Part shown: one piece after another, positions 1 to 64,000 of the stretch
Layout of the letters: every line of letters begins with the position of its first letter
Position numbering within the stretch: position 1 is the stretch's first letter
IMG/VR virus record: IMGVR_UViG_3300020037_002893
Reading direction: 5' to 3' (one strand)
Length of the DNA: 64,000 nt
DNA from: an uncultured virus (IMG/VR IMGVR_UViG_3300020037_002893)
Lineage: Duplodnaviria > Heunggongvirae > Uroviricota > Caudoviricetes
The notes under the pieces: model-generated
Databases searched by the model: none
The model's input: only the letters and a program-made list of their open reading frames with translations
What the model was told of the DNA's origin: nothing
Program-made: the position numbers and the translations under genes

Positions 1-8
1 TGCAACGT

Positions 9-185
9 TCAGATTTCTCTCCCTTCCTGCGTGCGGATGTGCGTGTAAGGAGGATCTCTTCGGAGCGGGATGCCCACCGCGATCATGCAGCAGGCAAGGC
101 GAACGTCTCTCACTTGGACAACCGTATCACCCTGCTTGAGGGTATCATTGTCGAGATCGTAAAGGGGCTTCGTATCTTCTGGCAT
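9..185 (-). CDS. short ORF downstream of putative tail tube, possibly the N-terminus of an interrupted tail-assembly gene
   Basis: Read by hand: MPEDTKPLYDLDNDTLKQGDTVVQVRDVRLACCMIAVGIPLRRDPPYTHIRTQEGREI then TGA at 9-11; the window edge prevents judging any continuation. Confidence 0.45.
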   Translation of the reverse strand: MPEDTKPLYDLDNDTLKQGDTVVQVRDVRLACCMIAVGIPLRRDPPYTHIRTQEGREI

Positions 186-269
186 AGGTCACACCCCGGC
201 ACTTGACCGAGGGCAGTTAAAACCATGGAAACACGTTCCACGATCTTGGGTTAATAATGGTGTCAGGGC

Positions 270-617
270 TTAGATCCCCGAGTAAGCGGTAGCCTTGAGG
301 CTGGACTTGACGAAATCTTCGTTGCCGTGCTCGATGGTCACTTCATCAAGGTAAATGGTTCCCGCCACGGTGAACGTCCCCGACAAGGTAAGCGTGGTGC
401 CGATATTGGCAGAAGGGGAGGCGAAGGTTCCGAGGCCCTCAATGGAGATTTCGGATGTCTTGTCGTAGTAAGCCACGGCAACGGTAATGCCTTGGCGATC
501 CTTGGCTTCCTTCTTGTTCGACTTGTTCGTGACAGAGACGGATTGCGTGGTGAGAGAGGATTCATCGGCTCCGACCCCAAAGGTGAGGGAGGCTCCAACT
601 ACAGTGGCGGTAGGCAT
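270..617 (-). CDS. putative tail tube / major tail protein
   Basis: T/S/G-rich beta-type protein MPTATVVGASLTFG...SLKATAYSGI following the head-tail genes; start moved to ATG at 617; call is positional. Confidence 0.5.
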   Translation of the reverse strand: MPTATVVGASLTFGVGADESSLTTQSVSVTNKSNKKEAKDRQGITVAVAYYDKTSEISIEGLGTFASPSANIGTTLTLSGTFTVAGTIYLDEVTIEHGNEDFVKSSLKATAYSGI

Positions 618-716
618 GGCTGGCGGTAGGTTATGAGTGGATTGAAATGGAGCCGAATGGCCTGCGATCATTGTTCACGGATTACAATGTCACGCAAGGG
701 GATTTTTTTCTTCCCA

Positions 717-1265
717 TCAAACTGAACTCTCAGCCACCCTGTTTGCTCTGGCGAAAAGATTCGTGTGAAGGATGATCTCCATCCGAACCATGTTCGACAT
801 CTCGGACATAGTGTTTGCGTCCACTCGGAAGTTGACTGGCTTGGACACTGTGCCGTCGAGTAGAGCGTCGATAGTTCCATCCTCCCGAAGCTCAATGGCA
901 TCACGAACCGCTCCTACCCACTCCAGCAGGCCGCGTTTGGCCTGTGCCAAGGAGAAATCTCGTCTCCAGAATCCAAATTCCCTGCGAGCCAAGATCAACA
1001 CGCCGAGAGTCTGCTGGTCAAACTGGTTGGTAGATCCCCTTGTTGCCCATGCGTGCCCTCCGGGGCCAACAGTTTCCTCGTCTGCGTAGTTCAGGAATTG
1101 AAGAAGGGGGAGATGCTCCACCCCGTCAACGTCCAGCTTTCCCTCCCGGTCCAGCCGCATTCCATGAAGTATTTGCCCTGCCCCCATGTGGTAGGTTAGC
1201 CTGTCCTCAATGACAACGAACGGACGCACAAAAGGAGGCACGGAGGGGTCTGTCAAATTGCTCAT
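717..1265 (-). CDS. putative tail terminator / completion protein
   Basis: 182 aa; lies between the neck gene and putative tail tube. Confidence 0.4.
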   Translation of the reverse strand: MSNLTDPSVPPFVRPFVVIEDRLTYHMGAGQILHGMRLDREGKLDVDGVEHLPLLQFLNYADEETVGPGGHAWATRGSTNQFDQQTLGVLILARREFGFWRRDFSLAQAKRGLLEWVGAVRDAIELREDGTIDALLDGTVSKPVNFRVDANTMSEMSNMVRMEIILHTNLFARANRVAESSV

Positions 1266-1274
1266 GGGGTTAGC

Positions 1275-1778
1275 TTAGCGGTTAGCGTGATGTTTGACCA
1301 GAACCCTTGTGACGTGATTCTTGATGTATCGACGGAGACGTTCTCTGGCTAGCGGCTTCTCCTTGCGAAAGATGTGCATTGCCTTGATCCCTCTGACCCT
1401 CTTGGCAAGAACGTAGTCCTTTCCGAACTTCAACGACTTTGTCCATCCCTTCGAGGCACGATAGGTAAGAGGAATGTAAAGGAAGCGAGCCCTGACAGGA
1501 CCGTGAGCCTTGGTGCCCCGCTCCAGGAAGCCCATTACCTCGGATGTGTTCTCGATGGTATAGCCATCTGAATTCTTCGTGACCTGCCACGACTTGGCTG
1601 TTCTTCCGGTAAATCTGACAGGAGTTTTCTTCATCAGGCTGCGCTTTGTTTCATGCGCTGCTCTCGATGTTATTTGAGCCATCTTCTGCGGAGTCAGGGA
1701 TTCCCTAACCACCTTGAGCATCCGAAGCGTGGGTGCCGATGGAATGCTGATCTTCCACGGACGTAGTGTTGCGGCCAT
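1275..1778 (-). CDS. HK97 gp10-like neck / tail-completion protein
   Basis: Basic protein with TPV.TG...SW and FLERGT motifs typical of this family. Confidence 0.6.
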   Translation of the reverse strand: MAATLRPWKISIPSAPTLRMLKVVRESLTPQKMAQITSRAAHETKRSLMKKTPVRFTGRTAKSWQVTKNSDGYTIENTSEVMGFLERGTKAHGPVRARFLYIPLTYRASKGWTKSLKFGKDYVLAKRVRGIKAMHIFRKEKPLARERLRRYIKNHVTRVLVKHHANR

Positions 1779-1781
1779 GGC

Positions 1782-2378
1782 TTAGATGCTGCGTAAGGTC
1801 CAGCGGTTCAAGAGGCGATAGACCTCTGCCGAGATATTGGTATCCAAAAGAGATGTCCGAGTGCCGTCCAATGCCGCCACTTCTTTTCGGTTATCCGCAG
1901 AGAAGGCAGCAGCCACCAGCACCGTGGCACGGGTAATCGCATGTGGAAAGGCTGCGTCAACCGGGGGTGCTGTCGTAACCCCCGTGCCGTATCCGAAGGT
2001 TCCCTTGACAGATACCCAGCCGGATTGGTATTCCACCTTGGGGAGATCCTCCACGTTGACCAACTTCCGCTTCCCTGCCTTGAAGGTATAGTCGTCCGTA
2101 TCCTGGACCACTGTATCGACGGTCAATTCCGTCAACGTCTTGATTGGCCAAGGGAACCAGATTTCATTCCCCAAGATCCAGCGAGGCTCAACTGGTAGGG
2201 CAGTCACTGAGTAATCATGAAAGAGGAAGTCCCGGTGGGTGTAGTCATCCACGAAACGAGACGCCCTGTTGATGCAGTCCTGATGCCACGCAAGAACGTC
2301 CGCATCGGAGTCCGCATCAGTGTTCTTGATTTCTTTCTGGAGCTGTCCCAGAGTGCAATAGGGATTGGAGAGTGCCAT
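1782..2378 (-). CDS. head-tail adaptor (gp6/gp15-like)
   Basis: YCTL.QL...I.RASRFVDDYT.R.F N-terminus, G.FGY, P.AI.RA..L.A and V..LL.RW C-terminus. Confidence 0.7.
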   Translation of the reverse strand: MALSNPYCTLGQLQKEIKNTDADSDADVLAWHQDCINRASRFVDDYTHRDFLFHDYSVTALPVEPRWILGNEIWFPWPIKTLTELTVDTVVQDTDDYTFKAGKRKLVNVEDLPKVEYQSGWVSVKGTFGYGTGVTTAPPVDAAFPHAITRATVLVAAAFSADNRKEVAALDGTRTSLLDTNISAEVYRLLNRWTLRSI

Positions 2379-2419
2379 AGCGTTCCCCCATTCTACGAGG
2401 AATGCCTCGTTGGTCAACC

Positions 2420-2623
2420 CTACTTCGTTGCAATCACTTTCTGCTCCTTGGTCTGAATCATCTTCATAAGCCCCCCGGAGAGATGAGTCAGCTCAAGGGT
2501 TACTTCGTCCAGCTTGGATTGGTCATCCCCAGCCGCGTTGGCCTTGGCGATCATCTCCTGCTTGGCAGGGTAGGAAAGCGAGGGCGATTCCTGAATCATT
2601 CTGATGAGCGTGTTCTTGTTCAT
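2420..2623 (-). CDS. hypothetical protein
   Basis: Short helical ORF tiling the gap between neighbours. Confidence 0.5.
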   Translation of the reverse strand: MNKNTLIRMIQESPSLSYPAKQEMIAKANAAGDDQSKLDEVTLELTHLSGGLMKMIQTKEQKVIATK

Positions 2624-2663
2624 AACGGTGGGTAAAATTTGCAAACGTTTTCAAACAGAGGGG

Positions 2664-3128
2664 TTACTTGGCCTCGTTCCACTTGAGGATTCTGGCGGTT
2701 GCCACCACTGCGTTGGCCATCTCATTGCGGCTTACCCCGGAACCGTAGGGAAGGCTCATGCCGGAAGTTTCTTCCATGGCCTTGACGATCTTCGTAAGCA
2801 CTGGCTTACTCCTGCGGAGCAAACGTGCCCGGAGGTTTCTTTTGTCCCAGTGGATAGTCCGAAGATCAAACAGCTTGTGGTTGGATGGCGCAGGAACCTT
2901 CCTCACTTCCTGCTCCTCTTCTCCATCCTCTACTTCCCCGGAGGCGTCGATGAACCTCCCCCCCTTGATGGATGTTTGATACTCGTCCTCATCAACGTGG
3001 AGAATATCTCCCGGCTTCACGGTGCCGAACCTGCCAATCCTGTCGGGGGAATCCCCAACGAACTGGACAAGGCGAGGGACGAGGGAGACGGGGTCTGTGA
3101 CAGATGGCTTATCTTGGAGAGCATTCAT
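2664..3128 (-). CDS. hypothetical head-region protein, paralogous N-domain with 6917..7324
   Basis: Shares IGRFG.V..G..L.....EY with 6917..7324. Confidence 0.6.
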   Translation of the reverse strand: MNALQDKPSVTDPVSLVPRLVQFVGDSPDRIGRFGTVKPGDILHVDEDEYQTSIKGGRFIDASGEVEDGEEEQEVRKVPAPSNHKLFDLRTIHWDKRNLRARLLRRSKPVLTKIVKAMEETSGMSLPYGSGVSRNEMANAVVATARILKWNEAK

Positions 3129-3269
3129 GGTCCGTTACCCTACAGCATCCGGCTCCAGCAGTCAAAAAGAAACAGGCCCACCCGGTATTACCCGGATGGA
3201 CCTGCCCCATGGTCTGCGGTGCGGAGTCACAGACAAACTCGATCAAGGACTCCCCAAGGGAGCTGGACC

Positions 3270-4979
3270 TTACGCATCATAGTCGCGACCCATGACCACG
3301 TAGGGCAGGGAAGCGGAAGGGGTTTCCAGAGGCTTGAAGTCACGGCGGAAGGAGGCAACCACGATGTTCAACTGCTGCTGAATGTCGCGGTCCACTTCCA
3401 CGGTGAACCCCTTGTGAACGCCCATCATCCAGCTCGGCTTGTGGAGCAGGAGGAAGGAACCCTTGGTGACGGTGGCCCCGTCGTAGATCCCAGCGGAGGT
3501 AAGATCCTCACGGACTTGGGAGCTGGACAGGATGCGGATGCCCCAGATGTTGGGAGCTTCCCCGGTGAGGATACGGGCGACATTGCTGCCGACCTTCTCT
3601 GCGGTGAGCGTCTCATCCAACCCGAGGAAGTCGTTGTAGCCTTGGACGCCTGCGACAAGCACAAGGTCGGAAGATTTCAAGCCCCATCGGCCCATGTCCT
3701 TCTTCAGTTGGAGAACGTTGGCCGAGGAGATACCCCCGGTGGCAAGGCTCCGGGACAACGATCCGGCGTTGGCATATTTGCGCAGCCCCTTGAAGAGTTT
3801 CGCATAGTGAGCCGTGACGGCATGGATGTCGGAGTCCATGTGGGTGCCGGTGGTGTCACCGTTGATGATGGCACCTTCCAGAGCATCAGAGGCGGCACTG
3901 GCAAGGTTCTCAGCCACCCAAGGAAGGACCGGGATGATGCTGTCCTCATCGGCCTCGTAGCTGAACGCGGTCTTCCCAATCAGCTTGGCCGCAACCAGAG
4001 TCATGTTGCCCGTTCCGGGGCTGGACTCGGTCGGGTTGCTGCCGGGGTTCTCAGCACCGACGTAGAACGTGGGCCGAGTCGTCCGAATAGGCATCACGAA
4101 GGTCGGAGTGGGCATGTTGACCTCGCTGGCAATGAACTCCGCAGCGAGGGCAGAGTTCATATACATGCGCTGGAACAGCTCACTGGAAAGGTCCGTTGGG
4201 ACGAAGTGACTGCCGGGAGAAGATCCGCTGGTGACGGTCTTGTTTCCGTAGACGGCTTGGTTCCGCAAGGAAGCAAGATTCTTCTGACCCATGACAATGG
4301 CGTTCCGGAGGATGTCCTCTGGAATGTCAGCGTTCATCTTGGCGAGACGCTCAGCCTCCGTGTCATTCGGGTTGACCCGTTTGACCAGCGTGTTAAGAAG
4401 CTGCTTCTGGCTCACGGAGAGGTTGCCGGAGCGATGCTCGATGGGGAAGTCAATCACGCCTTCGACCTGGAACGCCTTCTTGGAAGGAGAACGGCTCAGC
4501 TCGTTTTTGAGTTCGTCGATGGCCTTGTTGAACTCCTTCACAGAGACGCCCTCTTTCGGAGTGTGCTTCTTGAAGGCTTCGTCGATGGCCTTGGCCAACT
4601 CCTTGCCGTCGATCTTGGCATTGCCGAGGGCTTCCGTGACGGCCTTGCGAATGCTCTCAGCCGTGCCCAATTCCTTCGCCCCGTCAAGGGACTTGGAAAG
4701 GTTGGTCAGCGTGTCGCCTTCGATGCCGAGAGCCTTCATGGCTTCCAGGGTGCTGTCCTTGACGAGAGCCTTCACAGCTTCGGAGGTGAGGACATTATCC
4801 TCGCCTTCCTCGAAGGCTTTCTCAACATCGAAGTCTTCAACCAGAATGGCCTTGGTGTCTTCGCCGAGCTTGGCTGCCTTGGAAAGCAAGCCGTTGTATT
4901 CCTTCTCTTCCGCTTCGGTGCGAGACTCCTGGAGGTGGAGCTGGCGCAACCGAATGACTTCTGCTTTGGTCAGTTTCAT
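3270..4979 (-). CDS. major capsid protein (HK97 fold) with N-terminal delta/scaffold domain
   Basis: Coiled-coil N-terminus, then GSHFVPTDLSSE, KL......S.EADEDS, AIINGD, LFKGL and I.GIRI..S motifs; prohead protease upstream. Confidence 0.9.
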   Translation of the reverse strand: MKLTKAEVIRLRQLHLQESRTEAEEKEYNGLLSKAAKLGEDTKAILVEDFDVEKAFEEGEDNVLTSEAVKALVKDSTLEAMKALGIEGDTLTNLSKSLDGAKELGTAESIRKAVTEALGNAKIDGKELAKAIDEAFKKHTPKEGVSVKEFNKAIDELKNELSRSPSKKAFQVEGVIDFPIEHRSGNLSVSQKQLLNTLVKRVNPNDTEAERLAKMNADIPEDILRNAIVMGQKNLASLRNQAVYGNKTVTSGSSPGSHFVPTDLSSELFQRMYMNSALAAEFIASEVNMPTPTFVMPIRTTRPTFYVGAENPGSNPTESSPGTGNMTLVAAKLIGKTAFSYEADEDSIIPVLPWVAENLASAASDALEGAIINGDTTGTHMDSDIHAVTAHYAKLFKGLRKYANAGSLSRSLATGGISSANVLQLKKDMGRWGLKSSDLVLVAGVQGYNDFLGLDETLTAEKVGSNVARILTGEAPNIWGIRILSSSQVREDLTSAGIYDGATVTKGSFLLLHKPSWMMGVHKGFTVEVDRDIQQQLNIVVASFRRDFKPLETPSASLPYVVMGRDYDA

Positions 4980-5163
4980 CGTAGATGTATTCTATTGGTT
5001 AATCGGATGCGCCTCGCTCAGAAGTGAACAAGGAGATCACTCTGGAAGCGTTCGTGGATTCCCAACTCACGCAAGCAATTTTTACAAAAAAGAAACCAGC
5101 ACGGAGGAGAAGAGAGAATCCCCCGTGCTGGCTCTATCGTTCCCCAAGGAAACTGAGAAGGTG

Positions 5164-5637
5164 TTACGAGGAAGCCCTGCCGATCAAGAAGAGGTCCACG
5201 GTGGGGGTTCCTGCGAGCGAGGTGAGCGTGATCGTTGACGTGGCTCCCACAGTTACCCCAGATGGCCAGTGCGCGATGGCAAGGCCGGAGACAGGGTTCA
5301 GAGTCCCGCTCCAGCTACCCGAGTCCATGTTGGCACACAGGAAGATCACACCGTTAGTGGCGTCAGCATTGCGGAGAGCGATAGTGTAAACTCTGTCCAA
5401 GCCTACGGTTACACCGTCAGAGTCTTTGCCCACCACGGAGTCATGCGTGTTCACATCCGGCTCGTAGATTTTACCACCAACAGCGGTGGTAAGGGACCGA
5501 GTGATAATCACGTCCGCATCCGCAGGGATGGTGAACGAGGTAGACGGAAACCCCAAGCGATAAGACCCGGAGGAGAGGCTATCTCCTGGGGTAATGTCCG
5601 CGTAGAGGTTCAGGGTAAAGACGGCGTTAAGAGTCAT
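5164..5637 (-). CDS. hypothetical virion structural protein
   Basis: T/S/G-rich 157 aa ORF in the head module. Confidence 0.5.
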   Translation of the reverse strand: MTLNAVFTLNLYADITPGDSLSSGSYRLGFPSTSFTIPADADVIITRSLTTAVGGKIYEPDVNTHDSVVGKDSDGVTVGLDRVYTIALRNADATNGVIFLCANMDSGSWSGTLNPVSGLAIAHWPSGVTVGATSTITLTSLAGTPTVDLFLIGRASS

Positions 5638-5696
5638 GGCTGTTTACGGTGTTGAATTAGAGAGGAAGGAAAAACGAAACATGGAAGGGAGCGGTA

Positions 5697-6002
5697 TCAC
5701 TCCTCTGGGGTAGCCTCGACGACAGAAATCGTGACAGACCTGCGTGTCAGCTCATTCTTCTGCCCTAGTGTGGCAGAGAAGTTTGGGGTGACGGTAACTC
5801 CCGGAACTTTCTTCACAAGGAAGAAGTCGGTGTCGGGATCAACCCCGCTGATCTGCCCATCCGAGCTGGACCTTGCCTCCGTCACCCCCAAGGCTGCGAG
5901 GTTCTTGTCCGGGGACTTCTTCGTCACGATGGCCGTCCCTTGTGGAGTGGATGATGCTGTGAACTCTGCCTCTGCTTTCTTTGGTGCGGGTTGGGTAGCC
6001 AT
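5697..6002 (-). CDS. hypothetical protein
   Basis: ORF from MATQPAPKK; tiles between the protease and 5164..5637. Confidence 0.5.
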   Translation of the reverse strand: MATQPAPKKAEAEFTASSTPQGTAIVTKKSPDKNLAALGVTEARSSSDGQISGVDPDTDFFLVKKVPGVTVTPNFSATLGQKNELTRRSVTISVVEATPEE

Positions 6003-6027
6003 GTCGATAGGTTGGTTGGTTGATGTG

Positions 6028-6864
6028 TTAGAATTTCCACGCCTTGGAAAGCGAGAACGCCTTTTCCGCGTCGTCGATAGATAGGCCACGGGTATGGAAA
6101 AGTGCGTCCGGGTTGGCAGGGACAGCAACGAGGGAAATCTCGAAGAGGCGAACAGACACGACCTCCCTTGCATCCTTGTCCGAAAAACGGAAGAACCCCC
6201 CGATGGAGAATGCCCGAAGGTGCTTCTCAGCAATCAGGAAACGAATGGAGCGGAGATCCGGCGCGTTGGAAATGGAAGCTTGCACGGCAAGCCCCGTGGA
6301 AGTCTCAGCCAGCTTGGTAAAGCTCCCCGCGATGCTCTCCACTTGGTTGCGATGGTTCATCAAGAGGACGGGATTGGTCTTGAACTCCGAGAGCGTGTCA
6401 CGGAATGCGCCTGGAAGGATTGCATCCCCATCGCGATCAGCAGGCGTGGTAGACTTGAACGTCGAAGCGAATCCCTCGATTGACAGATTGAGATAGTCTT
6501 GAATGATCTTCTCCTTCGAGTCACGAACGATGGTCATTGCCTTCTCATCTGTGACGATGGTGGGGTTAGCCTCGAAGGCGCGGATGTCGGCCTCCTCATG
6601 CGCCGGAGTGTTCGTCTTTCCAAGCTCATGGAACTTGGCCCCGAAAGGGATCTCCGTCCGGCTCTCCGTGACAAGGAGAATGCCGTCTACCGAAGGGACG
6701 CAGAGCTGAACGAGGTCGTCAGTTCCACGCAATGCCACGAAGCGTTTCCCGGCATGTTCCACGATGCCGAAGACCTTGCGCTCCGAGGCCTTCGGTGTCG
6801 TTGGCTCTGGAGTCTTCCCTTTGGAGGTGGGAGCTTTTTTGTAGACAGCAGGGAAGATAGGCAT
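6028..6864 (-). CDS. HK97-family prohead (maturation) protease
   Basis: IEGFAS, DRDGD.I.PGAF, PVLL.NH, FSIGG and EISLVAVPANP.A motifs. Confidence 0.92.
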   Translation of the reverse strand: MPIFPAVYKKAPTSKGKTPEPTTPKASERKVFGIVEHAGKRFVALRGTDDLVQLCVPSVDGILLVTESRTEIPFGAKFHELGKTNTPAHEEADIRAFEANPTIVTDEKAMTIVRDSKEKIIQDYLNLSIEGFASTFKSTTPADRDGDAILPGAFRDTLSEFKTNPVLLMNHRNQVESIAGSFTKLAETSTGLAVQASISNAPDLRSIRFLIAEKHLRAFSIGGFFRFSDKDAREVVSVRLFEISLVAVPANPDALFHTRGLSIDDAEKAFSLSKAWKF

Positions 6865-6916
6865 GGCGTGGTTGGTATGTTGGATTTGAAAACGTTTGCA
6901 AATAAGCCGCCGAAGG

Positions 6917-7324
6917 TCAGGACTCCAGAGCAGCCTGAGCAGCCTGATACGCTTCGATGCGGTCGATCAAGTCTGCCTTCTTACCATTTGTGGAAAGCTG
7001 CTCCTCCTCTTCGAGATCCTGGTTGATCGTGGCGATGATCTCCTTGAGTTCCGCCACCGTGCAGTCGTCCAGGGATTCTTCATCCGCTTCATCCGCCTCA
7101 TTCTCACCTTCCTGTTCGAGAAGGTCTTCCTCGACCTCGTCAGCAACGATAGTGACTTCTCCCTTTCGGCTGACCTCCACCCAGTTGAGGAACTCATAGC
7201 GGGGGTCTTCCGCAACGCATCGGTATTCTGATTCGTGAAGCAAAAGCTCAGCTCCGGTTTCAACGTTTCCGAACCGTCCGATTTTGTCAGACTGTCCCTT
7301 GTAAACAACAGATGCTTTTCTCAT
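6917..7324 (-). CDS. hypothetical protein with C-terminal SAP/HeH-like helical motif
   Basis: TVAELKEI...LSTNGKKADLIDRI; N-domain paralogous to 2664..3128. Confidence 0.6.
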   Translation of the reverse strand: MRKASVVYKGQSDKIGRFGNVETGAELLLHESEYRCVAEDPRYEFLNWVEVSRKGEVTIVADEVEEDLLEQEGENEADEADEESLDDCTVAELKEIIATINQDLEEEEQLSTNGKKADLIDRIEAYQAAQAALES

Positions 7325-7613
7325 AGGTAGGTTTTTAGTGGTGTAGGATACCATCCTACGAGGATTGAGATTGAACGCAACAAAAAACCCACCCTCGCCA
7401 ATCGCGGCAAAGGTGGGCTTAATCTTGCCCCCCGTTTTGACAAGAGGGGCTTGGAGGTTTAGACCTCCAGAGGAAGGCTTAGTATTTGAGGACTCTCACG
7501 ATCACGTCCCGCACGTCGCTCCCGGTAACAGTGCCCCCGGTAATGACCACCCGAACTGAGTCTCCCCCGGCAATGATGGCAGGCACAGGGACAGTGCGGA
7601 AGTAAACTTCCTG

Positions 7614-8471
7614 CTACGTGGCTCCGTCCGGCACGTCAGTCAGAGCATACGTGCCTTCGGCAACGTCCTGCGAGGCCACCGTATCAGCAGCACCGGCAGT
7701 AAGGGCACGAAAGACTCGGCTATTCTTGAATGGCAGGGCAACCTGGTCATCCATCCCAAGATCCAAGGTATCAACCGTGACCGTAGCCGTGGCTCCGAAG
7801 TCATGCGATGCACTGGTAAGAGTGGCAAAGGCACTGGTCGAGTCATGGGTGTCCGTCCCGGCAACGATGGTAATGACCTCGGAGATGACCTCCCCTTGAG
7901 CATTGGTCCCGTTCAGCGTAACGGTGCCCGCCAGGTCATCTCCTGCGTTATCCACAGTGACCACTCGAATCTTTCTCGGGTGCAGAGGGCTTACCACGCT
8001 GGCAATGGCGCCGGGGGTATTCAACGTGTTATTCTGCGTGCAGAGCCCGGAGGTGGTAGCCGCAGCAACGTCTTCCGTGTAATGATACCCATTGTGGGCA
8101 GTAGCGTCGTAGGAAAAGATGGTGTCAATCTCTCCGGCGGCATTTGCCTCCGCAGCCACGGTGCCTCGTAGGATAGTGGCAGTCGATCCATCATAGGAGG
8201 AAACACCAACACGCGGAGCAGTCGTCACAGCAGAGGGGGCGGTGCGAACCACCGTCTGAACAGACTCCACGATATAGGTGAAGTTCTTGGGCAGGAGAAG
8301 GTCCAGGTTCTGACTCGTCTCGAAGTCCACGTCCTTAACAACGATGGTGGCATGGTAGGGACTTGCTTGTCCTCCAAAGTCAGCTTTCTGGGCATACAGG
8401 GAGGGAGACAGTCCAGCCGTCACGAAGACGGACAGGAGGATGGCTAGTAGTAGGGTCTTTGAGGTTTTCAT
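7614..8471 (-). CDS. putative structural/decoration protein with signal-like N-terminus; frame stays open past TAG to 7479
   Basis: Hydrophobic N-terminus, T/A/D-rich body with V.L.GT.A.G..ISE.I; 44 further sense codons after the TAG. Confidence 0.6.
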   Translation of the reverse strand: MKTSKTLLLAILLSVFVTAGLSPSLYAQKADFGGQASPYHATIVVKDVDFETSQNLDLLLPKNFTYIVESVQTVVRTAPSAVTTAPRVGVSSYDGSTATILRGTVAAEANAAGEIDTIFSYDATAHNGYHYTEDVAAATTSGLCTQNNTLNTPGAIASVVSPLHPRKIRVVTVDNAGDDLAGTVTLNGTNAQGEVISEVITIVAGTDTHDSTSAFATLTSASHDFGATATVTVDTLDLGMDDQVALPFKNSRVFRALTAGAADTVASQDVAEGTYALTDVPDGAT

Positions 8472-8547
8472 TACTATGCTGGTTTGGTGGTTGATTACTT
8501 TTGCAACTGGACATTACGGGAATTGTTTTTCCACGCAACAAAATTTC

Positions 8548-9417
8548 CTATTCCTCCGAGGCACCCGCACCTTGCTCCGGGCCTCCGTTGAATCCAGAGT
8601 CAAAGAAGTAAGAAGGCACGATGACCCCCGTGTGATTGATGTGGAACTGCAACTGTCCCATATCCTGTGTGGGGACGTTCTGAATATTGCAAGTGGGCAC
8701 CCCCTTATAGGTAGGGATTCCGGGTTCTATTGCCTTGCATCCTGAGACGGACACATGACTCACTTTTCCCTCTGCCTGTAGGACATGCCGGGTAACTGCA
8801 TCAGCAATCCTGCCTGACTCCGTGCGAACGATGGTGGCAATCCTGCTCTTGGTCATCGTGGGGAATTTCTTCCTCATATAGGCCAGCGTCTCCCTCGGGC
8901 TGTGCTGATACTGGTAGATGGATTTCCGCATCTCCCTGCTGAGCATCTTCTTCGTGTAGTCGGAGACTCCCGAGATGTTCTTGGCCACCTGGGTTCCCGT
9001 CTCTCTCAGTGCCTTATCCACTCTCCACTTGCTTGGCTTCTTCCCATCAATCAACACGGAGTAACCCCTATGCAGGCGCGTGGCTGGAACCTTCACCGCT
9101 GGGAAGGCTTTCATCTGGACGGACAGCTTGAACTCTGACGTGGCTTGATTAATCGCAGCCTGCCATAAATCCTCCGTGCTTTCCTTCCTTGCCTTGGACA
9201 AATTATTGACCAACTCAAAGAGACGATTTTCAAGGGTGCGAAACTCGGCAACCAGCATTGCCGTGTAATTTCTCTGCATGGTAAGCTTCGCGCTCTGCCA
9301 CTCCCTCACCCAGTCACGCAGGAGCCATCGACCGGCAGGCCCATTGAATGCCTCCTGCGTCCATCCTCCGGGAGGAAAATATATCGGGGGTTCTTCCATA
9401 CATTCAAGGAGTGGCAC
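8548..9417 (-). CDS. head morphogenesis protein (SPP1 gp7 / Mu F-like)
   Basis: SRIATIVRTE motif and C-terminal H.NH.G; lies between portal and protease. Confidence 0.7.
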   Translation of the reverse strand: MPLLECMEEPPIYFPPGGWTQEAFNGPAGRWLLRDWVREWQSAKLTMQRNYTAMLVAEFRTLENRLFELVNNLSKARKESTEDLWQAAINQATSEFKLSVQMKAFPAVKVPATRLHRGYSVLIDGKKPSKWRVDKALRETGTQVAKNISGVSDYTKKMLSREMRKSIYQYQHSPRETLAYMRKKFPTMTKSRIATIVRTESGRIADAVTRHVLQAEGKVSHVSVSGCKAIEPGIPTYKGVPTCNIQNVPTQDMGQLQFHINHTGVIVPSYFFDSGFNGGPEQGAGASEE

Positions 9418-10285
9418 CGCTTCCGACCTGCTCCGGGCGTCCGGTGTATTCGGCTGAGCTCACCTCGATATTGACCCCCGCGAAGACCGTGCCGCTCGGA
9501 TCGTCGAACACCTTCCCGTAGGCGCGAAGATAGCGAATGGTTCCATCCACACGTATGATTCTGAAAACGGCCTCGTATTCTCCGCGCTCTGCTACGCACT
9601 TGTTGACCACTGCATTAAGCCAAGGGAGATCATCAGGATGGACCCTGCGTGAAAATGATCCGTAGTCCAGCACTTCTTCGCCCCCGACCTCGAAGAAGTC
9701 CTTCATCCGGGAGTCCCAGATAAGCTCGTCCTTGTCCACTTCCCACCACCACACGCCGACATGCGCGAGGTTAAGGGCAATGTCCATAATCTTGGACCGA
9801 GTGGTGATATTGTCCACGGGGGTAATGATGGCGAGGGCTCCGTCCTTTGCCCAGATAACCGTGTTGACTACCTGCTGGGTAGTCCCATCCTTCTTCTTGA
9901 CCTGACAAAAAATCTGCCGGAGCTGCCCACCGGAATCCCCTTCAATATCCCTGGCTCTGCTGTATGATGCCTTGTGTGACGCCACGTAAGCCTCTGGCAT
10001 GAGGACTTCCTCCGGGAGTTTTCCAATAAGCTCCTCGACGGTGTAGCCCGTAAAGGTAAGCACAGCAGGAGTGACCGTCTCAATCTTACCATCTGCGTCA
10101 AGGGTCAGAACGGCGCTATCGGACCCAACCAGAATGGAGCGAATCAATGTGTTCTGCCGGATGGCGCTCTCTGCCTTGTTCTGTTTACCTTGGATGATGT
10201 ATCCTAAAAAGGAGAGGAGAAGCACGGCTAGTCCATATAAGGTGATGGATATTGCTTTTCGGTAGTGACCTAAATCGAGGTGCAT
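9404..10285 (-). CDS. membrane-anchored tandem PAS-domain protein with no output domain
   Basis: N-terminal TM; PAS (DAVL.LD.DG.I...TGY..EELIGK...KKDG); PAS_3-like (VGVWWW......WD...VHPDD...FRI.R.DG.IRY). Confidence 0.85.
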   Translation of the reverse strand: MHLDLGHYRKAISITLYGLAVLLLSFLGYIIQGKQNKAESAIRQNTLIRSILVGSDSAVLTLDADGKIETVTPAVLTFTGYTVEELIGKLPEEVLMPEAYVASHKASYSRARDIEGDSGGQLRQIFCQVKKKDGTTQQVVNTVIWAKDGALAIITPVDNITTRSKIMDIALNLAHVGVWWWEVDKDELIWDSRMKDFFEVGGEEVLDYGSFSRRVHPDDLPWLNAVVNKCVAERGEYEAVFRIIRVDGTIRYLRAYGKVFDDPSGTVFAGVNIEVSSAEYTGRPEQVGSGATP

Positions 10286-10297
10286 GACGTGAATCGG

Positions 10298-10720
10298 TTA
10301 CTTGTCTTTATCCTTATTATTAGTAAACGCATTCAGGATCGCGGTCAACACGGCAACCCAGATGTCCCCGAACTTGGGACGCATAGCCTGTATGGTTGCG
10401 TCCAGTAGGGTGATTCCTCCGATTGCTGAGAAAAACGAGGTTCCGAGCACGTAGCCTAGGGGCATCTTGTCATAGAGCAAGAGGGCAATGGCTACCGATG
10501 CCAGCCCGTTAATTATCGCGGCGGAAAACACCATGCGTCCGGTAATCTTTTGCTTGCCCCTCATCAGGGCCGCGATACCTCCCACGGATGCCACAAGGAA
10601 AATCCCTCCGAACAAAAGCCATGGGGAAGAGACTTCCAAGGGAGGCCCGACTTTTTTCAGGGAGTCGATGGCCTGCTGTATATGGGGCACCTGGGGCTGC
10701 TGCTTAATATCGCGTAGCAT
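10298..10720 (-). CDS. small membrane protein, holin-like
   Basis: About three hydrophobic segments with a charged C-terminus. Confidence 0.5.
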   Translation of the reverse strand: MLRDIKQQPQVPHIQQAIDSLKKVGPPLEVSSPWLLFGGIFLVASVGGIAALMRGKQKITGRMVFSAAIINGLASVAIALLLYDKMPLGYVLGTSFFSAIGGITLLDATIQAMRPKFGDIWVAVLTAILNAFTNNKDKDK

Positions 10721-10764
10721 GACGTTGGATTCCTTCTAATGTTGGACACCTCCGTTCCTCGCGT

Positions 10765-13281
10765 CTACCTATTCCTGCGGCCCCGCTCCACCTTGCCTGG
10801 GTTCCCAATACTTCTCTGGACAGCATCAAGAGCATTCTGTGAAGGACCATCCTGCCCGGACATCTCCAGAGGAATCCGAGACTGATCCACGTAATAACCA
10901 TCGAGAAGTGGATTGTCATTGTCCTTCGCAAGTCCCATTGCCTCTCGAAGTTCATTCAGCGTCATTCCACCCATCTTGACCAAGCCCTCGTAATCGAGAA
11001 AGGTCTGCTCCACATCAATCAGGCCGGATAGCTCGTAGGATAGACGTTGCCCCGGATCGAACGCTTGGAACAGGGAGCGGTTTCCCTGGCTGTTGATCTT
11101 ACCAACAAGAATGTCCAGCAAAGGAACGATCTCGTATTTGCGAAAGTTAATCTCGTCCAACCTGGCCGTGTTGTGAGTGACAATCCCGCTGGCGATAAAA
11201 TTATGGTTCTTAATTGTGGCAAGGTCATAAACTAGCATCTTCCCAAGGTATTTGATGGCTCTCACCTTTTGAACCCCGAACCCTTTCGGGAGAGTAAAGC
11301 CCCTGGGTAACTTGTAAGCAATTGGGATTCCTTTTCCCAGCTTACCTCCCTTGGTTTCAGACTTGGTCAACCTGTCCAGCTTTTTAGGATGGCGCAAAGG
11401 AATCTTTTTATTTTCAGCAAGGATGCCTAATGTGAACCGATAGGATTTTTCCTCCCCGTAGTTAGTGGACTGTTCGCACAGAGCCAAATTGCAGGAGGGT
11501 ATCCCCATGGACCAAAGAAGCTGGCGGAAGCCCTCGGCCAGGCCTCGATTAGCCACTGAGAAGGTAATACTACCTCTCTTGGCTACGTGACCATCCGAAT
11601 CAATAAGCCCTGCGGCGAACTCCATCTTCAAGGCGTAAGGGAGCGCGAATACCCACTCTGGAATACTCTTCTCTCCGCTCCGTCCCCCAAGACCGGCAAT
11701 CACCATATTACGAGCGAACTCTGCGGAGTTAAAACGAATGGAGGTCCGGCATTTGCTTGGGTTGAAACCGAACCCTTTACGAAAGGCATCCGCTACAGTG
11801 TCTTGATAACCTTCTGTCTCATGCGTGGCGATAGTGAAGCCCCCAATACGTGAGCGAGTTAGGCTGGCCCCACTCCCGTCGCCAAGGTATTGACCAAGGG
11901 CATAGGCCGCTTCTCGATCATCTAGCACTGGGAGAGGGATGGTCCCGACCCCTTGAGGTAGAGAATCTAGGCAAACCACCATATCTCCCACGGAGATTTC
12001 GTCCATTCGTCGATACTCAAGCTCCGCCTCTACTCGGACCCCATTGCGCCCGGTTCCTCCAGTCCTTTTAACGCAGAGAACTGGGTGATTATCCGATGCT
12101 CTCAAAGACCGACTGTCCGTCTTGATCTCAAGAATCTCCGCCTCCGGCTGCTCTATGATCGCCTCCACGGGCACCGTGATAGCTCCTTCGATCGGATCAA
12201 ACTGAACGATCTCATCTCCAGTTTCAAGCTCCTCAATAGGAACTGGACCTCTCAAGGTAGTAACCATCTCCCCAGCCGGAAGGCACGCGTAGTTGGCCGC
12301 GTCCTTGATCCCAGCGAGGGAAAGAGGGACTCCATGATTCGTGAAGATTTGCTCCACGGACCATTTCTCCCGTTCAAGGGTTTCCATCTCCGAGCTGGTA
12401 AGCCCGAGACGTAGATACTTCCACGCGCCGGGAAGCATGACTGTCTTCCCGGCATTGCTGGCCCCGGAATATTCCACCTGCCACCATTTTTTCATCTCTC
12501 CCCAAGTTTCATCTTCGATGTCGGCCAGCTCTGCTGGAGCTTCCTGCGAGCCTTCGTAGGTAAGGACGCCGGAAGGCATGGCCCCGTTCTTGAGAAACTG
12601 CTTCTCATAATCATTCCTCCCTACGAAGCCTGTGTAAAGATCGCGGCTGGGTTCGATGTCTCCCATCCCGCTAATCAAAGAGGCTGGATTCGGCCTGCGA
12701 AAATAGAGGATTTCCTCCGGCTGGTATTCAATCTGCCTGCCGTTGATTCGATAGATGAACTTCGTGATGCGTTCCGTTTCCTCTGCTACCGGGAAAACGT
12801 ATTGCGGAAGGAGCGGGTAAATGTGCTTCGGCCTTCCCTTGGCGTCGATCTCGTCAAGGTGCCAGTAAGCCTCCCCGGTCAGCTTCATGTGAAAAACCCA
12901 AGTGTAGAGAAGCTCCTCCAAGGAGTCCCACTCGTTGGGGTTATTCAGGAGAGCTAACCCTTGCGAGTTTTCCACGTCCACGTCCTCTCCTTGGGCATCC
13001 TTGCCCATTGCCTTGAAAACTGTCGAGAGGAGGATGGACGCAGTGACGTGGCACGCTCGAAAAGTCGCCCAGACTTTTTGGTTCCCCATCTTGAGATAGG
13101 ATGCCTTATCGGCTAAGCCCATAAGGGGAATATTGTGAATCGTCTCGATAAACCTGTGAGCCTTCTGGTGAGGGATAGGCACGGCCAACGCAGCTTCCTT
13201 CGCATTGGCGAACAAAGCCATCGGCTGGCGCTTCACTTCAAGGAGTTGTTTCATCGTGGACATGCCGTGAAGGTGCGACAA
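10765..13281 (-). CDS. portal protein (HK97-like) containing an intein
   Basis: LL..PN, GEAYW, PL.P..V, F.KNGA.PSGVL, G..NAGK..L and MT.NE.R..MGL motifs; follows the terminase. Confidence 0.92.
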   Translation of the reverse strand: MSHLHGMSTMKQLLEVKRQPMALFANAKEAALAVPIPHQKAHRFIETIHNIPLMGLADKASYLKMGNQKVWATFRACHVTASILLSTVFKAMGKDAQGEDVDVENSQGLALLNNPNEWDSLEELLYTWVFHMKLTGEAYWHLDEIDAKGRPKHIYPLLPQYVFPVAEETERITKFIYRINGRQIEYQPEEILYFRRPNPASLISGMGDIEPSRDLYTGFVGRNDYEKQFLKNGAMPSGVLTYEGSQEAPAELADIEDETWGEMKKWWQVEYSGASNAGKTVMLPGAWKYLRLGLTSSEMETLEREKWSVEQIFTNHGVPLSLAGIKDAANYACLPAGEMVTTLRGPVPIEELETGDEIVQFDPIEGAITVPVEAIIEQPEAEILEIKTDSRSLRASDNHPVLCVKRTGGTGRNGVRVEAELEYRRMDEISVGDMVVCLDSLPQGVGTIPLPVLDDREAAYALGQYLGDGSGASLTRSRIGGFTIATHETEGYQDTVADAFRKGFGFNPSKCRTSIRFNSAEFARNMVIAGLGGRSGEKSIPEWVFALPYALKMEFAAGLIDSDGHVAKRGSITFSVANRGLAEGFRQLLWSMGIPSCNLALCEQSTNYGEEKSYRFTLGILAENKKIPLRHPKKLDRLTKSETKGGKLGKGIPIAYKLPRGFTLPKGFGVQKVRAIKYLGKMLVYDLATIKNHNFIASGIVTHNTARLDEINFRKYEIVPLLDILVGKINSQGNRSLFQAFDPGQRLSYELSGLIDVEQTFLDYEGLVKMGGMTLNELREAMGLAKDNDNPLLDGYYVDQSRIPLEMSGQDGPSQNALDAVQRSIGNPGKVERGRRNR
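11170..12285 (-). mobile_element. 372-aa intein with in-frame LAGLIDADG homing endonuclease, in the portal gene
   Basis: Starts CLPAGEMV; block B ASDNHP; LGQYLGDG and AGLIDSDG motifs; ends VYDL...HNFIASGIVTHN followed by Thr. Confidence 0.95.
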
Positions 13282-13335
13282 ATAAAGGGGGTGTCAACCG
13301 GGACGATTTGAAAACGTTTGCAAACTGGAAAAGAT

Positions 13336-14928
13336 TTAATCAGTCTCCTCTTCCTCCTCTTCCTCCTCCTCGTCCTCTTCCTGTCCGTCCCCTTCCCTAG
13401 CTTCCTTGCTGAACTTATTTCTGGCCAAGCGTCCCAGGGAGCGTGTGACCATCTCGAAGGCAATGCTGACTGCGTCAACTTGGTCATCATGTTCTCCCAC
13501 GGGAAACACTTCCAGCTCGTCGAGAAATTTCTTGTTCCATGCACCCTCCACAAGGAAGACTCGCTTGGCTTCCACAAGCACGAACCACGACATGGCGCGA
13601 GTCAGTTTATCAACTCCCTTCTTCGGGTTCTTCTTCCTGACTCTTACCTTGCCCCGCAGTGCCTCCTTGATGTCGTGATACCCGAGGGCGAAGCCTGCCA
13701 CGCCTTCCACGCCTATTAAGCGAACCGGATGGGGCTCTCCCTCCTCGATGTCATCCTCTGCAATCGTGACTAGACGCTTTCTCATCTTGGGCCACACCAG
13801 CTTGTGATGCGCTATGTCCATGATGTAAAGCTCCTGCCGTGCCACGTCCCATGCCAGCTTAGCTCCTGCGGAAAAATCATTCTTCTTCTTCACCTCCGCA
13901 GCCAAGTCCCATCCTCTTGCGCAGATGAGCCCCGACGTGGGAACCTGTGAAAGAGGGATCTTGATGAAGTCCTCTATGCTAACCTGACCCCCGTGCGCTG
14001 GGCGTGGCCTTCCCTGGAACTGGCTTTGCCACTCGTAATCCGGGAGGGTTGATCTCTTCGTCTTGAGGAACTTTGATGTTCTCCCAAGCTCCGGGCACAG
14101 GGGTTCCCCTTGCCCTCTCCCTAACGGGTCCGGCTCTTTTGGTGTGGGTTCCGCTATTGCCGGAAAGTTGTGAGCCTTGAACACCTCTCCGAGTTCCCCA
14201 AGCAGGGTAAGCTCCTTGACTCTTTCTTCTGAGCTGAGAAACCCTTGAAGATCCTCCGGGTGCCACCTTGTCCCGACCATGAAGACCTTGGCTTCCGGGG
14301 ATAGACGGGTGACACAGTCGGCAAAGAACCATCGAAGGACTTTCTTCCTCAGATGTTGGCTCTCCACCTCTTCACGTCCGGGGTAAATGTCATCTCCGAT
14401 GAACCAGTCAACTCGTCTACCGACAAGCTTCTTCCCAAAGGACACAGCGCGAAGCCTGCTCCCGTTCGTGGTTCCCCAATTCGTGATTCGGCACAGCTCC
14501 TCATCCATCCGAAGGCCAGGAAAGACCTCCTGATACCACGGGTGGCTGACATACCTCCTGGACTCCATCGAGGTTTCCTCCACCAGGGGGTAATGATACG
14601 ATGCAAGCCCTAGTTGGATGCCTGGACGATACCCCATGAGCCAAGCCATCGCGGCTCGAATCAACACATCCGTCTTCCCATGCTGAGGAGGAGCGGACAA
14701 CATCTGGTTGTTCGGTGTCTTTCCCTTGGCAGTGTCATCCACAATCTGAGCGAGTGCTTCATGGAACTTTCCAAGCACGCGGAAGGACTCGGGGCGAAGT
14801 CCGAAGAGAGTATAGAAGGCCACAAAGTCCTTGCCCGCGATGTTGACCAACTCCTTGAACAGACTACCAAGGACAAGGCTGGCATCCTCCATCACATCGG
14901 AGCGCCATTGACCGTCAGTATTCGTCAT
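13336..14928 (-). CDS. terL: terminase large subunit
   Basis: Walker A APPQHGKT, Walker B FIGDD, GTRWH..D, nuclease GWDLA and HDDQVDA; poly-acidic tail. Confidence 0.93.
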   Translation of the reverse strand: MTNTDGQWRSDVMEDASLVLGSLFKELVNIAGKDFVAFYTLFGLRPESFRVLGKFHEALAQIVDDTAKGKTPNNQMLSAPPQHGKTDVLIRAAMAWLMGYRPGIQLGLASYHYPLVEETSMESRRYVSHPWYQEVFPGLRMDEELCRITNWGTTNGSRLRAVSFGKKLVGRRVDWFIGDDIYPGREEVESQHLRKKVLRWFFADCVTRLSPEAKVFMVGTRWHPEDLQGFLSSEERVKELTLLGELGEVFKAHNFPAIAEPTPKEPDPLGRGQGEPLCPELGRTSKFLKTKRSTLPDYEWQSQFQGRPRPAHGGQVSIEDFIKIPLSQVPTSGLICARGWDLAAEVKKKNDFSAGAKLAWDVARQELYIMDIAHHKLVWPKMRKRLVTIAEDDIEEGEPHPVRLIGVEGVAGFALGYHDIKEALRGKVRVRKKNPKKGVDKLTRAMSWFVLVEAKRVFLVEGAWNKKFLDELEVFPVGEHDDQVDAVSIAFEMVTRSLGRLARNKFSKEAREGDGQEEDEEEEEEEEETD

Positions 14929-15511
14929 CGTCGTAATGATCGTCTTCCTCTTCCCTGTCTGATGCCCGCCTCTCAGGAGCCTGCACAAGAGGAGAGTCGG
15001 CATCAAGGGTGGATTCCCCTGAGTCTTTGAGGCGCTGTGCTAGGCGAGCAGCCAACGCAGCCAAGTAGCCAAGAGGAACCTTCTCTGCAATCTCCGTGAT
15101 GGAAGGCCCTCGGACCTGTATGGGGCCACCTCCGGCCCCAGTCAACTCGGTCTGCGTAATTCCATACCCTCTATCCTTCCCCTTTGCTGCCATGATGATG
15201 TGGGCGGCTCTAACGTTGCCCTGCGAGGCTGGCTCAATAAGCCCCTTGAACTCGATATGGTCGAGTGCCTTGTCCTTCGCAAGAGCTACCCTTCTAGCGT
15301 AAGCCGGGTATCGGTGCATCCAGTCGTGGTGCGTCCTCTGTGGGAGCTTCGCCATCTCCAACGCAAGGTATAGACATCCCCCTGTCTTGCGGAGAGCGGC
15401 ACACATGGCACGCATCCTATTCTTGCGATCAGTGTAAGACTGCGCATATTGCGACTCGTCCCTCTCCGCCTGGGTAGGAGGCCCCAACTTAATCTTTCTC
15501 CTTCCAGCCAT
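14915..15511 (-). CDS. terS: terminase small subunit
   Basis: HTH-like N-part, GKDRGY and ELTG.GGGPI motifs; overlaps the terL start. Confidence 0.75.
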   Translation of the reverse strand: MAGRRKIKLGPPTQAERDESQYAQSYTDRKNRMRAMCAALRKTGGCLYLALEMAKLPQRTHHDWMHRYPAYARRVALAKDKALDHIEFKGLIEPASQGNVRAAHIIMAAKGKDRGYGITQTELTGAGGGPIQVRGPSITEIAEKVPLGYLAALAARLAQRLKDSGESTLDADSPLVQAPERRASDREEEDDHYDDDEY

Positions 15512-15516
15512 GGTAG

Positions 15517-16194
15517 CTATTCCTCCCTTTCAAGTATCCACCCGCAGAACTCTCCCATCTGAAAAAACTTGCGTGTAGGCGGGAATATTACACTAAAATC
15601 CAGCTCGTTCAAGGGTCGTTGATACCCTGCGAGGGACAGTTCTTTCCGTAAAATATCCTCTGGAGGGGTTCCAGACCTAAGTTTCCAGTCCATAGTCAGT
15701 CTACGCAGTGCAGTTCCCACATACCCTGGAGGCGTGTTAATTTTATCCACCACCACCAGTGCCCCTCCTGGTTTAATCTTCTGTGTAAGCCCACGAAGCC
15801 ACGTTAGCCTTTCTCCGGGTGGCATGAACATTAGAACAAGAAAACACACAGCAAAATTAAATGGCTGGTAGGCATAGGAAAGGGCATCCGCCACCACTAT
15901 CGTTCCCGGCCCATGATATAGACTAGCCATCTCAGCTTCCTTCTCAATGGAAGTAAGTGATGCCTCCCTGTTTCTCACCGTGGACTCCAGGCATCTTGCT
16001 ATGTTTCCTGTGGAAGCTCCAATGTCATAAACAATTCCATTGGTAGGAATATAGTGTCTCCCGAAATGAGCCACGGACTCTGTCACTAAATCATACCAGG
16101 GAAGCTGCTCCCTTACATGGGCGTCGAAATTCTCAGCCACCTTGGTGTCGGCAAAGGTCCAACTTTCTGGTATCCAGCTTTTCTTGTCATTCAT
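15517..16194 (-). CDS. CmoA-like class I SAM-dependent enzyme
   Basis: W.F...VA..FD.HVR.Q.PWY, VYDIGASTG, L.F, GGALVV.DK and K...G....I..K pattern as in carboxy-SAM synthase CmoA. Confidence 0.75.
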   Translation of the reverse strand: MNDKKSWIPESWTFADTKVAENFDAHVREQLPWYDLVTESVAHFGRHYIPTNGIVYDIGASTGNIARCLESTVRNREASLTSIEKEAEMASLYHGPGTIVVADALSYAYQPFNFAVCFLVLMFMPPGERLTWLRGLTQKIKPGGALVVVDKINTPPGYVGTALRRLTMDWKLRSGTPPEDILRKELSLAGYQRPLNELDFSVIFPPTRKFFQMGEFCGWILEREE

Positions 16195-16198
16195 AACT

Positions 16199-17560
16199 TC
16201 AATCTTTGGTAAGGTATCCGAATGTCTGTCTAATCACAGAGTTGTAAAACCGTGTGGGACTCTCACATAAAAGTAGCGCCTTACTTGCGGACCCTGACGC
16301 ACCTTGGAACGTCTCCTTGTCCCTTCGTATAATATAGTCCGGCACAACCCCTGCCGCAGCCTGCTTTAGTAGCCGCTTACCCAGAGGAGACGTTGACCCA
16401 CCCAAATTAACAGCCTCTTCCACCAGCTCCCTGTCCATAAATGGCAACCTACATTCAACGCCATGCGCCATGAACGCCTTGTTGCATCTTATGAAGTTTC
16501 CCCTGCTCATCTTATCCAAGAGTTTTTTCCTAAGATTAACCACCACCTTGTCCGGTTTTTTGGATGCTTGGATACAAAAATTTCCATACCCTCCGAATAA
16601 TTCGTCTGCCGCCTCGCCGGACAGACATGCCTTAAATCCATCAGAGGATATTCTGCTGGCCAGAGGAATACACATGGCCGCAATCTCCACTTGAGCCTTG
16701 CTTGGGATCTCAATACACTTGGCAGCTTCTACAAACGCAGCTTTACTCAAACTCACCTTGACCTCATTCAGGGGAACTTCCCACTCAGAGCAGAGTCTCC
16801 GAGCAGCCTCTAAATCACACGACGAGGGATCTTCATAAGCAGTATATGCTACCACGTTAGGATGCGAAGCCCTTGCCAATCCAAGGATAAGGGAGGAATC
16901 AAGCCCTCCTGAAATTAGACAACATACTGGAGCGTCTGCATCCATACGCGCACGCACCCCCCTATCGAGGTGGCTTAGTATACCCTGTGGTCCTGTAAAC
17001 CCACTATTCGCATCCGGCAGCGTATACCACCTCTCCCATGTCCCCTTATTAAGGTTGAATGAACAACCTGGAGGAACAGCCAAGGGCATCACCCCATGGG
17101 GGAATGCTTTACGCTCACTCCCCCATAGAAATCCTTTACGAACCTTTGCCACATAGAGAGGTATCTTCCCGAACCTATCTCTCACTAACCATGATTGACC
17201 TCTGTGCGTCCAGCAGAAAGAGAACATCCCCTCTACCATGTGCAACCCCCTTAATCCCTGTGTGTCCAGTATCCTCAGAAGAACTTCCGTGTCCCCTGTG
17301 GTGTCCCAATTCCCTCCCAGCATCTTCCTTAATTCCCTGAAATTCCATACCTCACCATTGAAAGTGAGCGTGGACGAAGGCGACTTGAATGGTTGCGCCG
17401 AAGCAGAGGTAAGGTCCACGAGAGAAAGTCTCGCATGGCCATGAACTACACTCCCGTCAGTGTGTATACCCTGCCCATCTGGCCCACGATGCTTGATTTT
17501 CTCAAGCATCTGTTCAGTCAGATTTTGGTCAGAAAAGTTATTCCCTACTATCCCGCACAT
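16199..17560 (-). CDS. asparagine-synthetase-like glutamine amidotransferase / ATP-dependent amide ligase
   Basis: MCGI, HRGPD, NGE..N, RDRFG.IPLY, SGGLDSS, SGE.ADELFGGY and E.RLPF.D motifs. Confidence 0.92.
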   Translation of the reverse strand: MCGIVGNNFSDQNLTEQMLEKIKHRGPDGQGIHTDGSVVHGHARLSLVDLTSASAQPFKSPSSTLTFNGEVWNFRELRKMLGGNWDTTGDTEVLLRILDTQGLRGLHMVEGMFSFCWTHRGQSWLVRDRFGKIPLYVAKVRKGFLWGSERKAFPHGVMPLAVPPGCSFNLNKGTWERWYTLPDANSGFTGPQGILSHLDRGVRARMDADAPVCCLISGGLDSSLILGLARASHPNVVAYTAYEDPSSCDLEAARRLCSEWEVPLNEVKVSLSKAAFVEAAKCIEIPSKAQVEIAAMCIPLASRISSDGFKACLSGEAADELFGGYGNFCIQASKKPDKVVVNLRKKLLDKMSRGNFIRCNKAFMAHGVECRLPFMDRELVEEAVNLGGSTSPLGKRLLKQAAAGVVPDYIIRRDKETFQGASGSASKALLLCESPTRFYNSVIRQTFGYLTKD

Positions 17561-18762
17561 CTGTCCAAGATTCCTTTCACATGATTGGCAATGTGCATCA
17601 TCATCACCGGAGGAACAGACCTACCAAGCCGTTCCCACTGTTGGGAGAAGCTCCCGGTTAATTGGAAATCATCAGGGAACGCACAAAGTCTCTTTAACTC
17701 TATTATGTAGAATTTTCGTTTTTCTGTAGGGTGTGTTACTCCTGCTTTATTTCCTGATCCATGAGACGCGCATATAGTAGGGCATGGACGGTCCCTGTGT
17801 GATCTTGTCAAGTTAATATATTTATCCGAGCCTTCCCCCTCTTTCAAGTTGTCCCACTCCTTACCAATGGCATACCTCTCCATAGAACATGCGCGAAGTT
17901 CTTCCTCTGTGGGGACGGGGACACCTATATGGTGATGTCCCATGGAGTTGGCCGTAATTGTTGGGGCTGTGGAAGATCCAACATCCACCGTCTTTACTGC
18001 ATATTTCCCCTTCTGATCGTGAATATACGCATCCTTGATATACCCCCTGTTAAGCCAGGGGAGCGCGTCTGCTACAGTGTGGAAATAGGGCAAGGGGGAT
18101 GGGTGGGATGGCTCTATGCCCATATCGTTCCTTACTCCCACAAATATAAGCCGCTGCCTTGATTGTGGCACTCCAAGCCACTTGGCGTCTAACACGCGAG
18201 CAGAAACTCTATACCCGCAGTCTTGGAGTCTTTTGAGAATCTCCTTGAAATACCCCTTGGCCACCCCTTTCACCAAGCCGCTGACATTCTCGGCAATGAA
18301 TGTCTTTGGTTGGAGTCCTTCCAGTATTCTGGAATATTCAAAAAATAAATCATCCACCCTCTGTTTAGAATCAGAATAGCTCTTCACTGTTCCCCATCCA
18401 TCACTTCGCTTCCCTACTGTGGAGAACGCGGCACAAGGGGGCGACCCATCAAGTAGGTCAATTTCTCCGGCATTTTTTCCTAGGATGTCCAGTATCTCCT
18501 TTGGTTGAATCTTCCTAATGTCCCGCTTGTCCAGTATCGTGCTCGGATGATTCGCCACATAGGTATCCTGAGCTGCCGGGATAAACTCATTGGCCCATGC
18601 GACGTTAAATCCAGCCATGCGATACCCCAAACAGGAACCCCCACATCCTGAAAATGTAGATACCACATCATATCCATTTTTGGGAAGAGCTTCAATCTCT
18701 GCCATAGATGGTATCTTATAGGGCGGTTTGGTTGCTGCTGTCTTATCTTCCTGTGTTTTCAT
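17548..18762 (-). CDS. DNA cytosine-C5 methyltransferase family protein
   Basis: FSGCGG, GSPPC, ENV.G, PQ.R.R and C-terminal FPDDF...Q..G.SVPP motifs. Confidence 0.92.
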   Translation of the reverse strand: MKTQEDKTAATKPPYKIPSMAEIEALPKNGYDVVSTFSGCGGSCLGYRMAGFNVAWANEFIPAAQDTYVANHPSTILDKRDIRKIQPKEILDILGKNAGEIDLLDGSPPCAAFSTVGKRSDGWGTVKSYSDSKQRVDDLFFEYSRILEGLQPKTFIAENVSGLVKGVAKGYFKEILKRLQDCGYRVSARVLDAKWLGVPQSRQRLIFVGVRNDMGIEPSHPSPLPYFHTVADALPWLNRGYIKDAYIHDQKGKYAVKTVDVGSSTAPTITANSMGHHHIGVPVPTEEELRACSMERYAIGKEWDNLKEGEGSDKYINLTRSHRDRPCPTICASHGSGNKAGVTHPTEKRKFYIIELKRLCAFPDDFQLTGSFSQQWERLGRSVPPVMMMHIANHVKGILDRCAG

Positions 18763-18968
18763 CAGTTTGCTAAGCAAGGAATACTGTGAACAGTTCACCC
18801 CCCCCTATGCCTCCAGCACAGATGCACGGAGACGGTTCAGTCAACAAATTGGTGTCCTTATATTCTCCGGTAACAGGAGTTTTAAGCCGAAGCACTGGAA
18901 CGAAATACTGTCCTGTAGCGTCGTCTTTCATCACAATTTCATAATGGGATCTCCCCTATAAGCCCCAC

Positions 18969-19700
18969 TCATTGTGCTTTCTTGATATGGGCGTTACCGC
19001 TCCACTCGTATGCGCACTTGGGACACTGGTAATGCACCTCGATGTCGTCATCGAACTCTGGAAACTCCTCCGGGGCTCCCTTCTGGGTATTCCCATTCCT
19101 GTCGTCACCCTCTGGTGTAGAATCATCGAGAAGGCAATCTGTCTCCTCAAGGGAGAAGCCAGAAAGTCCAATATCAAAGTCCTCCCCGATACTTTTCAAC
19201 TCTGCAAGGAAGGTAGCCTGTCCCTGCAAGTCTGTCGTGCCCATGCCCCGGTTGGCCGCGAGAAGTCTCGCCAAGTGGGTAGGCTCATCATAATCGACGA
19301 CGACAACCATGGCGTGAGTGTAAAGCCCCTCTTGGAGCATGACCTTTTTTCTGAGATGACCGGAGACAAGCTGACCGTTTCGGACGTTCCACACCATCGG
19401 ATCGAAATAGTCATGCTCCAGGGACTTCTTGAGCGTATCCCAACGAGGTGTCCCCGGCTCCGGGTGCTTCCTCACTTCCTCGTTTCTGGGATGGTCATCC
19501 AGATCAAGGAGGGACATTCGCTTCACGTCAAGGGAGGCAGTCTTCTCACCTTTCCCATCACCGGAGAAACCCTTCGGGGCTTCAAGCGTCTTCCCAGCCT
19601 TGGATGCGAGAGGAACTGTCTTCCGCCTCTTCGTGGCAGTTGGCGCCGTGGTGGGTTGCGGCAATGCCGCACTGTCTTGTGTCTTCCGTCGCTTTACCAT
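18969..19700 (-). CDS. ParB/Srx-like domain protein with C-terminal zinc ribbon
   Basis: HPRN..H, L..SL, P.VWN...LVSGH.R and L.AN motifs; CPKC.YEW. Confidence 0.8.
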   Translation of the reverse strand: MVKRRKTQDSAALPQPTTAPTATKRRKTVPLASKAGKTLEAPKGFSGDGKGEKTASLDVKRMSLLDLDDHPRNEEVRKHPEPGTPRWDTLKKSLEHDYFDPMVWNVRNGQLVSGHLRKKVMLQEGLYTHAMVVVVDYDEPTHLARLLAANRGMGTTDLQGQATFLAELKSIGEDFDIGLSGFSLEETDCLLDDSTPEGDDRNGNTQKGAPEEFPEFDDDIEVHYQCPKCAYEWSGNAHIKKAQ

Positions 19701-19765
19701 AGTGGCGACAGTCTACGCCACGGAACTTTTAACGCAATGAAAAATCAGCAGACAAACAAACGCGA

Positions 19766-20527
19766 TTACTTTGGAAGGACAATCCTGCGGAGCTTTGGAG
19801 CCTCTCCAGGCTTGCGTAACGGGACGACAGGGAACCCCTCCGTATCCGAGTTCGCGTTACAACTCGAATCGACGACGCCTGCCACGACAATCCCCGTGCT
19901 TGTGTAGTCTTCCATGTTGGCCATTTCACGTAAAGTAACAGATGTCATCGGGAAGTCATAGCGTGGGGCCGACATGGAACAAGCCACGACAACCCCCTCA
20001 AATCCTCCTATCGTCATTCGTTTACCAGTCATATGTCTTACCAAATCCTCAGTATTGACACGGGCTTCACTACTTGGAATAGGGCTTATCAACTCTGCCT
20101 GAACGCTGGGGCCGCTGAGGGCACTGTAAAAGTTCCCTTCCACGTCCTGGACTACCCTCGTCTCATTCGACCTTGTAACCGATTGAAGTAGGAACTCCGG
20201 GCAAACGGGTGCCTGTGACGCCGCTAAGCCGAGACTTGATGAGAGGTAGAGAATATTGGACAATCTTCCTGCCGCATCCTCACTAGACATCCCTCTTAAC
20301 ACGTAGGCCAGATGCTCCATACCTGATACCCTGAAAAATCGCTTTTCATAGGTTATGGTATTATCGGGAGTGGCAAAGAGATCCTCCTCGGATGAATAAA
20401 CACTACGAAATGGATCTTCGCGTAGGACCGCTATAGTCGGAGGCAAGGGCGGAGCAACACCTATGCGCTGCCCATCCTTCGGACCTCCTATGAATAGGAT
20501 GCCCCCATCAGCACTACTCGTTGGCAT
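19766..20527 (-). CDS. hypothetical protein
   Basis: LFIGGPKDG N-terminus; ends RRIVLPK. Confidence 0.55.
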   Translation of the reverse strand: MPTSSADGGILFIGGPKDGQRIGVAPPLPPTIAVLREDPFRSVYSSEEDLFATPDNTITYEKRFFRVSGMEHLAYVLRGMSSEDAAGRLSNILYLSSSLGLAASQAPVCPEFLLQSVTRSNETRVVQDVEGNFYSALSGPSVQAELISPIPSSEARVNTEDLVRHMTGKRMTIGGFEGVVVACSMSAPRYDFPMTSVTLREMANMEDYTSTGIVVAGVVDSSCNANSDTEGFPVVPLRKPGEAPKLRRIVLPK

Positions 20528-20939
20528 AGACTTGTTTCATGGTGATGCCGTAACGGGACATGAGGATGGCGGAAATCATCGGCTCCGGGTTCCCGTCGAG
20601 AAGGAACTCATCATAAGGGGACCGTGCGGGGTAGCCACCATCTCGTCTATCACAAGACGCCCCTAGCGATTTAAACAAAGGACACGAACCGCACCCTACC
20701 CCGGCTGGCTTGAGATAGTGAAGGCAAAAGGCGCAAGTGCTACAGTCTACGCTCATTGAATATGGTATATCGTTGTATTTCCCACGTATGCTAGCGTAAA
20801 AACGACGTAGGCCATGCCTGCGAAGATTCTCTTCCCTCAGTCCGATCCACTTCCGCAGAACGTGGTCGGAGGCTTCCTCCTCCGATGTGTCACATGCCTC
20901 CGTTGGCATGAACTCCTCTTTCCAAGATGTCAGGCTCAT
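20514..20939 (-). CDS. hypothetical Cys-rich protein
   Basis: CAFC...C.SCPL...C motifs. Confidence 0.55.
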   Translation of the reverse strand: MSLTSWKEEFMPTEACDTSEEEASDHVLRKWIGLREENLRRHGLRRFYASIRGKYNDIPYSMSVDCSTCAFCLHYLKPAGVGCGSCPLFKSLGASCDRRDGGYPARSPYDEFLLDGNPEPMISAILMSRYGITMKQVYANE

Positions 20940-21253
20940 ATAAGGGTGGTGGGTTTTGGGAAGTGTGTAGGCATACTCATGAGTCAGTTGGGTTATGGTT
21001 TACCGGGGCATGTTCCTCGGTGGCTTGGGTCGGTAGTCTTGAAAATGAAAGCGAGGCTGGATGAACCTGGGCTCCGGCTTCCTCGGCGGGTTGAACCCTC
21101 GGGCCTTCGTGACCGGAGGAGGGCAGTAATCATGCTGGAACTGGATTGTCGCGTATTGCGCTATAGCGACACTGGTGTTCGCCTCCCCCATGTAGGTCTT
21201 CCCACAAGAGGAGGACGCGAAGATATTCACAGTGCGAGCTAAATTTAGATTTC

Positions 21254-21418
21254 TCACTTTATGACCTCCTTCACATCACGCAGCAGCTTGATCATTGGCA
21301 AAGGGTTTCCTTCTTCACGCCAGGCATCGTATTGCTTACAGCACGGAGCATCTGCCTTCGCCTCGGGTGATGTTGCAGGCGTGAGGTAGTGTTCAGCTTT
21401 CCAAGTTTCCAGGCTCAT
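21254..21418 (-). CDS. short internally deleted paralog of 20514..20939
   Basis: Hand-translated MSLETWKAEHY...YDAWREEGNPLPMIKLL matches both ends of 20514..20939. Confidence 0.55.
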   Translation of the reverse strand: MSLETWKAEHYLTPATSPEAKADAPCCKQYDAWREEGNPLPMIKLLRDVKEVIK

Positions 21419-21491
21419 ATAAGTGAGGTGTTACTAAGTAAGATAACCCTTTTTTGGGCAAAGTAAAACGGCAAGAATTTTGCAAACGTTT

Positions 21492-21863
21492 TCAAATCTC
21501 AGGGTATCGAATCATGTCCCCGTAGGTCCAGCTCTTGAAACCAAACGAGGCGTAGAATTTGCGGAGGCTGGCCATGGACATAACCTTCCTGTCCTGGGAA
21601 ACAGGCGTAAGGTAAACCGCCCATCCCTTTTCGTCTGCAAGGCTGCACAGGCTCTCCATCAGCAGGGTTCCCACTCCCTTGCGTGTCTGCGTTGCCATTA
21701 CCTTGATATACGAGAGATGAAACTTGTCTCCCATCCTTGCATACCCCTCCAGCGTCCCGACCAGCTCCCCGCCAAGGAAGGCATGGATGGCGTAGCAATG
21801 CCTCCACACACCGACCTCCTTGGATACTCTGATTTCGAGCGAGCTGTCCAACGTCATGCTCAT
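21492..21863 (-). CDS. GNAT-family acetyltransferase
   Basis: I.V...TRKGVGTLLM and L.KFY..FGF motifs. Confidence 0.85.
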   Translation of the reverse strand: MSMTLDSSLEIRVSKEVGVWRHCYAIHAFLGGELVGTLEGYARMGDKFHLSYIKVMATQTRKGVGTLLMESLCSLADEKGWAVYLTPVSQDRKVMSMASLRKFYASFGFKSWTYGDMIRYPEI

Positions 21864-22243
21864 GTCTTCGGCAGGGTTATGATTCTTTTCTTCTTTGTCT
21901 CTTCCGGCTGCATAGGGGGTTTCGGCTTCGGCTTGGCCGGGATCGTATTGCATACAAGGACAAGCAAATCTCTCATCTTCCAAGCAGAGGACTCCGTAAT
22001 CTCCAACTCAACTATCAGCTGTATCATATTCCAGAAGGCATGCCCCTCCGGTGTGTCTGCCCAGACAAAAGAAGCGCCAAGGGAGCCCCCGGGGGTTAAT
22101 GGCTTACTTTCATCATTGCCCTTCTCTCTTACTCTCGCTTCCCTGTTGATCTTCACCCTGCGTAGTAGTTCCACCGCATTGTGCTTGGAGAGGAACTCTC
22201 GCAACGGAGCGGATACCCTGTCTGTCTCGATGTCAAAGTTCAT
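21860..22243 (-). CDS. hypothetical protein (F.W..T.EG..FW family)
   Basis: GASFVWADTPEGHAFW; basic C-terminal motif. Confidence 0.55.
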   Translation of the reverse strand: MNFDIETDRVSAPLREFLSKHNAVELLRRVKINREARVREKGNDESKPLTPGGSLGASFVWADTPEGHAFWNMIQLIVELEITESSAWKMRDLLVLVCNTIPAKPKPKPPMQPEETKKKRIITLPKT

Positions 22244-22255
22244 TTTTCTCCTGGC

Positions 22256-22522
22256 TTAGTTCCTCGGCTTCCAGATGATAATACCCTTCGCGGTCGTGAC
22301 CTTCGAGACTACCCACTTATGCTGTCCCTGCTTGAACTCGAAATCCGCAACGGCATCCTTGAACGATGGGAACTTATCTATCGGATAGTTCCACGTTCCG
22401 TAAGATGCGTGTGTGACGTTCCCCGCCTTGTCCCTGCGTATAATCTTCATGCCGAAGATGGTCCAGGGTCCGACGATCTTTGGGGTGGTTGAGGTAGCTG
22501 TGACGGTAACTTTTCTTCTCAT
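22256..22522 (-). CDS. hypothetical protein, likely leaderless
   Basis: ATG 5 nt after TATAGT. Confidence 0.55.
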   Translation of the reverse strand: MRRKVTVTATSTTPKIVGPWTIFGMKIIRRDKAGNVTHASYGTWNYPIDKFPSFKDAVADFEFKQGQHKWVVSKVTTAKGIIIWKPRN

Positions 22523-22712
22523 ACTATACTATACCCTTTTTTAGTAAGAAGTAAAGCTTGGGCTCCGTTTGAAAACGTTTGCAAATTTTCAGGGGATATA
22601 CTGTGATCCCTCTACGAGGCCAGATCAGGGATTTTTGAGCATTCTTAGTTCCGGCTTCCCAAGCAGACATCACCGCGGGCGGTCATACGAATGAATACTG
22701 TTCATCCGAGAA

Positions 22713-22886
22713 TCATTCCGAGGTTGATGCGAGGAATCCCACGCCATACAGCGCGAGCGTGATTCCGGCCGCCCATAGAGCGCCAGTGATTCCCCAAGTG
22801 ACGCCGCCACCCGTGGATATGAGAATGAAGGCCAGTGCCAGCATGATGACGCCGATAATGGCGCGATGTTCTTTGTGTAGTTTCAT
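22713..22886 (-). CDS. small two-TM membrane protein inside cassette 1
   Basis: Two hydrophobic helices. Confidence 0.5.
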   Translation of the reverse strand: MKLHKEHRAIIGVIMLALAFILISTGGGVTWGITGALWAAGITLALYGVGFLASTSE

Positions 22887-23099
22887 AGTTTTGGTAGTTC
22901 GGAAGAGGATGAACAAGTCGCGGGTGGTCAACCCCTATCAGCTTTCTTCTTGGCAGAGGTTCGAGGCTTCGATGGTTGTTTTTTGGCGGGCATAGTCTTG
23001 AGGTGTTGAGTGGTAGGGGTGTCAGAGCTAGACGTTCGGGGAAGAAATTCATCCATGATACCGACCGAGGCGATGAATCGTTTCGATTGCGGACCGGCG

Positions 23100-23504
23100 C
23101 TACATCTCGGCGGTCTCCGGCATCTCGCACGCCACGGCGACATGATAGGAGAGGAGCGCAACTTGGATCTCCACCCAATCGGCTCTCCAGTCACGGAACG
23201 TCCCGACGAATCGCCACCAACCCCGAACAAGGCGTCGATAGCAAGCGCCGGGAACGTCTTTCGGCAAAGCGGAGTCCAGCGTCGGCGGTGCCACCGCTGG
23301 GACGTTCGGCAGAATCATGGATTGAAGTTCATCAGCCTCTTCAAGCAGGTTGGATATTCGGGATTCGTATTGCTCGTAGTCGCCTTGTGAGCAGCATTGA
23401 TCCTCCAGCTTCTGAGCTTTTTCACGGAGTCCAGCGATATGCCGAACAAAACGCGGCAGATCAACCGAGCCTTCGGGTGGGTTCTTTTCGTTTTGGTCAC
23501 TCAT
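23100..23504 (-). CDS. hypothetical protein starting in and reading through attC-like sites
   Basis: ATG lies in an attC-like loop; LPRFVR and LPNV...RRLVR derive from core sites. Confidence 0.4.
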   Translation of the reverse strand: MSDQNEKNPPEGSVDLPRFVRHIAGLREKAQKLEDQCCSQGDYEQYESRISNLLEEADELQSMILPNVPAVAPPTLDSALPKDVPGACYRRLVRGWWRFVGTFRDWRADWVEIQVALLSYHVAVACEMPETAEM

Positions 23505-23586
23505 GGGTCTTTTCAGGGTTCAAAGTTTTCTCTCGGGCGCGATGCCTGCACTTAGGTATTCTTAGTTCAGTCTTCACAAGCAGACA

Positions 23587-24285
23587 TCACTGCGGTCGGT
23601 CATACGAATAATTACTGTTCGCAAGATGCTGTCGCACGGACGCCAGCACCTGAGCCCCGACCTTCGGATGCACACAGTTGCGGAGGATCTGCGCGGGGCA
23701 GTGATTCTTGCCGTAGTAGATGTTTTCCGGGTAGTGGATACCCAGCCAGTCCATCATTGCCTGTTTTCCGTCCAGATTGCATTTGTTGATGAAGTTCGTC
23801 AGGCTTGGGATTTCCATGACCCGCACGTCGAAGTTTGACCAGAAGAGATGCCGCCCCACCTTTTGCGCGGGGATCAGCGGCTCATAGTAGGGCGTGACGT
23901 TTTCCACGATCCAGGGTCCGGTGAAGTAGTGCCGCAGGAAGATGATTTCTTGATACAGCATCATGTCCGGGTATCGCTTCAGGGCGTGCCGCGTGACGCG
24001 TGCCATCTTGGAGTGCGTCTGGCATGGTGGAGAACTCCATATAAAATCGAAGTCCGCGAAGTTGTCCAGCAGGTAGGCGTGGGCATCCCCGACGATCACG
24101 GTGTCTTGCGGGTGCAGTCGTTGGTAGACTGCCGCGATTCGTGGGTCCATTTCCACGGCGGTCACTTTCACATTCTCCCAGTCCTTGCGGTTTCCGCCCA
24201 AGCCCGCGAACAGGTTCAGCACCCGGAGAGGATGAACAAGTGCCTGACCCCAACGGGCAGGGCGGCTTTCTTTCGACGTTTTCAT
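23587..24285 (-). CDS. short DNA cytosine-C5 methyltransferase
   Basis: VLNLFAGLGG, SSPPCQ, ENV and LRNCV motifs. Confidence 0.85.
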   Translation of the reverse strand: MKTSKESRPARWGQALVHPLRVLNLFAGLGGNRKDWENVKVTAVEMDPRIAAVYQRLHPQDTVIVGDAHAYLLDNFADFDFIWSSPPCQTHSKMARVTRHALKRYPDMMLYQEIIFLRHYFTGPWIVENVTPYYEPLIPAQKVGRHLFWSNFDVRVMEIPSLTNFINKCNLDGKQAMMDWLGIHYPENIYYGKNHCPAQILRNCVHPKVGAQVLASVRQHLANSNYSYDRPQ

Positions 24286-24380
24286 GGTGACTAGAGATTC
24301 TGGTGCTTCAACGCCACACTCGCGCCGAGAACCAGGCGGTGGTTTTGAGATCATAGTCGGTGACGAGGGCCGGGTCTTTT

Positions 24381-24851
24381 TCATATCTTGGTTTCCTTCC
24401 TTGTTGGTAGGACTATCCTCCTGCCTGTGCGGTATGATGCTGACTTTGCAAATTCAATAAAATATTCTTGATACCATTTCTTCTCACCCCTTGCTGGCTC
24501 AGGCTTCTCCTGTCCACGTCTGGCAAGGGCGTATTCCGGCAGCTCGAATGATTCTGGCTTAACAGCGGGTAATCCATAGACCAGTGCCCATACTTTGTCC
24601 TGTTCGGTCCAGGACTCTAGGGATATTTGATGCACACACATCCAGAATAAATCCCCCTGCATTGATACTGCCCAGGAACCCCAATATGTCAGTGCACTGG
24701 ACAGCTTTTTAACACTGACCGTTATAGGGGGGTTGGGATTCGTTGCTGACAATCGCATCGCGGCCTCGTAAAGCAGTGGATACTTCGGAAGGAAGTGCTT
24801 CCGAAATAACTCTGGTATCGGATAGGGGTTGCGTTCTTCTTCCATAGTCAT
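24381..24851 (-). CDS. hypothetical protein
   Basis: W....QG..FW motif; RRIVLP near C-terminus. Confidence 0.55.
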   Translation of the reverse strand: MTMEEERNPYPIPELFRKHFLPKYPLLYEAAMRLSATNPNPPITVSVKKLSSALTYWGSWAVSMQGDLFWMCVHQISLESWTEQDKVWALVYGLPAVKPESFELPEYALARRGQEKPEPARGEKKWYQEYFIEFAKSASYRTGRRIVLPTRKETKI

Positions 24852-24865
24852 TGGATTCCTTCAAG

Positions 24866-24898
24866 GTTTCAATCCGCGCCCCCCGTGAGGGGAGCGAC
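24866..24898 (-). ncRNA. solitary type I-C-like CRISPR repeat (SRU; candidate RNA anti-CRISPR)
   Basis: GTCGCTCCCCTCACGGGGGGCGCGGATTGAAAC: GTCGC start, hairpin and GGATTGAAAC end; intergenic, single copy. Confidence 0.75.
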
Positions 24899-24909
24899 AA
24901 CAGCCCTTG

Positions 24910-25182
24910 TCAGCAAAGTGCGACAAGGGACCGAAGAAAGAGAAAGAGGGTGATGGTGCTGACCAATGCCCAGGAGATTTTCAGTAGACGGGATTCATGG
25001 AAATTCTCCTCCCCCGTATACTCGTCCCTTGTGAGGTAGAGCATCCAGACGAACGCAAGGCAGAGCAGAACGAAGCACAGCAGGGAGGTTTGAAGCAACG
25101 CGCTTCCTCTTGTCTGGGTAAGTAGGATGGACTCACTGTTGGTGTTGATATTTTCGAGTGTCACTGCCAAGGTTTCTTTCAT
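24910..25182 (-). CDS. small membrane protein
   Basis: Two hydrophobic segments; promoter directly upstream. Confidence 0.55.
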   Translation of the reverse strand: MKETLAVTLENINTNSESILLTQTRGSALLQTSLLCFVLLCLAFVWMLYLTRDEYTGEENFHESRLLKISWALVSTITLFLFLRSLVALC

Positions 25183-25220
25183 GGTTAAACTATACTATAT
25201 TTTAGCTAAGCTGTAAAGTC

Positions 25221-25487
25221 TCATCTCCTCGACTCACGAAGAGCTATCTCTCGCTCCAGATACCACATGGCTTTTTTCAAGTCTTCCAGGGCGTCGTTCT
25301 TCAAGTCAGCTCTCCAGATATACTTGACGGCATTGCCAAGGCAGAAGCTCATGTGCTCCGTGATCTGAATGCACTCGATTCCGCTCGCGTGCTTAGTGTA
25401 GTGGGCAGGATGGTTGACGGGATCTTCTGGGTTTGAAAACGTTTGCAAATTTTCCTGCTCTACGATGGCTTGTAATGTTTCACTCAT
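25221..25487 (-). CDS. DUF3310-like protein
   Basis: DPVNHP.HY, IECI, F.LGNA.KY.WR...K...EDL.KA.WYL. Confidence 0.85.
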   Translation of the reverse strand: MSETLQAIVEQENLQTFSNPEDPVNHPAHYTKHASGIECIQITEHMSFCLGNAVKYIWRADLKNDALEDLKKAMWYLEREIALRESRR

Positions 25488-25559
25488 GGTATTGGTCTTT
25501 CTTTCTTGGCTGCTGGTGCAAATTATTTCTCCGTGTCTCTGGTTAGGTTCTTTCTCCCC

Positions 25560-25817
25560 TCAGAAGAAGAACGGATAAACGTGGCTGGTCAGTCGGGTTT
25601 TCAGATGTTCAGCTCTCTGGATAGCGAACAGCACTTGTCTTCGTCTGATTTTACGGGTTGTCTGGATCTCCTGACATACCCGTGCGAAGCTCCGTATCTG
25701 GCTCCCATTCCTCTCGACCTCTCCCTTCGGCAACGATCCCCTTGTTGCCTTGGAAAGTGTCCTCGGTCTGATGATGCTTTCTAGCAAGGTCCGTTGCAGT
25801 TCTCTGTTCGTTTTCAT
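25560..25817 (-). CDS. hypothetical basic protein
   Basis: ORF from MKTNREL. Confidence 0.45.
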   Translation of the reverse strand: MKTNRELQRTLLESIIRPRTLSKATRGSLPKGEVERNGSQIRSFARVCQEIQTTRKIRRRQVLFAIQRAEHLKTRLTSHVYPFFF

Positions 25818-25828
25818 AGGTGTTTTAT

Positions 25829-26479
25829 TCAGTCCTCTTCGTGGATGGATCCCACTGCGTTCCAGAGTGATAAGAAGTGCTTCTTGCCGTAGACCTTCCC
25901 TCTTGAAGCTCCGCCGTGCTCCCATGCAAAGGCATCCCGCAAAGCGGACTCCTGTATTCGATAAAAGCCATCGGCGTAATGGCCCCTAGCGTCCCCGTGG
26001 TTGCATCCTGTCAGCTTTGCAAGGGAAGCAGGGGAATGCTTCTACAGACGACAGGTGGCCTTGATATGAGGCGCCAGAAGGGTAATGGGGATGCTCAACA
26101 CTTGAGACTCGGAAGACAAAAGCCCTTGCGCGAGTTTTTCCATGGTGTTTACCCCGGAAAGGGAGGCGTCGTGGAGCATTATGAGATAGTCTGTCTCAGG
26201 GCATAGAATCTCCTTCTCAAGTCTCCAGGCGTAAATAGCCAAAGACCTGCCCCTCTTTAGTGCCTTGATTTCTTTGTATCGTCCGCTCTGCGCCGCGTCA
26301 AAGCAGATGTCATAGTTGCCCGACTGGTGACAACGAGTCAATCCTAGCATCCTGACCAGAATCTCCTCGGTGAATCTTCCAACCAAGTTACGGCCATGGG
26401 CCAAAGACTTTATCTTTCCCTGCGGGAGCACAGGAGGAAAAAGATCGTTGTGGGTTTCTATAGGGGGGCTTACCTTCAT
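25829..26479 (-). pseudogene. PD-(D/E)XK nuclease-like gene with an in-frame TAG at 26042-26044 (nonsense or readthrough)
   Basis: G.F.E, FD......EIK; 70 sense codons after the TAG fill the gap up to the next gene. Confidence 0.55.
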
Positions 26480-26658
26480 TGACCTATTATTCAGTTGTGT
26501 GCCCGAGCACATTTTTGGTCTTGTCAATCATGTCGCTATAAACGCCGCCATCCACATGCTCCACCGTCTCGATCCACTCGCGGAGGAGGGCTTCAAGTTT
26601 AGGGCGTGCCTTCAGGGCGCTGAGTGCCAGTCGATCCGTTCCAGTTTCCATTTCATTT

Positions 26659-26871
26659 TCATAAGTGTTTCATCCAATCTTCTTCATGTCCACATTTAAT
26701 AAGCCACTCTTTAAGTATGTTAATTGCGTCCTCTCTTTCCAGATTTGAGATGTATTTCAGCCTGCCGTCGCCGCCATCATAGGGGACCGCCATTAGAATG
26801 AATCCGTGGTGATCCGGGAGCGTCGCATGAACGACCTTTGCCGCCTCTATCATATATTGTTTGTCGGCCAT
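26659..26871 (-). CDS. hypothetical protein
   Basis: LP...GF.L....YISN..R.D. Confidence 0.5.
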   Translation of the reverse strand: MADKQYMIEAAKVVHATLPDHHGFILMAVPYDGGDGRLKYISNLEREDAINILKEWLIKCGHEEDWMKHL

Positions 26872-26943
26872 ATCGGTAATTTGTAAGAGCAAGAACAAGT
26901 GGTAATTTCCAGCAGTCGCTGGCGTAGTATCGGGGTTTGCTGC

Positions 26944-27675
26944 TCACCCACGGATGCGAATTAACCTCGTCTCGATGCTCGTTCCACTCTCCTTAAAGCT
27001 GCCAGACTTAAAAACCCTCACTGTTTCGGCGCCTAGCGCCGCGAGCTTAGGGCAGTCCTTTGACGGCACGATGGCGAAGAGGAGTCCACCGGGGGTGAGG
27101 AACTTCTTGGCGTGTGCCACATGCTTTAGATCCTGTCCCTTGGTGTAGGGCGGATTCATCACAATGCGCGCATATTTGAAGCTCGGGTCGAGCTTCAGGA
27201 AGTCCCCGATCCAGCATGTCACCCGTTTTGTGGGGATGTATTCCTCCTTTAGCTTGCGGGCTGTCTCCTCGTCGATTTCCACGGCATCCACAGAGCTTGC
27301 GCCGTAGGCTAGACACGCCTTCGCCAGAGCTCCGTCACCAGCGGACGGTTCGAGCACGAGATGCCCGTCGAGGTTTGCCATCCGCGCCACTTCGTTGGCG
27401 ATTACTTCTGGCGTGTAGAATGCTTGGCGGAGTTTCTTCTCATCAACCACCACTCCGGTTTCAAGAGCGAGGCCGAGCTTGGCGCGAGGATCGGAGTCGA
27501 AGACGAATCCCTGCTTGTTGGTTTTCCATTTACCTCCGGCGAGCTGGATCGCCTTGGCGACTTTCTCATAGAGCTTTCGTTCCAGTTGCCCAGTGGGCAG
27601 GACTAGCAGGTTTTCGGTGATGGTGGCGCGGCTGAGAATATCAGTCACGGTCGAGCATAGTGTAGCGTTGGCCAT
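26944..27675 (-). CDS. N6-adenine/amino methyltransferase
   Basis: FYTP, VLEPSAG.G, VEID, DFL and MNPPY motifs. Confidence 0.88.
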   Translation of the reverse strand: MANATLCSTVTDILSRATITENLLVLPTGQLERKLYEKVAKAIQLAGGKWKTNKQGFVFDSDPRAKLGLALETGVVVDEKKLRQAFYTPEVIANEVARMANLDGHLVLEPSAGDGALAKACLAYGASSVDAVEIDEETARKLKEEYIPTKRVTCWIGDFLKLDPSFKYARIVMNPPYTKGQDLKHVAHAKKFLTPGGLLFAIVPSKDCPKLAALGAETVRVFKSGSFKESGTSIETRLIRIRG

Positions 27676-27770
27676 ATTGGTGTTTTCGGAGTTGGTTGGT
27701 AATTAGGCAATCAAACAAGGCGCTGCGTCTCGGGCGAGGTTTTTTTCGGGGGCTTTATCGTCTGAGTTGC

Positions 27771-28166
27771 TCATGATGTTCTCAGTCTTGGGTGTTTTTC
27801 TTGAAGGTAAGCCATCATTTCAATGGCCTCTGGTGATGGGTTCTTGATGTCCTTCTTTCCGTGATCTGCGGCTTCTTTACCGGAGGCGAAAAGAGGGATA
27901 GTCTCTGCGGGAATATCAAATCGTCTTCCCCCGATTTGTTGCATACGGAGAGCAAGCAGGCCCTCGCCGTGGCAGGTAGCCCACCCTGCGCATAGGCTGG
28001 ATGGAGTGGCATGGCAGACAAAGGCGGCCATCGGCTGCTCTCCCGTGTCCTTGTCATATTCCGTGAGCTTGTCATACTCCTCCTGTGCCCAGACCCCGGA
28101 AGGCACGTCCTTGCGATAAGGGCAGGCCCTGCATGGAGCTTTGCGAATGTTGCCTTGTGCGCTCAT
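27771..28166 (-). CDS. Cys-rich hypothetical protein (DUF6283-like)
   Basis: PC..CPYR.D.PSG.W...EY.KL, F.CH, CAGW. Confidence 0.6.
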   Translation of the reverse strand: MSAQGNIRKAPCRACPYRKDVPSGVWAQEEYDKLTEYDKDTGEQPMAAFVCHATPSSLCAGWATCHGEGLLALRMQQIGGRRFDIPAETIPLFASGKEAADHGKKDIKNPSPEAIEMMAYLQEKHPRLRTS

Positions 28167-28387
28167 AGAATGCCTTGGTAAACGAAGGGCTCCTTGGTTC
28201 CGTCAGGATGGACGATGACAAACCCTTCGTGGTCTATCCTGTGGTAGTTATTACGGCACCAGTGGCGCGCTGCCTTCCTGGTCAGGGCTCGAACTTCCTT
28301 CCCGGTTACCGTGACCCTCTCAAGGGTGGTGGTGTGTTTCTTCTTCGGGTGCTGGACTATCTTGCAGATGGTGAAGTAATCGCTCAT
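28163..28387 (-). CDS. hypothetical protein
   Basis: ATGA overlap with 27771..28166; promoter upstream. Confidence 0.5.
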   Translation of the reverse strand: MSDYFTICKIVQHPKKKHTTTLERVTVTGKEVRALTRKAARHWCRNNYHRIDHEGFVIVHPDGTKEPFVYQGIL

Positions 28388-28467
28388 GTGAAATGTTTTT
28401 CTTACCCTATAAGGTAACTCTTTTTTGGGAAAAGTAAACGCCTACTTTTTGCAAACGTTTTCAAATA

Positions 28468-29079
28468 TTAGGGAGTCGAGTCCTTGATATTTCCTTCGCC
28501 GAACATTTTACCATGACAGCTTGAGCAGATATATTTCGGGCTGAGTTCCTCCAGTGTCCCTGGATCGATCGGCACATAAGTAAGGAAGAGGGAAGCGGGA
28601 AGGCGTTCCCCACAGCCTTCGTTCTGGCACGGGAAAAGAGGCTGGCCTTCCGGGAATGATGGACAGTCCTGCACGCCATACGATAGCAGGTCTTCGTAGA
28701 TGCTTTCCACGTTCATCCAGTCTTCCCGGCTGAGGCGATCATCGCTCCACCCTTGGACGTTCCGCTTGAAGTGGAAGACCCGCTCCCTTGCCTGTAGCAG
28801 GCCTTCAAGAATCGGAAGCCTGGTCCCTAGCAGTCTGCCAATAGAATCCCCCTGATGCTCAGCCAGCATTGAGAGGCAATTTTTTACCAGCCTCTTGTAG
28901 ACGACCAAGGGGAGCCCCGTGGCCAATGTGTGTGGACTCCTCTCTGCGAACGTGCAAAACTCGACAATGGCATCCGGCGTGTTGGCCTTGAGGGCAAGCT
29001 CCCCGAGCCGAACTCTGCAAACGTCTGTCATCATCTCCGATATGCGGACCATCGTGTCTTTGAACTCTTCCAGTGTCAT
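28468..29079 (-). CDS. hypothetical protein with C-terminal zinc finger
   Basis: C...CG...C..C; leaderless-type promoter. Confidence 0.55.
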   Translation of the reverse strand: MTLEEFKDTMVRISEMMTDVCRVRLGELALKANTPDAIVEFCTFAERSPHTLATGLPLVVYKRLVKNCLSMLAEHQGDSIGRLLGTRLPILEGLLQARERVFHFKRNVQGWSDDRLSREDWMNVESIYEDLLSYGVQDCPSFPEGQPLFPCQNEGCGERLPASLFLTYVPIDPGTLEELSPKYICSSCHGKMFGEGNIKDSTP

Positions 29080-29176
29080 GCCTAAACTATACTCTATTTT
29101 AGCTAATCTGTAAAGCAGAAGGGGCTGCTGGTAAACTCACCAACAGCCCCCTGTATCATCACTCTGGGAAATTGTT

Positions 29177-29428
29177 TCAATCCACTGAAACCTTCCTCCG
29201 CTTGGGTGTTGCCTCCTCTTCTTCTCCCTCCTTTGCCGAGGCAGTCAAGGCCCACTCCCTCCATGACATGACCCATCCCCTGTGAATGTGCCCCCCTTCC
29301 TTCGTGGTATAAAAGACAGTGTTCCCGTCCCGGAACACCACCTTCCTGGTGAGAGTTCCTGAAATACCCTCCTTGGTCAGGGTATCTCCCGTGCGTGGAT
29401 CGTTCCGTGGATCTCTCGTATCAGACAT
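29177..29428 (-). CDS. hypothetical protein
   Basis: RDPR.DP..GD; ends RRKVSVD. Confidence 0.5.
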   Translation of the reverse strand: MSDTRDPRNDPRTGDTLTKEGISGTLTRKVVFRDGNTVFYTTKEGGHIHRGWVMSWREWALTASAKEGEEEEATPKRRKVSVD

Positions 29429-29468
29429 TACGGACTATACCACAAGAGGGAGCATTCCCGCAAGTGGG

Positions 29469-29999
29469 TCATTTACGCAATCCCTTCGGTGTGATCTTCA
29501 CCCGCTCCCCTCCGGCGAACTTGTCTGCCATCTCGTTCCACGGGTTCCCAGAGTGCCCCTTTACCTTGTGGAACTTAACAGGCGTTCCTCTCCTCCTCAG
29601 AGCCGTAAGCCCTGCAAGTGTCTCCTTGATGAGATCCTGATTCCCTACTGGCTCGCCGAGGGAGTTGGTCCATCCGTTGGCCTTCCACTTGATGGCCCAG
29701 TCCGTCAGGGCGTGCTTGGCATAGGACGAGTCCGTGTAGAGATGGAGGTCAACATCCTGGATATTCCCCGGCCACGAAGTCTTGCTCCTGACATGGAGGA
29801 TAGCCTCCGAGATTGCCCGAAGCTCCATCCTGTTCGTGGTGGTATGCTCCTCTGATCCTGTGCCTATTTCCAAGGGGAATCGGACGGGTATCTGCCCCTC
29901 CTCCACAGGGTAGCGAAGCACGAAACACCAGCCTCCGTATCCGTCCGGGTTCGGCCAACAGCTTCCGTCTGTGTAGATTTCAACCAATAGGTTCTTCAT
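29469..29999 (-). CDS. rnhA: ribonuclease HI
   Basis: IYTDGSC..NP, TTNRMEL.A, TDS.Y, W..NGW, N.DL and VKGHSG..WNE.AD motifs. Confidence 0.95.
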   Translation of the reverse strand: MKNLLVEIYTDGSCWPNPDGYGGWCFVLRYPVEEGQIPVRFPLEIGTGSEEHTTTNRMELRAISEAILHVRSKTSWPGNIQDVDLHLYTDSSYAKHALTDWAIKWKANGWTNSLGEPVGNQDLIKETLAGLTALRRRGTPVKFHKVKGHSGNPWNEMADKFAGGERVKITPKGLRK

Positions 30000-30186
30000 A
30001 CATTTTCCTCCTTTACCTCCAAAATATAGAACCCTTGAAACTCCTTCTCGAATGCCTTGGTGATTTCCTCTCTGCTGTAGCCTGTCCGTATCAGAGCAAG
30101 GCGGGAGATGCTTCCCTCATTTCTTCTTTGTGCTGTGATACGGAAAGGACGGAGCTTATTTCTTGTGGTAGAATTTGCAAACGTTT

Positions 30187-30462
30187 TCAAACCAGTACCA
30201 CCTTCCTGCGGGTGGTTGGGGATGTCGGGGCAGAGCGTAAGGCCACCACCTCGATAAGTCCTCCCCCTGTGTCCGTGGACTTCCACCAGCGGATTTCCAC
30301 AGGCTGCTTTCTTCGGGCTGCTGCTTGGACACGAAGCAAGACTCCCGCCCACGTCTTTCCTCTTGTCGTGCCCTTATTACACTTGGCCCAGAGGGCCGCA
30401 TCCCGTGCGTCCACGACGACGTAGGGGGTAGCTATCTGCTTCTTCGTTGGGGTCAACTTCAT
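30187..30462 (-). CDS. hypothetical protein
   Basis: Stop supplied by the repeated motif; ends RRKVVLV. Confidence 0.5.
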   Translation of the reverse strand: MKLTPTKKQIATPYVVVDARDAALWAKCNKGTTRGKTWAGVLLRVQAAARRKQPVEIRWWKSTDTGGGLIEVVALRSAPTSPTTRRKVVLV

Positions 30463-30469
30463 GCTGTGT

Positions 30470-30736
30470 TTATCCTTCCTTCTTTGGTTGCTTGTTGAAC
30501 ATGCCTGTCCAGCAGTGAAGATACGCCTTGCGCCTATCCCCTGAGGCCTCCCGCACAGTGAGCCTGGTTCTGTAGCCATCCCACTCCACAAGGACAGGCG
30601 TCAGCTTGCGATAGTAGACTGGCATGGCTCCGGGGAGATCGTAGCGAAGAACCCCCATGAACAGGTAGCTTCCGGGGCTGAGCTTCCCCACCTTGGGGAG
30701 CCTGCTTTCTTTGATCCTGCTTTGAACGGTGGCCAT
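30470..30736 (-). CDS. hypothetical protein
   Basis: Promoter directly upstream of the ATG. Confidence 0.5.
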   Translation of the reverse strand: MATVQSRIKESRLPKVGKLSPGSYLFMGVLRYDLPGAMPVYYRKLTPVLVEWDGYRTRLTVREASGDRRKAYLHCWTGMFNKQPKKEG

Positions 30737-30837
30737 GCTCTAAATATACTCTTTTTTTGCTTCCTGTAAACAAGTAAAAACCCACCCCCCATGAAAGAGA
30801 GGTGGGTTTCCGCGCCAGCGAATTGGGGGGGGGGCTC

Positions 30838-31998
30838 TCAGGCGTTGGCCTGGAGGTATTCGGAGAAGATATGGAAGACGGCCTTGTTGGTCTGGGTCTT
30901 CTCGTCGTCGTCGTCACCAACGTCGATCTGAGTCTTGGCCAGAGCGATAGCCTCCTGCACCACCTTGGCCTGATCTCCGGGCACCTGGAGCGTTACGGTG
31001 ATCCACTTGGCGGAATTACCCCGAGGCTTGGCCGAGGCGTTCAGCTTCTTGAGGGCCTCTTTGACCTGCACCTGAAGGCCACGGACAGTAAGATCCTCCG
31101 CCTTGTCCATCCACTCATCGGCCTTCTCGGGCTGAGCCTCGACCACCCCAATCAACTCCTTGAGCTTGACGTAACCGAGCTTCGCAGCCTTGGCTCCATC
31201 GATCTTGTGGGCCACACAGAACGTGTAAGTCTGAATGAGATACGTGGCCTTGCGATACCGAAAGCCAAGCCCGTTTTCAACGAACGTCTCGAAGCCGTCC
31301 ATGCCGGAGTAATGCTCCCCGGTGGCAGGATCTTTTTCCTTTTCATAGTCCTTGTCCTGCCGGATCTTGGCAAGCAGGCCCCCGGTGATGAGGTCGTTTT
31401 TAGCGGCCCCGTTGATGAGTTCGCGAACGACCTTGATGGGAGAGGCGCCATCCTTGAGGACGGCTTTCACATCCGCGTTGAGGACCACGGGGGCCTCGAC
31501 AACCACTTCCTTGGGAGGCTTAGGCGTAGCGACTTTCTTGGTGGCGGCGACTTTCTTGGTGGCGACAGCCTTCTTGGCTGGGACGGCGACTTTCTTGGTG
31601 GCGACTTTGGTTTTCACGGGTTCGGTTTCTTCTTCGGGTTCGGGTTCGGGTTTGCTGAGAATCTTTTTCTTCTCCTGGATCTCTTTGAGAGCAGCCTTTT
31701 TCTGCTGAGCGGCTCTCTTCTTGGTGGCGGCTTTGGACTCTTCGATGTCGGTTTTTTCCTCCGCCACTTCATCCTCGTCCACCTCTTCGATCTCCTCCGG
31801 GGTGACGACAGCAGCTTCAACGCCAGACTCGCCCTCCCTTTCGAGAGGGATGACGGCCCAACCGTCAGGCTCCTCGGTTTTGATGACGACAAGCTCGCCA
31901 GATTTGAACTCCAACTCGGGGTCATCCTGGCCGATGAAACGGACGGTTTGACCGATGGAGAAATTGGTGGATTCGACTGCGATTGGTTTCTTGGCCAT
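30838..31998 (-). CDS. putative DNA-binding protein with histone-H1-like KKVA repeats
   Basis: KVATKKVAVPAKKAVATKKVAATKKVATPK; F..FVE..LGF.YRKA.YL domain. Confidence 0.65.
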   Translation of the reverse strand: MAKKPIAVESTNFSIGQTVRFIGQDDPELEFKSGELVVIKTEEPDGWAVIPLEREGESGVEAAVVTPEEIEEVDEDEVAEEKTDIEESKAATKKRAAQQKKAALKEIQEKKKILSKPEPEPEEETEPVKTKVATKKVAVPAKKAVATKKVAATKKVATPKPPKEVVVEAPVVLNADVKAVLKDGASPIKVVRELINGAAKNDLITGGLLAKIRQDKDYEKEKDPATGEHYSGMDGFETFVENGLGFRYRKATYLIQTYTFCVAHKIDGAKAAKLGYVKLKELIGVVEAQPEKADEWMDKAEDLTVRGLQVQVKEALKKLNASAKPRGNSAKWITVTLQVPGDQAKVVQEAIALAKTQIDVGDDDDEKTQTNKAVFHIFSEYLQANA

Positions 31999-32125
31999 GG
32001 TATTTGCTAGGTTATTTTGGTGACTCCTCGGGGCTTGTTGTGCTGCCCTCTTTACATTCCCATTAAAAGCTATTTTCAGACAGAAGTAAATGCTTCTTTT
32101 GCAAACGTTTGCAATTTTTTTAGCT

Positions 32126-32560
32126 TTATTTTAGCTTTACCTTCCTGCGGACAGAGGCTTCCCGAGGGAACAGGCCGGGGTCTTTAATGGCGTAGGGGGT
32201 AACATTACCAAGGCAGTCAAGACGGATTGCAACAACACGGGGAGTCCAGAGCTTGCGCTTTCCTGCCTTGCCTTTCTTGGACCATCCCCAGACCTCGATT
32301 ACTCCCTTGCTGAGAAGGAACTCCTTGGCGGAATTCGGGCACTCTTCCAGGATCTTGGTTACACGGGTGCTAACATGATCTCCCGAGGTAATCTGTAGCC
32401 CAGCGATGGCTCCGGGATAACAGGCGATCACGTCGATGAACCCAAAGAGGTCATACCGTTTCCCCACTGGACCAGCCTGACGAACGAACCGCTCCACCAG
32501 TCCGGAACGAATCCCTCTCTTCTCAAGATAGGTGGCTGTCCTTGCGGTGGTAGTGCTCAT
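32126..32560 (-). CDS. PD-(D/E)XK nuclease, resolvase-like
   Basis: DLFGFID.IA...GLQ.T. Confidence 0.6.
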   Translation of the reverse strand: MSTTTARTATYLEKRGIRSGLVERFVRQAGPVGKRYDLFGFIDVIACYPGAIAGLQITSGDHVSTRVTKILEECPNSAKEFLLSKGVIEVWGWSKKGKAGKRKLWTPRVVAIRLDCLGNVTPYAIKDPGLFPREASVRRKVKLK

Positions 32561-32573
32561 CCTTTCTGTTGGC

Positions 32574-33464
32574 TTACTCAAGGGAGAAACACATCGCGCA
32601 TTGGGAACACTTCCTGGCGATGGGGCTGGATGGAGTGCCGCATCCGCTTCGCTTCGCGGGTATCTCCTCCTGAAATGATTCTTCTGCATCCTTGTGAGCT
32701 TGAAGGACGGAGGGTTGTATTTCCAAGGGGATTTCGTAGACCTTATAGGGAGATCCCGACACGGCATCCTTTGCCACGTAAAGGACAGAGGCTCTGGCAA
32801 CTCGCAGGCCACGCAACCGGAGAAGATGCACGTAGAAGTTGCACTGATCCCGGTGCGAAGTAAGGGGAGCGGTCAACTTCTCGTAGTCAGCTTTCTGGAT
32901 AGACTTTATTTCCAGCACTCCGTAATCCTCCACCTCGTCCTGATAAAGGAAGTCGATGGACCCGGAGACATTGCCCGATGGAGACACAGCCCTGTGTTCC
33001 CCGTAGATGGACAGAGGAGACTGGCACGTCCCGCACTTGTCCTCCTGCTGGAACTTGCCAAGGCGGGATTTCTTCCCGCATACGCAGCTCCACACGCCGA
33101 CTGCATTACCTCTCATGCTGTCTAGTAGGCTGTCTCGCACATGCCTCTCCGCAGCCCTGCCAAGTGCCCACACGATCCTCTGTGAAGAGAAGGGGGTATT
33201 GGTGCCTGCATTCGTCTTGTAATTCCGTATAATCCATTCCCTCCTTCCGCAGAAGTCACCGGACAGGGCAGCGGTAACGTGAATGGCGTCCAGCCCCTCC
33301 CGTCGAGCCTCCACTTCTCGATCCCGTTGGCTTAGGATAGACAGCAGAGGGATATGTGCCACCCGGACCTTCTGAGTGGGGACAGGCAACCTGCGTTGCT
33401 CCTCCTCCGGTTTTAGCATGGCCTCGCCCAGCGTTACCTTTCTCCGCACTCTCTTATCCTTCAT
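32574..33464 (-). CDS. Cas4-like PD-(D/E)XK exonuclease
   Basis: C.R, SG.ID, LEIKS and Q..FY motifs; C-terminal C..C..C cluster. Confidence 0.75.
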   Translation of the reverse strand: MKDKRVRRKVTLGEAMLKPEEEQRRLPVPTQKVRVAHIPLLSILSQRDREVEARREGLDAIHVTAALSGDFCGRREWIIRNYKTNAGTNTPFSSQRIVWALGRAAERHVRDSLLDSMRGNAVGVWSCVCGKKSRLGKFQQEDKCGTCQSPLSIYGEHRAVSPSGNVSGSIDFLYQDEVEDYGVLEIKSIQKADYEKLTAPLTSHRDQCNFYVHLLRLRGLRVARASVLYVAKDAVSGSPYKVYEIPLEIQPSVLQAHKDAEESFQEEIPAKRSGCGTPSSPIARKCSQCAMCFSLE

Positions 33465-33843
33465 GGGTATTTCCTTCCGCAGCAAGTTGACGTAACACGT
33501 AAACGGGAACCAAGGCAACCGAAATTTCCGGCTTACCAGATGATGATAAAAATTCAATCTCCATGCAGGGGACTTCCCCCTTGGCGGATGATAGGGCGGC
33601 GTCCATTATCTTGCGGACCATCTCCCGTGTGATCGTGAAGGACTTCTTCGTGGTAGTCTTCGCCTCCAGTCGCAGAACGTCCTTTATCCGCACGTCTCCC
33701 TTTTCCCACTTACCCGAGCCGGAGCCAATCACGACCTTCCCTCCGAGTCTCTTTGCGGCTTCCTTCTCCTGCTTCGGTGATCTCCGATGAGTCACACCGA
33801 TGCGGTATCTTTTCGGCGTGGCTAGCTTTGGCTTGTCGTCCAT
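33454..33843 (-). CDS. Holliday junction resolvase-like PD-(D/E)XK nuclease
   Basis: QE...A..LGG....SG....GDV......EAK.T. Confidence 0.7.
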   Translation of the reverse strand: MDDKPKLATPKRYRIGVTHRRSPKQEKEAAKRLGGKVVIGSGSGKWEKGDVRIKDVLRLEAKTTTKKSFTITREMVRKIMDAALSSAKGEVPCMEIEFLSSSGKPEISVALVPVYVLRQLAAEGNTHEG

Positions 33844-33887
33844 GGATACAGTTACGGTAATGAGATTTTTCCAGTTACGGTAATGAG

Positions 33888-34355
33888 TTAAAACGGGATA
33901 TTGGGATCTGGAACTTTCGGGTTGTATCCCTTCCTCAAGAGGAGCGATTCGAGATATTCTGCCTTCCTTCTTTCCTTGTTCCCCTTCACCGTGTTCTCTG
34001 TGGTTGTTACCACTCGAAGATTCCCTTCCTCGTATCCCCGAGTAGCGTCTATTCGGTCAATCTGCAAATCTTCGGCCATATTACCCTTCCTCTCCATATA
34101 CCCTGTGTCTCGAACAAAGGACAAGAACTCTGGGAAGGACAGTGTCATTGGCAGTCGCCTTTTTCTGGCCGAGTCCTTGAGGTTGTTATATGCGTATTTT
34201 TCCGGGTTCTCCACCCGCCACTTGTGGCTCTTGTGCTTGTGGCATAGCCTTGAGTAGTTCCCGCATCGTTTACTTCTACAGTAAGCCACTACGCAAAGAG
34301 AGGCATCCTTTCCAGGTCCAGCCAACTGGTAAAAAATCTCCAAAGAGGCTGGCAT
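33888..34355 (-). CDS. HNH-like endonuclease
   Basis: IDRID...GYEEGNLR..T..EN..K. Confidence 0.65.
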   Translation of the reverse strand: MPASLEIFYQLAGPGKDASLCVVAYCRSKRCGNYSRLCHKHKSHKWRVENPEKYAYNNLKDSARKRRLPMTLSFPEFLSFVRDTGYMERKGNMAEDLQIDRIDATRGYEEGNLRVVTTTENTVKGNKERRKAEYLESLLLRKGYNPKVPDPNIPF

Positions 34356-34359
34356 CCTT

Positions 34360-35571
34360 TCAGAGTGTTTCCATCTCTTCGTTCACCAATCGCTGGCTGC
34401 ATGGAGCCAACAGATACTTATCCTTGGGCAGGGGGTCCAAGCCTACTCTGATTCTTGTTCGTAAAATGAGTCGCTGCTTGACCCGGATGAACTCCTCTGG
34501 ATTCTCAACAAGGAAGTCCTCCATGAGATCCAATGTGCGGAAAGGGTCTTCCACACCCCGAAGCTTCCAGCTCGCCCCTCCTCCGTGGACAATGCCCTCG
34601 CGCTTAGCATATGAGATAACCGTGTCATAGTCGTCGATGGCTCCGATAGCAAGTCCCTTGGGGTGCTTTGCATTGAGGTTCATTCGGAACTCCCCCGAGG
34701 AAATGGTTCCTCCCTTCTCCTTGTCGATACGGAAGGTATGCAGATTGTGATCTGCTTCGCTCGCTCCCTTCGGAGTGATCTTCCGCATCTTCATCTGGAT
34801 CTTCACCCGTGGGAAGTAATTCGACTGCCAACCACCGGGGAGCTTGCGAGGATCTTCAAACTTGCTGGCGTTCATCTTGTCTCTATATTGGTTCACGTTG
34901 AAGACCGTTACATTGTGATTCCTGCGGCCCTCCCGTGTCCAGAGGTTCAGCACTTTTGAGCAGTAATCTCCGATGATCTTGGCACGCTCTCCTCGTCCAT
35001 AGTCCTCGACGCTTCGCTCCTCCAACTGCATAGGCACAAGCGAGGCAAGGGTGTCAATGGAGGAGAAGCCAACCTCCTCCGCTGCCATATAGGCAAGAAC
35101 AAGGTCCACGGCCTCCTGTCCATGGTCAGGGTCGATAAGTTCGAGCCTGGGCAAGTCCACTCCCAGTTTCTCTGCCCACGGAGCCTCGAACATATGCTCA
35201 ACATCGCCAAGCACGGCAGTCTGCTCCGGGTATTTCTTGTGGAACTGCCCCATCGTCATGTAGAGCAGACTGCTCTTGCCGGAGCTTTCCACACCGTAGA
35301 CAAGGGAGGCCCTGCCGTCCGGTATTCCTCCGAGGAGTCCAAGGTCAAGAAGGAAGACTCCGGTGGGGATGTAATTGATATGCGGATGAAGGTTCCCCGC
35401 GTGGAACTTCCCAGCCCCTCGGTCCTTTGTAATCGCCTGCCGAACACCTTCCAGCTCGGACAAGGGAACAGCGCCGGATTCTTGCTTCTTTCCTTTGCCC
35501 TTGGATGGTTGCTTCTTTGTCGCCTGAGCCGGGGGCGGCGTTTCTTCGATGCTAACTTTTCTTCTGGCCAT
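34360..35571 (-). CDS. recA: RecA/UvsX-like recombinase
   Basis: PTG...LD..L.GG.P.GR, YG.ESSGKS, D.EH, LGVD, NQ.R and PGG motifs. Confidence 0.9.
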   Translation of the reverse strand: MARRKVSIEETPPPAQATKKQPSKGKGKKQESGAVPLSELEGVRQAITKDRGAGKFHAGNLHPHINYIPTGVFLLDLGLLGGIPDGRASLVYGVESSGKSSLLYMTMGQFHKKYPEQTAVLGDVEHMFEAPWAEKLGVDLPRLELIDPDHGQEAVDLVLAYMAAEEVGFSSIDTLASLVPMQLEERSVEDYGRGERAKIIGDYCSKVLNLWTREGRRNHNVTVFNVNQYRDKMNASKFEDPRKLPGGWQSNYFPRVKIQMKMRKITPKGASEADHNLHTFRIDKEKGGTISSGEFRMNLNAKHPKGLAIGAIDDYDTVISYAKREGIVHGGGASWKLRGVEDPFRTLDLMEDFLVENPEEFIRVKQRLILRTRIRVGLDPLPKDKYLLAPCSQRLVNEEMETL

Positions 35572-35601
35572 GATACTGATCCTCCTATTGTGTTTCGTGC
35601 G

Positions 35602-35925
35602 CTACAGAAGCTCCTTCGCTTTCTTTTCCAGGCTAAGCTTCGCCTTTTCCCAGAGGTAGGATTCCGCTTCCTCCAACCTGTCAGGGTCGCAGGGAAGCTC
35701 AAAGGAGACTTCCACACGCAGGGAAGTGTAATCTCCCGTGTTGTAAGTCCTTCCAATGGTGACTCTGGCCATTCCTTTGGGGGTTCCCTCAGAGGCTTCA
35801 TAAAAGAGGGGACTGTTCTCCTTGTGGAGTGCTACTTGCTGCCCGCGATACTTCTGCTCAATCACGGCGTTATCGGAGCCCCCCACGGGGATTCTCCTTC
35901 TGGTTGGTGTTTTTTTAGCTGGCAT
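35602..35925 (-). CDS. hypothetical protein
   Basis: G.T.N.GDY.S.RV.V..E.PC. Confidence 0.55.
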   Translation of the reverse strand: MPAKKTPTRRRIPVGGSDNAVIEQKYRGQQVALHKENSPLFYEASEGTPKGMARVTIGRTYNTGDYTSLRVEVSFELPCDPDRLEEAESYLWEKAKLSLEKKAKELL

Positions 35926-35961
35926 AGGTTCTCTTCTTTTGATGTGAATTTGCAAACGTTT

Positions 35962-36456
35962 TCAAAAGTCCTTCATGGCATCTCGAAGGGCTTGTAACGT
36001 CTCAGTATGCGAGTCTCTGAGATACTGGTTCTCTTTTTGATGGTTCCCCATCACCGTGAGCAGACGCTTGGCCTGTCCCAGGGTGTAAACCATCTGCCTT
36101 GGGGAGTGTTTCACTCGCAGGGTAGGCTTGGGAAACTTCCCAGCCATGTGCCAACGGCGAACAATCAACAGGGCGTAGCCCATCATGTTGGCCAGTGACT
36201 CTGTTGTGACGCATTGAATCTTCTTGACCTTGTCTCCGATTATCACTGGTCGCTTCGGACTCAAGGGGAGCTGTGTCTTCATGGCAGGCAGGCAGTTCCG
36301 TAGGCAGACCGAATGAGTTCTTCGATACGCATCTCGGCAGTTCTTCCTCACCTCCTCACGATAGGTTGAATCTTTCTTGTAGCGTTCCCTTCGCTGGTTG
36401 TTCTGCTTAGCATAGGGGGATTTCGCAGGGGTCTTTGCGGCTGGTTTCGTTTTCAT
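35962..36456 (-). CDS. putative HTH DNA-binding protein
   Basis: LA.MMG....VRRW...G.FP.P MerR/excisionase-like segment. Confidence 0.55.
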   Translation of the reverse strand: MKTKPAAKTPAKSPYAKQNNQRRERYKKDSTYREEVRKNCRDAYRRTHSVCLRNCLPAMKTQLPLSPKRPVIIGDKVKKIQCVTTESLANMMGYALLIVRRWHMAGKFPKPTLRVKHSPRQMVYTLGQAKRLLTVMGNHQKENQYLRDSHTETLQALRDAMKDF

Positions 36457-36462
36457 ATTGCA

Positions 36463-37845
36463 TCAGTTTTTTAGGATTGCTCCGCTGGCACGGTAATCCT
36501 TCACTCTGGCTTGGTAAAGCCCCTTAGACATTGGCACCCCGTTGTCCAGCATGGTGAACCATACGGCGACTTCTTTCCCAGGATACTGTCTTCTGATTCG
36601 ACCGATAGCTTGCAGACCCTCACCGCTTGGGGTCACATCCATTCCCCAATCTAGGCGGGGGATATTCAATGCCTCACGTCCTAAGCCGTTGCTGGCAAGA
36701 ATGATTCTACAGTTCGCCGCTACAAGGTCCAGCTCCGCCTGTTTTATGGATCTTCTCTTGCCAGTGATGGGGTCGAAATACTCCCCTGCGTAAATACCAA
36801 TATCGGACTCCGGGACGCCTTCTGAGGCGAGCATGTAGCGCAGTATGCCAAGCTGCTCGATTCGATCGGATAGAACGAGCATCTGTTTTCCTTTTTCATA
36901 GGGTGGCAGCAGATAGGATACGATGAGACGATTCCGTGAGACACAGCTTGCGAGTGCGTTAATGGCGCGGGGTCTGTTTCTACCCGAGGCCATGATTCTC
37001 CTTCGGGTCTTCAACTCAAGATCGACCCTCACCGTGTAGACATTGCAAGGACACGGCTGGCTGGTAGCCATCACTCTTGGCTTACCAAAATAATTAAAAA
37101 ATAATTCATCGCATCCATCCTTTCTGCTCGGTCTTGCGGACAACCCCATTCGGGTTGCTGCTCGAAACTTTCCAACGGTGCGGTAGAACTCTCGGGCACC
37201 TAGTCGGTGGCATTCATCCCATACGACAAGCCCGAAGCTGTTGTAAAACTCCGAGGCTCTCTTCGTCTGATAAATTTGATGGATGGTGGATATTACGATG
37301 TCGGCCTGCCTCCAGTCGGTATGCTCGCTCCCGGAGTAGAGCATGGCCACCTTCGCTCCCAGGTGCTTCCTCATCTCCTTCGCCCACTGGACAACCAGAT
37401 TGGTCTTCGGAACCATGACCAGCATCTTCCTTCCAAGGGATGCGGCAAGATAAGCTGCGGAGATAGTCTTCCCGAACCCTGTTGGGGCTTGTGCAAGGAA
37501 GGCAAGACGGCCCTCCTGTGCCGTGCTTAGCAGTCCGCGCCAGAACTCTCTCTGTGCCTCATCCCTTGGTGTTGGGATTTTTTTATACGACACAGGAAAC
37601 CCCTGCACGGTGTTTGCAATCTCTCTCGCGTGGGATTCCCCAAGAAGCCGCGTGGCGTAGTCTATCGGGAATCCAAGGTTGCCATTCCTTCCCCGGACAT
37701 ATCCTGCAATAGGCTTGGGAGGATCTCCGGGGCCAGTGTGCTTAGGAACGATGGTAAGCCGCTCCAGATGCTTCGACTCCTCTTTTGGGGAGAAGAAGCC
37801 GGGAGGGAACCAAGCCATCGTGGATATGACGGGGAAGGAAGGCAT
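36463..37845 (-). CDS. superfamily 2 helicase
   Basis: APTGFGKT, DECH, GLSA.P.R.DG and Q.IGRI.R motifs. Confidence 0.9.
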   Translation of the reverse strand: MPSFPVISTMAWFPPGFFSPKEESKHLERLTIVPKHTGPGDPPKPIAGYVRGRNGNLGFPIDYATRLLGESHAREIANTVQGFPVSYKKIPTPRDEAQREFWRGLLSTAQEGRLAFLAQAPTGFGKTISAAYLAASLGRKMLVMVPKTNLVVQWAKEMRKHLGAKVAMLYSGSEHTDWRQADIVISTIHQIYQTKRASEFYNSFGLVVWDECHRLGAREFYRTVGKFRAATRMGLSARPSRKDGCDELFFNYFGKPRVMATSQPCPCNVYTVRVDLELKTRRRIMASGRNRPRAINALASCVSRNRLIVSYLLPPYEKGKQMLVLSDRIEQLGILRYMLASEGVPESDIGIYAGEYFDPITGKRRSIKQAELDLVAANCRIILASNGLGREALNIPRLDWGMDVTPSGEGLQAIGRIRRQYPGKEVAVWFTMLDNGVPMSKGLYQARVKDYRASGAILKN

Positions 37846-37877
37846 CTTGTCTTCGGGGGGGTAGACGATTTTACGGC

Positions 37878-39194
37878 TTACTCTTGTGAGGCAAGAGCCA
37901 CGGCCACCTCACCCCAGGTGCCGTAGGCATCCGAGTCGATCCCTGCCTGCTCGCAGTAGTCAAACAGGAGATCCACGGAGTCCTGATCGCCTCCATCGGC
38001 AAGGGTGCCGAGTTCAGCGTAGTCCACAGCTTCCTCCTCCGAGCTATCTTCCTCTTCTTCCTCGCCAGACTTTTCGGACTCCAGAGTGTTGAGATGCTCC
38101 TCGACATCAACCCACGTTGCAAAGTCATTCGTGTCCACTTCCAGAGCATCCGCTCTTTCCTGTAGGGCAATAGCGGCTTCCTCGCCTCCGGCGTCAGCCA
38201 AGGCACCAAGGGAAGCATCTTCATCGCTTCCCTCTTCCTCCTCTTTCGCAGACGGCCCCTCAACGGGGGCTTGCTTGCGTGATGGCTTGGTGGAGGACCG
38301 TGCCGTTGGAGTCACATCCACGTCGTCATCTTCATCGACGGGGACACGCTTCCGAGGGGACTGCCTTTGAGTAGTCGGGGCGTCATCCTCAGGATCTTCC
38401 TCCCAATCCTTCCCAACGTCCTTGCGAGATCCGGGGGCACCCTTGCCGGAGCCATACTTCTCGTCGAGGTAATCCACCAAGGCATCCACGTCGAAGGCAT
38501 GAGGGAAAATCGCCTCGTAGTCGAACGCAGTGATGTCCACGTCCTCCTCCTTGACGATTGCTTTGGTCTGTTGGCTACGGATGGCGGGGTGGCCGTATTC
38601 CTTCTTCAAGTTTTTGATGAACTCGAAGGACATGCCGGAGTCAAATGGCACGGGCTCGCCGATACGAGGCGAAGAGGTGGCTTCCCCCTTGGGACGATGC
38701 AGGCGGAGGACAACACCACGCAGGGTGCCGTATTTCGTCACAGCGGCCTTGAGAATCTTCTTGAACTTCGGGAGCTGCTGATGCTTGATGCAAAAAAGCT
38801 CCCTGCTGTTGCGCCACTCCTTCGTCTTCTTGTCCTGGAACGCATTCAGGTGAAGAACGGAGAGATTCAGCACAAAGGCGGGATTGTTGCCTTGCACCTC
38901 ATTGCAGATGGCGCAACTCGCCACCTCCCCCGGACAGACTTCATGCACGGTCCACTTGCCTTGGGAATCTTGAAGGTGATGCTCGTAAAACGCCACCCCG
39001 TTGGAGATGTCATTGTCCAGGAAGATGATTTCAGTTTCATCCCCTTGGTTAAGGTAGAACCGGAAGACGCGATCAGTTCCGTTCGCCCTTGCTGCGGCCT
39101 GATCCTCCTTCCGTTGATTTTCCCGCTCGATGGCGGTGTCGATGTCGTCGCCCGTCATGGCAACCGCTCTCCTCTTTGGCTTTGTGTCTTTCAT
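37878..39194 (-). CDS. putative single-stranded DNA-binding protein
   Basis: RF.L..G, EH, C......C.IC zinc motif and long acidic tail; lies between primase and helicase. Confidence 0.65.
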   Translation of the reverse strand: MKDTKPKRRAVAMTGDDIDTAIERENQRKEDQAAARANGTDRVFRFYLNQGDETEIIFLDNDISNGVAFYEHHLQDSQGKWTVHEVCPGEVASCAICNEVQGNNPAFVLNLSVLHLNAFQDKKTKEWRNSRELFCIKHQQLPKFKKILKAAVTKYGTLRGVVLRLHRPKGEATSSPRIGEPVPFDSGMSFEFIKNLKKEYGHPAIRSQQTKAIVKEEDVDITAFDYEAIFPHAFDVDALVDYLDEKYGSGKGAPGSRKDVGKDWEEDPEDDAPTTQRQSPRKRVPVDEDDDVDVTPTARSSTKPSRKQAPVEGPSAKEEEEGSDEDASLGALADAGGEEAAIALQERADALEVDTNDFATWVDVEEHLNTLESEKSGEEEEEDSSEEEAVDYAELGTLADGGDQDSVDLLFDYCEQAGIDSDAYGTWGEVAVALASQE

Positions 39195-39262
39195 AGCTTA
39201 CTTTTTTTGGTGTCTTCTCAGGTGCCCTTTGTGGGCTTAGTTCCCGCGTCTGCGGAAATTGT

Positions 39263-40285
39263 CTAAAATTTTTCAGCGTAGCGCATACCCTTTCGGAAGT
39301 CGTTCAGAGTCCAGGAGTCCACGTCACCCTTTCCCTCGTCAGCGGGATAGGCTACCACGCTTGTTGGAATCTCCTCCCGGAGAAGATCCACGGCACCACC
39401 TCCCGCGTGCGCTCCATCCCTCATAGGGCCGTAAAGGCCGGCATCCCCGGCAAGGTCATCGTCATAAAGAAGGAACACGGGGTTTCCAAAGTCAATGAGC
39501 CTCTCCGCCTGGTGCTTCGACAAGCTTGCCTTCATCGTAGCCATCGGAGTCGCTTCCAATTCCACGCCCTGATAAACTGCGGTGAACTCGGCAAACAGAC
39601 CCTCGACCAACAGGATGGGCAGGTCCGGCTTGAATAGATGCTCCCCGAGAAGGAGCTGGTCCTTCCTAAGCCCGTGGTAATCCTTCACCTTCGGGTAATC
39701 CTCCGAGGGATATTTCCTCTCTGGCAGGATGGATCGTCCTGTGAATCCATAAAGGTTCTGCTGGCTGTCTCTGACGGGAAAGAGTATGCGCTGCTCTCTG
39801 TTGTCGTAGAGAAGCTCCAGAGTCTCGCAGGCGTGCTTGGCTTGGGGAGAAGACACATAACCCCTCGAACGGAAGTAGTCTCTTGCGTCAGCCACGTCCC
39901 ATGCAGACGGATACATGCCAACGAAAATCTCTTCTTCGATTGGCTTCGCCTCTTCTCTCTGGAATACCCGCTCGTATTCTCCAAAGTCGTCAGGGATCTC
40001 CGCAAGCTCAGCCTCCAATGCAAGCTCGCGAAGGTTCTCCCCGTTGAGGTAAGCCAACTTGCGAACGAGTCCAGAAACGGAACCCTTTTGCTTACACGTA
40101 AAGCAGTTGAACCCGGAGATTCCGAACGGGTCCACCTTGACGAAGAAACTTGGCTTCCTGTCCATTCCCCGCGCATGGTAGTGGGGGGCAAAAGGGCAGC
40201 GAGAAACCAGCCACCCAGCGCCATTCTTACCAAGCACGGAAACTCCGAGCTGGTCCAGGATGTAAACAAGGCGGGATTCGATCAT
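39263..40285 (-). CDS. DNA primase (zinc-binding + TOPRIM)
   Basis: CP....H...D..PSF, FNCF.C, RI.FP, VEG and YD.D.AG motifs. Confidence 0.85.
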   Translation of the reverse strand: MIESRLVYILDQLGVSVLGKNGAGWLVSRCPFAPHYHARGMDRKPSFFVKVDPFGISGFNCFTCKQKGSVSGLVRKLAYLNGENLRELALEAELAEIPDDFGEYERVFQREEAKPIEEEIFVGMYPSAWDVADARDYFRSRGYVSSPQAKHACETLELLYDNREQRILFPVRDSQQNLYGFTGRSILPERKYPSEDYPKVKDYHGLRKDQLLLGEHLFKPDLPILLVEGLFAEFTAVYQGVELEATPMATMKASLSKHQAERLIDFGNPVFLLYDDDLAGDAGLYGPMRDGAHAGGGAVDLLREEIPTSVVAYPADEGKGDVDSWTLNDFRKGMRYAEKF

Positions 40286-40321
40286 ATCGCTTTGATGGTT
40301 GAAAACGTTTGCAAATTATCG

Positions 40322-40783
40322 TTACTTTGCAGCCTTCACCGTGACGTTTTCAACGCCGACCTTTTCCTCAGAGCAGCGGCGAAGAATGGCCTCTCCGGCG
40401 TGTTCCTTGACGGCGGCCTGGGTAGCCGACACGATCTTGAGGAATGTTGCCTCATCGACCTCCTTGCGGAGCAGGTCGATGTTGACGACCATCGAGCTTG
40501 TCGTGGCGATCTCGACATCCAGAACAACTGGCTTCTCTTCGATCTGGCCCCGGACAGTGAAGGCGCGAACATTGCCCTCCTTCATCGCCTTGTAAAGACT
40601 CTGGCGATTCTTGCCTTCGTCCCTGCTCGCGTCATTCTTGACGCGATTCTGGATGAAGCAGGACATGGCGAGAACCTGCATATCCTTCGTTGCGGTGGGT
40701 TCCAAGGCGTCCTTGCCGAGGCTTACCTTGCGGCGACCGGATTGAACTGCGGAAGGGGCTTCAATGGTGGATTGTTTTTTCAT
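40322..40783 (-). CDS. hypothetical protein
   Basis: 153 aa ORF downstream of a promoter. Confidence 0.55.
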   Translation of the reverse strand: MKKQSTIEAPSAVQSGRRKVSLGKDALEPTATKDMQVLAMSCFIQNRVKNDASRDEGKNRQSLYKAMKEGNVRAFTVRGQIEEKPVVLDVEIATTSSMVVNIDLLRKEVDEATFLKIVSATQAAVKEHAGEAILRRCSEEKVGVENVTVKAAK

Positions 40784-40861
40784 GGGTAGTTACTTTTGAG
40801 AATGACTAATACTATAACCCTTTTTTGGGAAAAGTAAACGCCTACTTTTTTGCAAACGTTT

Positions 40862-41626
40862 TCAAACACAGATCATCTCTACACCGTCCATGTCGGATAC
40901 AGAAAGACCTCCGTGCATCTGGACTTCGATGTAGGGGTTCCTGTTGGACAGCCCGACCACATCGGGAAGGAATACCCAAGGGCAAACCCGTTCTCCGAAG
41001 TCTGTTGTGTGCCCCACGATCAGCTTGTTGACGTTGTCCAAAGAGAATGGCCACGCCATGATATTCTGCTGGTTATCCCCAAAGGTGATACTCCCCGACT
41101 CCCAGACTTCCCTCTTCCACGTCACGAAGACATTTCCAAAGCTGCTAAGCATATAATTTCTCACATCCTCCGCATTGCTCATCCCGTCCCAAAAGAGAAC
41201 GCCGTGGCCGAGATCCTGGCAAACATTGCCAAAGGATCTCTTCTCGGTAAAAGCTCTGCACTGTTCGGGGGTTATACCCTGTGGAACGTATTTATTGTGC
41301 CACGTCGGGCCAGTGTCCCAGAGGGATTTCCATCCATCGTTGACCACCTTTGCATACACGTCCACTGGCATGGCTGTAATCACTCGGAGGTTCAACTTCT
41401 CACTGACGGGTCGCATCTCCTCCTTCCATCTATCCATCAGAAGCCTAGCTGTCTGTGGAGACACGCCACACTCTGCTCCGTCCTTCGTCTTTGCCTGTAG
41501 CTCATGCGGCCACCCGTAGCACAAGGCATCGGCAAGGGCAAGGCGGGAATCTCTCAGGTCTTTTCTTGTCTCTGGTGTATCTGCTCTCATGTCTCTTTTC
41601 TCTCTTTCTTTGGTTACACAATCCAC
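40862..41626 (-). CDS. hypothetical protein
   Basis: 254 aa ORF following the polymerase. Confidence 0.5.
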   Translation of the reverse strand: MDCVTKEREKRDMRADTPETRKDLRDSRLALADALCYGWPHELQAKTKDGAECGVSPQTARLLMDRWKEEMRPVSEKLNLRVITAMPVDVYAKVVNDGWKSLWDTGPTWHNKYVPQGITPEQCRAFTEKRSFGNVCQDLGHGVLFWDGMSNAEDVRNYMLSSFGNVFVTWKREVWESGSITFGDNQQNIMAWPFSLDNVNKLIVGHTTDFGERVCPWVFLPDVVGLSNRNPYIEVQMHGGLSVSDMDGVEMICV

Positions 41627-41628
41627 GA

Positions 41629-44600
41629 TTAAAAACAGGGCTTCCGATCAAGCTCGACATTATACCAGTCCGGCTTGATTGCTCTGACATGCTTCATCTT
41701 CTTCATCCCGCCAAGGCTATCCCCCGGCCCTGCCACATCTGCGAGCAGAGGGAGCGGTGGGACAATCCCGAACCACTCACGCAGGGGGTTTGATTCCATG
41801 TAGAATTTCACAGCAGATGCGGCCTCCTCCACATGATCCTCCCGAACGTGGATGATCCCAGCATCGTGGATAAACCCGCACGGGTGCATGACTCTGTGAT
41901 CGCAGTCTCGTGAGAAACGGGTCACGCCCATCAATCCAAGGTCGGAACCGAACCTCTGCACAGGCGAGTTGACGCTCTGCCGCTGAGCTTCCTTCTGCAC
42001 TCCCTCGTCGTCAGAGAAGACGGAAGGAAGTCTGCGAAGGGCTCCATGCAGCGCACGGACAAATCCATGCTCCATCACGAAGTTTTTATAGTCCCTGTGC
42101 CAATAGTCCAATCCTGGAAAAGTCTCGAAGAATGTCTCCCGGACTTGCTTAGCTTCCGAGTCAGTAAACTCGATGCCATAATCCGTCTTGGCGTAGACCT
42201 TGAACTTCACCCACCACATCCCGTAAATAAACCCGAAGTTGATCGCCTTGGCCTGAAAGCGTTTGAACTCATAAAAGTCATCCATCGTCTTGATGTCCGA
42301 TGGCATGTGTCCAAAGAAACTAGACTGGTATGGGTTCTTGTTTCCCGCGTAGCTGGCAAACTGTTCGACAGAGATTCCTAGCGTGCTGGCTGCCGTGGCC
42401 GCGTGAATATCTCCCCCGCTCCGGTAGATGGCCAACATCGTGGGCTCCATTGCCATCCACGCTGCAATGCGAAGCTCGATCTGGCTCAAGTCACATTCAA
42501 GGAAGACCCAGCCCTTCGCAGGAATAAACAACTTTCGGAATGCTTCCGCCAGCTCACCTCGTTTGGGAAAATTCTGAGCATTCGGATCAGAGTTGTGATG
42601 GAAAATACCGCACGCCGAATAAGAGTGATCCTCTTCTACCTGGATGTCATATACTGAATAGCTTCCGCAAGGGTCAACCCTCTCAATGTAGACTCCTCCG
42701 GCGAATGCTGATACCTCTGATGAATCGCCACATGCCCCTCCTTGCTCGTCAATGCTAAGTTGTCCGGGTGGTTGTTGGTCCGATCCCCGTCGATGTGATG
42801 GATCGGAAGGCTGTCGGGAAGATCCTCCACGCGAATCCCCAGCATCTCCGACATCACTACGCGGTGAACGAAGTGCCGCTTCCCCCTGACTACCCGAGTC
42901 AAATAGCCCCGACCATCCGCGCAATCCCCCTTCGCGTTCGCAGGTTTCTTCCCGAAGCAAGGGTTTTTGTCCCCTCGTTTTGATTCCGAATACTTCAAGG
43001 CTTTGAGTTTCGCTAACTCGTCCCTCGGAATGTCCTCCGCCAAAATGGCTATAACCGTGTGATGGGAGATAGCTACGCTCTCCGCTACCTGCCCCATGGT
43101 TTGAAGCGTGGTTCTGTAAAGATCGACTACCTTGCGGCGGATGCGCGGGTCTGAGAGGTGTTGTTTTGATACTGACATGCCCAAGCATACGCCAGTTTTC
43201 GCTTTCGGTAAAGAGTCTATGCTGAAAAGTAGAGCGCAAAACTTCCCCATTTGAAAGGTGGCTATCAAACATTTCCTGTGTTGGCTTGATGTAAGTCTCA
43301 AGCACCCTGCGCCACCTTCCACGATGGGTCCAAACCAAATCACCTGCCACCACGTCTGCAATGCGCTTCTTTCCTGTAAGCGTGTCGATGAGCACGTCGG
43401 CATGGAGACAGGATGCCGTGCGACCTGTCACCGTGCGGTGAGCCCAAAAGGAAGGATGGACATCGTTGCGTCCGGGGGGCAGGTGCTGCCAGAATCCTGT
43501 AGGCTTGGAGATTCTCCGCAGATATGGCCTTCCCTTCGACAAGTAAGCATATTGGGATACCCCGGAAGATTCCTGCCCTAGTAAGATAAGACTCTGCGGC
43601 TCCGTTGGCTCCCTTCCAGGAAGGACGATGCGCCTGCGTCTCGATGGGGTGTCCACGTCCTCAAGGACAATGCCCACCTCCTTGAAAGCGTCAGAGATTT
43701 TCTTGGGCCAGTTCCCCTTCTTCAACGGAGTGACCGGGGCGTCTGATAGTTGCCTTCCGGTGCCCACATAGCTGGTCCGCATCTTCTCCAGCTTCTTGTA
43801 TTCGATAAGGTCCCTGACGAACTCCCTGTCCGTGAAGAACGGAAGATGGTCATTGGCTGACGTGCTGGGAACCCTCTCCTCCGGTGCGAGTCTCTGCGTG
43901 GTCTTCGTGAAGACTACAGGCTCAAGACAGAGCCCCCTTGGATGATTAAACAGCACGTCAAGCAGGAAGATTGGGCTTCCGAAGTTGAGAATCTCTCTGG
44001 CCGACTTCCCTTTGTTCCTTGGGTCGTTCAGGTGATCCAGCTTCAAGGCAGGGTGAACAGCTTGCACCAACTTCAAGTAAAGCTCCTTTTCCTTCCTCTC
44101 CACCAACTTCCCCAGAACGCTAAGCTGCTCCAGATCGACGCGGAGCCCCTGCCGCTCCATTCCTACGAATGCCTTCAAGGCTGGCATCTGAACAGAGTGA
44201 AACGTCTTCCAGTTCCTGGTGTCTTTTTTACCCTCCTTGATAAGCACATCAGCGAGTCGAAACGTGGCATCCACGTCCCCGCATCCATAAGCGAGCATCT
44301 TGTCGTGTGGGACAAGGTCCATTCGGCTCTTGCCCTGATGAATGGGATCTCGGTTGAACTCGTCGGCGTATCCGCTCATGGCAGGAACCCATCGCCGGAT
44401 ACAATCATCGAGCCCCTTTATCTCCATGTTCTCATCGACAAGAAAAGCAAGCTGGATAGTGTCTGCCCACCAACTTGGGACTTCGATACCGAGGTTCAGG
44501 AAGGCGTGAACGTCAAACTTGAAATTGTGTCCAATAATCTGGGTAGCTGGATTGGAAAATATCTGCTTCAACTGTCCGATGAGCTTGCTTCGTGTCCGTA

Positions 44601-45342
44601 GACTCATGGACGGATAATATGCTCTGTCGAGAGGCACGCATACTGCCCTGCCCTCTCCCCAACAAAGTTGAGCCGTCAGAACTTTGAAGGAAGGATCGAA
44701 CCACTTCACGCCAAGAGTTTCCGTATCCACGACAAGCCTCTTCGGAGGCGAGTCTATCAGGAACTGAAGACAGTTGACCCAACGATACCCTGCCTCCCTC
44801 TCCTCCCCTTGGAAGACGGTGTCCTTCCATCCACTCCGTTGATATACTCCGGCCATTCTCATCTGAGACTCAAACACCTCTGCAATCTCAGGCTTCCGTA
44901 GCACCATGCGAGGGGAGTAAACAGGGAGAACCTTTCCATCGAAGTAAGCAGGGGGATCGAGTAACTGCCCAGCAATGCGGGTAATTTTTTGCGGCCTGCC
45001 CATCGTCTGCCGCACTGCGTCTTTCCCAAGACAGATGATAAGCTTCGCACCATCGCACTTGGCTACGATCTCGCGGAACTCGTCCGCATAGGAGGCGAGC
45101 CACTCGCCCACCTTCTTCTCGCTGCCGATGTATTCCTCCGGGATAGGGGGGCACGGGTTGATAAACACGGTGCCGTTGTTCACCAGCTCTGCCTTCTCTG
45201 CCGCATCTGCGAATACCTCCATCTCCCTCTGCCCGAGAACCCTGCCACGGTCCATTGTCCTCTGGGAGGGGATCTCAGTGATGACGAGTATCTTCGGTTG
45301 AGAAGACCCCCTCGCTCTGACGTTCTCTGTGCTGTAATCCAC
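41629..45342 (-). CDS. polA: family A DNA polymerase with N-terminal UDG-like domain, 3'-5' exonuclease and an intein
   Basis: Exo DTET, HNFKFD, YG.GD; motif A DLSQIELR, motif B KAINFGFIYG, motif C IHD; likely GTG start at 45342 after a promoter. Confidence 0.95.
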   Translation of the reverse strand: MDYSTENVRARGSSQPKILVITEIPSQRTMDRGRVLGQREMEVFADAAEKAELVNNGTVFINPCPPIPEEYIGSEKKVGEWLASYADEFREIVAKCDGAKLIICLGKDAVRQTMGRPQKITRIAGQLLDPPAYFDGKVLPVYSPRMVLRKPEIAEVFESQMRMAGVYQRSGWKDTVFQGEEREAGYRWVNCLQFLIDSPPKRLVVDTETLGVKWFDPSFKVLTAQLCWGEGRAVCVPLDRAYYPSMSLRTRSKLIGQLKQIFSNPATQIIGHNFKFDVHAFLNLGIEVPSWWADTIQLAFLVDENMEIKGLDDCIRRWVPAMSGYADEFNRDPIHQGKSRMDLVPHDKMLAYGCGDVDATFRLADVLIKEGKKDTRNWKTFHSVQMPALKAFVGMERQGLRVDLEQLSVLGKLVERKEKELYLKLVQAVHPALKLDHLNDPRNKGKSAREILNFGSPIFLLDVLFNHPRGLCLEPVVFTKTTQRLAPEERVPSTSANDHLPFFTDREFVRDLIEYKKLEKMRTSYVGTGRQLSDAPVTPLKKGNWPKKISDAFKEVGIVLEDVDTPSRRRRIVLPGREPTEPQSLILLGQESSGVSQYAYLSKGRPYLRRISKPTGFWQHLPPGRNDVHPSFWAHRTVTGRTASCLHADVLIDTLTGKKRIADVVAGDLVWTHRGRWRRVLETYIKPTQEMFDSHLSNGEVLRSTFQHRLFTESENWRMLGHVSIKTTPLRPAHPPQGSRSLQNHASNHGAGSGERSYLPSHGYSHFGGGHSEGRVSETQSLEVFGIKTRGQKPLLREETCEREGGLRGWSGLFDSGSQGEAALRSPRSDVGDAGDSRGGSSRQPSDPSHRRGSDQQPPGQLSIDEQGGACGDSSEVSAFAGGVYIERVDPCGSYSVYDIQVEEDHSYSACGIFHHNSDPNAQNFPKRGELAEAFRKLFIPAKGWVFLECDLSQIELRIAAWMAMEPTMLAIYRSGGDIHAATAASTLGISVEQFASYAGNKNPYQSSFFGHMPSDIKTMDDFYEFKRFQAKAINFGFIYGMWWVKFKVYAKTDYGIEFTDSEAKQVRETFFETFPGLDYWHRDYKNFVMEHGFVRALHGALRRLPSVFSDDEGVQKEAQRQSVNSPVQRFGSDLGLMGVTRFSRDCDHRVMHPCGFIHDAGIIHVREDHVEEAASAVKFYMESNPLREWFGIVPPLPLLADVAGPGDSLGGMKKMKHVRAIKPDWYNVELDRKPCF
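42592..43410 (-). mobile_element. 273-aa intein in the polymerase; its central region is a low-complexity linker overprinted by an HNH gene
   Basis: TGRTAS|CLHADV..., block B STFQH, VYDIQVEEDHSY...FHHN|SDPN; removal restores TGR.SSDPN.QN.P. Confidence 0.95.
42636..43178 (-). CDS. HNH homing endonuclease in an alternative frame inside the pol intein
   Basis: HTH-like N-terminus, NUMOD3-like SESKRG.KNP.FGK, and HR.V...HHIDGDRTNNHPDNL...H. Confidence 0.85.
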   Translation of the reverse strand: MSVSKQHLSDPRIRRKVVDLYRTTLQTMGQVAESVAISHHTVIAILAEDIPRDELAKLKALKYSESKRGDKNPCFGKKPANAKGDCADGRGYLTRVVRGKRHFVHRVVMSEMLGIRVEDLPDSLPIHHIDGDRTNNHPDNLALTSKEGHVAIHQRYQHSPEESTLRGLTLAEAIQYMTSR

Positions 45343-45405
45343 GTGCTTAGTTGGTAAGATAACCCTTTTTTGGGCAAAGTAAAATAAGCAAATTTGCAAA
45401 CGTTT

Positions 45406-46680
45406 TCAAATCATCCAGGAGGTAGTGCTTCCATCCCCAACGGGGGCCTCATCAGTCGAGTCCTCCACCTCGGAGAAGTCCACTGGGTTGAAACGAAAGT
45501 TAGTTGAAAAGGAAATCTCCTCACCCTCTCGAAACTTGATGAGATCCAGAACACGCCTCACGTTCTCATACGGGGCGAGTCCCCTCCGAAGGGTGATGAC
45601 TGCCGAGGCATCCTGAGAGATGGAATCTGACCCGGCTAAGTCCGTGGTATCCGCCACCGTGTTGTTGTCCTTCTTTTTGTTGCGGTTCATCTGGACGGTT
45701 AGAACTATCGGGATGCCCTTACGAATCGCTACCGTCTTTAGCTCAGCCATTACATTGGCTATGCTTTCCCATTTTGTGATGTATCCCTTCTTTGCTCCCT
45801 CTGTCGAAAGAAGATAAGCAGCGTCAATAAACGCCACGGTGGGATTCAGCTCCTCGATCATCGCCTCGACTGCGGTTACTTTCTTTGAAAAGTCACCAGC
45901 CATGAGATGGAAGTTTGACGCACCGTCAACCAGCTGTTGCACCTTTGCATCAAGCTGCGCTTCCCCGAAGTGAGATAGCTCCCCGGCCCGGATGAACCCC
46001 GGATTGATTCCAGAATGAATCCCGACGAACCTACGTGCGAATTGAAGTTGTCCCATCTCCATTGTCACAACAAGAGGCGTGGCTCCTGCTATCCATGCCT
46101 CGTAAGCCATCTTCGCCAGCACCCACGACTTGCCCATCCCGGTCCTCCCTGCGATAACTACCACATCGGTTGGTTGCCACCCCAGCGTCACAGCATCAAG
46201 GATGCCCCATCCGGTGGTGATTCCTCTCAAGCCAGGAAACTCCTTCGCAAGAAGGTAGTCGTTTCTTACATCGGTGGCTAGGCTGGCCAGCGTGGATACC
46301 GAATTGTTGGAGTGGCTTACTGTCGAAGCCAGCATCTGCCGGAGCACATCCAGAACGGTGTCCATCTGCCTTGCGTGCATGGCCGTGGATAGATCCGAGA
46401 ACCTGTCATTGATCCTCTTGTAAAGGTGCCTCTGCCGGAGCCTCTCAACGTAGTAACTGACGGGCTGCGTGGTTGCCCTGCCAAGAGGGAACCCGGCCTC
46501 GTCGAACATCTCCACGTCAGGGAGAACTCCATGCGCCGAGACATGCTGCCTAGCAAATTGGTAAGCCTCAGCCTCTGCTTCCTCGTCTACCTCCAGTAGG
46601 TAATCAGGACGGATGCCGAGCAGTGCCGGGACTGCCCCCTGCTGCACCACGGCGCGGATGAAACGAAGTCCAATGCTCAT
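45406..46680 (-). CDS. DnaB-like replicative helicase
   Basis: GI.TG...LD....G, AGRTGMGKS, MEM, ID, Q.NR, SD.I.QDA and K.R motifs. Confidence 0.9.
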   Translation of the reverse strand: MSIGLRFIRAVVQQGAVPALLGIRPDYLLEVDEEAEAEAYQFARQHVSAHGVLPDVEMFDEAGFPLGRATTQPVSYYVERLRQRHLYKRINDRFSDLSTAMHARQMDTVLDVLRQMLASTVSHSNNSVSTLASLATDVRNDYLLAKEFPGLRGITTGWGILDAVTLGWQPTDVVVIAGRTGMGKSWVLAKMAYEAWIAGATPLVVTMEMGQLQFARRFVGIHSGINPGFIRAGELSHFGEAQLDAKVQQLVDGASNFHLMAGDFSKKVTAVEAMIEELNPTVAFIDAAYLLSTEGAKKGYITKWESIANVMAELKTVAIRKGIPIVLTVQMNRNKKKDNNTVADTTDLAGSDSISQDASAVITLRRGLAPYENVRRVLDLIKFREGEEISFSTNFRFNPVDFSEVEDSTDEAPVGDGSTTSWMI

Positions 46681-47258
46681 ACGTGATACTGGACGGCCTC
46701 CCTCCGAATGATTCCCTTGAAGGATGCAGAAACCCAGTGGTTTGAATCCATTGGGTGCAGCATGTCCTGCTCTGCATAGATAAGCAGGGAACGACCCTCT
46801 GCCAGTTGATCCCGAAGAAACCACTCCAAAGAGTAGAGGGCAGGGGGAGACGGAAGCGGACCCGACATAGATAGTCCAAGAATGCCAACTACGCCCACAC
46901 CAATATCGTCTAGTGCCTCCCTGACCTTCCAGAGTTCATTCCGTTCGATGGCCTCCAAGAGACGGGACACTCTCAACAAGCGGACCCCAACGCGGATATG
47001 CACCATGAAGGCTCTGGCGATGAGGCAAGTTGCCTCGAATCCTTTGCCACTGGATGGTTTATCCTTCGTCTGGGCATAGTCGGAGACAACCGTGATGCTC
47101 CCCGGAGTTGTCCTCTCCTTGAGGGAGTTGATGTCAAAGGGTGGCTTTCCCACCCACTGCTCATCACCTAGCAGTGCGTGAAGGCTCCTATCCGGTTCTC
47201 GATAGGCAAGGGGAATCCCCGCCAAGTCCATTGCTGATTTCCATTCCTGTTCTGTCAT
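46677..47258 (-). CDS. putative degenerate helicase loader
   Basis: AGIP..Y N-terminus; lies between initiator and helicase; no intact Walker A. Confidence 0.4.
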   Translation of the reverse strand: MTEQEWKSAMDLAGIPLAYREPDRSLHALLGDEQWVGKPPFDINSLKERTTPGSITVVSDYAQTKDKPSSGKGFEATCLIARAFMVHIRVGVRLLRVSRLLEAIERNELWKVREALDDIGVGVVGILGLSMSGPLPSPPALYSLEWFLRDQLAEGRSLLIYAEQDMLHPMDSNHWVSASFKGIIRREAVQYHV

Positions 47259-47281
47259 ATTTTTAACTGTTTAATTAAGCC

Positions 47282-48550
47282 TCATTCATCCTCTGATTCC
47301 CACTCCGGGAACTTGTCTGGAATATCCACTCGGACCTTCCTCCTGCTTGCCTGCTTGGAGAGTGCCTCAAGGGATGCCTTCCGGCGCTCCCTCTCCAGAT
47401 TGATTCTCTCAGCCGTGAGTCGTCTCAGATCGTCTCCTGACGCTTTTGATGGGGTTTCCCCCTGTGCATCCTCTTGAGCTGCCCTAGCCACTGCCTCGGG
47501 TCGGGAGAGGCCAAGCGAGAGAAGTTGCGCCACCCTTACCTCGGTCCAGGATAGTGATGTGCCGAGCTTCTGCTTACGCTTCCCGTATGCCTCCGCAAAT
47601 CGACCGTGAAACTTGCCAAGGAAGAACCAGATAGATGGCGCCTGTGGAGCCTCCTTCATCCAGCCGAACTCTCGCACCATGAAGGAAGACCAATGCTCAA
47701 TCACAAAGCAAAGGAAAAGGGCGAAGGTATCCCCGGACGGGTAAGCATCATTCCACAGCCTCTGCTTCTGCCAGAGTGCGGAGGACTCCCGGATCGAAAG
47801 CGGCAAAGAGGAGGCATCCGGATGGAAGGCACGAAGCGTGGAAAGCCACAAGGCGGAAATATCTTTCTTGTTCAAAAGACGGACAGCTTTCCTGGCCTCC
47901 CGCTTTCCTTCCTTCCGCTTCTGTATTTCTTGTGCCATCTCTTTTACTTCTGCCAGCCCTACGCGAGTCGCCTGCGGCTCGCAACTCCCTTCGGCTTCTT
48001 CTCTTTTCTCCTTCTTCCCTTTCTTATTACTTCTTAGGGGGTTCATTTTGACCCCCCCAGGGGGTTCATTTTGACCCCCCCCTGGGGGTTCATTTTGACC
48101 CCCCTCTTGATGGTATTCTTCGTCTGTTTTTGCAAACGTTTTCAAACGCTTTGGAGTGGTCAACATCTCGGGTGGGTTCCAGCTCAGATTGATTTCATAG
48201 TAGGGGGTGCCCTGCCTTACTTCGCTTTCCGAATCGTAGCGAAGGATAATTCCGCTGTTCAACATACTGGAAATACTCCGCTTGATGGTGGAGTCTGACA
48301 GTCCCGTGCCCCGATGAAAGAATCTTCCATCGTGCCCTTGGACACCGTCCCGGAACTGTTTTCTTGATATTTGCTCCGCTGCCTTGTTCCAACCAAAGGT
48401 CCGGTCGAAGATGAAGGCAAGAAGGGATAGCTCCGCAGGAGAGATGTGTCGTGTCCAGTTGCGAGAGATATACCGCCACCAGTCTCTTTGATTGATCGGA
48501 TTGTTGTGCTTGACGGGTGGCTTCTTATCGGGTAGGTTTTCATTGTCCAT
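47282..48550 (-). CDS. replication initiator (lambda O-like wHTH N-terminus)
   Basis: I..RT.GW.K....IS..QF..G, TGLS..TI.R....L...G.I; internal iterons. Confidence 0.75.
   Translation of the reverse strand: MDNENLPDKKPPVKHNNPINQRDWWRYISRNWTRHISPAELSLLAFIFDRTFGWNKAAEQISRKQFRDGVQGHDGRFFHRGTGLSDSTIKRSISSMLNSGIILRYDSESEVRQGTPYYEINLSWNPPEMLTTPKRLKTFAKTDEEYHQEGGQNEPPGGGQNEPPGGVKMNPLRSNKKGKKEKREEAEGSCEPQATRVGLAEVKEMAQEIQKRKEGKREARKAVRLLNKKDISALWLSTLRAFHPDASSLPLSIRESSALWQKQRLWNDAYPSGDTFALFLCFVIEHWSSFMVREFGWMKEAPQAPSIWFFLGKFHGRFAEAYGKRKQKLGTSLSWTEVRVAQLLSLGLSRPEAVARAAQEDAQGETPSKASGDDLRRLTAERINLERERRKASLEALSKQASRRKVRVDIPDKFPEWESEDE
48037..48103. repeat. three 20-bp iterons, putative replication origin
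   Basis: GGGGGTTCATTTTGACCCCC at 48037, 48060 and 48084, next to a pyrimidine/AT-rich tract. Confidence 0.8.
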
Positions 48551-48580
48551 CTGCTAGCTGATTCCTGACCTTGCTTGTTT

Positions 48581-48631
48581 GTTGAGATTCCGGCTGGCCT
48601 CCTTTCACCAGGAGGTCAGCCGCTTCTTTTT
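48581..48631. terminator. intrinsic terminator-like hairpin
   Basis: GGCTGGCCTCCT...AGGAGGTCAGCC followed by a T-run. Confidence 0.5.
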
Positions 48632-48802
48632 ACCCTAATGGGTAGATCATCGTCCAAGCCCGTGCTGCTACCCAGAGAGAGGCAGCGATGAGCAGGGCTG
48701 CGAGGCATACTGCCAGGAGCAAGATTACCCCTGTGAACAGGCAGGCGTAGACGTTTCGCCTATCCTCCCCCGTCCTTGGTCGTGGCGGATGGTGAGTGTG
48801 CA

Positions 48803-49030
48803 TCAGTTTCTACCTCCATTGTTGATCTTCTTCCCGTCGAACCTCCCAGACATGACACCCCCTCCGAACAGTTTAATCTCCGGCTTCTCCTGCCTGTCCA
48901 CGCTCTCGTTGTTTGCGGACAGTGCCTTCTCGATGGCCTTCGTGACATCCTTGCAGGACGTGCCCGTGAACCCTTGCGCGTCGATGGTTGGCCTTCCGCA
49001 CGGGTCGATAGTGATGGTGATGGTCTTCAT
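48803..49030 (-). CDS. DUF2997-like protein
   Basis: I.I.I...G....A.GF.G.SC...T..IE.AL. Confidence 0.75.
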   Translation of the reverse strand: MKTITITIDPCGRPTIDAQGFTGTSCKDVTKAIEKALSANNESVDRQEKPEIKLFGGGVMSGRFDGKKINNGGRN

Positions 49031-49064
49031 TTTGGTTTTCTCTTTGAGCTGTTCTGTTGATTGG

Positions 49065-49595
49065 TTACTTCACACCGAGGCGAAGCTGGATGTTCCCGTT
49101 CTTGTCCTTGGTCGTCCCGAGAACGTTGTGTCCCGCCTTCACTGCCGCGTTGATTGCCGCGTGCTTGGTGTATCCCTGCATGAGCTTGCCGATGGAGTGT
49201 AGCGTCTGCTCCGTATCGTCCCTTCGGCCCGACCAGTGCTCCGCCTTCCCGGCAAAGGGAGCGCCGAGAAACCGCTTGATGGCCCCCCTTCCCTTTTTGC
49301 TAAGCGGGTTGGGACCGGGGCTTCCGTAGTCGTCGAAGACGGGAGTATATCCTCCCGCTGCATCGTCCTTGACCAGTCCAATATCAAAGTAAGAATCTTG
49401 GACCCGGATGACATAGTCGCAGACATCGGACTTCAAGCCCATGTGCTTCTGGAGTTGATCCTGGTAATACATCCGGGGAATAGCGTTCTCCTCCAGCGTG
49501 ATGTTGACCCCCTCATTGCGGAGTTCCTCGATTGCCTTCTTGAGTGCGGGGATGTCCTTGATGGGAACGGTCTTGACTTGGGTGGTATGACTCAT
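49065..49595 (-). CDS. DUF1257 / Ycf35-like protein
   Basis: MSH.T..KT..I.D...L..A..EL, DIG, D.Y, L.Q.Y and A...G motifs. Confidence 0.75.
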   Translation of the reverse strand: MSHTTQVKTVPIKDIPALKKAIEELRNEGVNITLEENAIPRMYYQDQLQKHMGLKSDVCDYVIRVQDSYFDIGLVKDDAAGGYTPVFDDYGSPGPNPLSKKGRGAIKRFLGAPFAGKAEHWSGRRDDTEQTLHSIGKLMQGYTKHAAINAAVKAGHNVLGTTKDKNGNIQLRLGVK

Positions 49596-49623
49596 TTGCT
49601 TGGTTGTTTGTTGGTTGCTTTGC

Positions 49624-49983
49624 TTAGTTGGAAAGAACTCCTGAGAGTTGAAGTGATTGGATGACGGCAATCTCTGCGGCCACGGCATCCTCATAGTCTG
49701 CGAAGTAGAACGTGCTGTCGTCCCCTATCAGAGACTCGCGGCGAAGGGAGCCACCAAAGTCCTCCGGGTCAACGTCCGAATTGGAGAACGTGCCCTCCGA
49801 CCAGACACCACCCGCAGAATCTGCCCAGCGAATATACCACTTCTGGGTAGGTTGATACCATTCGATTAGTGTCTCCCTTTTGATCTCTGCCTCGCCGAAC
49901 TGGCGAAGGTCGAGTCCCTGTCCCCGCTTGTGCTGTAACCCAAAAATGGAGCCGTCTGGATGAATTGTGATGACCTGTTGCAT
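49624..49983 (-). CDS. hypothetical protein
   Basis: I.PDG.I..L, IE......W, F..Y.DA..AE; leaderless-type promoter. Confidence 0.55.
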   Translation of the reverse strand: MQQVITIHPDGSIFGLQHKRGQGLDLRQFGEAEIKRETLIEWYQPTQKWYIRWADSAGGVWSEGTFSNSDVDPEDFGGSLRRESLIGDDSTFYFADYEDAVAAEIAVIQSLQLSGVLSN

Positions 49984-50071
49984 GGCTTATAAGATAATCC
50001 TTTTTTGCGGTAAGTAAAGAAGAAGAACTTCCTAGGGGGTTCAGAAGATTTTTCTGCCTTAGATATTGTCC

Positions 50072-50746
50072 CTACTTGGGGAGGACGATCCGGCGACGTG
50101 GGCCATATACTGCTCGGGTTTCCTTCTCTCCTGTCTCCGTGTTGACATAGGTAAGGATTTCCAAGGGCTCGGGGACTACCACACGAGCTGGCTGGATCTC
50201 ATCGAAGACCACCCCGGAATCCTCCAGGCAGTCTGGATCGAAAGAAGCACGATATGTTGTCGGGGTATAGTATCCCATCGAGAGGGCCTCCTCAAGGGAG
50301 ATCCTGTGAAGCCTCCCGAGGGATTCCAGAACATTCACATTGGACTGTGGCGCCTGCCCTGTTGGGACCAGTATCTTGGTAAGTGCTCCACCTTCCAGAG
50401 CTTGGAAGAGGAAACTACACGCCTGGGGGAACTGTCCCAATCCCCTCCGCTTGTGGTAGCACTTGAGAAAGAGCCCTTCCTGAACTTGGAACGTGGCTCG
50501 GGTGATCTCTCCTCCCATCTTGGCATCCCTATCGCTCAAGGAAGCCGAACGACTATAGGAGCCACGGAGAAGCTCCACCCCGAAGCCAGGAGTCTTCGAG
50601 GCCACCCCGATTTGAAGCTCCCTCTTCTTAACCTCCCGGACCTCCGGGTTGTAGACGAACCATTGCGTTGATGAGGAGAACTGGTTTCCGGTTTCAGTGC
50701 CGTATTGGAGGACGAGCGTTACCTTGACTTTCATAGTAGCATTCAT
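50072..50746 (-). CDS. hypothetical protein
   Basis: Ends RRRIVLPK. Confidence 0.55.
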   Translation of the reverse strand: MNATMKVKVTLVLQYGTETGNQFSSSTQWFVYNPEVREVKKRELQIGVASKTPGFGVELLRGSYSRSASLSDRDAKMGGEITRATFQVQEGLFLKCYHKRRGLGQFPQACSFLFQALEGGALTKILVPTGQAPQSNVNVLESLGRLHRISLEEALSMGYYTPTTYRASFDPDCLEDSGVVFDEIQPARVVVPEPLEILTYVNTETGEKETRAVYGPRRRIVLPK

Positions 50747-50781
50747 GGGCTTAGTTTGGATGAGATTTTTTGCAAACGTTT

Positions 50782-51492
50782 TCAAGCCTCGTCATCAAGG
50801 GAGACTCTCCTGCGTGAGGGCTTCGGCTTGGTGGGGAAGATGGTTCCATCTTCCGCCTCCGATTCAATGTTGCTGGACGCTGGCCTCGCATTCTGCTCGG
50901 CCCACCGTCGCATCGCGGCGAAGTCCTCTGCGAAGGCATCCTTGATCGGGACACTGTTGCGAAGCTCCGCAAGGATGAGATCCCCGGTGAGGGTAACTCC
51001 TTCGTGAAAGGCAGTCGTGACGGCTGCGTTTACTGCGGCCTCAAGCTCTGCCCCGACATAGCCTTTGCTCTCCTGAATGACCTTGCCAAGCTTAGTAACC
51101 TTGGAAGGGTTATGATTCCTTTTGGTAATGTGGATAGAAAGGATTTCAGCTCGCTCAACCGAGTTGGGGGGAGCGATGTTGAACAGCTCCTCCAAGCGTC
51201 CCTTGCGGAGCAGCTCGGGAGGTAGGCTGTCAACCCGATTGGCTGTGAACACCCAGAAGATGTTTTTCGTGGACTCTGCCATGTGGGTAAGGAGAGATCC
51301 CATGACCCTGCGGGAGGTTCCCGAATCTCCCCCTGCTTGGCGAGGGTCGAGCCCTGCCTTGTCAATCTCGTCGATCCACGCCACGCAGTTGTGGCTGACG
51401 AATCCATTCGAGATATAAGTATTCGGGAAATCGCACGCGAGATCATAGACTTCCTGCGGGGTTTCCATTCTGATGATGCTTTTAATTTTCAT
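50782..51492 (-). CDS. AAA ATPase C-terminal half preceded by a 35-aa C-intein (split intein)
   Basis: MKIKSI...VYDL....N.Y.SNGFVSHN|CVAWIDEIDK (Walker B), TAN, LPPELLRKGR. Confidence 0.92.
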   Translation of the reverse strand: MKIKSIIRMETPQEVYDLACDFPNTYISNGFVSHNCVAWIDEIDKAGLDPRQAGGDSGTSRRVMGSLLTHMAESTKNIFWVFTANRVDSLPPELLRKGRLEELFNIAPPNSVERAEILSIHITKRNHNPSKVTKLGKVIQESKGYVGAELEAAVNAAVTTAFHEGVTLTGDLILAELRNSVPIKDAFAEDFAAMRRWAEQNARPASSNIESEAEDGTIFPTKPKPSRRRVSLDDEA

Positions 51493-52412
51493 GGTTTGGC
51501 GTGTTTTGGTTGATTGCTAGTAGAGAGAGTTTTGCGATCATCCCATTTGAGGATGTTCTTGCGGGCGCGGATAACGGTATAGGTGAGGCCAAGGGCAAGG
51601 CAACGCGGGTCGCGGGACCACTCAGCCATGGATTTGACTTCGCCACGAAAGGCAAGGCGGCGGGCTCTGGAACTTCCCGACGATACTTCGCGGCGACTGC
51701 CCCAAAGGCAGTTGTGCCACGAGTAACCTGCGGTCTTATATTTGCGGCAGAGCGCGGCACCTTTGGGCCGCTCGCCCATATCGGAAAGAAACTGCTCGAA
51801 AGAGTTCCATGATGGGTCGAAGGGAACCCGTAAATGTTTGGCATCGCGCCGGGCAACCGCCCACGCCTTCCAAGTTGAGGAACCGGAGGCTCCGTGGGTG
51901 AGTGCCGGGGTATGCTCCCGGAGGTAGTCGTGCGGGATGCAACCGCACGAAGTGGTGGTTTTGGTTAGGCGCATGGTGGTGACTTTACCGCAATCGCACC
52001 GGCATACCCATTTAACGGAACCGGAATGCTCGTCCCGTGTCATGGAGTCCTGTAAAACCAACAACCGGCCAAAGCGGCGACCCACAAGGCGGGAAGAGCG
52101 ATGGATTGGCTTACCGCCGCTCTTCCCTCCCCTTGTGATATTGTAGCCCGTCTGGATGGTTCCATGCTCGGCAATCAAACGGACTTCCTCGGCGTAACAT
52201 TCGGAAACGCTACCGCGAAATACCACCTCGACCGAGAAGGCCCCTGCCCCGTGCTTTTGCAAGGCACGGAACATTTTGTGGCATGAGGACTTTTTCATAT
52301 GGCCGCGCAGGCGTTTGATTAGGTTCGTGGTGACCCCGTAGTAGGATTGGCCGGTGGCATCATGCGTCAGGCGATATACAACTGCCGCACTCTTCGTGCC
52401 GAACGATGTCAT
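51489..52412 (-). CDS. free-standing homing endonuclease (GIY-YIG plus degenerate HNH/zinc-finger domain) between the split-intein halves
   Basis: VY.L......YYG.T..L.KR...H, E..LI and GYN; G.RFGRL.V, W.C.CDCG, SCGC, F..F..DMG.RP, NC.W. Confidence 0.85.
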   Translation of the reverse strand: MTSFGTKSAAVVYRLTHDATGQSYYGVTTNLIKRLRGHMKKSSCHKMFRALQKHGAGAFSVEVVFRGSVSECYAEEVRLIAEHGTIQTGYNITRGGKSGGKPIHRSSRLVGRRFGRLLVLQDSMTRDEHSGSVKWVCRCDCGKVTTMRLTKTTTSCGCIPHDYLREHTPALTHGASGSSTWKAWAVARRDAKHLRVPFDPSWNSFEQFLSDMGERPKGAALCRKYKTAGYSWHNCLWGSRREVSSGSSRARRLAFRGEVKSMAEWSRDPRCLALGLTYTVIRARKNILKWDDRKTLSTSNQPKHAKP

Positions 52413-53730
52413 CCCCTTCACGAAGGTGTTTGGCTTCGCGCCATTCAAGCGACCCGTCTGGATTGCGGATAAGAAATTTGTGTTCATCGGTTACGCGGAT
52501 CAAATTATCCGATTCATCCACAATTTCAAGAACTGTTTTTGAGCCTCTCGGAATCCACCCATGCACGCGGCTTTCAACCCGCTCACCGGACTCATCCACG
52601 GTGGCGATTTGCAAACCTTGCAAATCCCCTTCGGGTTGGATTGCGCCGCGAAGGTCATCGACCGTGCGCTCCGATCCATCGGCCATCAGAATTTTAGTAT
52701 CCCCGGTCACGCAAGGAGCCATGGCGTCCAGCATCATCAGAGCGGCACGGACCTTGCCTTCCGTCTCACCGACAAGGCTACCGAAGACCCGCGACACATC
52801 GAGCCTGATGAGAGGCATCCCCAAGATGTGAGCAACGCATCTTACTGCGATACTCTTCCCTGTCCCCGGCACGCCAACCAACATCGTTCCCTTGGGGGGG
52901 CGAACCCCGAATTGCTTAGCCTCCGGGGTGAACGCTTTCCGGCTTTTCTGGAGCCATGCCTTGAAGAGGTCCAGCCCCCCGAGAGATGCGGGATCAAGGG
53001 AATAGTGCAATTCAAGGACTTCGCTCCTCTTGATGATTTCCGTCTTGGCTTCCATGACCACCCGGCAGAAGTCAGGCACAGGAGTATCGGGCCACGTACC
53101 CGCGTTCTTGACAATGGCGCGGGCCATGATGTTCTCAGCTTCCAAGGAAGTCATGCCGATAGCGGAGTTGACGATAACTTCCTTTTCCTCTTTGGAATAA
53201 GCCGGGATGTCAGTCTCAGACACGGACTTCACCGTCCGCTCGTAGCTCTCAAGGATCTCCTCCCGTGTGGGAAGTTCAAAGTCGAGGATGCTAACATGAT
53301 GGGTAAGCGTCTCCGGGATGGAGAACGTTGGAGGGACAATCAGAATGAGACGGTGTCCCGTGTCGCAGTAAGTGCGAGCGGCCTCCTTGATAGAGCGAAG
53401 GAGGGCAGGATGATCGGCCACCACGAAGTCGGTATCCATCATGGCGTAGATGCCGGGGGGGAGGGGCGCGGCTCCGGCGTTCTCCGTATCTTGAACCATT
53501 CCCAGGGCGGAGAACGGGTCCACGGTCCCGTCGCAGATTCTCCTCCCTGCCTGCTCCTGGACCCATCCATCACGGCAATTCCAGAACCTAAAGGCGATTG
53601 AATGCTGATGCGCGAAATCCTCAAGGGAGAGAAGGCATCGCGCCTCCTCCTTGGTCCGGGTGATGATTACTCCAACGCTTGCGTAATGCAACGTGGCCAG
53701 CTCTGCGAGGTATGCGTTTTTTGATGTCAT
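52360..53730 (-). CDS. Ycf46-like AAA ATPase N-terminal half plus 117-aa N-intein
   Basis: GGL...K.WL, PKG..L.GVPGTGKS (Walker A), VGE.E; AP|CVTGDT.I.M.DG and VT.EH.F. Confidence 0.92.
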   Translation of the reverse strand: MTSKNAYLAELATLHYASVGVIITRTKEEARCLLSLEDFAHQHSIAFRFWNCRDGWVQEQAGRRICDGTVDPFSALGMVQDTENAGAAPLPPGIYAMMDTDFVVADHPALLRSIKEAARTYCDTGHRLILIVPPTFSIPETLTHHVSILDFELPTREEILESYERTVKSVSETDIPAYSKEEKEVIVNSAIGMTSLEAENIMARAIVKNAGTWPDTPVPDFCRVVMEAKTEIIKRSEVLELHYSLDPASLGGLDLFKAWLQKSRKAFTPEAKQFGVRPPKGTMLVGVPGTGKSIAVRCVAHILGMPLIRLDVSRVFGSLVGETEGKVRAALMMLDAMAPCVTGDTKILMADGSERTVDDLRGAIQPEGDLQGLQIATVDESGERVESRVHGWIPRGSKTVLEIVDESDNLIRVTDEHKFLIRNPDGSLEWREAKHLREGDDIVRHEECGSCISPDA

Positions 53731-53805
53731 GGCTATATGCTTGGATAGACTAATAATATAACTCTTTTTTGGGTAAAGTAAACGACTGCTTTTTTGCAAA
53801 CGTTT

Positions 53806-54033
53806 TCAAAGGACGAAGTCCTCAAGGTGGTGGTGGGGGTAGGGCACCGGATGCTCAAGGGTTCCACGCTCAGTGCGGATAATGAGGAACCAGTGGGTTT
53901 CGTTCTCAGCAGTGTGGGAAAATTTGATGTTGACGTATTCCCCCTGCCGGACCTTCTGGCAACCTATGGTTGCCTTGGCAGATTGGTAAAGGGGAGCCTT
54001 GCCTGCGAAATGCGGGTCGTCTGAAATATCCAT
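53806..54033 (-). CDS. hypothetical protein
   Basis: Stop supplied by the repeated motif. Confidence 0.45.
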   Translation of the reverse strand: MDISDDPHFAGKAPLYQSAKATIGCQKVRQGEYVNIKFSHTAENETHWFLIIRTERGTLEHPVPYPHHHLEDFVL

Positions 54034-54066
54034 GGCTTATTTTAGTTGGGGTTGGGGTTGGGATTA

Positions 54067-54972
54067 GAGCCTGTTCTGAATTTTTTATGCGGTATTCCGA
54101 AAATTAACTTGTACTTTGGTAATTGTGGCGCATCAGGTTGTTGATGAACCGCAAACGGATCACCTATCCCACAAATTACCCCAGCGACTGCACTGATGAC
54201 CAATGGGAGTTCTGTGCGCCTTACCTCTGTTTGATGACTGAAGACGCCGCCCAGCGGCGCCATTGTCTGAGGGGCGTGTTTAACGCGCTGAGATATTTGG
54301 TCAAAACTGGCTGCCCCTGGAGGTATTTGCCCTCCGACCTCCCACCATTCTCGATCGTTTACCAACAGGCTGAGAGATGGGTCCAGTCGGGGGTCTTCGA
54401 AGCCATGGCTGATGATTTGCGCAAGCTCATCAGGGCCCTCGATCAAAGGAACCTCAACCCTTCGGCCATGATTGTGGATGGGAGAACGATTCAGTCCATG
54501 CCTGAAAGCGGTCCCCGAGCCGGATACGATGGCTACAAGAGAAAGAAAGGATCAAAGGTCCACGTGGCCGTAGACACGTTGGGGAACCTGCTGGCGGTCG
54601 TGGTGACCCCCGCCAATGAGCAGGAACGTCATCAGGTGGGAGAACTCTGCGACCAGGTGCAGGAAGCTTGCGGTCAAAGCGTGCAAATTTCGTATGCTGG
54701 CCAAGGATATACCGGAGACGAAGCTCGGGAACAATGTGAACAAAGAGGGATCGAACTGATCGTGGTAAAGCTGCCCAAGATGGAGGGAGAGAAGAAGTTC
54801 GTTCTCTTGCCCAAACGTTGGGTAGTCGAACGCAGCTTCGCCTGGCTAAACCGATTTCGCAGATTGGCCAGAGACTATGAACGCATGGCCGACCACCTCG
54901 CCGGATACCACTGGGTCGCCGCCATCATGCTCGCACTGAACTCTTTGTTGCCTTAAAGTTCAGAACAGGCTC
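54067..54972 (+). mobile_element. IS5-family insertion sequence (906 bp)
   Basis: 14-bp terminal inverted repeats GAGCCTGTTCTGAA; TA target duplication at 54065-66 and 54973-74. Confidence 0.93.
54144..54956 (+). CDS. IS5-family DDE transposase, probably inactive
   Basis: YPSD.TD..W, TGC.WR.LP, IVD, K.H..VDT.G, RWVVERSF.W; the expected ADxGY reads AGQGY. Confidence 0.9.
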   Translation: MNRKRITYPTNYPSDCTDDQWEFCAPYLCLMTEDAAQRRHCLRGVFNALRYLVKTGCPWRYLPSDLPPFSIVYQQAERWVQSGVFEAMADDLRKLIRALDQRNLNPSAMIVDGRTIQSMPESGPRAGYDGYKRKKGSKVHVAVDTLGNLLAVVVTPANEQERHQVGELCDQVQEACGQSVQISYAGQGYTGDEAREQCEQRGIELIVVKLPKMEGEKKFVLLPKRWVVERSFAWLNRFRRLARDYERMADHLAGYHWVAAIMLALNSLLP

Positions 54973-55424
54973 TAGAAAGAGGCGAGTGCCTTGGCGGCTG
55001 AGCCGCGACGGGCAATGAGAACCTTGGCTTCGGCCTTGGGGCCTGCGAGGCTCCTACGCGTGCATTTACGGACATGAGCCACAATGTCCTCGGCCTTCAC
55101 GCCATGGTTGACGTAGGCCGCAACGGCCTTGGCGAAGACCGGGAGGCTCCTGGTGCCCCGGCTGCTATTGCAGCGAGAGCAGCATGTCACCAGGTTGGTT
55201 TCTGCGTTGGTGCCCCCCTTGGCGTGGGGAACGACGTGGTCGAGGGTGAGCTTGGCTCCCCCTTCGACCGTGTCGCCACAGTAGGCGCAGGAGCAGCCAT
55301 CGCGCAGGTAGATAGCCAGCCGTTTTTCTTGGCGAATCCAATTCATACCCATCCACTGCTCTGCGCGACTGCCCTTGTCGGGCTTGGCGGTGCGATTGGT
55401 GGTGGTGGCTGGTTTCTTCTGCAT
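54972..55424 (-). CDS. HNH endonuclease
   Basis: RDG..C.YCG, LTLDHV.P..KGG.N...NLV.CC..CN. Confidence 0.9.
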   Translation of the reverse strand: MQKKPATTTNRTAKPDKGSRAEQWMGMNWIRQEKRLAIYLRDGCSCAYCGDTVEGGAKLTLDHVVPHAKGGTNAETNLVTCCSRCNSSRGTRSLPVFAKAVAAYVNHGVKAEDIVAHVRKCTRRSLAGPKAEAKVLIARRGSAAKALASF

Positions 55425-55680
55425 GTTTGGAGATTAATCCTTTTTTTGCTAATGGTAAAGCTAAAAGATGATATTTCGTGAAAAAAGTCTGGGAATCCAG
55501 TAAAATAAAGGGTTCCAGCGTGTTGGTTTTAACTCTTTTTTGGCTCAACTAAGCCTAAAAACCCTAGCAAAAACGGTTAAAATGGCCCTTTTTGGCCGTA
55601 TGTGGGCACAAAAAAGCCCTTCCGGGTGATGGAGGGGCTTTTTAACCTGAATGTTGGCTTACATTTGCAAACGTTTTCAA
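55425..55680. repeat. 256-bp AT-rich direct repeat, copy 1 (promoter + terminator + operator-like motif)
   Basis: Matches 60905-61160 with 3 mismatches by eye. Confidence 0.92.
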
Positions 55681-55871
55681 GGGAGCCTCTTTCGTTTACT
55701 CTTGAACCTAAGCATAACCATCCAGAGCCATGGGCCACACACGAACGCGAGGAACTTTTCCATGATCCGGTGGAGGAGGTAGGGTGAGCGAAGGTAAACG
55801 CCGAAGATAAGCCTGCCTATTACAGTCCAACATAGAAGGAAGGTAACTGCGTAAACTATCAACGTTGTCAT
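55677..55871 (-). CDS. small membrane protein
   Basis: Hydrophobic; stop lies within the repeated motif. Confidence 0.45.
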   Translation of the reverse strand: MTTLIVYAVTFLLCWTVIGRLIFGVYLRSPYLLHRIMEKFLAFVCGPWLWMVMLRFKSKRKRLP

Positions 55872-56497
55872 TGCTTACTCTCCTCTGTTGTTCTGCGTCC
55901 CATCAGGATGCCATTCGAGAGTTTGTATTCGACACCATCCTCCGTTGGTTTGGGACATTGACAGGCTTCCGAATAGTCTAGGCCGCAAATAGAGCAGATG
56001 TCACCCAGCTCCCCGCTCTCTTCATCGTAGCCGAGGCAGTCTACCTCAAAACTTACTCTCTTCCATCCAGAGTCTCCCTGGAGTTGGATTCTGGGAAGCC
56101 TGTCTTGCTTCGCCTCATTGAACGTTTGATTCATTGCCAGATTATTCCATCTGTGGAAGTGGGCGAGGTAGCTCCTCCATCCTGCATGGTAATTGTTCAC
56201 GGTCACATCAAGGTCGGCATTGTGATTGTGGACGATCCCTTGATGATGTCCCGCGCAGAGCATGACCCCGTTGTCAAGCCGCAAGGCCAAGGCAGGGTAT
56301 AGGCTCTTTGGCCTGATGTGGTGCGCCTGTAGTTGTGCCAGCCGATAGAACACTTCCTCCCCGCAAAGGGCACAGACACCCATCGTGGGAGATCCTGGAG
56401 AGGGGAGTGTTGGGCGGGAGTCCCGGAGGAGAAGCAGCCTTCGCCACTTCGTCAGGTAGTAGTCTGTCGCCTCTGCGATGATGGCAGTCTCTTTCAT
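55868..56497 (-). CDS. HNH-like protein with extra C-terminal Cys-rich domain
   Basis: C.LCG, L.AHHI.P, NG..LC..HH. Confidence 0.7.
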   Translation of the reverse strand: MKETAIIAEATDYYLTKWRRLLLLRDSRPTLPSPGSPTMGVCALCGEEVFYRLAQLQAHHIRPKSLYPALALRLDNGVMLCAGHHQGIVHNHNADLDVTVNNYHAGWRSYLAHFHRWNNLAMNQTFNEAKQDRLPRIQLQGDSGWKRVSFEVDCLGYDEESGELGDICSICGLDYSEACQCPKPTEDGVEYKLSNGILMGRRTTEESKQ

Positions 56498-56889
56498 TTC
56501 TTTGGCAGATGAATTTTTCTTAATACTAAGCCAGTCCTGCGGACTTCATTCCTCACGCTCGGCTCCTCCTCCTTTTTCCTACCGACAAGGAACTCGTCCC
56601 TGATTTCCTTTTCAAACACTGCCAAGGTGGCAGAAGGCCAAGCACCCTCGAAAGCTATTTCACGCCATATATTCTCACGACTACTCCGTCTGAAATAAAA
56701 GGCTCCTTGGAGGCAGGCTCCTGGTGCTTCGTTCTCGTATGCCTTCTTGTCAAGGTATCGCATGCCGTCTTCTCCGTGGCGGGAGAGATCCTCAAGGAAC
56801 ACGATCCAGAGGAAGGGGTAGTCAGGAAGGAACGCAGCGCGAAGGAGTGCCCCCTTGGTGCCGTCCAGATATGGAGGTGATTGATTCAT
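56494..56889 (-). CDS. hypothetical protein
   Basis: L.GAF.F......W; ends RKIHLPKK. Confidence 0.5.
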   Translation of the reverse strand: MNQSPPYLDGTKGALLRAAFLPDYPFLWIVFLEDLSRHGEDGMRYLDKKAYENEAPGACLQGAFYFRRSSRENIWREIAFEGAWPSATLAVFEKEIRDEFLVGRKKEEEPSVRNEVRRTGLVLRKIHLPKK

Positions 56890-56919
56890 GGCCTGCGTTC
56901 CTTCCTTCCTTGTCCCAGC

Positions 56920-57630
56920 TTACTTGGTCTTCTGTTTCGGACCCGTTGGGGTTGGCTCCTCCGGCAGGGCAGGATCAGAATCATGGTCAGGTGCCTCCGT
57001 TGTTTCATCCTCTGCCAGCTCCCGGAACTCCTCCACTGATTTCTTGAGCCAGAGCTGTTCCGTGGTCAAGGAGGCGCGAAGCTTCTGGAGCCGCTCAATC
57101 TCCTTGTCAATGTGCTGGTTCTCTTTCTCGACTTCCTTCAGACGGTCACGAAGTCCCTTGGCAATCGTGAACGAGGCTTGGGAATGCTCCTGCTTGATCT
57201 TCGCATGGACAGCAGAGAAGACAGATGTTGGCAAGGTCTTCTCAGCATGGATGGAAGGACGATCCGGGAGCGGGGCAACTGCCTCCTCGGCCCCGTGTTC
57301 CTCTTCGTCCAGTTCAAAGGGGGACTTTGATGGGGGCTGGTAGATTGGAGGGACGGGAGATGGTGGCGCGAAGGACTTCTGCGCGGGAAGGAAGATTCCG
57401 GCAGGCGTTTCCACCATGCTGTCCTGCGTGACGGGGCACCGGAGCCATGCGTGCCCGTGGGAGTCCCTGTTGACGATGGGAAGGATAGCATGATGACCCT
57501 TGCAAGAGGGGCACGTCTGCGCCGTGCTGACGCACTCGCTCGCTTGGACTTCCTCCCCTCTGCGGAAGGTGATCTGCTTTCCACTGGCACGGTCTGCCGC
57601 TGCTTGGTCGATTGCTCTTTTGTTGCTCAT
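56920..57630 (-). CDS. hypothetical zinc-finger / coiled-coil protein
   Basis: CPSC...CP; C-terminal coiled coil. Confidence 0.55.
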   Translation of the reverse strand: MSNKRAIDQAAADRASGKQITFRRGEEVQASECVSTAQTCPSCKGHHAILPIVNRDSHGHAWLRCPVTQDSMVETPAGIFLPAQKSFAPPSPVPPIYQPPSKSPFELDEEEHGAEEAVAPLPDRPSIHAEKTLPTSVFSAVHAKIKQEHSQASFTIAKGLRDRLKEVEKENQHIDKEIERLQKLRASLTTEQLWLKKSVEEFRELAEDETTEAPDHDSDPALPEEPTPTGPKQKTK

Positions 57631-57666
57631 GGCTTGTTCTCTCTTTCTTGTTGTTGGTTTCTCTCT

Positions 57667-57936
57667 TCACTGCTCCTCGACGGCCAGCACCTTGGACTCC
57701 TCTACGAGGATGGCGTCCAGCTTGCCGAAGGTGAGATGGGTTCCCAGGTGCTTTGGGACAAGGATACGATCCCCGGCATCAAGCCCTTGGACAGTCTGCT
57801 CGCCGAAGGCCAGCACCGTTCCCCATACGGGGGTTTCCTTGGCGATGTCGGGGATGACGATACCGCCATGGCTTAGCTCATCTGGCTTGTCCGGTTTGAC
57901 AAGCAGAATGTTATGTAATGGGACGAACGTTTTCAT
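57667..57936 (-). CDS. groES: co-chaperonin GroES-like
   Basis: PL....LV, GGIVIPD.AKE.P..GTVLA.G, GDR.L..K..GT, E..VLA. Confidence 0.9.
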   Translation of the reverse strand: MKTFVPLHNILLVKPDKPDELSHGGIVIPDIAKETPVWGTVLAFGEQTVQGLDAGDRILVPKHLGTHLTFGKLDAILVEESKVLAVEEQ

Positions 57937-57995
57937 GGGGGTAAATATAACCCTTCTTTAGGGTAAGTAAAGCGGGGTAAAATTTGCAAACGTTT

Positions 57996-58310
57996 TCAAA
58001 AGTCGAAGCCGATGGGCATACGCCAGTCGGCCCTGTTGTAGCAGCTAATGCCAACCACGGAGTCTCCAGACCTAGTCCACCGGAGAGTCCTGTGGAGTTC
58101 AGCATCGAGGATAGCCTCCGCTGATACCTCAAGCATGTGCCCTGCCTTCGCAGTCGGTTGGTCGAAGGGCATCCTCTCGAAGTCCTTGTTGAGGGATTCC
58201 ACAATCAGATCCTGCGACTGCTTGGAGCGGCAGAACATCCACTTGATTGACGGCTTCGCATCCGGGGTGGAGGAAGAAGGAGAGATGATGATGATACTGT
58301 AGATTTCCAT
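57996..58310 (-). CDS. hypothetical protein
   Basis: Stop supplied by the repeated motif. Confidence 0.45.
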   Translation of the reverse strand: MEIYSIIIISPSSSTPDAKPSIKWMFCRSKQSQDLIVESLNKDFERMPFDQPTAKAGHMLEVSAEAILDAELHRTLRWTRSGDSVVGISCYNRADWRMPIGFDF

Positions 58311-58339
58311 GGTGATTGCTCTCTGGTTGATCTTTGTTC

Positions 58340-58567
58340 TCAGACGCTGGCCTCTTGTCTCTCCTTGCGGTTGGCAAGGCGAAGCTCGATCCCCTTGGCG
58401 AAGCGGATTTTACCCGACCTGCTCTTCAGCTCATAGATGCGATGCTGGCTCTTTTCACTCCGCTGGGCAATGTCCCGGATGGAGTAAATCTCCTGCCTCC
58501 CATAGGGGGCATCAGTGGTGAATTTGACGAGGGCGTCTTTGGTCAGTTCTTGTGGTTTCCTTTTCAT
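58340..58567 (-). CDS. small basic protein, possible HTH
   Basis: SIRDIAQRS...RIY; N-terminus shared with 59780..60481. Confidence 0.5.
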   Translation of the reverse strand: MKRKPQELTKDALVKFTTDAPYGRQEIYSIRDIAQRSEKSQHRIYELKSRSGKIRFAKGIELRLANRKERQEASV

Positions 58568-58598
58568 GGCTTAGTTTTGTTGGTGGTTGTTAGGAAGA

Positions 58599-58814
58599 TC
58601 AAGAGAGCTGTTGCTCGGCCTGCATGAGATCATACTCGCTCACGATTGTTGCCTGTCCCTTGACGACCTCGACGATTTTCTTGGGGATGTAGGAGTTACT
58701 TCCATTAGCCTTGCGGACGGCGCGGCTGTGCTTGGCACTGGCCTTGACCGAAGCCACCAGAGTCCTGTGGCTGGAGATTTTACGATTGTTGAAGGTGTCG
58801 ATAAGCTGGAACAT
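58599..58814 (-). CDS. hypothetical protein
   Basis: L.DTFN...IS.HRT...A. Confidence 0.55.
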   Translation of the reverse strand: MFQLIDTFNNRKISSHRTLVASVKASAKHSRAVRKANGSNSYIPKKIVEVVKGQATIVSEYDLMQAEQQLS

Positions 58815-58874
58815 ATATTTGGTGGTTTAGAGGTTGTGAGGTTGCTTAACTTGTGACTTTGTATTCAATGGAGT

Positions 58875-59117
58875 TCATTCGATAGCGTCGTCACGAAGAA
58901 ACATGACGCTTGCGCCGTCCTCGCGTTGATAAGTTTTCCCATCGCGGAAAGCGACTACTGGGACACTCATGCACCTGTGCCCATAGGCGAGGAGATCGGT
59001 TGCGGGATCGTTACAGGCTTTACGCCAGTCACAGCCATCGCAGATGTTGCCGCCTTTTGCTGAGCCCTTCAACACAGCGCGATACCCAGCGGGGGCTTCG
59101 TTCGGATTGAGTTTCAT
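58875..59117 (-). CDS. hypothetical Cys-rich protein
   Basis: AP.GY.A, C.GC, C....R.DG..V.F. Confidence 0.55.
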   Translation of the reverse strand: MKLNPNEAPAGYRAVLKGSAKGGNICDGCDWRKACNDPATDLLAYGHRCMSVPVVAFRDGKTYQREDGASVMFLRDDAIE

Positions 59118-59163
59118 ATTGTGGGGAGATAGGCAGGGGGCTTGCGCCCCCCTGCTGGTTTCG

Positions 59164-59445
59164 TTAGATGCTGTCGATGATTGATTGGCAGACTCGGCAA
59201 TTTTGCCCTTTCAGGCCTTGCTTCCACTTGGCGAGTTTATCACTCACTTCGATTTTTGCGGCTTCCTTGTCGGTGGCTTCTACCTTGTAGGACTTTGCGC
59301 GAGGCATTGAGCATCCGCAGCAGTCGCAGGAGATTTTGATTTTGGCTTTCAGGATGCGGAGTGTTGTGTCTGTTGTCATGGTGGTGGCGATGTCTGCGAC
59401 TTCTTCGAGGCTCAGGAGGGAGAGTTTGTTTGCGATTGCGTTCAT
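59164..59445 (-). CDS. hypothetical zinc-ribbon protein
   Basis: CDCCG...C.VC; N-terminus related to 59442..59774. Confidence 0.55.
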   Translation of the reverse strand: MNAIANKLSLLSLEEVADIATTMTTDTTLRILKAKIKISCDCCGCSMPRAKSYKVEATDKEAAKIEVSDKLAKWKQGLKGQNCRVCQSIIDSI

Positions 59446-59774
59446 GGGGTGGGCAGGTTATTAGCGATAGCATGAGCCAGATTTTCACCGTTAGCGAGAT
59501 CAGGGTTCAAAATCAGAAAGAAATGATTTTCGGCATCATTCGCCATTAAGCGCAGTTGATCAGCGTCCCAGCTTTTTCTGGGTGGCAGTGAACGAGCTTT
59601 AGACCTCATATTTGTGATTTCAGCTTTGATTCCTTCGCTCGGCATTACCGCAAGCATTGCAATGAGATTTGCGAACTTGGATTGACGGGCGACGGCGTAG
59701 GATGTGATCGTTGTCATGGTGGTGGCGATTTCGGCGACTTGTTCGATGGGGAGATTGGAGAGCTTTTCGTTCAT
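59442..59774 (-). CDS. hypothetical protein
   Basis: N-terminus KLS.L..E.VA.IATTMTT shared with 59164..59445. Confidence 0.5.
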   Translation of the reverse strand: MNEKLSNLPIEQVAEIATTMTTITSYAVARQSKFANLIAMLAVMPSEGIKAEITNMRSKARSLPPRKSWDADQLRLMANDAENHFFLILNPDLANGENLAHAIANNLPTP

Positions 59775-59779
59775 GGTGA

Positions 59780-60481
59780 TTATGCGGGCCAGACGTTGGC
59801 CAGTTTGGTTGCACGGACCCATGCTTGGGCCGCAGCGTTGTTGACTCGGTCCTGATCGTCACGCAGGCCGATAAGCCTCTCTGCTGTTTCCTCTGACACT
59901 TCCACTGCCGGCGAGGCGTCACGTTGCTGCCAGATGTCTCCAGCAGAGCGGAAGATGCTCCACGCCAGCTTTATCAACTGGCGAGGGATGAGAATTTCCT
60001 TGCCTTCTGGCAGTCCTTTTGCCGTGGCGATTTTGTTCGCCCATCCGGGTAGCCTGACCCATCCCATGCGGGCAAGGTCCATGGCGAGATCTGCCGGGAC
60101 CGCGAAGCAAATCGGAAGCCCCGCTTCCGCGATTTTTCTGAGCAGATTGTATCCGCCCCGGAGCGTCTCCGGGGCGAAGTGGGAAGCTATGAAAATTTCC
60201 CCGACCTTGTAGAGGACGAGGAAATTCCGTCCATCCCGAACGAAGTGCGCTCCGCACTCCGCCCAGATGTTCCCGAGAAACTCGGGGTCTGTGGCCACGC
60301 GGCCACGGCGGACGATTGCCGAGGCGTATTGCTCGGCGATGCCGACCATTGCTTCGCGGTCGGCGTTGAGTGGGAATCTTTCAATTCCCATCCACTGCTC
60401 CGCTCTACCGCCCTTGTCGGGCTTGGCGGTGGTGAATTTGACGAGGGCGTCTTTGGTCAGTTCTTGTGGTTTCCTTTTCAT
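59780..60481 (-). CDS. mosaic hypothetical protein
   Basis: First about 32 aa are copied from two other genes in the window. Confidence 0.6.
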   Translation of the reverse strand: MKRKPQELTKDALVKFTTAKPDKGGRAEQWMGIERFPLNADREAMVGIAEQYASAIVRRGRVATDPEFLGNIWAECGAHFVRDGRNFLVLYKVGEIFIASHFAPETLRGGYNLLRKIAEAGLPICFAVPADLAMDLARMGWVRLPGWANKIATAKGLPEGKEILIPRQLIKLAWSIFRSAGDIWQQRDASPAVEVSEETAERLIGLRDDQDRVNNAAAQAWVRATKLANVWPA

Positions 60482-60513
60482 GGCTTAGTTTTGTTGGTGG
60501 TAACTCTCCTGGA

Positions 60514-60861
60514 TCAGTCGCAAAATCTGCGGGATTGGTAGTCGGTCTTGGCTGGCTTGCCAGCGGGGTATGTCACGTATCCGTAGATCGCGCACTCAAT
60601 CGCCCGATGGTTTTTGGTGTGAAGGAGGGAGACAACGCGCAGCCCGTCAAAGACGAGGGGATCGGTGTCGCCAGCGGCACGCTTGATCGCTTCGTTGGCC
60701 GCGTCCTTGTTGGGGTAGATGGCCATTGCGACCCCATCTTGCGCGTCGGCGCACGCTTGCTTATAATCGCCCTTGTCGTCGATGACGCCAATCGGGCAGG
60801 TGGTGCCCTGTTCGCGGGCGCTGGTAATGATGTAACCGTAGTTGGCTGGGAATGTTTGCAT
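60514..60861 (-). CDS. hypothetical protein
   Basis: First ORF after the repeat/promoter. Confidence 0.5.
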   Translation of the reverse strand: MQTFPANYGYIITSAREQGTTCPIGVIDDKGDYKQACADAQDGVAMAIYPNKDAANEAIKRAAGDTDPLVFDGLRVVSLLHTKNHRAIECAIYGYVTYPAGKPAKTDYQSRRFCD

Positions 60862-60904
60862 TGTCGTGGTGGTTTGGAGGTTGTGGGGTTGCTTTCTTCT
60901 TTAC

Positions 60905-61160
60905 GTTTGGAGATTAACCCTTTTTTTGCTAATGGTAAAGCTAAAAGATGATATTTCGTGAAAAAAGTCTGGGAACCCAGTAAAATAAAGGGTTCCAGCG
61001 TGTTGGTTTTAACTCTTTTTTGGCTCAACTAAGCCTAAAAACCCTAGCAAAAACGGTTAAAATGGCCCTTTTTGGCCGTATGTGAGCACAAAAAAGCCCT
61101 TCCGGGTGATGGAGGGGCTTTTTAACCTGAATGTTGGCTTACATTTGCAAACGTTTTCAA
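60905..61160. repeat. 256-bp AT-rich direct repeat, copy 2
   Basis: Matches 55425-55680 at an offset of 5480 bp. Confidence 0.92.
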
Positions 61161-61163
61161 ATC

Positions 61164-61400
61164 TCACTGCGTTCCAGGAACCGGAGGGGATGCTTTCTCA
61201 GGTGGTGGGGTAAACTGCGGATCGTCTGTCCAGGTGTCTGGACTAACTATGATCCTGACATTCACCTGTGCCCAGTCATCGAACTCCTGCACGGATCGAA
61301 AGTAAAGAGGCAGAGTCACTGTCTTGCGTGGGACGATGGAGCAGGAAGCGGTGGCAATCGCAAAGCTTACTAGGATAAGACAGGATAGGAGGGTTTTCAT
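61164..61400 (-). CDS. putative lipoprotein (o-spanin-like?)
   Basis: MKTLLSCLILVSFAIATASC lipobox-like signal; Pro-rich C-terminus. Confidence 0.5.
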   Translation of the reverse strand: MKTLLSCLILVSFAIATASCSIVPRKTVTLPLYFRSVQEFDDWAQVNVRIIVSPDTWTDDPQFTPPPEKASPPVPGTQ

Positions 61401-61771
61401 TCTGGCAGGTTCTTCGGTTGGGAGTGGACGGATACTTGAGCAGGCGACAGGCGCACCCAGAAGAGTCGAGTCAGACGGAAGTGCGTTGGAGAGAATCTCT
61501 CCACGAAGGGGGAAGTCCAGAAGCAATGAAAGTCTTCCTCCTTTGCTGGCCCTCCCTCTTCGGATTCCTCAAGGGAGCGGACGTGGATGTGCCTGCCGTC
61601 CCACTCGTCAAACGTCTCCGCTTGAATCAACAGATGGCAGGAGTTGCCCACGTCGAGCAGGTGCCGAAGGATGGCCTCTGCCAAGCGTTCAAACTCCCTG
61701 CACCCAAGAGAACCCGAAAAAGGATACTTGCGGCTCGTCTGGTATCCCAGGAAGTCAGATGGCTTGTTCAT
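61397..61771 (-). CDS. hypothetical protein
   Basis: ATGA overlap with the next gene. Confidence 0.45.
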   Translation of the reverse strand: MNKPSDFLGYQTSRKYPFSGSLGCREFERLAEAILRHLLDVGNSCHLLIQAETFDEWDGRHIHVRSLEESEEGGPAKEEDFHCFWTSPFVERFSPTHFRLTRLFWVRLSPAQVSVHSQPKNLPE

Positions 61772-61866
61772 TCGAGCTGGCTATTTTTTCGATGGAAGAT
61801 GCAAGGCTACGAAGCCAGTGATGATGGCGACAACAAGCAGGGCGAAGGATACCTCCAGAAAATATT

Positions 61867-62472
61867 TCATGGCTTGAGTGCGATGGCAGTTTCAGAGTTG
61901 GTCTTGGCAAGAGCCACCTTCGTTCCCTCACGGGTGACAGTGACTCGCTCGTTGGCTCCCACCTTGGCAAGTCCGAGAGTCTCGTTGTGTCCTGCGATCT
62001 TGTCGGCCTTCCAAGCCCCGATTCCCTCCTTGAAGACGGCGCCGGTCACTACAGTTCTTACCACGCGCCAAGTCCACCCTCCGAGCGTGTCCGCCATCGT
62101 GGAGTGATCCACGGTGCCCTGTATTTTGAGCTTACCCACCTCCAGCGCCGGAGGGGCCTGCACGTTCTCAACAGCGACCATCATATCCTTGTTGACGTAT
62201 CCTCCCCCGAGTATGGGGAGGCCCCCGTTCGTGGCCGAGTTGGAGTCTCCGACATGGCTGGTAGTGACTCCGATGTTACCCATCGTCGAGAAGGCGATAG
62301 TCTGGTTGCCCGTATTGGGGTCGAACTCCTTATAGCTTGTGCATCCAGATAGCGCCATCAGCAGCCAGAGGAGCAAGCAACACAGGCAGATGAAGCGAAT
62401 GTAAGCCCCCATGATCTTATCAGTTTGATCGCGTGAGTTCATCTTATTTAGAGAGGTTTGGCGACCTGACAC
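61867..62472 (-). CDS. putative lipoprotein
   Basis: Hydrophobic signal with LSGC lipobox. Confidence 0.6.
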   Translation of the reverse strand: MSGRQTSLNKMNSRDQTDKIMGAYIRFICLCCLLLWLLMALSGCTSYKEFDPNTGNQTIAFSTMGNIGVTTSHVGDSNSATNGGLPILGGGYVNKDMMVAVENVQAPPALEVGKLKIQGTVDHSTMADTLGGWTWRVVRTVVTGAVFKEGIGAWKADKIAGHNETLGLAKVGANERVTVTREGTKVALAKTNSETAIALKP

Positions 62473-62684
62473 GCTTTTTCCTGCTCTACAGCCGTGAGAT
62501 ACACCTCTTCAAGGGCGCCGATTTTCCTTGCCTCCGCCATGACTAGGGCGGCGACCAGGTCTATCTTGGAGGAAAGCGTGTCTCGCTGCTCCTGTAAGGT
62601 TTTCATGTCCTCGATGATGGAATCCCTTGTAGTGTTAGCTGCTTTGAGGCAGGCTTCCAGTTCTTCAACTTCTCTTCGGTTCAT
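62448..62684 (-). CDS. coiled-coil hypothetical protein
   Basis: Heptad pattern. Confidence 0.5.
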   Translation of the reverse strand: MNRREVEELEACLKAANTTRDSIIEDMKTLQEQRDTLSSKIDLVAALVMAEARKIGALEEVYLTAVEQEKACQVAKPL

Positions 62685-62720
62685 AGCGTAGTTTCTTTCT
62701 CTCTTTGGTTACTCGTAAAG

Positions 62721-63386
62721 TCATTTCCCGTAGTGCCTGCGCACCGGGATGCAGGCTTCCCCTTGTTCTTTGAGGAGTCTGTCCATGTCCTTGAAGGACA
62801 GAAAGCATTCACCTCTATCGCCCCAACCCCTGCCCCATGAATTGTGGAGCTTGAACATGCCCATGCGGTGATTGTATCCGATGCAGAGAATGGCGTGACC
62901 TCCGGCGAGCTTGCCAGTGGGGCGGATCAGTCCTCCGGCACTCGGCTCGAACATCCCCTCATACCAGTTGACTCCCAGCACAGCCGGACCCTGGTGCCCC
63001 ACCGCCAAGGCAAGATCGTCCACGCCGAAGGCCCAGCGGTATTCTCCATACCAGCCTCGCTCCTTCCCCGCCTTGATGGCTCCAAGAACGGAGGAGCCTT
63101 CGTAGTCCTCCCCTGCCCATTCGTCGAAATACTGAGCACGGTGGTATATCTCCCTAGCCAAGTCGTTGGACACTCCGGCAACCATCACCGGACGCGCCGC
63201 CGCCTCATGCGCCACGGCAAACCCCGTGCAAGCTCCCTCTCGTCCTTGGTCCAGCCATACCGGACATCCCCAAGTGTAGGAGCGGGGTTTCAATGGCACG
63301 GCCCCGGAGCGTAAGACAGCCGTGATAGGGTAATTGCGTGAGCGTTCGTCGAAACGGGTAACGCGGTCGAAGGTTCTGTCTTGCAT
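62721..63386 (-). CDS. papain-like (C1) cysteine peptidase
   Basis: DQG..G.C.GF, GHA....GY, NSWG..WG..G. Confidence 0.9.
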   Translation of the reverse strand: MQDRTFDRVTRFDERSRNYPITAVLRSGAVPLKPRSYTWGCPVWLDQGREGACTGFAVAHEAAARPVMVAGVSNDLAREIYHRAQYFDEWAGEDYEGSSVLGAIKAGKERGWYGEYRWAFGVDDLALAVGHQGPAVLGVNWYEGMFEPSAGGLIRPTGKLAGGHAILCIGYNHRMGMFKLHNSWGRGWGDRGECFLSFKDMDRLLKEQGEACIPVRRHYGK

Positions 63387-63400
63387 ACTGTTATTTTTTT

Positions 63401-64000
63401 TTAGTCAGCGTGAATGGGAATCTCCTGCCCTAAAGCCCCGCGAAGAAGGGACAGCCCATTCCTTCGCTCGCTAAAATCCCCAGGGGTGAACTCGTTGGGG
63501 GGAATGTCCGAGTCAATAAGTCCAATATGCTGGTAAGCTGCTGCGACAAGTTCCGAGCAGAAGATGGACGATAGATCCGGGTGGTTTCTCCCTCCAGGAC
63601 CGTCATACGCTGCCTTGAGCAGCTCCCTCTCATGTTGCTCGTATGGCCTTCCAACGAAGTCCTTCCTCAACTGCATGAGGCGTGACACGTCAATATCGGT
63701 GATGCCTGCCCCGAGCAGTTGGCGAACTACTACCTTCTTTGCTGAGCGTATGCTCTCGCTCAAGGGGACGACACGAACACCCTTTGTAGGAAGTCCCGTA
63801 TCCATGTCAACAAGGGGGGACAACGTCGTGGATTCCCAGATTGATAGGAAATCATACTCCAGCCGCAGGACCATCCCGATGTGGGAGTATTCGGAACGGG
63901 TAAAGAATTTTATGCTCGCACTGATGATCCCCCTCCCGGAGAAGAGGACAAGGTCGCCTGTGTTGAGCGTGGCGCGAATGTCTGAATAAAGCTTCTGCAT
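63401..64000 (-). CDS. permuted NlpC/P60 (YiiX/YebB-like) enzyme
   Basis: GDLVLF, SH.G, G.PY, FCSELV..AY, P..F.P.DF. Confidence 0.85.
   Translation of the reverse strand: MQKLYSDIRATLNTGDLVLFSGRGIISASIKFFTRSEYSHIGMVLRLEYDFLSIWESTTLSPLVDMDTGLPTKGVRVVPLSESIRSAKKVVVRQLLGAGITDIDVSRLMQLRKDFVGRPYEQHERELLKAAYDGPGGRNHPDLSSIFCSELVAAAYQHIGLIDSDIPPNEFTPGDFSERRNGLSLLRGALGQEIPIHAD

Follow-up and report, generated by a model that had tools for sequence, protein, structure and literature searches.

A recurrent arginine-based peptide on flexible ends of unrelated phage proteins, possibly an address tag for a Cdc48-like ATPase module

The window analysed here (the whole 64,000-nucleotide stretch of IMG/VR record IMGVR_UViG_3300020037_002893, from an uncultured virus of the Caudoviricetes) raises the question of why one short peptide should recur near the termini of many different proteins. 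No description of this motif was found in the literature searched. The sequence-only reading had listed 17 instances, one of them in an insertion of the polymerase, and all were found at the genes named, in frame of minus-strand ORFs. They share the core R-x-[IV]-x-[LVI], with one or two further arginines ahead of it, in two flavours, RRKVx[LVI] and RRIVLP[KT]. Six copies are N-terminal, ten are C-terminal (1 to 14 residues from the end, five of them no more than two residues from the stop) and one is internal, in PolA. The N-terminal copies, with two candidate copies in a further protein, are:

15485..15502, minus strand: RRKIKL, aa 4-9 of protein 14915-15511, likely TerS-like, by its position upstream of TerL only
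22502..22519, minus strand: RRKVTV, aa 2-7 of the 88-aa protein 22256-22522
33429..33446, minus strand: RRKVTL, aa 7-12 of the Cas4-like exonuclease 32574-33464
35548..35565, minus strand: RRKVSI, aa 3-8 of the RecA/UvsX-like recombinase 34360-35571, then a Lys-rich linker
35884..35901, minus strand: RRRIPV, aa 19-24 of the 117-aa protein 35602-35955
40718..40735, minus strand: RRKVSL, aa 17-22 of the 153-aa protein 40322-40783
39159..39176, minus strand: candidate copy KRRAVA (then M), N-terminus of the 438-aa acidic-tailed protein 37878-39194
38337-38354, minus strand: candidate copy RKRVPV (then D), internal in 37878-39194

The long acidic C-terminal half of 37878-39194 contains two repeats of about 40 aa. 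The C-terminal copies and the internal one are:

19775..19792, minus strand: LRRIVL, then PK and the stop; 253-aa protein 19766-20527
21872..21889, minus strand: looser copy KRIITL, then PKT and the stop; 127-aa protein 21860-22243
24408..24425, minus strand: GRRIVL (then P), 8 residues before the end; 156-aa protein 24381-24851
29183..29200, minus strand: RRKVSV after an acidic linker, then D and the stop; 83-aa protein 29177-29428
30193..30210, minus strand: RRKVVL, then V and the stop; 91-aa protein 30187-30462
32132..32149, minus strand: RRKVKL, then K and the stop; 151-aa protein 32126-32581
47327..47344, minus strand: RRKVRV, 14 residues before the end; initiator-like protein 47282-48550
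50081..50098, minus strand: RRRIVL, then PK and the stop; beta-sandwich protein 50072-50785 ('tail237' family)
50797..50814, minus strand: RRRVSL, then DDEA and the stop; AAA ATPase C-part 50782-51492
56506..56523, minus strand: LRKIHL, then PKK and the stop; 131-aa protein 56494-56889
43621..43638, minus strand: RRRIVL (then PG), aa 588-593, internal; PolA 41629-45399

The copy in 21860 (KRIITLP) matches only the looser core R-x-I-x-L. That of PolA is in a loop of low conservation that separates the TSYVG and HPSF..HRTVTGR motifs, an insertion presumably at the position of the thioredoxin-binding loop in T7 polymerase.

The motif is a real protein-level feature, coded independently in each gene. 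Among the 97 minus-strand proteins of the window (19,644 aa), RR[KR][IV]x[LVI] occurs 13 times, 12 of them no more than 25 residues from a terminus, whereas composition-preserving shuffles of whole proteins give 0.23 (0.07 terminal) and shuffles of 25-aa blocks 0.29 (0.06 terminal). The pattern was fixed after the data had been seen, but it is in excess by about 50-fold. The union motif gave 19 matches against 0.55, of which 16, in 16 proteins, were terminal against 0.14, and none of the 500 shuffles reached any of these counts, so that composition does not account for the frequency. The arginine codons of the copies vary (AGG 12, AGA 11, CGC 9, CGG 3, CGA 1 and CGT 1) and the 18-nt segments have a mean pairwise DNA identity of 0.52 (136 pairs); with six codons in use and 52% identity, neither a repeat in the DNA nor a ribosome-binding-site artefact explains the motif. 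The carriers had been called unrelated, and an all-against-all BLASTP of the 18 carriers returned no match at E <= 0.01, the pair 56494 and 24381 having a common 14-residue stretch with a pairwise E of 0.004. The described bias was likewise confirmed: carriers are replication, recombination and packaging proteins plus small early proteins, and no strict-motif copy is present at the ends of the capsid, portal, protease or TerL.

Conservation in orthologues, on which the sequence-only reading had made its proposal depend, held in one relative and in RecA, and only in part in a second relative. In phage G002, 35-60% identical to the window (RecA 61%), 8 of 10 orthologues carry R-x-h-x-h (h, hydrophobic) at the corresponding terminus or loop, namely those of the AAA ATPase, its beta-sandwich neighbour, the initiator-like protein, RecA, the Cas4-like and TerS-like proteins, 35602 and PolA; from its rate in protein interiors, about 0.12 would be expected in a stretch of 35 aa. 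For instance, the Cas4-like orthologue has KRRRQISF at the same end, that of 35602 has RRRLVKL ahead of the conserved core, and the TerS-like form is GRKILL, the motif of the latter protein also being kept in an 89%-identical homologue. The G002 orthologue of 40322 has only TRKIGR, which does not fit the motif, that of 32126 is without it, and the 22256 protein has no orthologue in G002 or G003. In G003 the motif is kept in only 3 of 9 orthologues; the initiator-like tail reads GRRVALP in G002 and RAVTL in G003, and the PolA loop TRFIRLPK and RRRVLEF, respectively. All six RecA homologues of at least 58% identity keep R-x-h-x-h-(D/E)(D/E) while the linker diverges. In the cultured relative Aeromonas phage HJ05, the neighbour protein ends in RNRKLKL and other proteins in RRRIVLPPTAD, KRRIVIPDSGDKS and RRITISQE, each directly before the stop.

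The proteome-wide spread of the tag is not general among relatives. Terminal matches to a general regex numbered 18 against 9.7 in G002 (reached by 4 of 500 shuffles) and 10 against 7.0 in G003 (71 of 500), and a PSSM trained on the window found no enrichment at protein ends in either genome (3 against 2.0 and 2 against 1.7). Across 80 AAA-bearing viral loci of 21 kb, a fixed regex matched the last 20 residues 24 times against 16.0 +/- 3.9.

Two of the C-terminal copies belong to an ATPase and the gene directly downstream of it (50072-50785, the 'tail237' neighbour), within a conserved AAA / DUF1257 / DUF2997 module that lies immediately upstream of the genes for the initiator, DnaB and PolA. 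The other parts of this region are:

52360..53799, minus strand: AAA ATPase N-part, with a degenerate D1-like domain, the beginning of the active AAA domain and the N-terminal portion of an intein
51489..52487, minus strand: GIY-YIG endonuclease ORF between the two AAA pieces
50782..51492, minus strand: AAA ATPase C-part, with the C-terminal part of the intein, the remaining AAA domain and lid, and a flexible tail
49624..49983, minus strand: 119-aa module protein (phrog_38408), in 32/80 AAA-bearing viral loci
49065..49595, minus strand: DUF1257 (Ycf35-like) module protein, in 59/80 of these loci
48803..49030, minus strand: DUF2997 module protein, in 53/80 of these loci

The three families AAA, DUF1257 and DUF2997 are also adjacent in 19 to 21 of 80 cellular loci, and no function or recognition motif is described for Ycf46, Ycf35 or DUF2997 in the searchable literature. 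The ATPase of the window ends in RRRVSLDDEA, and among the 120 homologues listed many phage-like ATPases terminate in a basic run followed by R-x-h-x-h, such as RRRISLDDEV or RRRVIVPVD; GKRKVTL and RRVSLN are such endings in the viral loci. Bacterial homologues linked to the module end in QFVPIQLEL or ERKLDL, and many other homologues end differently, cyanobacterial Ycf46 in ..LSDRIQRQLQ. The neighbour family is present in 22 of the 80 viral loci, and in an alignment of 23 sequences, the window's own copy included, about 18 end in R-x-h-x-h, with the arginine conserved in at least 90%. The two tails of one locus resemble each other more than tails from different loci do, with a mean best 6-mer score of 16.0 against 13.9 +/- 0.7, a likeness reached by 12 of 5000 permutations, relatedness and shared base composition being uncorrected. 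Every PolA relative found also has the ATPase, so there is no natural contrast without it.

Structure models agree with the view that the motif sits in disordered tails, as both modelled tails fall below pLDDT 60 and the adjoining folded domains lie above 90. The ATPase model (pLDDT 88) aligns over its full length to the D1-D2 domains of Cdc48/p97 (8u7t_A, E 4e-22, TMq 0.64); it begins at the D1-like domain, the N domain being missing, and the D1 consensus is without a P-loop. Its last 26 residues have pLDDT below 50 and its own tail is not docked. The neighbour model comprises a confident beta-rich domain (aa 1-185) and a 38-residue tail of pLDDT 50-60. In co-folds of ATPase residues 1-512, DUF1257 and DUF2997, the scored partner was the last 55 aa of the neighbour, not a client tail. 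The score was 0.37 (runs 0.37, 0.33 and 0.40), the best of three controls 0.00, in a range (<=0.60) where only 18 of 157 solved complexes, together with both passing mismatches, attained the calibration mark; overall, 116/157 solved complexes and 2/215 mismatched pairs reached it, and the co-fold used its own alignments and four chains, unlike the calibration. Replacing the ATPase alone also gave 0.00, and the runs share at least 90% of their contacts, with partner pLDDT of at least 58. The co-folds weakly support a predicted docking of the neighbour's tail segment on the ATPase.

Since the same peptide ends the phage's own ATPase, the tag probably addresses its carriers to this protein. We tentatively put forward, as a quite plausible reading, that the motif is an address tag sending tagged proteins to the Cdc48-like ATPase module, as clients or cofactors. 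It would act as a short linear motif for docking, borne by 17, possibly 18, proteins on flexible extensions at either terminus and, in PolA, in a loop, and would be the phage's version of the ending on its own Ycf46-type tandem AAA+ ATPase and beta-sandwich neighbour. Replication, recombination, packaging and small early proteins could thus be directed to the module. We infer that client tails would use the same ATPase site as the neighbour's tail, and that the later fate of the clients could be the remodelling or dismantling of their complexes by the ATPase.

Other explanations were weighed against the same data. Chance, composition, a translated DNA repeat or an in-frame ribosome-binding site could be suspected, as the copies often use AGG and AGA codons and a real intergenic DNA repeat yields false KRVIL matches; this reading has practically no chance of being right, being refuted by the shuffles, the varied codons, the low DNA identity and protein-level conservation in orthologues such as the RecA homologues. 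The KRVIL matches in six-frame translation were themselves rejected as copies, being the translated intergenic, promoter-like repeat. It is improbable, though deserving consideration, that a host AAA+ protease or chaperone (of ClpX type, as for the MuA C-terminus, or DnaK) reads the tag and sets when early and replication proteins are turned over or remodelled. In favour, the motif is similar to RRKKAI, the C-terminal degron of MuA read by ClpX (PMC8138137, excerpt), copies occur at protein ends as ClpX degrons do (PMC12723719, excerpt), and half of the C-terminal ones nearly abut the stop. However, the internal PolA loop copy is conserved in three phages, several copies are set back from the terminus by 8 to 14 residues, and the ending is a family trait of the phage ATPase and its neighbour, alike within each phage.

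About equally unlikely is that the tails, in the manner of clamp- or SSB-interaction motifs, dock not on the ATPase but on another replication hub bound to DNA; a processivity factor, the host clamp or 37878-39194, as a possible SSB, would be candidates. Most of the carriers are DNA enzymes (PolA, RecA, Cas4-like nuclease, initiator-like, TerS-like), the PolA copy lies in the insertion between TSYVG and HPSF..TGR, and 37878-39194, with its acidic C-terminal half, itself begins KRRAVAM. However, this protein has no SSB family match, the motif is without the Gln that defines the bacterial beta-clamp-binding motif Q-phi-x-[LM]-[FL] (PMC11139829, excerpt), no PF00712 match was found in G001, G002 or G003 (control genomes match in 10/14), and such a hub leaves the family-wide tag on ATPase and neighbour unexplained. 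Slightly less likely still is that there is no single receptor, the tails being generic polyanion-binding (DNA/RNA) arms or mutually pairing beta-strand 'stickers' that concentrate proteins. Their Arg/Lys richness, often beside Lys-rich linkers as in RecA, and an alternating h-x-h suited to a beta-strand fit this idea, but residue order matters (0.06 terminal matches in block shuffles, which preserve local composition, against 12 observed), and in orthologues the arginine and both hydrophobic positions persist where the basic residues beside them change. Among the hubs first listed for the motif, the AAA machine is the one favoured by the evidence, through the shared ending, the within-phage tail likeness and the weak co-fold, and the clamp is unlikely.

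Known systems offer partial parallels to the proposed address tag. In phage T4, the C-termini of gp43, gp33 and gp55 bind gp45. As with beta-clamp- or gp45-binding ends, one short peptide occurs at disordered N-terminal, C-terminal or internal sites of many unrelated DNA-handling proteins and would be read by one hub, here putative; unlike them, the phage motif is Arg-based and lacks the Gln, no clamp gene was found, and the peptide also ends an AAA+ ATPase and its partner. Cdc48/p97 recruits cofactors through the VIM, VBM and SHP motifs, most of which are read by its N domain, and the p97 tail binds PUB/PUL. The phage ATPase shares the tandem D1-D2 AAA+ fold, a disordered C-terminal tail with a short motif and, as proposed, recruitment of partners via short peptides. 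However, it has no N domain, no P-loop in the D1 consensus and no ubiquitin system, and the motif on its own tail recurs on the client tails. The MuA degron likewise places aliphatic residues behind a basic run at the end of a protein, and its reader is an AAA+ unfoldase remodelling a phage DNA-bound complex; by contrast, the phage motif is also found N-terminally and in a loop, has fixed h-x-h spacing, and has a phage-encoded candidate reader. Finally, a DUF2997-ycf35-fed7 cluster is described in cyanobacteria (PMC4284462, excerpt). The families of the cyanobacterial Ycf46 (AAA), Ycf35 (DUF1257) and DUF2997 set are adjacent in the window as well, whereas the proteome-wide tag is a feature of the phage.

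The arginine-rich peptide that the sequence-only reading had attributed to 17 proteins was recovered in full, as all 17 peptides lie in the frame of their own gene in a six-frame scan and in the refined minus-strand gene set. Six copies sit at N-termini and ten near C-termini, where 1 to 14 residues separate them from the end, and one is internal, in the PolA polymerase. The core R-x-[IV]-x-[LVI] fits all copies, mostly with another Arg before it, and two flavours are present: RRKVx[LVI], with 11 copies, resembles the end of the phage's own AAA ATPase, and an RRIVLP[KT]-like form, with six copies, resembles the end of the protein encoded next to that ATPase. In the set used for enrichment statistics (97 proteins, 19,644 residues, 500 shuffles), 13 copies of RR[KR][IV]x[LVI] were counted, 12 of which lie no more than 25 residues from a protein end, against 0.23 in total and 0.07 terminal expected from whole-protein shuffles, and 0.29 and 0.06 from shuffles of 25-residue blocks that keep local Arg/Lys richness. 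These observed values were reached in 0 of 500 shuffles, which answers the concern that the frequency might match composition-preserving shuffles. With the RRIVLP-type copies included, a terminal copy is found in 16 proteins against 0.14 expected. The carriers had also been described as unrelated, and BLASTP among 18 proteins agrees, with no match at E <= 0.01; the exception is one carrier pair with a 14-residue stretch in common.

The window belongs to a tailed phage, with nearly all of its genes on the minus strand, and the following products were assigned by Pfam and PHROG matches.

Genes assigned in the window
3270-4979, capsid
10765-13281, portal, bearing an intein with a LAGLIDADG domain (Pfam)
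13336-15006, TerL
32574-33557, Cas4-like exonuclease
34360-35571, RecA/UvsX-like recombinase
41629-45399, UDG-exo-PolA polymerase
47282-48550, initiator-like protein
48803-49030, DUF2997 (PF11211, E 1e-9)
49065-49694, DUF1257 (PF06868, weak match, E 3.8e-4)
50782-53799, AAA ATPase in two pieces (PF00004)
elsewhere in the window: prohead protease, asparagine synthase, C5 methyltransferases, ParB-like protein, RNase H, Holliday-junction resolvase, helicase, primase, DnaB and GroES

With 17 carriers, including PolA, RecA and a TerS-like protein, the window is an unusually rich case. No near-DNA relative of positions 30000-52000 was found in the phage collection, and a 42-kb piece of the same virus (G001) has no content beyond the window. 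Among the closest whole relatives retrievable were G002 (74.6 kb, RecA 61% identical) and the complete G003 (77.5 kb, RecA 42% identical). PolA also contains an intein, inserted after TVTGRTAS, its length being 1256 aa in the window, 981 in G002 and 945 in G003. Several other features were observed, such as a two-PAS-domain protein (9404-10285) sitting among the structural genes, a stretch of about 110 bp almost identical at about 55450-55590 and 60930-61070, two ORFs (59780-60481 and 58340-58567) with the same 18-residue N-terminus, MKRKPQELTKDALVKFTT, and the apparent paralogues 59442-59774 and 59164-59445. The 386-aa protein at 30838-31998 has the top codon-usage score in the window and combines a weak SH3-like N-terminus, an acidic stretch, Lys/Ala/Val-rich repeats (KKVAVPAKKAVATKKV) and a phrog_17202 C-terminal domain; it may be a DNA-coating protein. 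The 438-aa protein at 37878-39194, which may be the phage SSB, combines an N-terminal domain that contains Cys with a long, acidic C-terminal half in which a unit of about 40 residues occurs twice; it bears two motif-like copies and gave no family match, and a PDB sequence search returned nothing meaningful.

A ribosome-binding site or DNA repeat read in frame is excluded as the origin of the motif, because the copies use six Arg codons and differ in DNA, as had been stated from the sequence, with a mean of 52% identity over 18 bases. RecA has an ordinary AGGAGG site upstream of its ATG. A true intergenic DNA repeat does exist, consisting of TTTGAAAACGTTTGCAAA, about 11 bases, and then TTTACTTTnCCCAAAAAAGrGTTATnnTA; its pattern has 10 matches against 0.36 expected. 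Six-frame matches to 'KRVIL' were false, coming from this repeat, and were removed. The imperfect palindrome TTTGAAAACGTTTGCAAA is possibly an operator. The promoter-like copies, which precede gene blocks and lie just downstream of the ends of several tagged genes, are as follows.

Promoter-like repeat
21414-21508, minus strand
28385-28479, minus strand
40785-40879, minus strand
45330-45424, minus strand
53729-53823, minus strand
57918-58012, minus strand

The sequence-only reading would have been undermined if orthologues had failed to conserve the motif. The general form R-x-h-x-h (h, hydrophobic) is present at the equivalent end or loop in 8 of 10 G002 orthologues of carriers, the interior rate giving a chance level of about 0.12 per 35-residue stretch; the orthologues of 32126 and 40322 (carriers named by start coordinate) are without it.

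R-x-h-x-h in G002 orthologues
RecA, MSRSLKLDD
Cas4-like, KRRRQISF
TerS-like, MKGRKILL
35602, RRRLVKL
initiator-like, GRRVALP
PolA loop, TRFIRLPK
ATPase, SRAVTMEG-stop
ATPase neighbour, RRRIILRR..

In the more distant G003, only three of nine orthologues keep the motif, namely the neighbour, the initiator and the PolA loop. A TerS-like homologue at 89% identity retains it, and in a large protein collection all six RecA homologues with at least 58% identity carry R-x-h-x-h-(D/E)(D/E) at the extreme N-terminus, followed by a linker that varies freely; below 58%, the pattern occurs in only 1 of 11, at a different position. These comparisons show the motif to be under selection, although its precise residues drift and the pattern fades with distance. 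As for its spread across whole proteomes, a general regular expression gave 23 hits at protein ends in the window against 6.5 expected (reached in 0 of 500 shuffles), a modest 18 against 9.7 in G002 (4 of 500), and no enrichment in G003 (10 against 7.0; 71 of 500). In neither G002 nor G003 did a PSSM trained on the window find enrichment at the ends of proteins, and over 80 ATPase-bearing viral loci the C-terminal tag hits numbered 24 against 16.0 +/- 3.9. The proteome-wide spread of the tag is strong in the window, whereas other phages with the module show it modestly or not at all.

The PF00004 ATPase is encoded alongside the DUF1257 and DUF2997 genes, as in the Ycf46-type module, with the initiator, DnaB and PolA genes immediately downstream. 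Among 80 ATPase-encoding viral loci, DUF1257 was present in 59, DUF2997 in 53, a 119-aa protein in 32 and the neighbour (window 50072-50785) in 22. ATPase matches comprised 64 records at E <= 1e-20, and cultured phages with this protein include Aeromonas phage HJ05, Agrobacterium phage JP1 and the groups of Rhizobium phage L338C, Rhodobacter phage RcMenchie, Pseudomonas phages SM1/PaMx31 and Mycobacterium phage Catdawg. The PolA relatives found all carry the ATPase too; therefore no natural contrast without it is available. PADLOC gave only weak generic AAA matches (IetA, TRIP13) and no defence-system assignment, and a viral-contig scan with the AAA C-part protein alone gave seven pattern matches, none confirmed. 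The ATPase gene itself is fractured into three ORFs: 52360-53799 encodes the N-extein and intein N-part, 51489-52487, in the middle, a free-standing GIY-YIG endonuclease, and 50782-51492 the intein C-part and C-extein. The arrangement resembles a split intein whose halves are separated by a homing endonuclease.

An AF2 model was made on an uninterrupted homologue (P0002, 540 aa, 93% identical to the window ATPase); it has a pLDDT of 88, with the last 26 residues disordered and no docking of the tail in cis predicted. Foldseek aligned the model over its full length to Cdc48/p97 (8u7t_A, E 4.2e-22, TMq 0.64), giving a tandem D1-D2 AAA fold. The consensus of the active domain contains Walker A GPPGTGKS, Walker B IDEIDK and SLVGQSE / SLVGESEE (h-h-G-E-S-E; alignments A1 and A5), the last of which we take to be the pore loop, as in classical AAA proteins. 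The window ATPase ends in KPKPSRRRVSLDDEA, and many phage-type members among the 120 homologues listed end in a basic run plus R-x-h-x-h. Similar ends, such as GKRKVTL or RRVSLN, are found in ATPases of viral loci; bacterial homologues linked to DUF1257 and DUF2997 end in QFVPIQLEL, ERKLDL or RKLEL, and cyanobacterial Ycf46 has a different C-terminus. In HJ05 (locus L177, OQ594355.1), a cultured relative in which all genes of the region are annotated 'hypothetical protein', tails directly before the stop read RNRKLKL, RRRIVLPPTAD, KRRIVIPDSGDKS and RRITISQE.

The neighbour, whose gene lies directly downstream of the ATPase gene, is modelled with confidence as a beta-rich domain followed by 38 flexible tail residues, and about 18 of its 23 aligned family members end in R-x-h-x-h, the Arg being kept in at least 90%. 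The alignment of all 23 members matched no Pfam family, the ESM Atlas held no usable match, and fold searches gave no Foldseek pdb hit at E <= 0.001 and a best wide VIA-align Z of 4.2 (none at 5 or above), which is not evidence of a new fold. PDB sequence searches with DUF1257 and DUF2997 likewise returned nothing meaningful. ATPase and neighbour tails resemble each other more within a locus (16.0) than between loci (13.9 +/- 0.7), a value reached by 12 of 5000 permutations, with relatedness and base composition uncorrected. A co-fold combined ATPase residues 1-512, which leave out its own tail, with DUF1257, DUF2997 and the C-terminal 55 residues of the neighbour, the last being the partner that was scored; all chains were supplied as alignments. 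In calibration, the mark was passed by 116 of the 157 complexes of solved structure and by 2 of the 215 mismatched pairs. The co-fold, run at monomer level and, unlike the calibration, with four chains and custom alignments, scored 0.37 (runs 0.37, 0.33 and 0.40), a range (at or below 0.60) in which the mark is reached by only 18 of the 157 solved complexes and by both passing mismatches. The best of three controls scored 0.00, as did the control in which the ATPase alone was replaced, and the runs agreed in at least 90% of contacts, with a partner pLDDT of at least 58. This is weak support, no more than a hint that the ATPase, and not DUF1257 or DUF2997, is where the tail segment sits.

A host ClpX-type degron is possible: the ClpX degron of MuA is RRKKAI (PMC8138137, Table 1), and the MuA-like C-motif-2 is a basic run with aliphatics at the extreme C-terminus; of the 17 copies, ten are C-terminal, at 1 to 14 residues from the end, six N-terminal and one internal. 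The tails might also dock on a hub bound to DNA, for which 37878-39194 with its acidic tail is a candidate, or act as generic polyanion-binding arms. A beta-clamp binding motif is unlikely, because that motif begins with Gln (Q-phi-x-[LM]-[FL] or Q-phi-x-[LM]-x-[FL]; PMC11139829), whereas all 17 copies begin with Arg or Lys and none has Gln at or before the core, and because PF00712 matched in none of the three phage genomes G001, G002 and G003, against 10 of 14 control genomes; a clamp supplied by the host is a possible alternative. Among the hubs guessed at in the sequence-only reading, an AAA machine is favoured by the similar ATPase and neighbour tails and a weak co-fold signal. Two general motif classes also fail on position and residue use. 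Tat signals are N-terminal (S/T-R-R-x-F-L-K, then a hydrophobic h-region), whereas 10 of the 17 copies lie at C-termini, and those at N-termini precede polar or charged linkers. Basophilic kinase sites follow R-R/K-x-S/T-h, and Ser/Thr precedes the last hydrophobic residue in 7 of the 17 copies, the rest having K, V, R, P or H.

The most likely reader of the tag is the Ycf46-type AAA+ family, which is widespread in phages, many bacteria and cyanobacteria and is without known substrates. The tag would then act as an address for the ATPase module, with DNA-bound enzymes and small early proteins as likely clients that the ATPase could remodel or release from complexes, by analogy with Cdc48/p97 and with ClpX on MuA. 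The tag on the ATPase itself may reflect an adaptor site that is multivalent and shared, or a tail that mimics a client and regulates the enzyme. Should the ATPase prove to be the reader, these proteins would be the first substrates, and the motif the first recognition rule, for the Ycf46-type family, and the phage would operate its own Cdc48-like remodelling system on replication proteins. A fuller proposal, which we regard as less likely than not, is that orphan Ycf46-type Cdc48-like unfoldases recognise both clients and cofactors by this peptide. The phage would have written it on its polymerase, recombinase, nuclease, initiator and small terminase, and on a dozen early proteins, for its own ATPase to detach them from DNA or extract them from complexes and recycle them. 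If true, this would constitute a 'segregase' system of viral origin whose address label can be read, and the code, R-x-h-x-h often followed by D/E, would explain the partner choice of cellular and plastid Ycf46 proteins. A six-residue tag on 17 named proteins offers a direct experimental handle, and the module occurs together with comparable tails in cultured phages such as HJ05.

Neither the motif nor a function for the phage module is described in the parts of the literature covered. In Cdc48/p97-type unfoldases, the N domain binds cofactor motifs, whereas the phage ATPase lacks a Cdc48-type N domain, its 540-aa protein beginning with the D1-like alpha/beta domain and the Foldseek alignments covering D1-D2 only. 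Docking peptides common to several partners organise replication machines, as with the clamp-, PCNA- and SSB-interaction motifs, from which the peptide of the window differs in sequence.

Follow-up and report, generated by a model that had tools for sequence, protein, structure and literature searches.

What does a phage do with a ParB-like protein, a cytosine-C5 methyltransferase (C5-MTase), an asparagine synthetase B (AsnB)-like protein and a CmoA-like protein that are encoded side by side next to its terminase genes? The question is raised by a stretch of 64,000 nucleotides from an uncultured virus of the Caudoviricetes (IMG/VR IMGVR_UViG_3300020037_002893), referred to here as the window, in which the four genes lie on the minus strand immediately 5' of terS and terL (Table 1). 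The original prediction had proposed a pathway from carboxy-SAM (Cx-SAM) via 5-carboxymethylcytosine (5cxmC) to its amide, referring to a report of such a modification in a phage. The report exists: Yang et al. (Nat Commun 2025, PMC12783734) describe the CmoA-CmoX-CmoY system of Synechococcus phage S-B43, which comprises the same three linked enzyme types, and mention a ParB-type gene nearby in many contigs, as is also found here. The cassette is therefore a further example of a system for cytosine carboxymethylation that was described in 2025, and not a new system. What our analysis would add is a tail motif of the ParB-like protein and its predicted docking on CmoX.

Organization of the locus

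Table 1. Genes and gene remnant of the cassette and the adjoining terminase genes (positions in the window)
Feature	Position	Strand	Remarks
Large terminase (terL)	13336-15006	-	Terminase_6C, 1.1e-07
Probable small terminase (terS)	14915-15511	-	198-aa ORF
CmoA-like protein, putative carboxy-SAM synthase	15517-16194	-	225 aa
AsnB-like protein, candidate glutamine-dependent CmoY-type amide ligase	16199-17560	-	453 aa
C5-MTase, predicted CmoX-type DNA cytosine-C5 carboxymethyltransferase	17548-18798	-	416 aa, GTG start
Disrupted remnant of a cmoX N-terminal extension	18815-18964	-	Similarity to P0269
ParB-like protein	18969-19700	-	243 aa

The ORFs and their coordinates bear out the four-gene set beside the terminase as originally described, including the 13 bp (17548-17560) that the C5-MTase and AsnB-like genes have in common and the 4 bp (16195-16198) that separate the AsnB-like from the CmoA-like gene; the probable small terminase ORF is found 5 bp beyond the end of the latter. 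The AT-richness originally noted for the three enzyme genes is borne out (GC 0.482, 0.496 and 0.476). Together they form the block with the lowest GC content (15517-18798, 0.485) when the 64-kb window (mean 0.537) is scanned in 608 sliding windows of equal size, and they have a GC3 of 0.48-0.50 as compared to 0.61-0.65 in the neighbouring genes, but it does not extend to the ParB-like gene, whose GC content of 0.549 is accompanied by values of 0.568 and 0.552 for terS and terL, respectively. The window encodes a second C5-MTase (23587-24384), and in a Pfam scan of the 67 window ORFs we noticed no cmoB-like partner.

We surveyed the most closely related loci in IMG/VR, 80 in all; besides one near-identical contig, the sample contains several that are redundant. 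Motif X of the transferase carries Arg in 73 loci, Arg after a non-Gly residue in two and Asn in five; the second C5-MTase of the window likewise has Asn at this position. Where at least 1500 nt of downstream sequence were available, a CmoA-like gene was present in 71 of 72 Arg-type loci and in both of the odd Arg loci, but in none of the five Asn-type loci. A glutamine-type ligase is encoded in 21 of the 80 loci, with the order X-Y-A in all 20 of these in which the CmoA-like gene was found. The complete order ParB-X-Y-A recurs in loci L008 and L009 and in Streptomyces phage TurkishDelight, and several unrelated phages also carry the cassette just 5' of the terminase genes.

The predicted CmoX-type transferase

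The C5-MTase matches the DNA_methylase family (PF00145, E 2.5e-58), and its best solved relative is SpCmoX (8YF3, E 6.1e-68), followed by HaeIII (1.8e-24). It is 36% identical to the S-B43 enzyme and contains S119-P-P-C122, ENV, QSRQR and, in motif X, Arg393. S119-P-P-C122 aligns with S95PPC98 of SpCmoX, and R393 (ERLGRSVPP) aligns with R350 (ERVGRMVPP). Ordinary C5-MTases have Asn at the latter position. In SpCmoX, R350 binds the carboxymethyl group of Cx-SAM, which is the sole cofactor that this enzyme accepts, and the R350N variant is inactive (PMC12783734). The protein very probably writes 5cxmC from Cx-SAM. Its variable region is unlike that of SpCmoX, so that the GC target site is not to be assumed for it.

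The apparent 170-bp spacer 5' of cmoX contains the remnant of an N-terminal extension, which shares 82% identity over 50 aa with the intact extension of the homologue P0269. Two lesions disrupt the remnant: a single in-frame TAG, and a frame change of one base in a G8 run (C8 on the plus strand, 18798-18805) directly next to the GTG start of cmoX. Many homologues have no extension at all. Elsewhere, gene callers choose an alternative start at Met13, which gives a protein of 404 aa.

The CmoA-like protein and the residue at the Arg199 position

Whether judged by family, by PDB match or by fold, the CmoA-like protein matches CmoA best, yet it scores far below the curated cut-offs of the bacterial CmoA equivalog models TIGR00740 (51.5 bits, E 1.1e-13; cut-off 193.3) and NF011995 (41.4; cut-off 285). 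It matches E. coli CmoA (EcCmoA, 4GEK) with 1.4e-11 and phrog_4752 with 1.7e-42. Its AF2 model (pLDDT 90.4) has 4IWN, 4GEK and 1IM8 as top folds (TM 0.78-0.84), and whereas the other methyltransferases CysG and BelI are nearly as near in fold (TM about 0.77), EcCmoA and YecO are nearest in fold and sequence. Most of the SAM contacts of EcCmoA are shared, and from the list of Byrne et al. (2013, PMC3663124) the SAM-derivative contacts Y39, D62, G64, S66 and F137 are retained. However, the protein has Phe for N132 and Glu for R199, lacks the Gln of the TLQF motif and has a C-terminus shorter than those of EcCmoA and SpCmoA, with the latter of which it shares 22% identity.

The substitution at R199, through which EcCmoA holds the carboxylate in a salt bridge (PMC3663124), had been spotted by eye in the original prediction and is reproduced by both HMMER and MAFFT, which align it with E185. 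It had also been taken as a possible sign of a different SAM analogue or chemistry, and here the comparison with the S-B43 enzyme speaks otherwise. SpCmoA, aligned here as a sequence whose ends match the cloning primers of the paper, has the same Lys-Glu at the columns of K184 and E185 (HMMER and MAFFT), and it makes Cx-SAM with a kcat of 2.33 per s (PMC12783734). Among ten CmoA-like proteins of phages whose genes lie close to one for a C5-MTase-like protein or an MTase, the R199 column holds Glu in six (SpCmoA and five others), Ala in two, Ser in one and Arg in just one. Since the validated SpCmoA also has Glu in this column, Arg199 is not a defining feature of the phage enzymes. Together with the position of its gene beside that of CmoX, the similarities to CmoA make the protein a probable carboxy-SAM synthase.

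The predicted CmoY-type ligase

The AsnB-like protein combines an Ntn glutaminase domain, in which Cys2, HRGPD, RLSLVD, NGEVWN and GDTEV are all present, with an AsnB-type adenylating domain, whose PP-loop SGGLDS, SGEAADE and NKA align with those of E. coli AsnB (EcAsnB; 28% identity over 439 aa, E 3e-43). It matches Asn_synthase (7e-40), GATase_6 (7.1e-28), GATase_7 (2.7e-23) and phrog_16728 (5.8e-116), but scores 224.1 against the asparagine synthetase B model NF006949, with a cut-off of 499, and 256.7 against TIGR01536 (asn_synth_AEB), just below the cut-off of 267.1. Its C-terminus is about 100 residues shorter than that of AsnB; lasso-peptide and macrolactam cyclase models match it weakly, and its PDB matches include a hydroxyamidotransferase.

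To the proven ligase SpCmoY the protein is barely similar (E 4e-4 over 155 aa), and in sequence comparison SpCmoY lacks the glutaminase domain. The report on S-B43 shows ligation of glycine, giving 5gcxmC; for the second-largest ligase cluster, which is represented by A0A7T0Q3R0 and has a glutamine-hydrolysing domain, it predicts the probable use of glutamine-derived ammonia and states that no soluble glutamine-type ligase could be obtained (PMC12783734). With its intact glutamine-hydrolysing domain the ligase of the window belongs to the type predicted to use ammonia, and ammonia rather than glycine is thus the expected amine. The final base would more probably than not be the plain amide, 5-carbamoylmethylcytosine.

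The ParB-like protein and its predicted docking on CmoX

The ParB-like protein has no Pfam match even at E<=10, PF02195 included, which is weakly matched by ParB proteins of the neighbours Mcat8 and L008, but it does match phrog_620 ('ParB-like partition protein', 3.2e-18) and phrog_498 (5.3e-17). A low-complexity N-terminus is followed by a ParB/Srx-type domain at about residues 55-185 (HPRN, GHLR), with H70, N73, R77, G114, H115 and R117 invariant in the family, and the C-terminus consists of an acidic peptide and a zinc ribbon, APEEFPEFDDDIEVHYQCPKCAYEWSG (residues 209-235), a tail motif that is conserved in other phages. It is this motif, at residues 209-222, that forms the interface with CmoX in a predicted complex, which scores 0.61 as compared to 0.00 for the best of three controls, with at least 61% of contacts agreeing between runs and a partner pLDDT of at least 71. 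Of 157 solved complexes 116 reach the mark, as do 2 of 215 mismatched pairs, counts that hold only roughly here because our own alignments were used. A profile search for solved structures related to the ParB-like family came up empty, and the predicted complex is therefore unlikely to echo a similar known structure.

The distribution of the motif supports the view, implied by the original prediction, that the ParB-like gene is part of the module. It occurs within 1500 nt 5' of the transferase in 63 of the 74 related viral loci that extend 300 nt or more upstream, where the median distance from its end to the CmoX match is 27 nt. It is all that the protein has in common with TurkishDelight gp122 and, in the CmoX homologue P0267, is fused in two copies to the N-terminus. 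Of 47 upstream ORFs that carry the tail, only 30 match the ParB profile itself, and in Pseudomonas phage PaBG a ParB-like gene without the motif adjoins cmoX. The motif also precedes three of the five Asn-type (ordinary 5mC) transferases and is thus a feature of the MTase clade, not of carboxymethylation. From the predicted complex and the conservation of the motif, the ParB-like protein is likely a partner or activator of CmoX; that it binds CmoX is slightly more probable than not.

A model for such a role is offered by the phage thymine dioxygenases, which need a ParB-family protein from an adjacent gene for activity on dsDNA in a manner specific for the cognate pair, although a stable complex could not be trapped (PNAS 2026, PMC13229309). 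There too, a ParB-family gene stands beside that of a post-replicative base-modifying enzyme. Different from the present case however, this enzyme is an Fe/2-oxoglutarate dioxygenase instead of a C5 transferase, and its ParB proteins carry a C-terminal dimerisation domain instead of an acidic peptide and a zinc ribbon.

Comparison with related systems and alternative explanations

Compared to S-B43, in which the gene order is A-Y-X, the order here is X-Y-A, and the host is non-cyanobacterial; relatives of the window bear Verrucomicrobiota MAG names. Closer in layout is the annotated cluster of the high-GC actinophage TurkishDelight (MW291017), whose genes 121-125 encode, in the same order, two ParB-like proteins, the second with the same C-terminal tail motif, a C5-MTase (53% identity) whose motif X has Arg, a glutamine-amidotransferase/AsnB-like protein (gp124; 35% identity, which shows the same type only) and a CmoA-like protein (29% identity) that has Ala at the R199 column and Arg one position on. 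This cluster adjoins the terminase genes across the genome ends. With respect to the E. coli enzymes, the CmoA-like and AsnB-like proteins keep the fold and the two-domain architecture, respectively, but both fall under the curated equivalog cut-offs, and by its context the ligase would, unlike AsnB, act on DNA.

But could the ligase of an otherwise identical CmoA-CmoX system add another amine or amino acid, or its glutaminase domain have another role? Glycine is, after all, the substrate of the sole CmoY assayed, several ligase clusters have distinct pockets and unknown amines (PMC12783734), and the cyclase and hydroxyamidotransferase matches recall other chemistries of the AsnB superfamily. 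We nevertheless consider this unlikely, as Cys2 and the glutaminase motifs used by EcAsnB are all present and the similarity to AsnB is strong over the full length. In this superfamily, the Cys nucleophile is typically missing from members that work without glutamine. Considerably less probable still is that Glu185 reflects a different SAM analogue and hence installation of a different group. While the invariance of K184, E185 and R193 in 46 aligned family members and the additional divergence of this subfamily at N132 and the TLQF motif would fit such a change, the activity of SpCmoA and the variability of the R199 column do not, and moreover the partner transferase has kept its carboxylate-binding Arg and the ligase needs a carboxylate.

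Finally, annotation gene by gene would yield an ordinary 5mC methyltransferase, an asparagine synthetase of metabolism and a methyltransferase acting on RNA or small molecules as unrelated neighbours, a reading to which the near-threshold TIGR01536 score and the PHROG name 'tRNA methyltransferase' for phrog_4752 lend some appearance. It has scarcely any probability, however, given Arg rather than Asn in motif X, the confinement of the CmoA-like gene to Arg-type loci in the survey, the conserved order and tight coupling of the genes across distant phages, the low score of the AsnB-specific model and the want of a noticed cmoB-like partner among the window ORFs. With good though not complete confidence, we read the region as a CmoA-CmoX-CmoY-type module for the post-replicative hypermodification of cytosine.

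Proposed pathway

By homology to the S-B43 system the core of the originally proposed pathway stands, with the amide step as a prediction. The CmoA-like enzyme would convert SAM and prephenate to carboxy-SAM. Cys122 of CmoX would then attack C6 of cytosine and, with the carboxylate of the cofactor held by Arg393, the carboxymethyl group would be transferred to C5, giving 5cxmC in phage DNA. CmoY may adenylate the carboxylate of this base and join to it ammonia that its Cys2 domain releases from glutamine, resulting in 5-carbamoylmethylcytosine. The ParB-like protein, as suggested by the predicted complex, the conserved motif and the one fusion, may dock on CmoX through its acidic peptide and zinc ribbon and serve as an accessory or activating subunit, by analogy to the ParB-like proteins of some phage thymine dioxygenases. 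Reading from the genes, we expect the role to be that described for S-B43, with post-replicative 5cxmC as the handle for amide formation and protection from restriction as the outcome (PMC12783734). If this is true, the modified phage DNA would be expected to resist the restriction enzymes of the host.

Organization and composition of the cassette

The gene arrangement laid out in the original prediction stands: four consecutive ORFs on the minus strand encode a ParB-like protein, a C5-methyltransferase-type transferase (CmoX), an AsnB-like ligase (CmoY) and a CmoA-like protein, the probable carboxy-SAM (Cx-SAM) synthase, and their coordinates give an overlap of 13 bp and a gap of 4 bp, as had been described (see table). 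The AT-richness ascribed to the enzyme block is likewise borne out, as it has the lowest GC among 608 equal-sized windows. Its three genes have a GC of 0.476-0.496 and a GC3 of 0.48-0.50 as compared to 0.55-0.57 and 0.61-0.65 in the neighbours, and the ParB-like gene resembles the flanks in its GC. Phage genes are found across the whole window (prohead protease, PolA, DnaB-type helicase, RecA-like protein and others). Positions 12000-22000 had no megablast match in the phage collection, and the scan of 14800-20800 revealed no excess of promoter-like sites (7 versus 6.2 expected from shuffles) and no more terminator-like sites than in shuffles (10 versus 5.3 expected, sd 2.3).

Genes of the cassette, its surroundings and other features of the window
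Feature	Coordinates	Strand	Remarks
Two-PAS-domain protein	9404-10285	minus	among head genes, in the portal/prohead protease interval; unusual site for a sensor-type domain
Portal gene with intein	10765-13281	minus	after the terminases; Phage_portal, Intein_splicing and LAGLIDADG_3 matches
Large terminase	13336-15006		Terminase_6C match
Probable small terminase	14915-15511		starts 5 bp downstream of the cassette
CmoA-like gene	15517-16194	minus	ORF, 225 aa
AsnB-like ligase gene	16199-17560	minus	ORF, 453 aa
C5-MTase gene (cmoX)	17548-18798	minus	ORF, 416 aa
Remnant of an N-terminal extension	18815-18964		broken; lies in the 170-bp "spacer" that separates cmoX from the ParB-like gene
ParB-like gene	18969-19700	minus	ORF, 243 aa
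Second C5-cytosine methyltransferase	23587-24384	minus	short (265 aa); SPPC, motif-X Asn; GC3 0.70, unlike the cassette; presumably an ordinary 5mC enzyme
Third methyltransferase-like gene	26944-27675	minus	weak RrnaAD, MTS and Cons_hypoth95 matches
Family-A DNA polymerase	41629-45399	minus	1256 aa; N-terminal uracil-DNA-glycosylase-like domain; long unmatched stretch separates exonuclease and polymerase parts
AAA ATPase, apparently split	50782-53799	minus	N-terminal part with intein start 52360-53799, GIY-YIG endonuclease ORF 51489-52487, then remaining AAA domain 50782-51492
IS4/IS5-family DDE transposase	54123-54956	plus	strand opposite to that of the cassette; lies within the phage genome
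HNH endonuclease genes	54972-55424, 55868-56497		adjoin the transposase

Transferase and ligase

The transferase matches PF00145 (2.5e-58), and by far its nearest solved structure is 8YF3, which is CmoX from Synechococcus phage S-B43 (SpCmoX; 6.1e-68, as compared to 1.8e-24 for M.HaeIII). In the S-B43 system, SpCmoA converts SAM and prephenate to carboxy-SAM, and SpCmoX places 5-carboxymethylcytosine (5cxmC) at GC sites in DNA, taking no cofactor other than Cx-SAM; it does so through Arg350, the residue found where ordinary C5-MTases have Asn in motif X (Yang et al., Nat Commun 2025, PMC12783734). Candidate CmoX proteins were recognized in the accompanying survey by SPPC together with R350, and many of the surveyed contigs also carry CmoA, ligase and ParBc genes (PMC12783734). 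Our alignment pairs S119PPC122 and R393 of the window transferase with S95PPC98 and R350 of SpCmoX. The cassette is another copy of this known system, described in print in December 2025, and holds no new principle. The pathway, in which Cx-SAM leads to a carboxymethylated and then probably to a carbamoylmethylated cytosine, had been deduced correctly from sequence alone.

The final base would depend on the ligase. SpCmoY is an AsnB-family ligase without glutaminase domain, which joins glycine to the carboxymethyl group (PMC12783734), and the window ligase is barely like it (E 4e-4). The latter combines a glutamine-amidotransferase with an asparagine-synthase domain and shares 28% identity with E. 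coli AsnB across 439 residues, though its scores fall short of the cut-offs of the AsnB equivalogs. Since the catalytic Cys2, the AsnB glutaminase motifs and the PP-loop are all present in the alignment, it belongs to the published glutamine type, the second largest ligase cluster, which carries a glutamine-hydrolysing domain and for which ammonia was suggested as substrate (PMC12783734). The representative of this type was insoluble, and for this reason its product could not be determined by its discoverers (PMC12783734). The expected 5-carbamoylmethylcytosine is so far known only as a predicted DNA base. The literature matches listed, which do not extend to subscription journals, included no report of it in DNA and a single relevant paper on CmoX, PMC12783734. 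A carbamoyltransferase that turns 5hmC into 5-carbamoyloxymethylcytosine (eLife 2021, PMC8670742) was set aside, as this route starts from 5hmC and is another pathway.

The CmoA-like protein and the Arg199 question

CmoA models match the CmoA-like protein weakly (51.5 bits versus a cut-off of 193.3); CmoA is nonetheless its top family and 4GEK its top PDB sequence match (1.4e-11). The AF2 model (pLDDT 90.4) has 4IWN, 4GEK and 1IM8 as its top folds (TM 0.78-0.84), with CysG and other methyltransferases close behind (TM about 0.77).

But does the protein make carboxy-SAM? In E. coli CmoA (EcCmoA), R199 forms a salt bridge to the cofactor carboxylate (Byrne et al. 2013, PMC3663124), and Glu185 of the window protein occupies this column, from which the original prediction had drawn the possibility of a different chemistry. 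This argument fails on SpCmoA, which is validated and likewise has Glu in this column, both by HMMER against 4GEK and by MAFFT; both ends of the aligned SpCmoA sequence match the cloning primers in the supplement of PMC12783734. Four other phage proteins share the Glu. Across ten CmoA-like proteins of phages, each encoded close to an MTase or C5-MTase-like gene, the column holds Glu in six (SpCmoA, S-CRM01, Moraxella phage Mcat8, the IMG/VR contigs L008 and L009, and the window), Ala followed by Arg in two (Gordonia phage Evaa and Streptomyces phage TurkishDelight), Ser in a Staphylococcus SPbeta-like protein and Arg in Pseudomonas phage PaBG, and Lys198 is retained in 11 of 11 aligned sequences, EcCmoA included. 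On the other side, the aligned SpCmoA contains a gap of one residue immediately before the column, and a gapless reading would bring a Lys of SpCmoA to R199. Moreover, divergence is greater in the window subfamily than in SpCmoA, with Phe at N132, VLMF in place of TLQF and a shorter C-terminus, which leaves some doubt over the exact product of the window protein. A carboxylate is what both partners of the protein, the transferase and the ligase, call for. K184, R183 or R193 might be the basic residue that replaces R199. The Arg199 rule for spotting Cx-SAM enzymes, derived from E. coli CmoA, fails for phage CmoAs, the validated one included.

Conservation of the cassette among relatives

The ParB-X-Y-A order is also found in TurkishDelight (53%, 35% and 29% identity for X, Y and A, respectively) and in two IMG/VR contigs. 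Mcat8 has ParB-X-A and lacks the ligase, and therefore plain 5cxmC is expected there. The closest CmoX relatives were surveyed in 80 IMG/VR loci, which are not independent, as they include a near-identical contig and several redundant ones. Of these, 73 contain Arg in motif X, 2 have the Arg preceded by a residue other than Gly, and 5 contain Asn; where at least 1500 nt lie downstream, a CmoA-like gene was found in 71/72, 2/2 and 0/5 of these classes, respectively. Glutamine-type ligases occur in 21/80 loci, and all 20 in which a CmoA-like gene was found have the X-Y-A order; 9/80 have a short ligase of the SpCmoY/PaBG type, and the remaining loci are without ligase.

In the window, L008/L009, Mcat8, Evaa and, across the genome ends, TurkishDelight, the cassette is immediately followed by terminase genes; the terminase of L008/L009 belongs to a different family from that of the window. 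A downstream terminase was found in 28 of the 61 IMG/VR loci with at least 4000 nt downstream. In the cultured phages Mcat8 (4445-6645; host Moraxella catarrhalis) and Evaa (1-3684; host Gordonia terrae) the ParB-like and CmoA-like genes directly precede the terminase, Mcat8 has in addition an Arg-type C5 transferase, and the cassette genes of both are annotated merely as hypothetical proteins or methyltransferases.

The ParB-like protein as a putative partner of CmoX

No Pfam family matches the ParB-like protein, even with the threshold at E<=10, and no solved relative of its own family was found by profile search; the protein is matched by ParB-like PHROGs (3.2e-18). The predicted complex of CmoX with its residues 55-243 passed with a score of 0.61, the best of three controls reaching 0.00, with contact agreement of at least 61% and partner pLDDT of at least 71 across the runs. 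The pass mark is reached by 116/157 solved complexes and 2/215 mismatched pairs, counts that are only approximate because our own alignments were used. Binding of the two proteins is supported by modelling, not shown. The predicted interface comprises residues 186-195, 205 and 209-222 (APEEFPEFDDDIEV) of the ParB-like protein, with a CPKC zinc ribbon just after, and strand 199-204 and its neighbours in CmoX.

Conservation singles out this tail motif independently of the model. The motif is all that gp122, a ParB-like protein of TurkishDelight, shares with the ParB-like protein of the window. Among the 74 loci with 300 nt or more of upstream sequence, 63 have it no farther than 1500 nt ahead of the transferase, and a median of 27 nt separates its end from the CmoX match. 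In the CmoX homologue P0267 (583 aa), two copies (acidic peptide plus CPxCxYxWSG zinc ribbon) form an N-terminal fusion, which by its sequence is the proposed docking peptide joined to its own putative target. A specific link with carboxymethylation is spoken against by the tail motif preceding 3/5 Asn-type transferases too, by the PaBG ParB-like neighbour, which is without it, and by the ParB profile, which matches only 30/47 tail-bearing ORFs. The zinc-ribbon motif occurs in only 15 of 120 ParB-domain homologues. Some phage thymine dioxygenases require a cognate ParB-like activator on double-stranded DNA (PNAS 2026, PMC13229309), which by analogy is a precedent for a putative activator role of the ParB-like protein.

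History of the locus

The remnant in the spacer between the ParB-like gene and cmoX is disrupted twice: by one in-frame TAG, and by a change of frame where a G8 run (C8 on the plus strand) abuts the GTG start. The spacer is identical in the near-identical IMG/VR contig. A poly-G tract that begins a modification gene can be phase-variable. The CmoX homologue P0269, which has Asn in motif X and is of the ordinary 5mC type, retains the intact extension (82% identity to the remnant over 50 aa). P0269 is about 90% identical to the window CmoX in the first 60 residues, 62% in the next 60 and 60% overall. This drop points to a recombination junction near CmoX residue 60-70, about position 18600. Taken with the abrupt change in GC, it suggests that recombination within the MTase gene swaps transferase cores, either on their own or along with the Y and A genes. 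Scans of viral and JGI metagenome sequences did not turn up the contig that encodes P0269, and the mosaic junction is therefore drawn from protein comparison only.

Conclusions

We tentatively suggest, as a combination that may well not hold in all its parts, that the virion DNA contains 5-carbamoylmethylcytosine, that the transferase is a two-protein enzyme with a ParB-like activator clamped on by a conserved acidic peptide and zinc ribbon, and that the docking peptide is common to carboxymethyl- and methyl-transferring members of this MTase clade. In such a mechanism the ParB-like activator would dock on CmoX by the short acidic peptide and the zinc ribbon, and one docking peptide would serve both kinds of transferase. 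The window cassette is a compact and complete example with a glutamine-dependent ligase, and another orthologue may behave better than the insoluble representative. For the ParB-type genes of many cassettes, to which PMC12783734 assigns no role, the putative docking peptide at the C-terminus provides a testable idea.

What the first reader, a model, noticed from the sequence alone, without database searches (positions are those of the whole stretch)
42592..43410. Hidden HNH endonuclease overprinted in an alternative frame inside the polymerase intein
Seen: the intein frame stays open, but its middle (about 165 aa) is G/S/R-rich and unstructured-looking. A second same-strand frame (ATG 43178 to TAG 42636, open from at least 43403) encodes a well-formed HTH + NUMOD3-like + HNH protein whose end overlaps the intein's C-terminal splicing block. 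Established: intein endonucleases are normally in-frame. I recall hidden out-of-frame HNH insertions in some phage methylases, which needs verifying. Inference: a dual-coding selfish element in which splicing removes the junk frame while the nuclease is made separately by internal initiation or frameshift. Standard annotation would miss it.
Basis: partly seen in the sequence, partly recalled or inferred. Interest (0 to 1): 0.87.

Follow-up and report, generated by a model that had tools for sequence, protein, structure and literature searches.

The report
Polymerase intein hiding off-frame HNH gene
A self-splicing protein insert (intein) in a phage DNA polymerase gene carries its mobility nuclease as a separate gene written one base out of step in the same DNA; this is real and kept by selection, but the layout is already described and this scan has met it before.

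Summary
The family-A DNA polymerase ORF (41629..45399, minus strand) contains a 273-codon intein (42592..43410). Its ends fold as a mini-intein. Its middle, about 155 residues, is predicted disordered. A complete 180-aa HNH_3 endonuclease gene (43178..42636) lies in the +1 frame of the same strand.

It is not a sequencing artefact. Contigs from three independent metagenome studies that cover the region show no indels. Nineteen distinct loci keep the same layout, including relatives only 31-57% identical.

Selection is frame-specific. In the 18 loci tested, the polymerase frame has no stops because T is never used at HNH codon position 3 before AA/AG/GA codons. Amino-acid conservation lies in the HNH frame: 44% identity against 22% in the polymerase frame.

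The same metagenomes also hold an exact intein-free allele and an in-frame 390-nt deletion that removes the HNH. Full, mini and empty alleles therefore coexist.

A sister clade of the HNH sits in group I introns or splits of T7-like phage polymerases, one to six codons from the intein sites.

Out-of-frame intein endonucleases are in print (a 1998 paper cited by two 2025-26 preprints), and this scan has logged at least seven same-layout cases plus a split form. I rate it a new member of a known kind, of moderate interest.

The parts
41629..45399 (-). Family-A DNA polymerase ORF with an N-terminal UDG-superfamily domain, a 3'-5' exonuclease and the polymerase domain. The true start codon was not determined.
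   Evidence: DNA_pol_A E 4.4e-46, DNA_pol_A_exo1 E 7.3e-13, UDG E 3.5e-6.
42592..43410 (-). Intein of 273 codons, inserted in the motif TGRTAS|SDPNAQNFP.
   Evidence: C1, T61/H64 and H272-N273 are conserved and Ser follows at +1; the ordered part matches solved mini-inteins at Z 17.5; a metagenome contig lacks exactly these 819 nt.
43180..43410 (-). N-terminal splicing domain (intein residues 1-77), polymerase frame.
   Evidence: pLDDT 87-97, beta strands; blocks A and B conserved.
42636..43178 (-). HNH homing-endonuclease gene (180 aa) in the +1 frame relative to the polymerase. It has an N-terminal helical domain and a C-terminal HNH_3 domain.
   Evidence: HNH_3 above cut-off; 22 protein homologues; invariant H127 H128 N136 N140 H149 H153; AF2 mean pLDDT 86.
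42729..42872 (-). HNH_3 catalytic core (HNH residues 103-150).
42700..43164 (-). Stop-free linker in the polymerase frame (intein residues 83-237). It is not conserved and is predicted disordered.
   Evidence: pLDDT 33-49; 0 stops and 0 T at HNH position 3 in 48 at-risk contexts; 22% identity against 44% in the HNH frame.
42592..42690 (-). C-terminal splicing region (intein residues 241-273).
   Evidence: pLDDT 92-97; V253, D255, D261, H272 and N273 invariant.
42636..42690 (-). Stretch where both frames encode structured protein: the HNH C-terminus (AEAIQYMTSR and stop) over the structured C-terminal strands of the intein.
42740..43129 (-). A 390-nt segment (130 codons) missing in a mini-intein allele found in two metagenome studies. 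It is flanked by the 6-nt direct repeat gcaagg.
   Evidence: table 5 (X1 depth 35.4, X3 depth 3.5); repeat read.

Best explanation
This is a mobile intein of a phage family-A DNA polymerase, built from two overlapping genes on one strand.

**Polymerase frame.** It encodes a class-1-type HINT splicing domain: about 77 N-terminal and about 33 C-terminal residues. These are joined by a stop-free, unconserved, disordered linker of about 155 residues. Ribosomes translating the polymerase read straight through. The intein then presumably removes itself, linker included, and restores the motif TGRTAS-SDPNAQ.

**+1 frame.** It encodes a free-standing HNH homing endonuclease with its own start and stop codons. 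The enzyme is presumably translated by internal initiation. It would cut or nick intein-free polymerase alleles in or near the same motif, so that repair copies the intein and the nuclease gene together.

**How the overlap is kept.** The rule is simple. A stop in the polymerase frame needs T at HNH codon position 3 followed by a codon starting AA, AG or GA. Synonymous choice in the HNH gene avoids exactly that.

**Shown here:** the two frames, frame-specific selection, stop avoidance, the folds, co-inheritance of intein and HNH, and the coexistence of full, HNH-deleted and empty alleles.

**Inferred:** splicing, the mode of HNH translation, the cleavage site and ongoing homing.
For: **1. Recurrence.**
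- Of 25 loci with a near-full-length match to the HNH, 18 have the same relative frame open across the whole HNH as part of a 477-2045-aa ORF. The third frame is open for only 0-111 aa.
- One more nested locus was found among 5 genome-collection loci examined.
- All 16 further host ORFs scanned are DNA_pol_A. Twelve of them also hit Intein_splicing and one hits Hint_2 only. In most, the resumed polymerase match starts near profile position 123.

**2. Stop avoidance.**
- In the 18 nested genes there is no T at HNH position 3 in 43-59 at-risk contexts each. Elsewhere T3 is about 15-36%.
- Synonymous shuffles are stop-free in 0-135 of 20000.
- The 7 non-nested relatives carry 15-29 stops in that frame.

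**3. Frame-specific selection.** Over 153 pairs, nucleotide differences at HNH codon positions 1/2/3 are 0.447/0.389/0.640. Amino-acid identity is 0.441 in the HNH frame and 0.219 in the polymerase frame. The HNH frame is the more conserved in 153 of 153 pairs.

**4. Folds.**
- The HNH model has mean pLDDT 86.
- The polymerase-frame model is ordered at residues 1-80 and 241-273 and disordered between.
- The ordered part matches the gp41-1 intein at Z 17.5, rmsd 1.9 over 119 residues. Thirty chains reach Z>=8.

**5. Not an artefact.** Twenty runs from 12 studies hold the stretch or part of it. Contigs from 4 studies were laid: three cover 25-30 of 30 bins and the fourth covers only 6 bins outside the intein. 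None shows an indel.

**6. Population picture.**
- One contig joins 42588 to 43412 with 4 letters between. That is a net loss of 819 nt, exactly the intein. It reads A-S-S-D-P with synonymous changes in both junction Ser codons.
- Other contigs, in two studies, skip 390 nt in frame and remove the HNH core.

**7. The module travels together.** Mean pairwise identity is 0.43 for the HNH, 0.43 for the splicing domain, and 0.28 and 0.31 for the flanking exteins (49 pairs). HNH identity correlates with splicing-domain identity at r 0.67 and with the C-extein at r 0.19.

**8. Own start signals.** A start codon is present in 17 of 17. An SD-like stretch (duplex energy <= -6.5) lies upstream in 11 of 17.
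Against: - No expression data exist for the HNH and no splicing assay exists for the intein.
- The window's own HNH start has no SD-like sequence (best -2.4).
- No sigma-70-like promoter lies in 42400-43700.
- In run X1 the full allele is the minority: depth 7.6, against 35.4 for the HNH-deleted allele and 32.4 for the empty allele. The element may be on its way out in that population. These are contig word depths, so they are only rough.
- The structural match of the HNH model to a solved homing enzyme is weak. I-HmuI 1u3e is the top hit at Foldseek E 0.12, probability 0.96.
- A profile search of solved structures gave nothing useful.
- The empty-allele contig is only 91 nt long.
Confidence: 0.82

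Rival explanations
1. Artefact: an ordinary in-frame HNH intein with two compensating frameshift errors in the assembly.
For: It would restore the textbook layout. In-frame HNH inteins exist, for example the second intein of the L010 polymerase.
Against: - Contigs from three independent studies that cover the region show no indel.
- Nineteen distinct loci from different assemblies keep the same frame offset, with the HNH start and stop at homologous places.
- The search for longer, fused forms of the HNH found none, which is weak evidence.
Confidence: 0.01
2. The HNH is made by programmed ribosomal frameshifting out of the polymerase frame. The product would be a fusion to the N-extein and intein N-domain, or an in-frame domain after two shifts.
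For: In the window the HNH frame is open 75 codons upstream of the ATG, to 43403. The window has no SD-like sequence.
Against: - In most relatives the HNH frame is closed within about 1-22 codons upstream of the start; L091 (about 11) and L087 and L007 (22 each) are the longest.
- A start codon is conserved in 17 of 17, and SD-like stretches occur in 11 of 17.
- I saw no conserved slippery site on reading the sequences; no dedicated scan was run.
- The HNH has its own stop, so a second shift would be needed to rejoin the intein.
Confidence: 0.05
3. In this particular phage the HNH gene is a silent relic. The intein now persists only because precise loss is rare.
For: The HNH-deleted allele outnumbers the full one in X1. 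The window has no SD-like sequence and no promoter-like site.
Against: The window's ORF is intact and carries every invariant residue of the family. The codon-position pattern across the family is that of a protein under purifying selection. A decayed copy looks different: L085 has 15 stops in the polymerase frame.
Confidence: 0.08
4. The insert is removed at the RNA level as a group I intron, as in the sister clade of this HNH in T7-like phages.
For: Related HNH genes lie in joined or split polymerase genes. Sub-threshold group I matches were found there: RF00028 at 31.9 bits, E 3.8e-6 in Pf-WMP3 and 26.6 bits, E 1.6e-4 in Providencia phage PS3.
Against: - The polymerase frame is open here and encodes conserved intein blocks with a HINT fold.
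- No group I match at E<=1 in 41500-45500.
- The empty allele differs by exactly 273 codons.
Confidence: 0.01

Closest known systems
Non-canonical inteins with a same-strand, out-of-frame homing endonuclease. Two cases: the cyanobacterial dnaX intein with a LAGLIDADG enzyme in a '+2 ORF' (bioRxiv 10.64898/2026.09.14.751524; abstract and sections 11, 14, 17 read; it cites Gorbalenya 1998). And actinobacteriophage inteins with an endonuclease VII-like enzyme in 'frame 3' (bioRxiv 10.1101/2025.01.02.630785; passages read).
   Same: - Splicing domain in the host frame.
- Disordered, unconserved middle.
- Complete nuclease ORF in another frame of the same strand.
- Purifying selection in the nuclease frame.
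- Full, mini and empty alleles coexisting in one population (reported for dnaX in Microcystis).
   Different: - The nuclease here is HNH_3. Those papers report HNH only in frame.
- The host is a phage family-A polymerase, not dnaX, terminase, capsid, thymidylate synthase or Pol III alpha.
- In the passages I read I did not see the T-at-position-3 avoidance rule or the sister clade in group I introns. I did not read either paper in full, and their supplements were not seen.
ShiLan-type out-of-frame HNH insertion in actinobacteriophage DNA methylases (PMC11855218; abstract and passages read).
   Same: An HNH gene in another frame of an insertion that stays open in the host frame. The host-frame product is a poorly structured loop.
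   Different: ShiLan has no detectable splicing domain and is thought to stay in the protein. Here a complete intein flanks the nuclease gene.
HNH genes in group I introns or splits of T7-like phage DNA polymerase genes: Pf-WMP3 NC_009551, Providencia PS3 NC_048148, Leptolyngbya Dor1 PQ195596. Bonocora and Shub 2004 is known to me only as a reference listed in PMC11855218. I-HmuI (1u3e) is the nearest solved structure.
   Same: - The HNH proteins are homologous, at 30-37% identity over most of the length.
- The host gene is the same.
- The same 12-codon motif, TGRxSSxxPNLQ, is interrupted.
   Different: - The carrier is RNA-spliced or the gene is split, and the polymerase frame is closed: 22-29 stops in the 6 distant metagenomic non-nested relatives.
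- These HNHs form a separate clade with 100/99 support.
- The intron site is P|N or L|Q, 1 to 6 codons from the intein sites.
Fractured genes: split inteins with a free-standing endonuclease gene between the halves. Dassa et al. 2009 is known to me only as cited in the 2025 preprint.
   Same: A separate nuclease gene sits where the endonuclease domain of an intein would be.
   Different: Here the polymerase frame is continuous, so the intein is contiguous rather than split.
Hamiltonella phage APSE-1: polymerase P45 with nested same-strand P46 'HNH endonuclease'
   Same: A cultured phage whose record annotates a nuclease ORF inside a family-A polymerase ORF on the same strand.
   Different: P46 has no BLASTP similarity to this HNH. 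It lies in a different part of the polymerase. I did not confirm an intein there; Pfam listed none at E<=0.01.

Membership tests
Intein (HINT splicing domain) | N-terminal Cys or Ser nucleophile (block A) | tested here: met
   C1 is invariant in 15 of 15 aligned polymerase-frame inteins.
Intein (HINT splicing domain) | Block B Thr-x-x-His | tested here: met
   T61 is nearly invariant and H64 invariant. The block names are recalled.
Intein (HINT splicing domain) | C-terminal His-Asn followed by Ser, Thr or Cys at +1 | tested here: met
   H272 and N273 are invariant. The +1 residue is Ser or Cys in 15 of 15.
Intein (HINT splicing domain) | HINT fold | tested here: met
   AF2 pLDDT is 87-97 at the two ends. 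Matches: gp41-1 intein Z 17.5, Mtu RecA mini-intein 17.4, NpuDnaB 17.2.
Intein (HINT splicing domain) | Exact in-frame insertion in a conserved host site, with intein-free alleles | tested here: met
   A contig lacks exactly 819 nt and reads TAS-SDP.
Intein (HINT splicing domain) | Protein splicing | not testable with these tools
   Needs expression of the precursor.
HNH endonuclease (Pfam HNH_3, PF13392) | Profile match above the curated cut-off | tested here: met
   37.6 bits against 24.8. L002 and L010 homologues score 39.7 and 43 bits.
HNH endonuclease (Pfam HNH_3, PF13392) | Conserved His, Asn and His of the active site | tested here: met
   H127, H128, N136, N140, H149 and H153 are invariant in 24 sequences. 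Which of them are catalytic was not determined.
HNH endonuclease (Pfam HNH_3, PF13392) | Site-specific cleavage of the empty allele (homing) | not testable with these tools
   Needs the enzyme and the empty-site DNA.
Out-of-frame homing endonuclease inteins (the 2025-26 preprints and the 1998 paper they cite) | Complete nuclease ORF in another frame of the same strand, over an unstructured intein middle | tested here: met
Out-of-frame homing endonuclease inteins (the 2025-26 preprints and the 1998 paper they cite) | Purifying selection in the nuclease frame, relaxed in the host frame | tested here: met
   153 of 153 pairs.
ShiLan-type out-of-frame HNH insertion | No splicing domain in the host frame | tested here: not met
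   A complete splicing domain is present.
Fractured gene / split intein with free-standing endonuclease | Host gene broken into two ORFs | tested here: not met
   The polymerase frame has 0 stops across the insert.
Group I intron with HNH ORF | Group I RNA structure | tested here: inconclusive
   No RF00028 match at E<=1 in 41500-45500. ORF-bearing introns score poorly, as the sub-threshold hits in Pf-WMP3 and PS3 show.
Group I intron with HNH ORF | Exon frame interrupted by the insert | tested here: not met
   The frame is open and encodes intein blocks.

The most novel reading that the evidence does not exclude
One polymerase-targeting HNH lineage has used two different splicing carriers at the same 12-codon motif: group I introns in T7-like phages and a mini-intein here.

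On this reading the overprint is what results when a free-standing nuclease gene invades a mini-intein. It is then locked in by avoidance of T at its third codon positions. There is also a further, weaker selection that keeps the read-through linker hydrophilic. The linker is less hydrophobic than stop-free synonymous recodings at the 0.05 level in 7 of 17 loci.

The intein also occupies four nearby positions in the motif. This suggests repeated re-insertion around a single nuclease target.
Probability: 0.4. Interest if true: 0.6.

Novelty: new member of a known kind. Interest (0 to 1): 0.42.

Why it matters
It adds a widespread, environmentally abundant example of an intein whose nuclease is a separate overlapping gene. 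It has an HNH enzyme and a family-A polymerase host, and I did not find that pairing in the papers read.

Three points are useful beyond a catalogue entry:
- **A checkable rule.** No T at nuclease codon position 3 before AA/AG/GA explains why the +1 offset is cheap to maintain. Annotation pipelines could screen for it.
- **A population snapshot.** The same metagenomes hold full, nuclease-deleted and empty alleles. That is the picture the homing-cycle model predicts.
- **A sister clade in another carrier.** The closest relatives of the nuclease sit in introns of the same gene, a few codons away. This supports the view that inteins and their nucleases are separate partners that associate secondarily.

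Practically, such 'mini-inteins with junk loops' are likely to be mis-annotated as decaying inteins.

Tried and rejected
- **Fused, in-frame forms.** A search for longer forms of the HNH scored none of 2894 candidates at E<=0.001. The tool calls this weak evidence.
- **Own assembly.** It is not held (an error). The nearest record, G001, is the 42-kb IMG/VR contig already fetched as L001.
- **Group I introns at gathering score.** No match in 8 intron-type or free loci. L014 gave only 17.2 bits, E 0.1 at the permissive threshold.
- **Structural placement of the HNH.** Foldseek on the HNH model gave no match at E<=0.001. The profile search of solved structures gave only pyocin AP41 at E 0.076.
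- **Promoter scan.** No promoter-like site in 42400-43700. One terminator-like site was found, no more than in shuffles.
- **L085.** I first took it for a split-intein intermediate because its HNH is 57% identical. It has no intein remnant on either side and no downstream polymerase. It nests inside the window/L002 clade. I read it as a displaced or decayed copy.
- **Literature searches.**
  - 'intein, HNH, alternative reading frame': 0 papers.
  - 'intein, family A DNA polymerase, phage': 8 papers held the terms, 5 were listed, and none of the listed titles or abstracts was relevant.
  - 'intein, HNH, DNA polymerase, reading frame, metagenom': 27 papers. The one I opened, PMC6293099, describes an in-frame HNH intein in a dCTP deaminase.
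- **X5.** It covered only 6 of 30 bins, all outside the intein.
Full report
**What is there**

On the minus strand, ORF 41629..45399 (1256 aa) is a family-A DNA polymerase. It has an N-terminal UDG-superfamily domain and a 3'-5' exonuclease.

It is interrupted by 273 codons (43410..42592). These begin with Cys and end with His-Asn, and a Ser follows.

A second frame of the same strand runs from ATG 43178 to TAG 42636 and gives a 180-aa protein.
- It matches Pfam HNH_3 above the curated cut-off: 37.6 against 24.8 bits.
- It matches PHROG 7545 HNH endonuclease at E 1.1e-16.
- The NUMOD3 match is below threshold.
- The HTH is supported only by a helical N-terminal domain in the model and by near-threshold HTH hits in a homologue.

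The HNH codons start one base after the polymerase codons. GGG CAT GTC in the polymerase frame contains the ATG.

**Folds**

- With an alignment of 24 family members, the HNH frame folds with mean pLDDT 86.
- With 15 polymerase-frame inteins, the intein frame gives pLDDT 87-97 for residues 1-80 and 92-97 for 241-273. Residues 83-237 score 33-49 with no secondary structure.
- The ordered part superposes on solved mini-inteins: gp41-1 at Z 17.5, rmsd 1.9 over 119 residues; Mtu RecA at 17.4; NpuDnaB at 17.2. Thirty chains reach Z>=8.
- So the polymerase frame encodes a mini-intein with a long disordered loop, and the other frame encodes a folded nuclease.

**Not an artefact**

- Twenty public runs from 12 studies (wastewater, freshwater, sediment) hold the stretch or part of it.
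- I laid contigs from four studies. Three cover 25-30 of 30 bins. The fourth covers only 6 bins outside the intein.
- They show substitutions only and no inserted or missing letters (table 4).
- An identical copy is in IMG/VR (L001).

**Recurrence**

- The protein collection holds 22 homologues of about 180 aa, at 37-74% identity.
- I fetched DNA for relatives from viral, metagenome and genome collections.
- Of 25 loci with a near-full-length match, window included, 18 have the same relative frame open across the whole HNH as part of a 477-2045-aa ORF.
- One more, L169, was found among 5 further loci examined.
- All 16 further host ORFs that I scanned are DNA_pol_A. Twelve also hit Intein_splicing and one hits Hint_2 only. 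In most, the resumed polymerase match starts near profile position 123.
- The other 7 of the 25 are not nested.

**Selection (unless stated)**

- In the 18 nested genes the polymerase frame has no stop over the HNH ORF. The third frame has 3-20.
- A stop in the polymerase frame needs T at HNH position 3 followed by AA, AG or GA. In 43-59 such contexts per gene there is not one T. Elsewhere T at position 3 is about 15-36%.
- Synonymous-codon shuffles leave the frame open in 0-135 of 20000. For the window the figure is 0, with a mean of 7.7 stops.
- The 7 non-nested relatives have 15-29 stops in that frame.
- Across 153 pairs of nested genes, nucleotide differences at HNH positions 1/2/3 are 0.447/0.389/0.640. 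Identity is 0.441 in the HNH frame against 0.219 in the polymerase frame. The HNH frame is higher in all 153 pairs.
- The polymerase frame of the linker is therefore kept open but not kept the same.
- The linker's G/S/R richness follows largely from the overlap. Polymerase codon position 2 is HNH position 1, which is T in only 15% of codons.
- The linker is also less hydrophobic than stop-free synonymous recodings at the 0.05 level in 7 of 17 loci. This is a weak sign of extra selection, and the loci are related.

**Mobility**

- Mean pairwise identity is 0.43 for the HNH and 0.43 for the splicing domain. It is 0.28 and 0.31 for 150 residues of flanking extein on either side (49 pairs).
- HNH identity tracks splicing-domain identity (r 0.67) but not the C-extein (r 0.19).
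- The window and L002 share 57% (HNH) and 56% (splicing domain) but only 32% in the C-extein.
- The insertion point varies within the motif TGRxSSxxPNLQ. It lies between residues 4|5 in three loci, 5|6 in most, 6|7 in the window, L092 and L091, and after PN in L008.

**Alleles in the wild**

- In run X1 a 91-nt contig (depth 32.4) joins 42588 to 43412 with four other letters between. The net loss is 819 nt, exactly the intein. It reads Ala-Ser-Ser-Asp-Pro, with synonymous differences in both junction Ser codons.
- In X1 (depth 35.4) and X3 (depth 3.5), contigs join 42739 to 43130. They skip 390 nt between two copies of gcaagg.
  - This keeps the polymerase frame.
  - It cuts the HNH ORF to about 50 codons without its core.
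  - It leaves a 143-residue mini-intein.
- The full HNH piece has depth 7.6 in X1.
- Full, mini and empty alleles thus coexist. Contig depths are rough.

**Relatives in another carrier**

- In cultured phages the nearest relatives (30-37% identity) lie inside polymerase genes of T7-like phages. The genes are annotated as joined coding sequences in Pf-WMP3 and Providencia PS3, and as a split gene in Leptolyngbya Dor1.
- At a permissive threshold the group I intron model matches there: 31.9 bits, E 3.8e-6 and 26.6 bits, E 1.6e-4. Both are below the gathering score of 50. Nothing reached gathering.
- Four metagenomic non-nested relatives have a polymerase N-part immediately upstream of the HNH. 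Two of them, L013 and L014, also have a detected C-part downstream.
- The exon junctions fall at P|N in Pf-WMP3, Dor1 and the four metagenomic loci. The junction is L|Q in PS3. That is 3 to 6 codons downstream of most intein sites, and one codon from the L008 site.
- In a tree of 27 HNH proteins the intron or split type forms one clade (100/99). The remnant L085 nests inside the window/L002 clade (100/100).
- The window region has no group I match at E<=1.

**Expression**

This is inferred.
- A start codon stands at the aligned position in 17 of 17 complete nested genes: 14 ATG, 2 GTG, 1 TTG.
- An SD-like stretch lies within 20 nt upstream in 11 of 17. It is absent in the window, L002, L005, L006, L088 and L090.
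- No promoter-like site was found.

**Known or new**

- The layout is in print.
  - The dnaX preprint describes a LAGLIDADG enzyme in a '+2 ORF', frame-specific selection and three coexisting alleles. It cites Gorbalenya 1998.
  - The ShiLan paper describes an out-of-frame HNH without any splicing domain.
- My searches found no paper on an out-of-frame HNH in a polymerase intein. Supplements of the preprints were not seen.
- Notes of this scan list at least seven other genomes with the same layout, in polymerase, terminase and helicase inteins, plus a split form. These are leads, not support.
- One of those leads, APSE-1 P45/P46, is indeed an annotated nested ORF. It is unrelated to this HNH.

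**Verdict**

It is a new member of a known kind. The added value lies in the stop-avoidance rule, the three-allele snapshot and the intron-borne sister clade.

Noticed in passing
L002:4155-5534 (intein), L002:4264-5481 (ORF): The same polymerase has a further intein at the KVGNFS|..|SAYG site. A different 405-aa HNH (phrog_374 E 1.3e-18, no Pfam hit) lies in the same +1 offset. The polymerase frame has 0 stops, with 0 of 122 at-risk T3 against 76 of 282 elsewhere.
   Followed up: partly
L002:3-6140: This polymerase ORF (2045 aa) appears to hold three inteins. The first looks like an ordinary in-frame one with a LAGLIDADG-like motif. That is judged by eye only and was not scanned.
   Followed up: no
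L010:1093-4758: This host polymerase carries the nested-HNH intein and also a second intein with an in-frame HNH_3 domain (residues 807-850, E 9.2e-15). Both layouts therefore occur in one gene.
   Followed up: no
L085:1742-3049: A polymerase N-terminal fragment ends at the intein site (TGRSSSR, then a stop). About 190 nt of AT-rich non-coding DNA follow, then a free HNH 57% identical to the window's. There is no intein remnant and no downstream polymerase. It nests within the window/L002 clade.
   Followed up: partly
L008:2251-3099: Here the homologous intein plus nested HNH sits after TGRLSSTDPN. That is five codons downstream of the usual site and next to the intron site of T7-like phages.
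   Followed up: partly
window 42636-43403 (-): In the window alone the HNH frame stays open 75 codons upstream of its conserved start, across the whole N-terminal splicing domain. In relatives it closes within about 1-22 codons. Probably chance.
   Followed up: partly
window 44900-45310 (-), also L005 and L009: The polymerase has an N-terminal UDG-superfamily domain fused to the exonuclease and polymerase domains (PF03167, E 3.5e-6 in the window).
   Followed up: no
L168:2438-3001: A free-standing relative of the HNH (46% identity over residues 1-153) lies on a 636-kb contig of Erythrobacter litoralis. No polymerase-frame ORF runs over it. Its context was not examined.
   Followed up: no
L248:4828-7809 (NC_000935): APSE-1 polymerase P45 has an annotated nested same-strand ORF, P46 'HNH endonuclease' (140 aa). 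It is unrelated to this HNH by BLASTP. Pfam shows only weak HTH hits for P46 and no intein hit for P45 at E<=0.01.
   Followed up: partly
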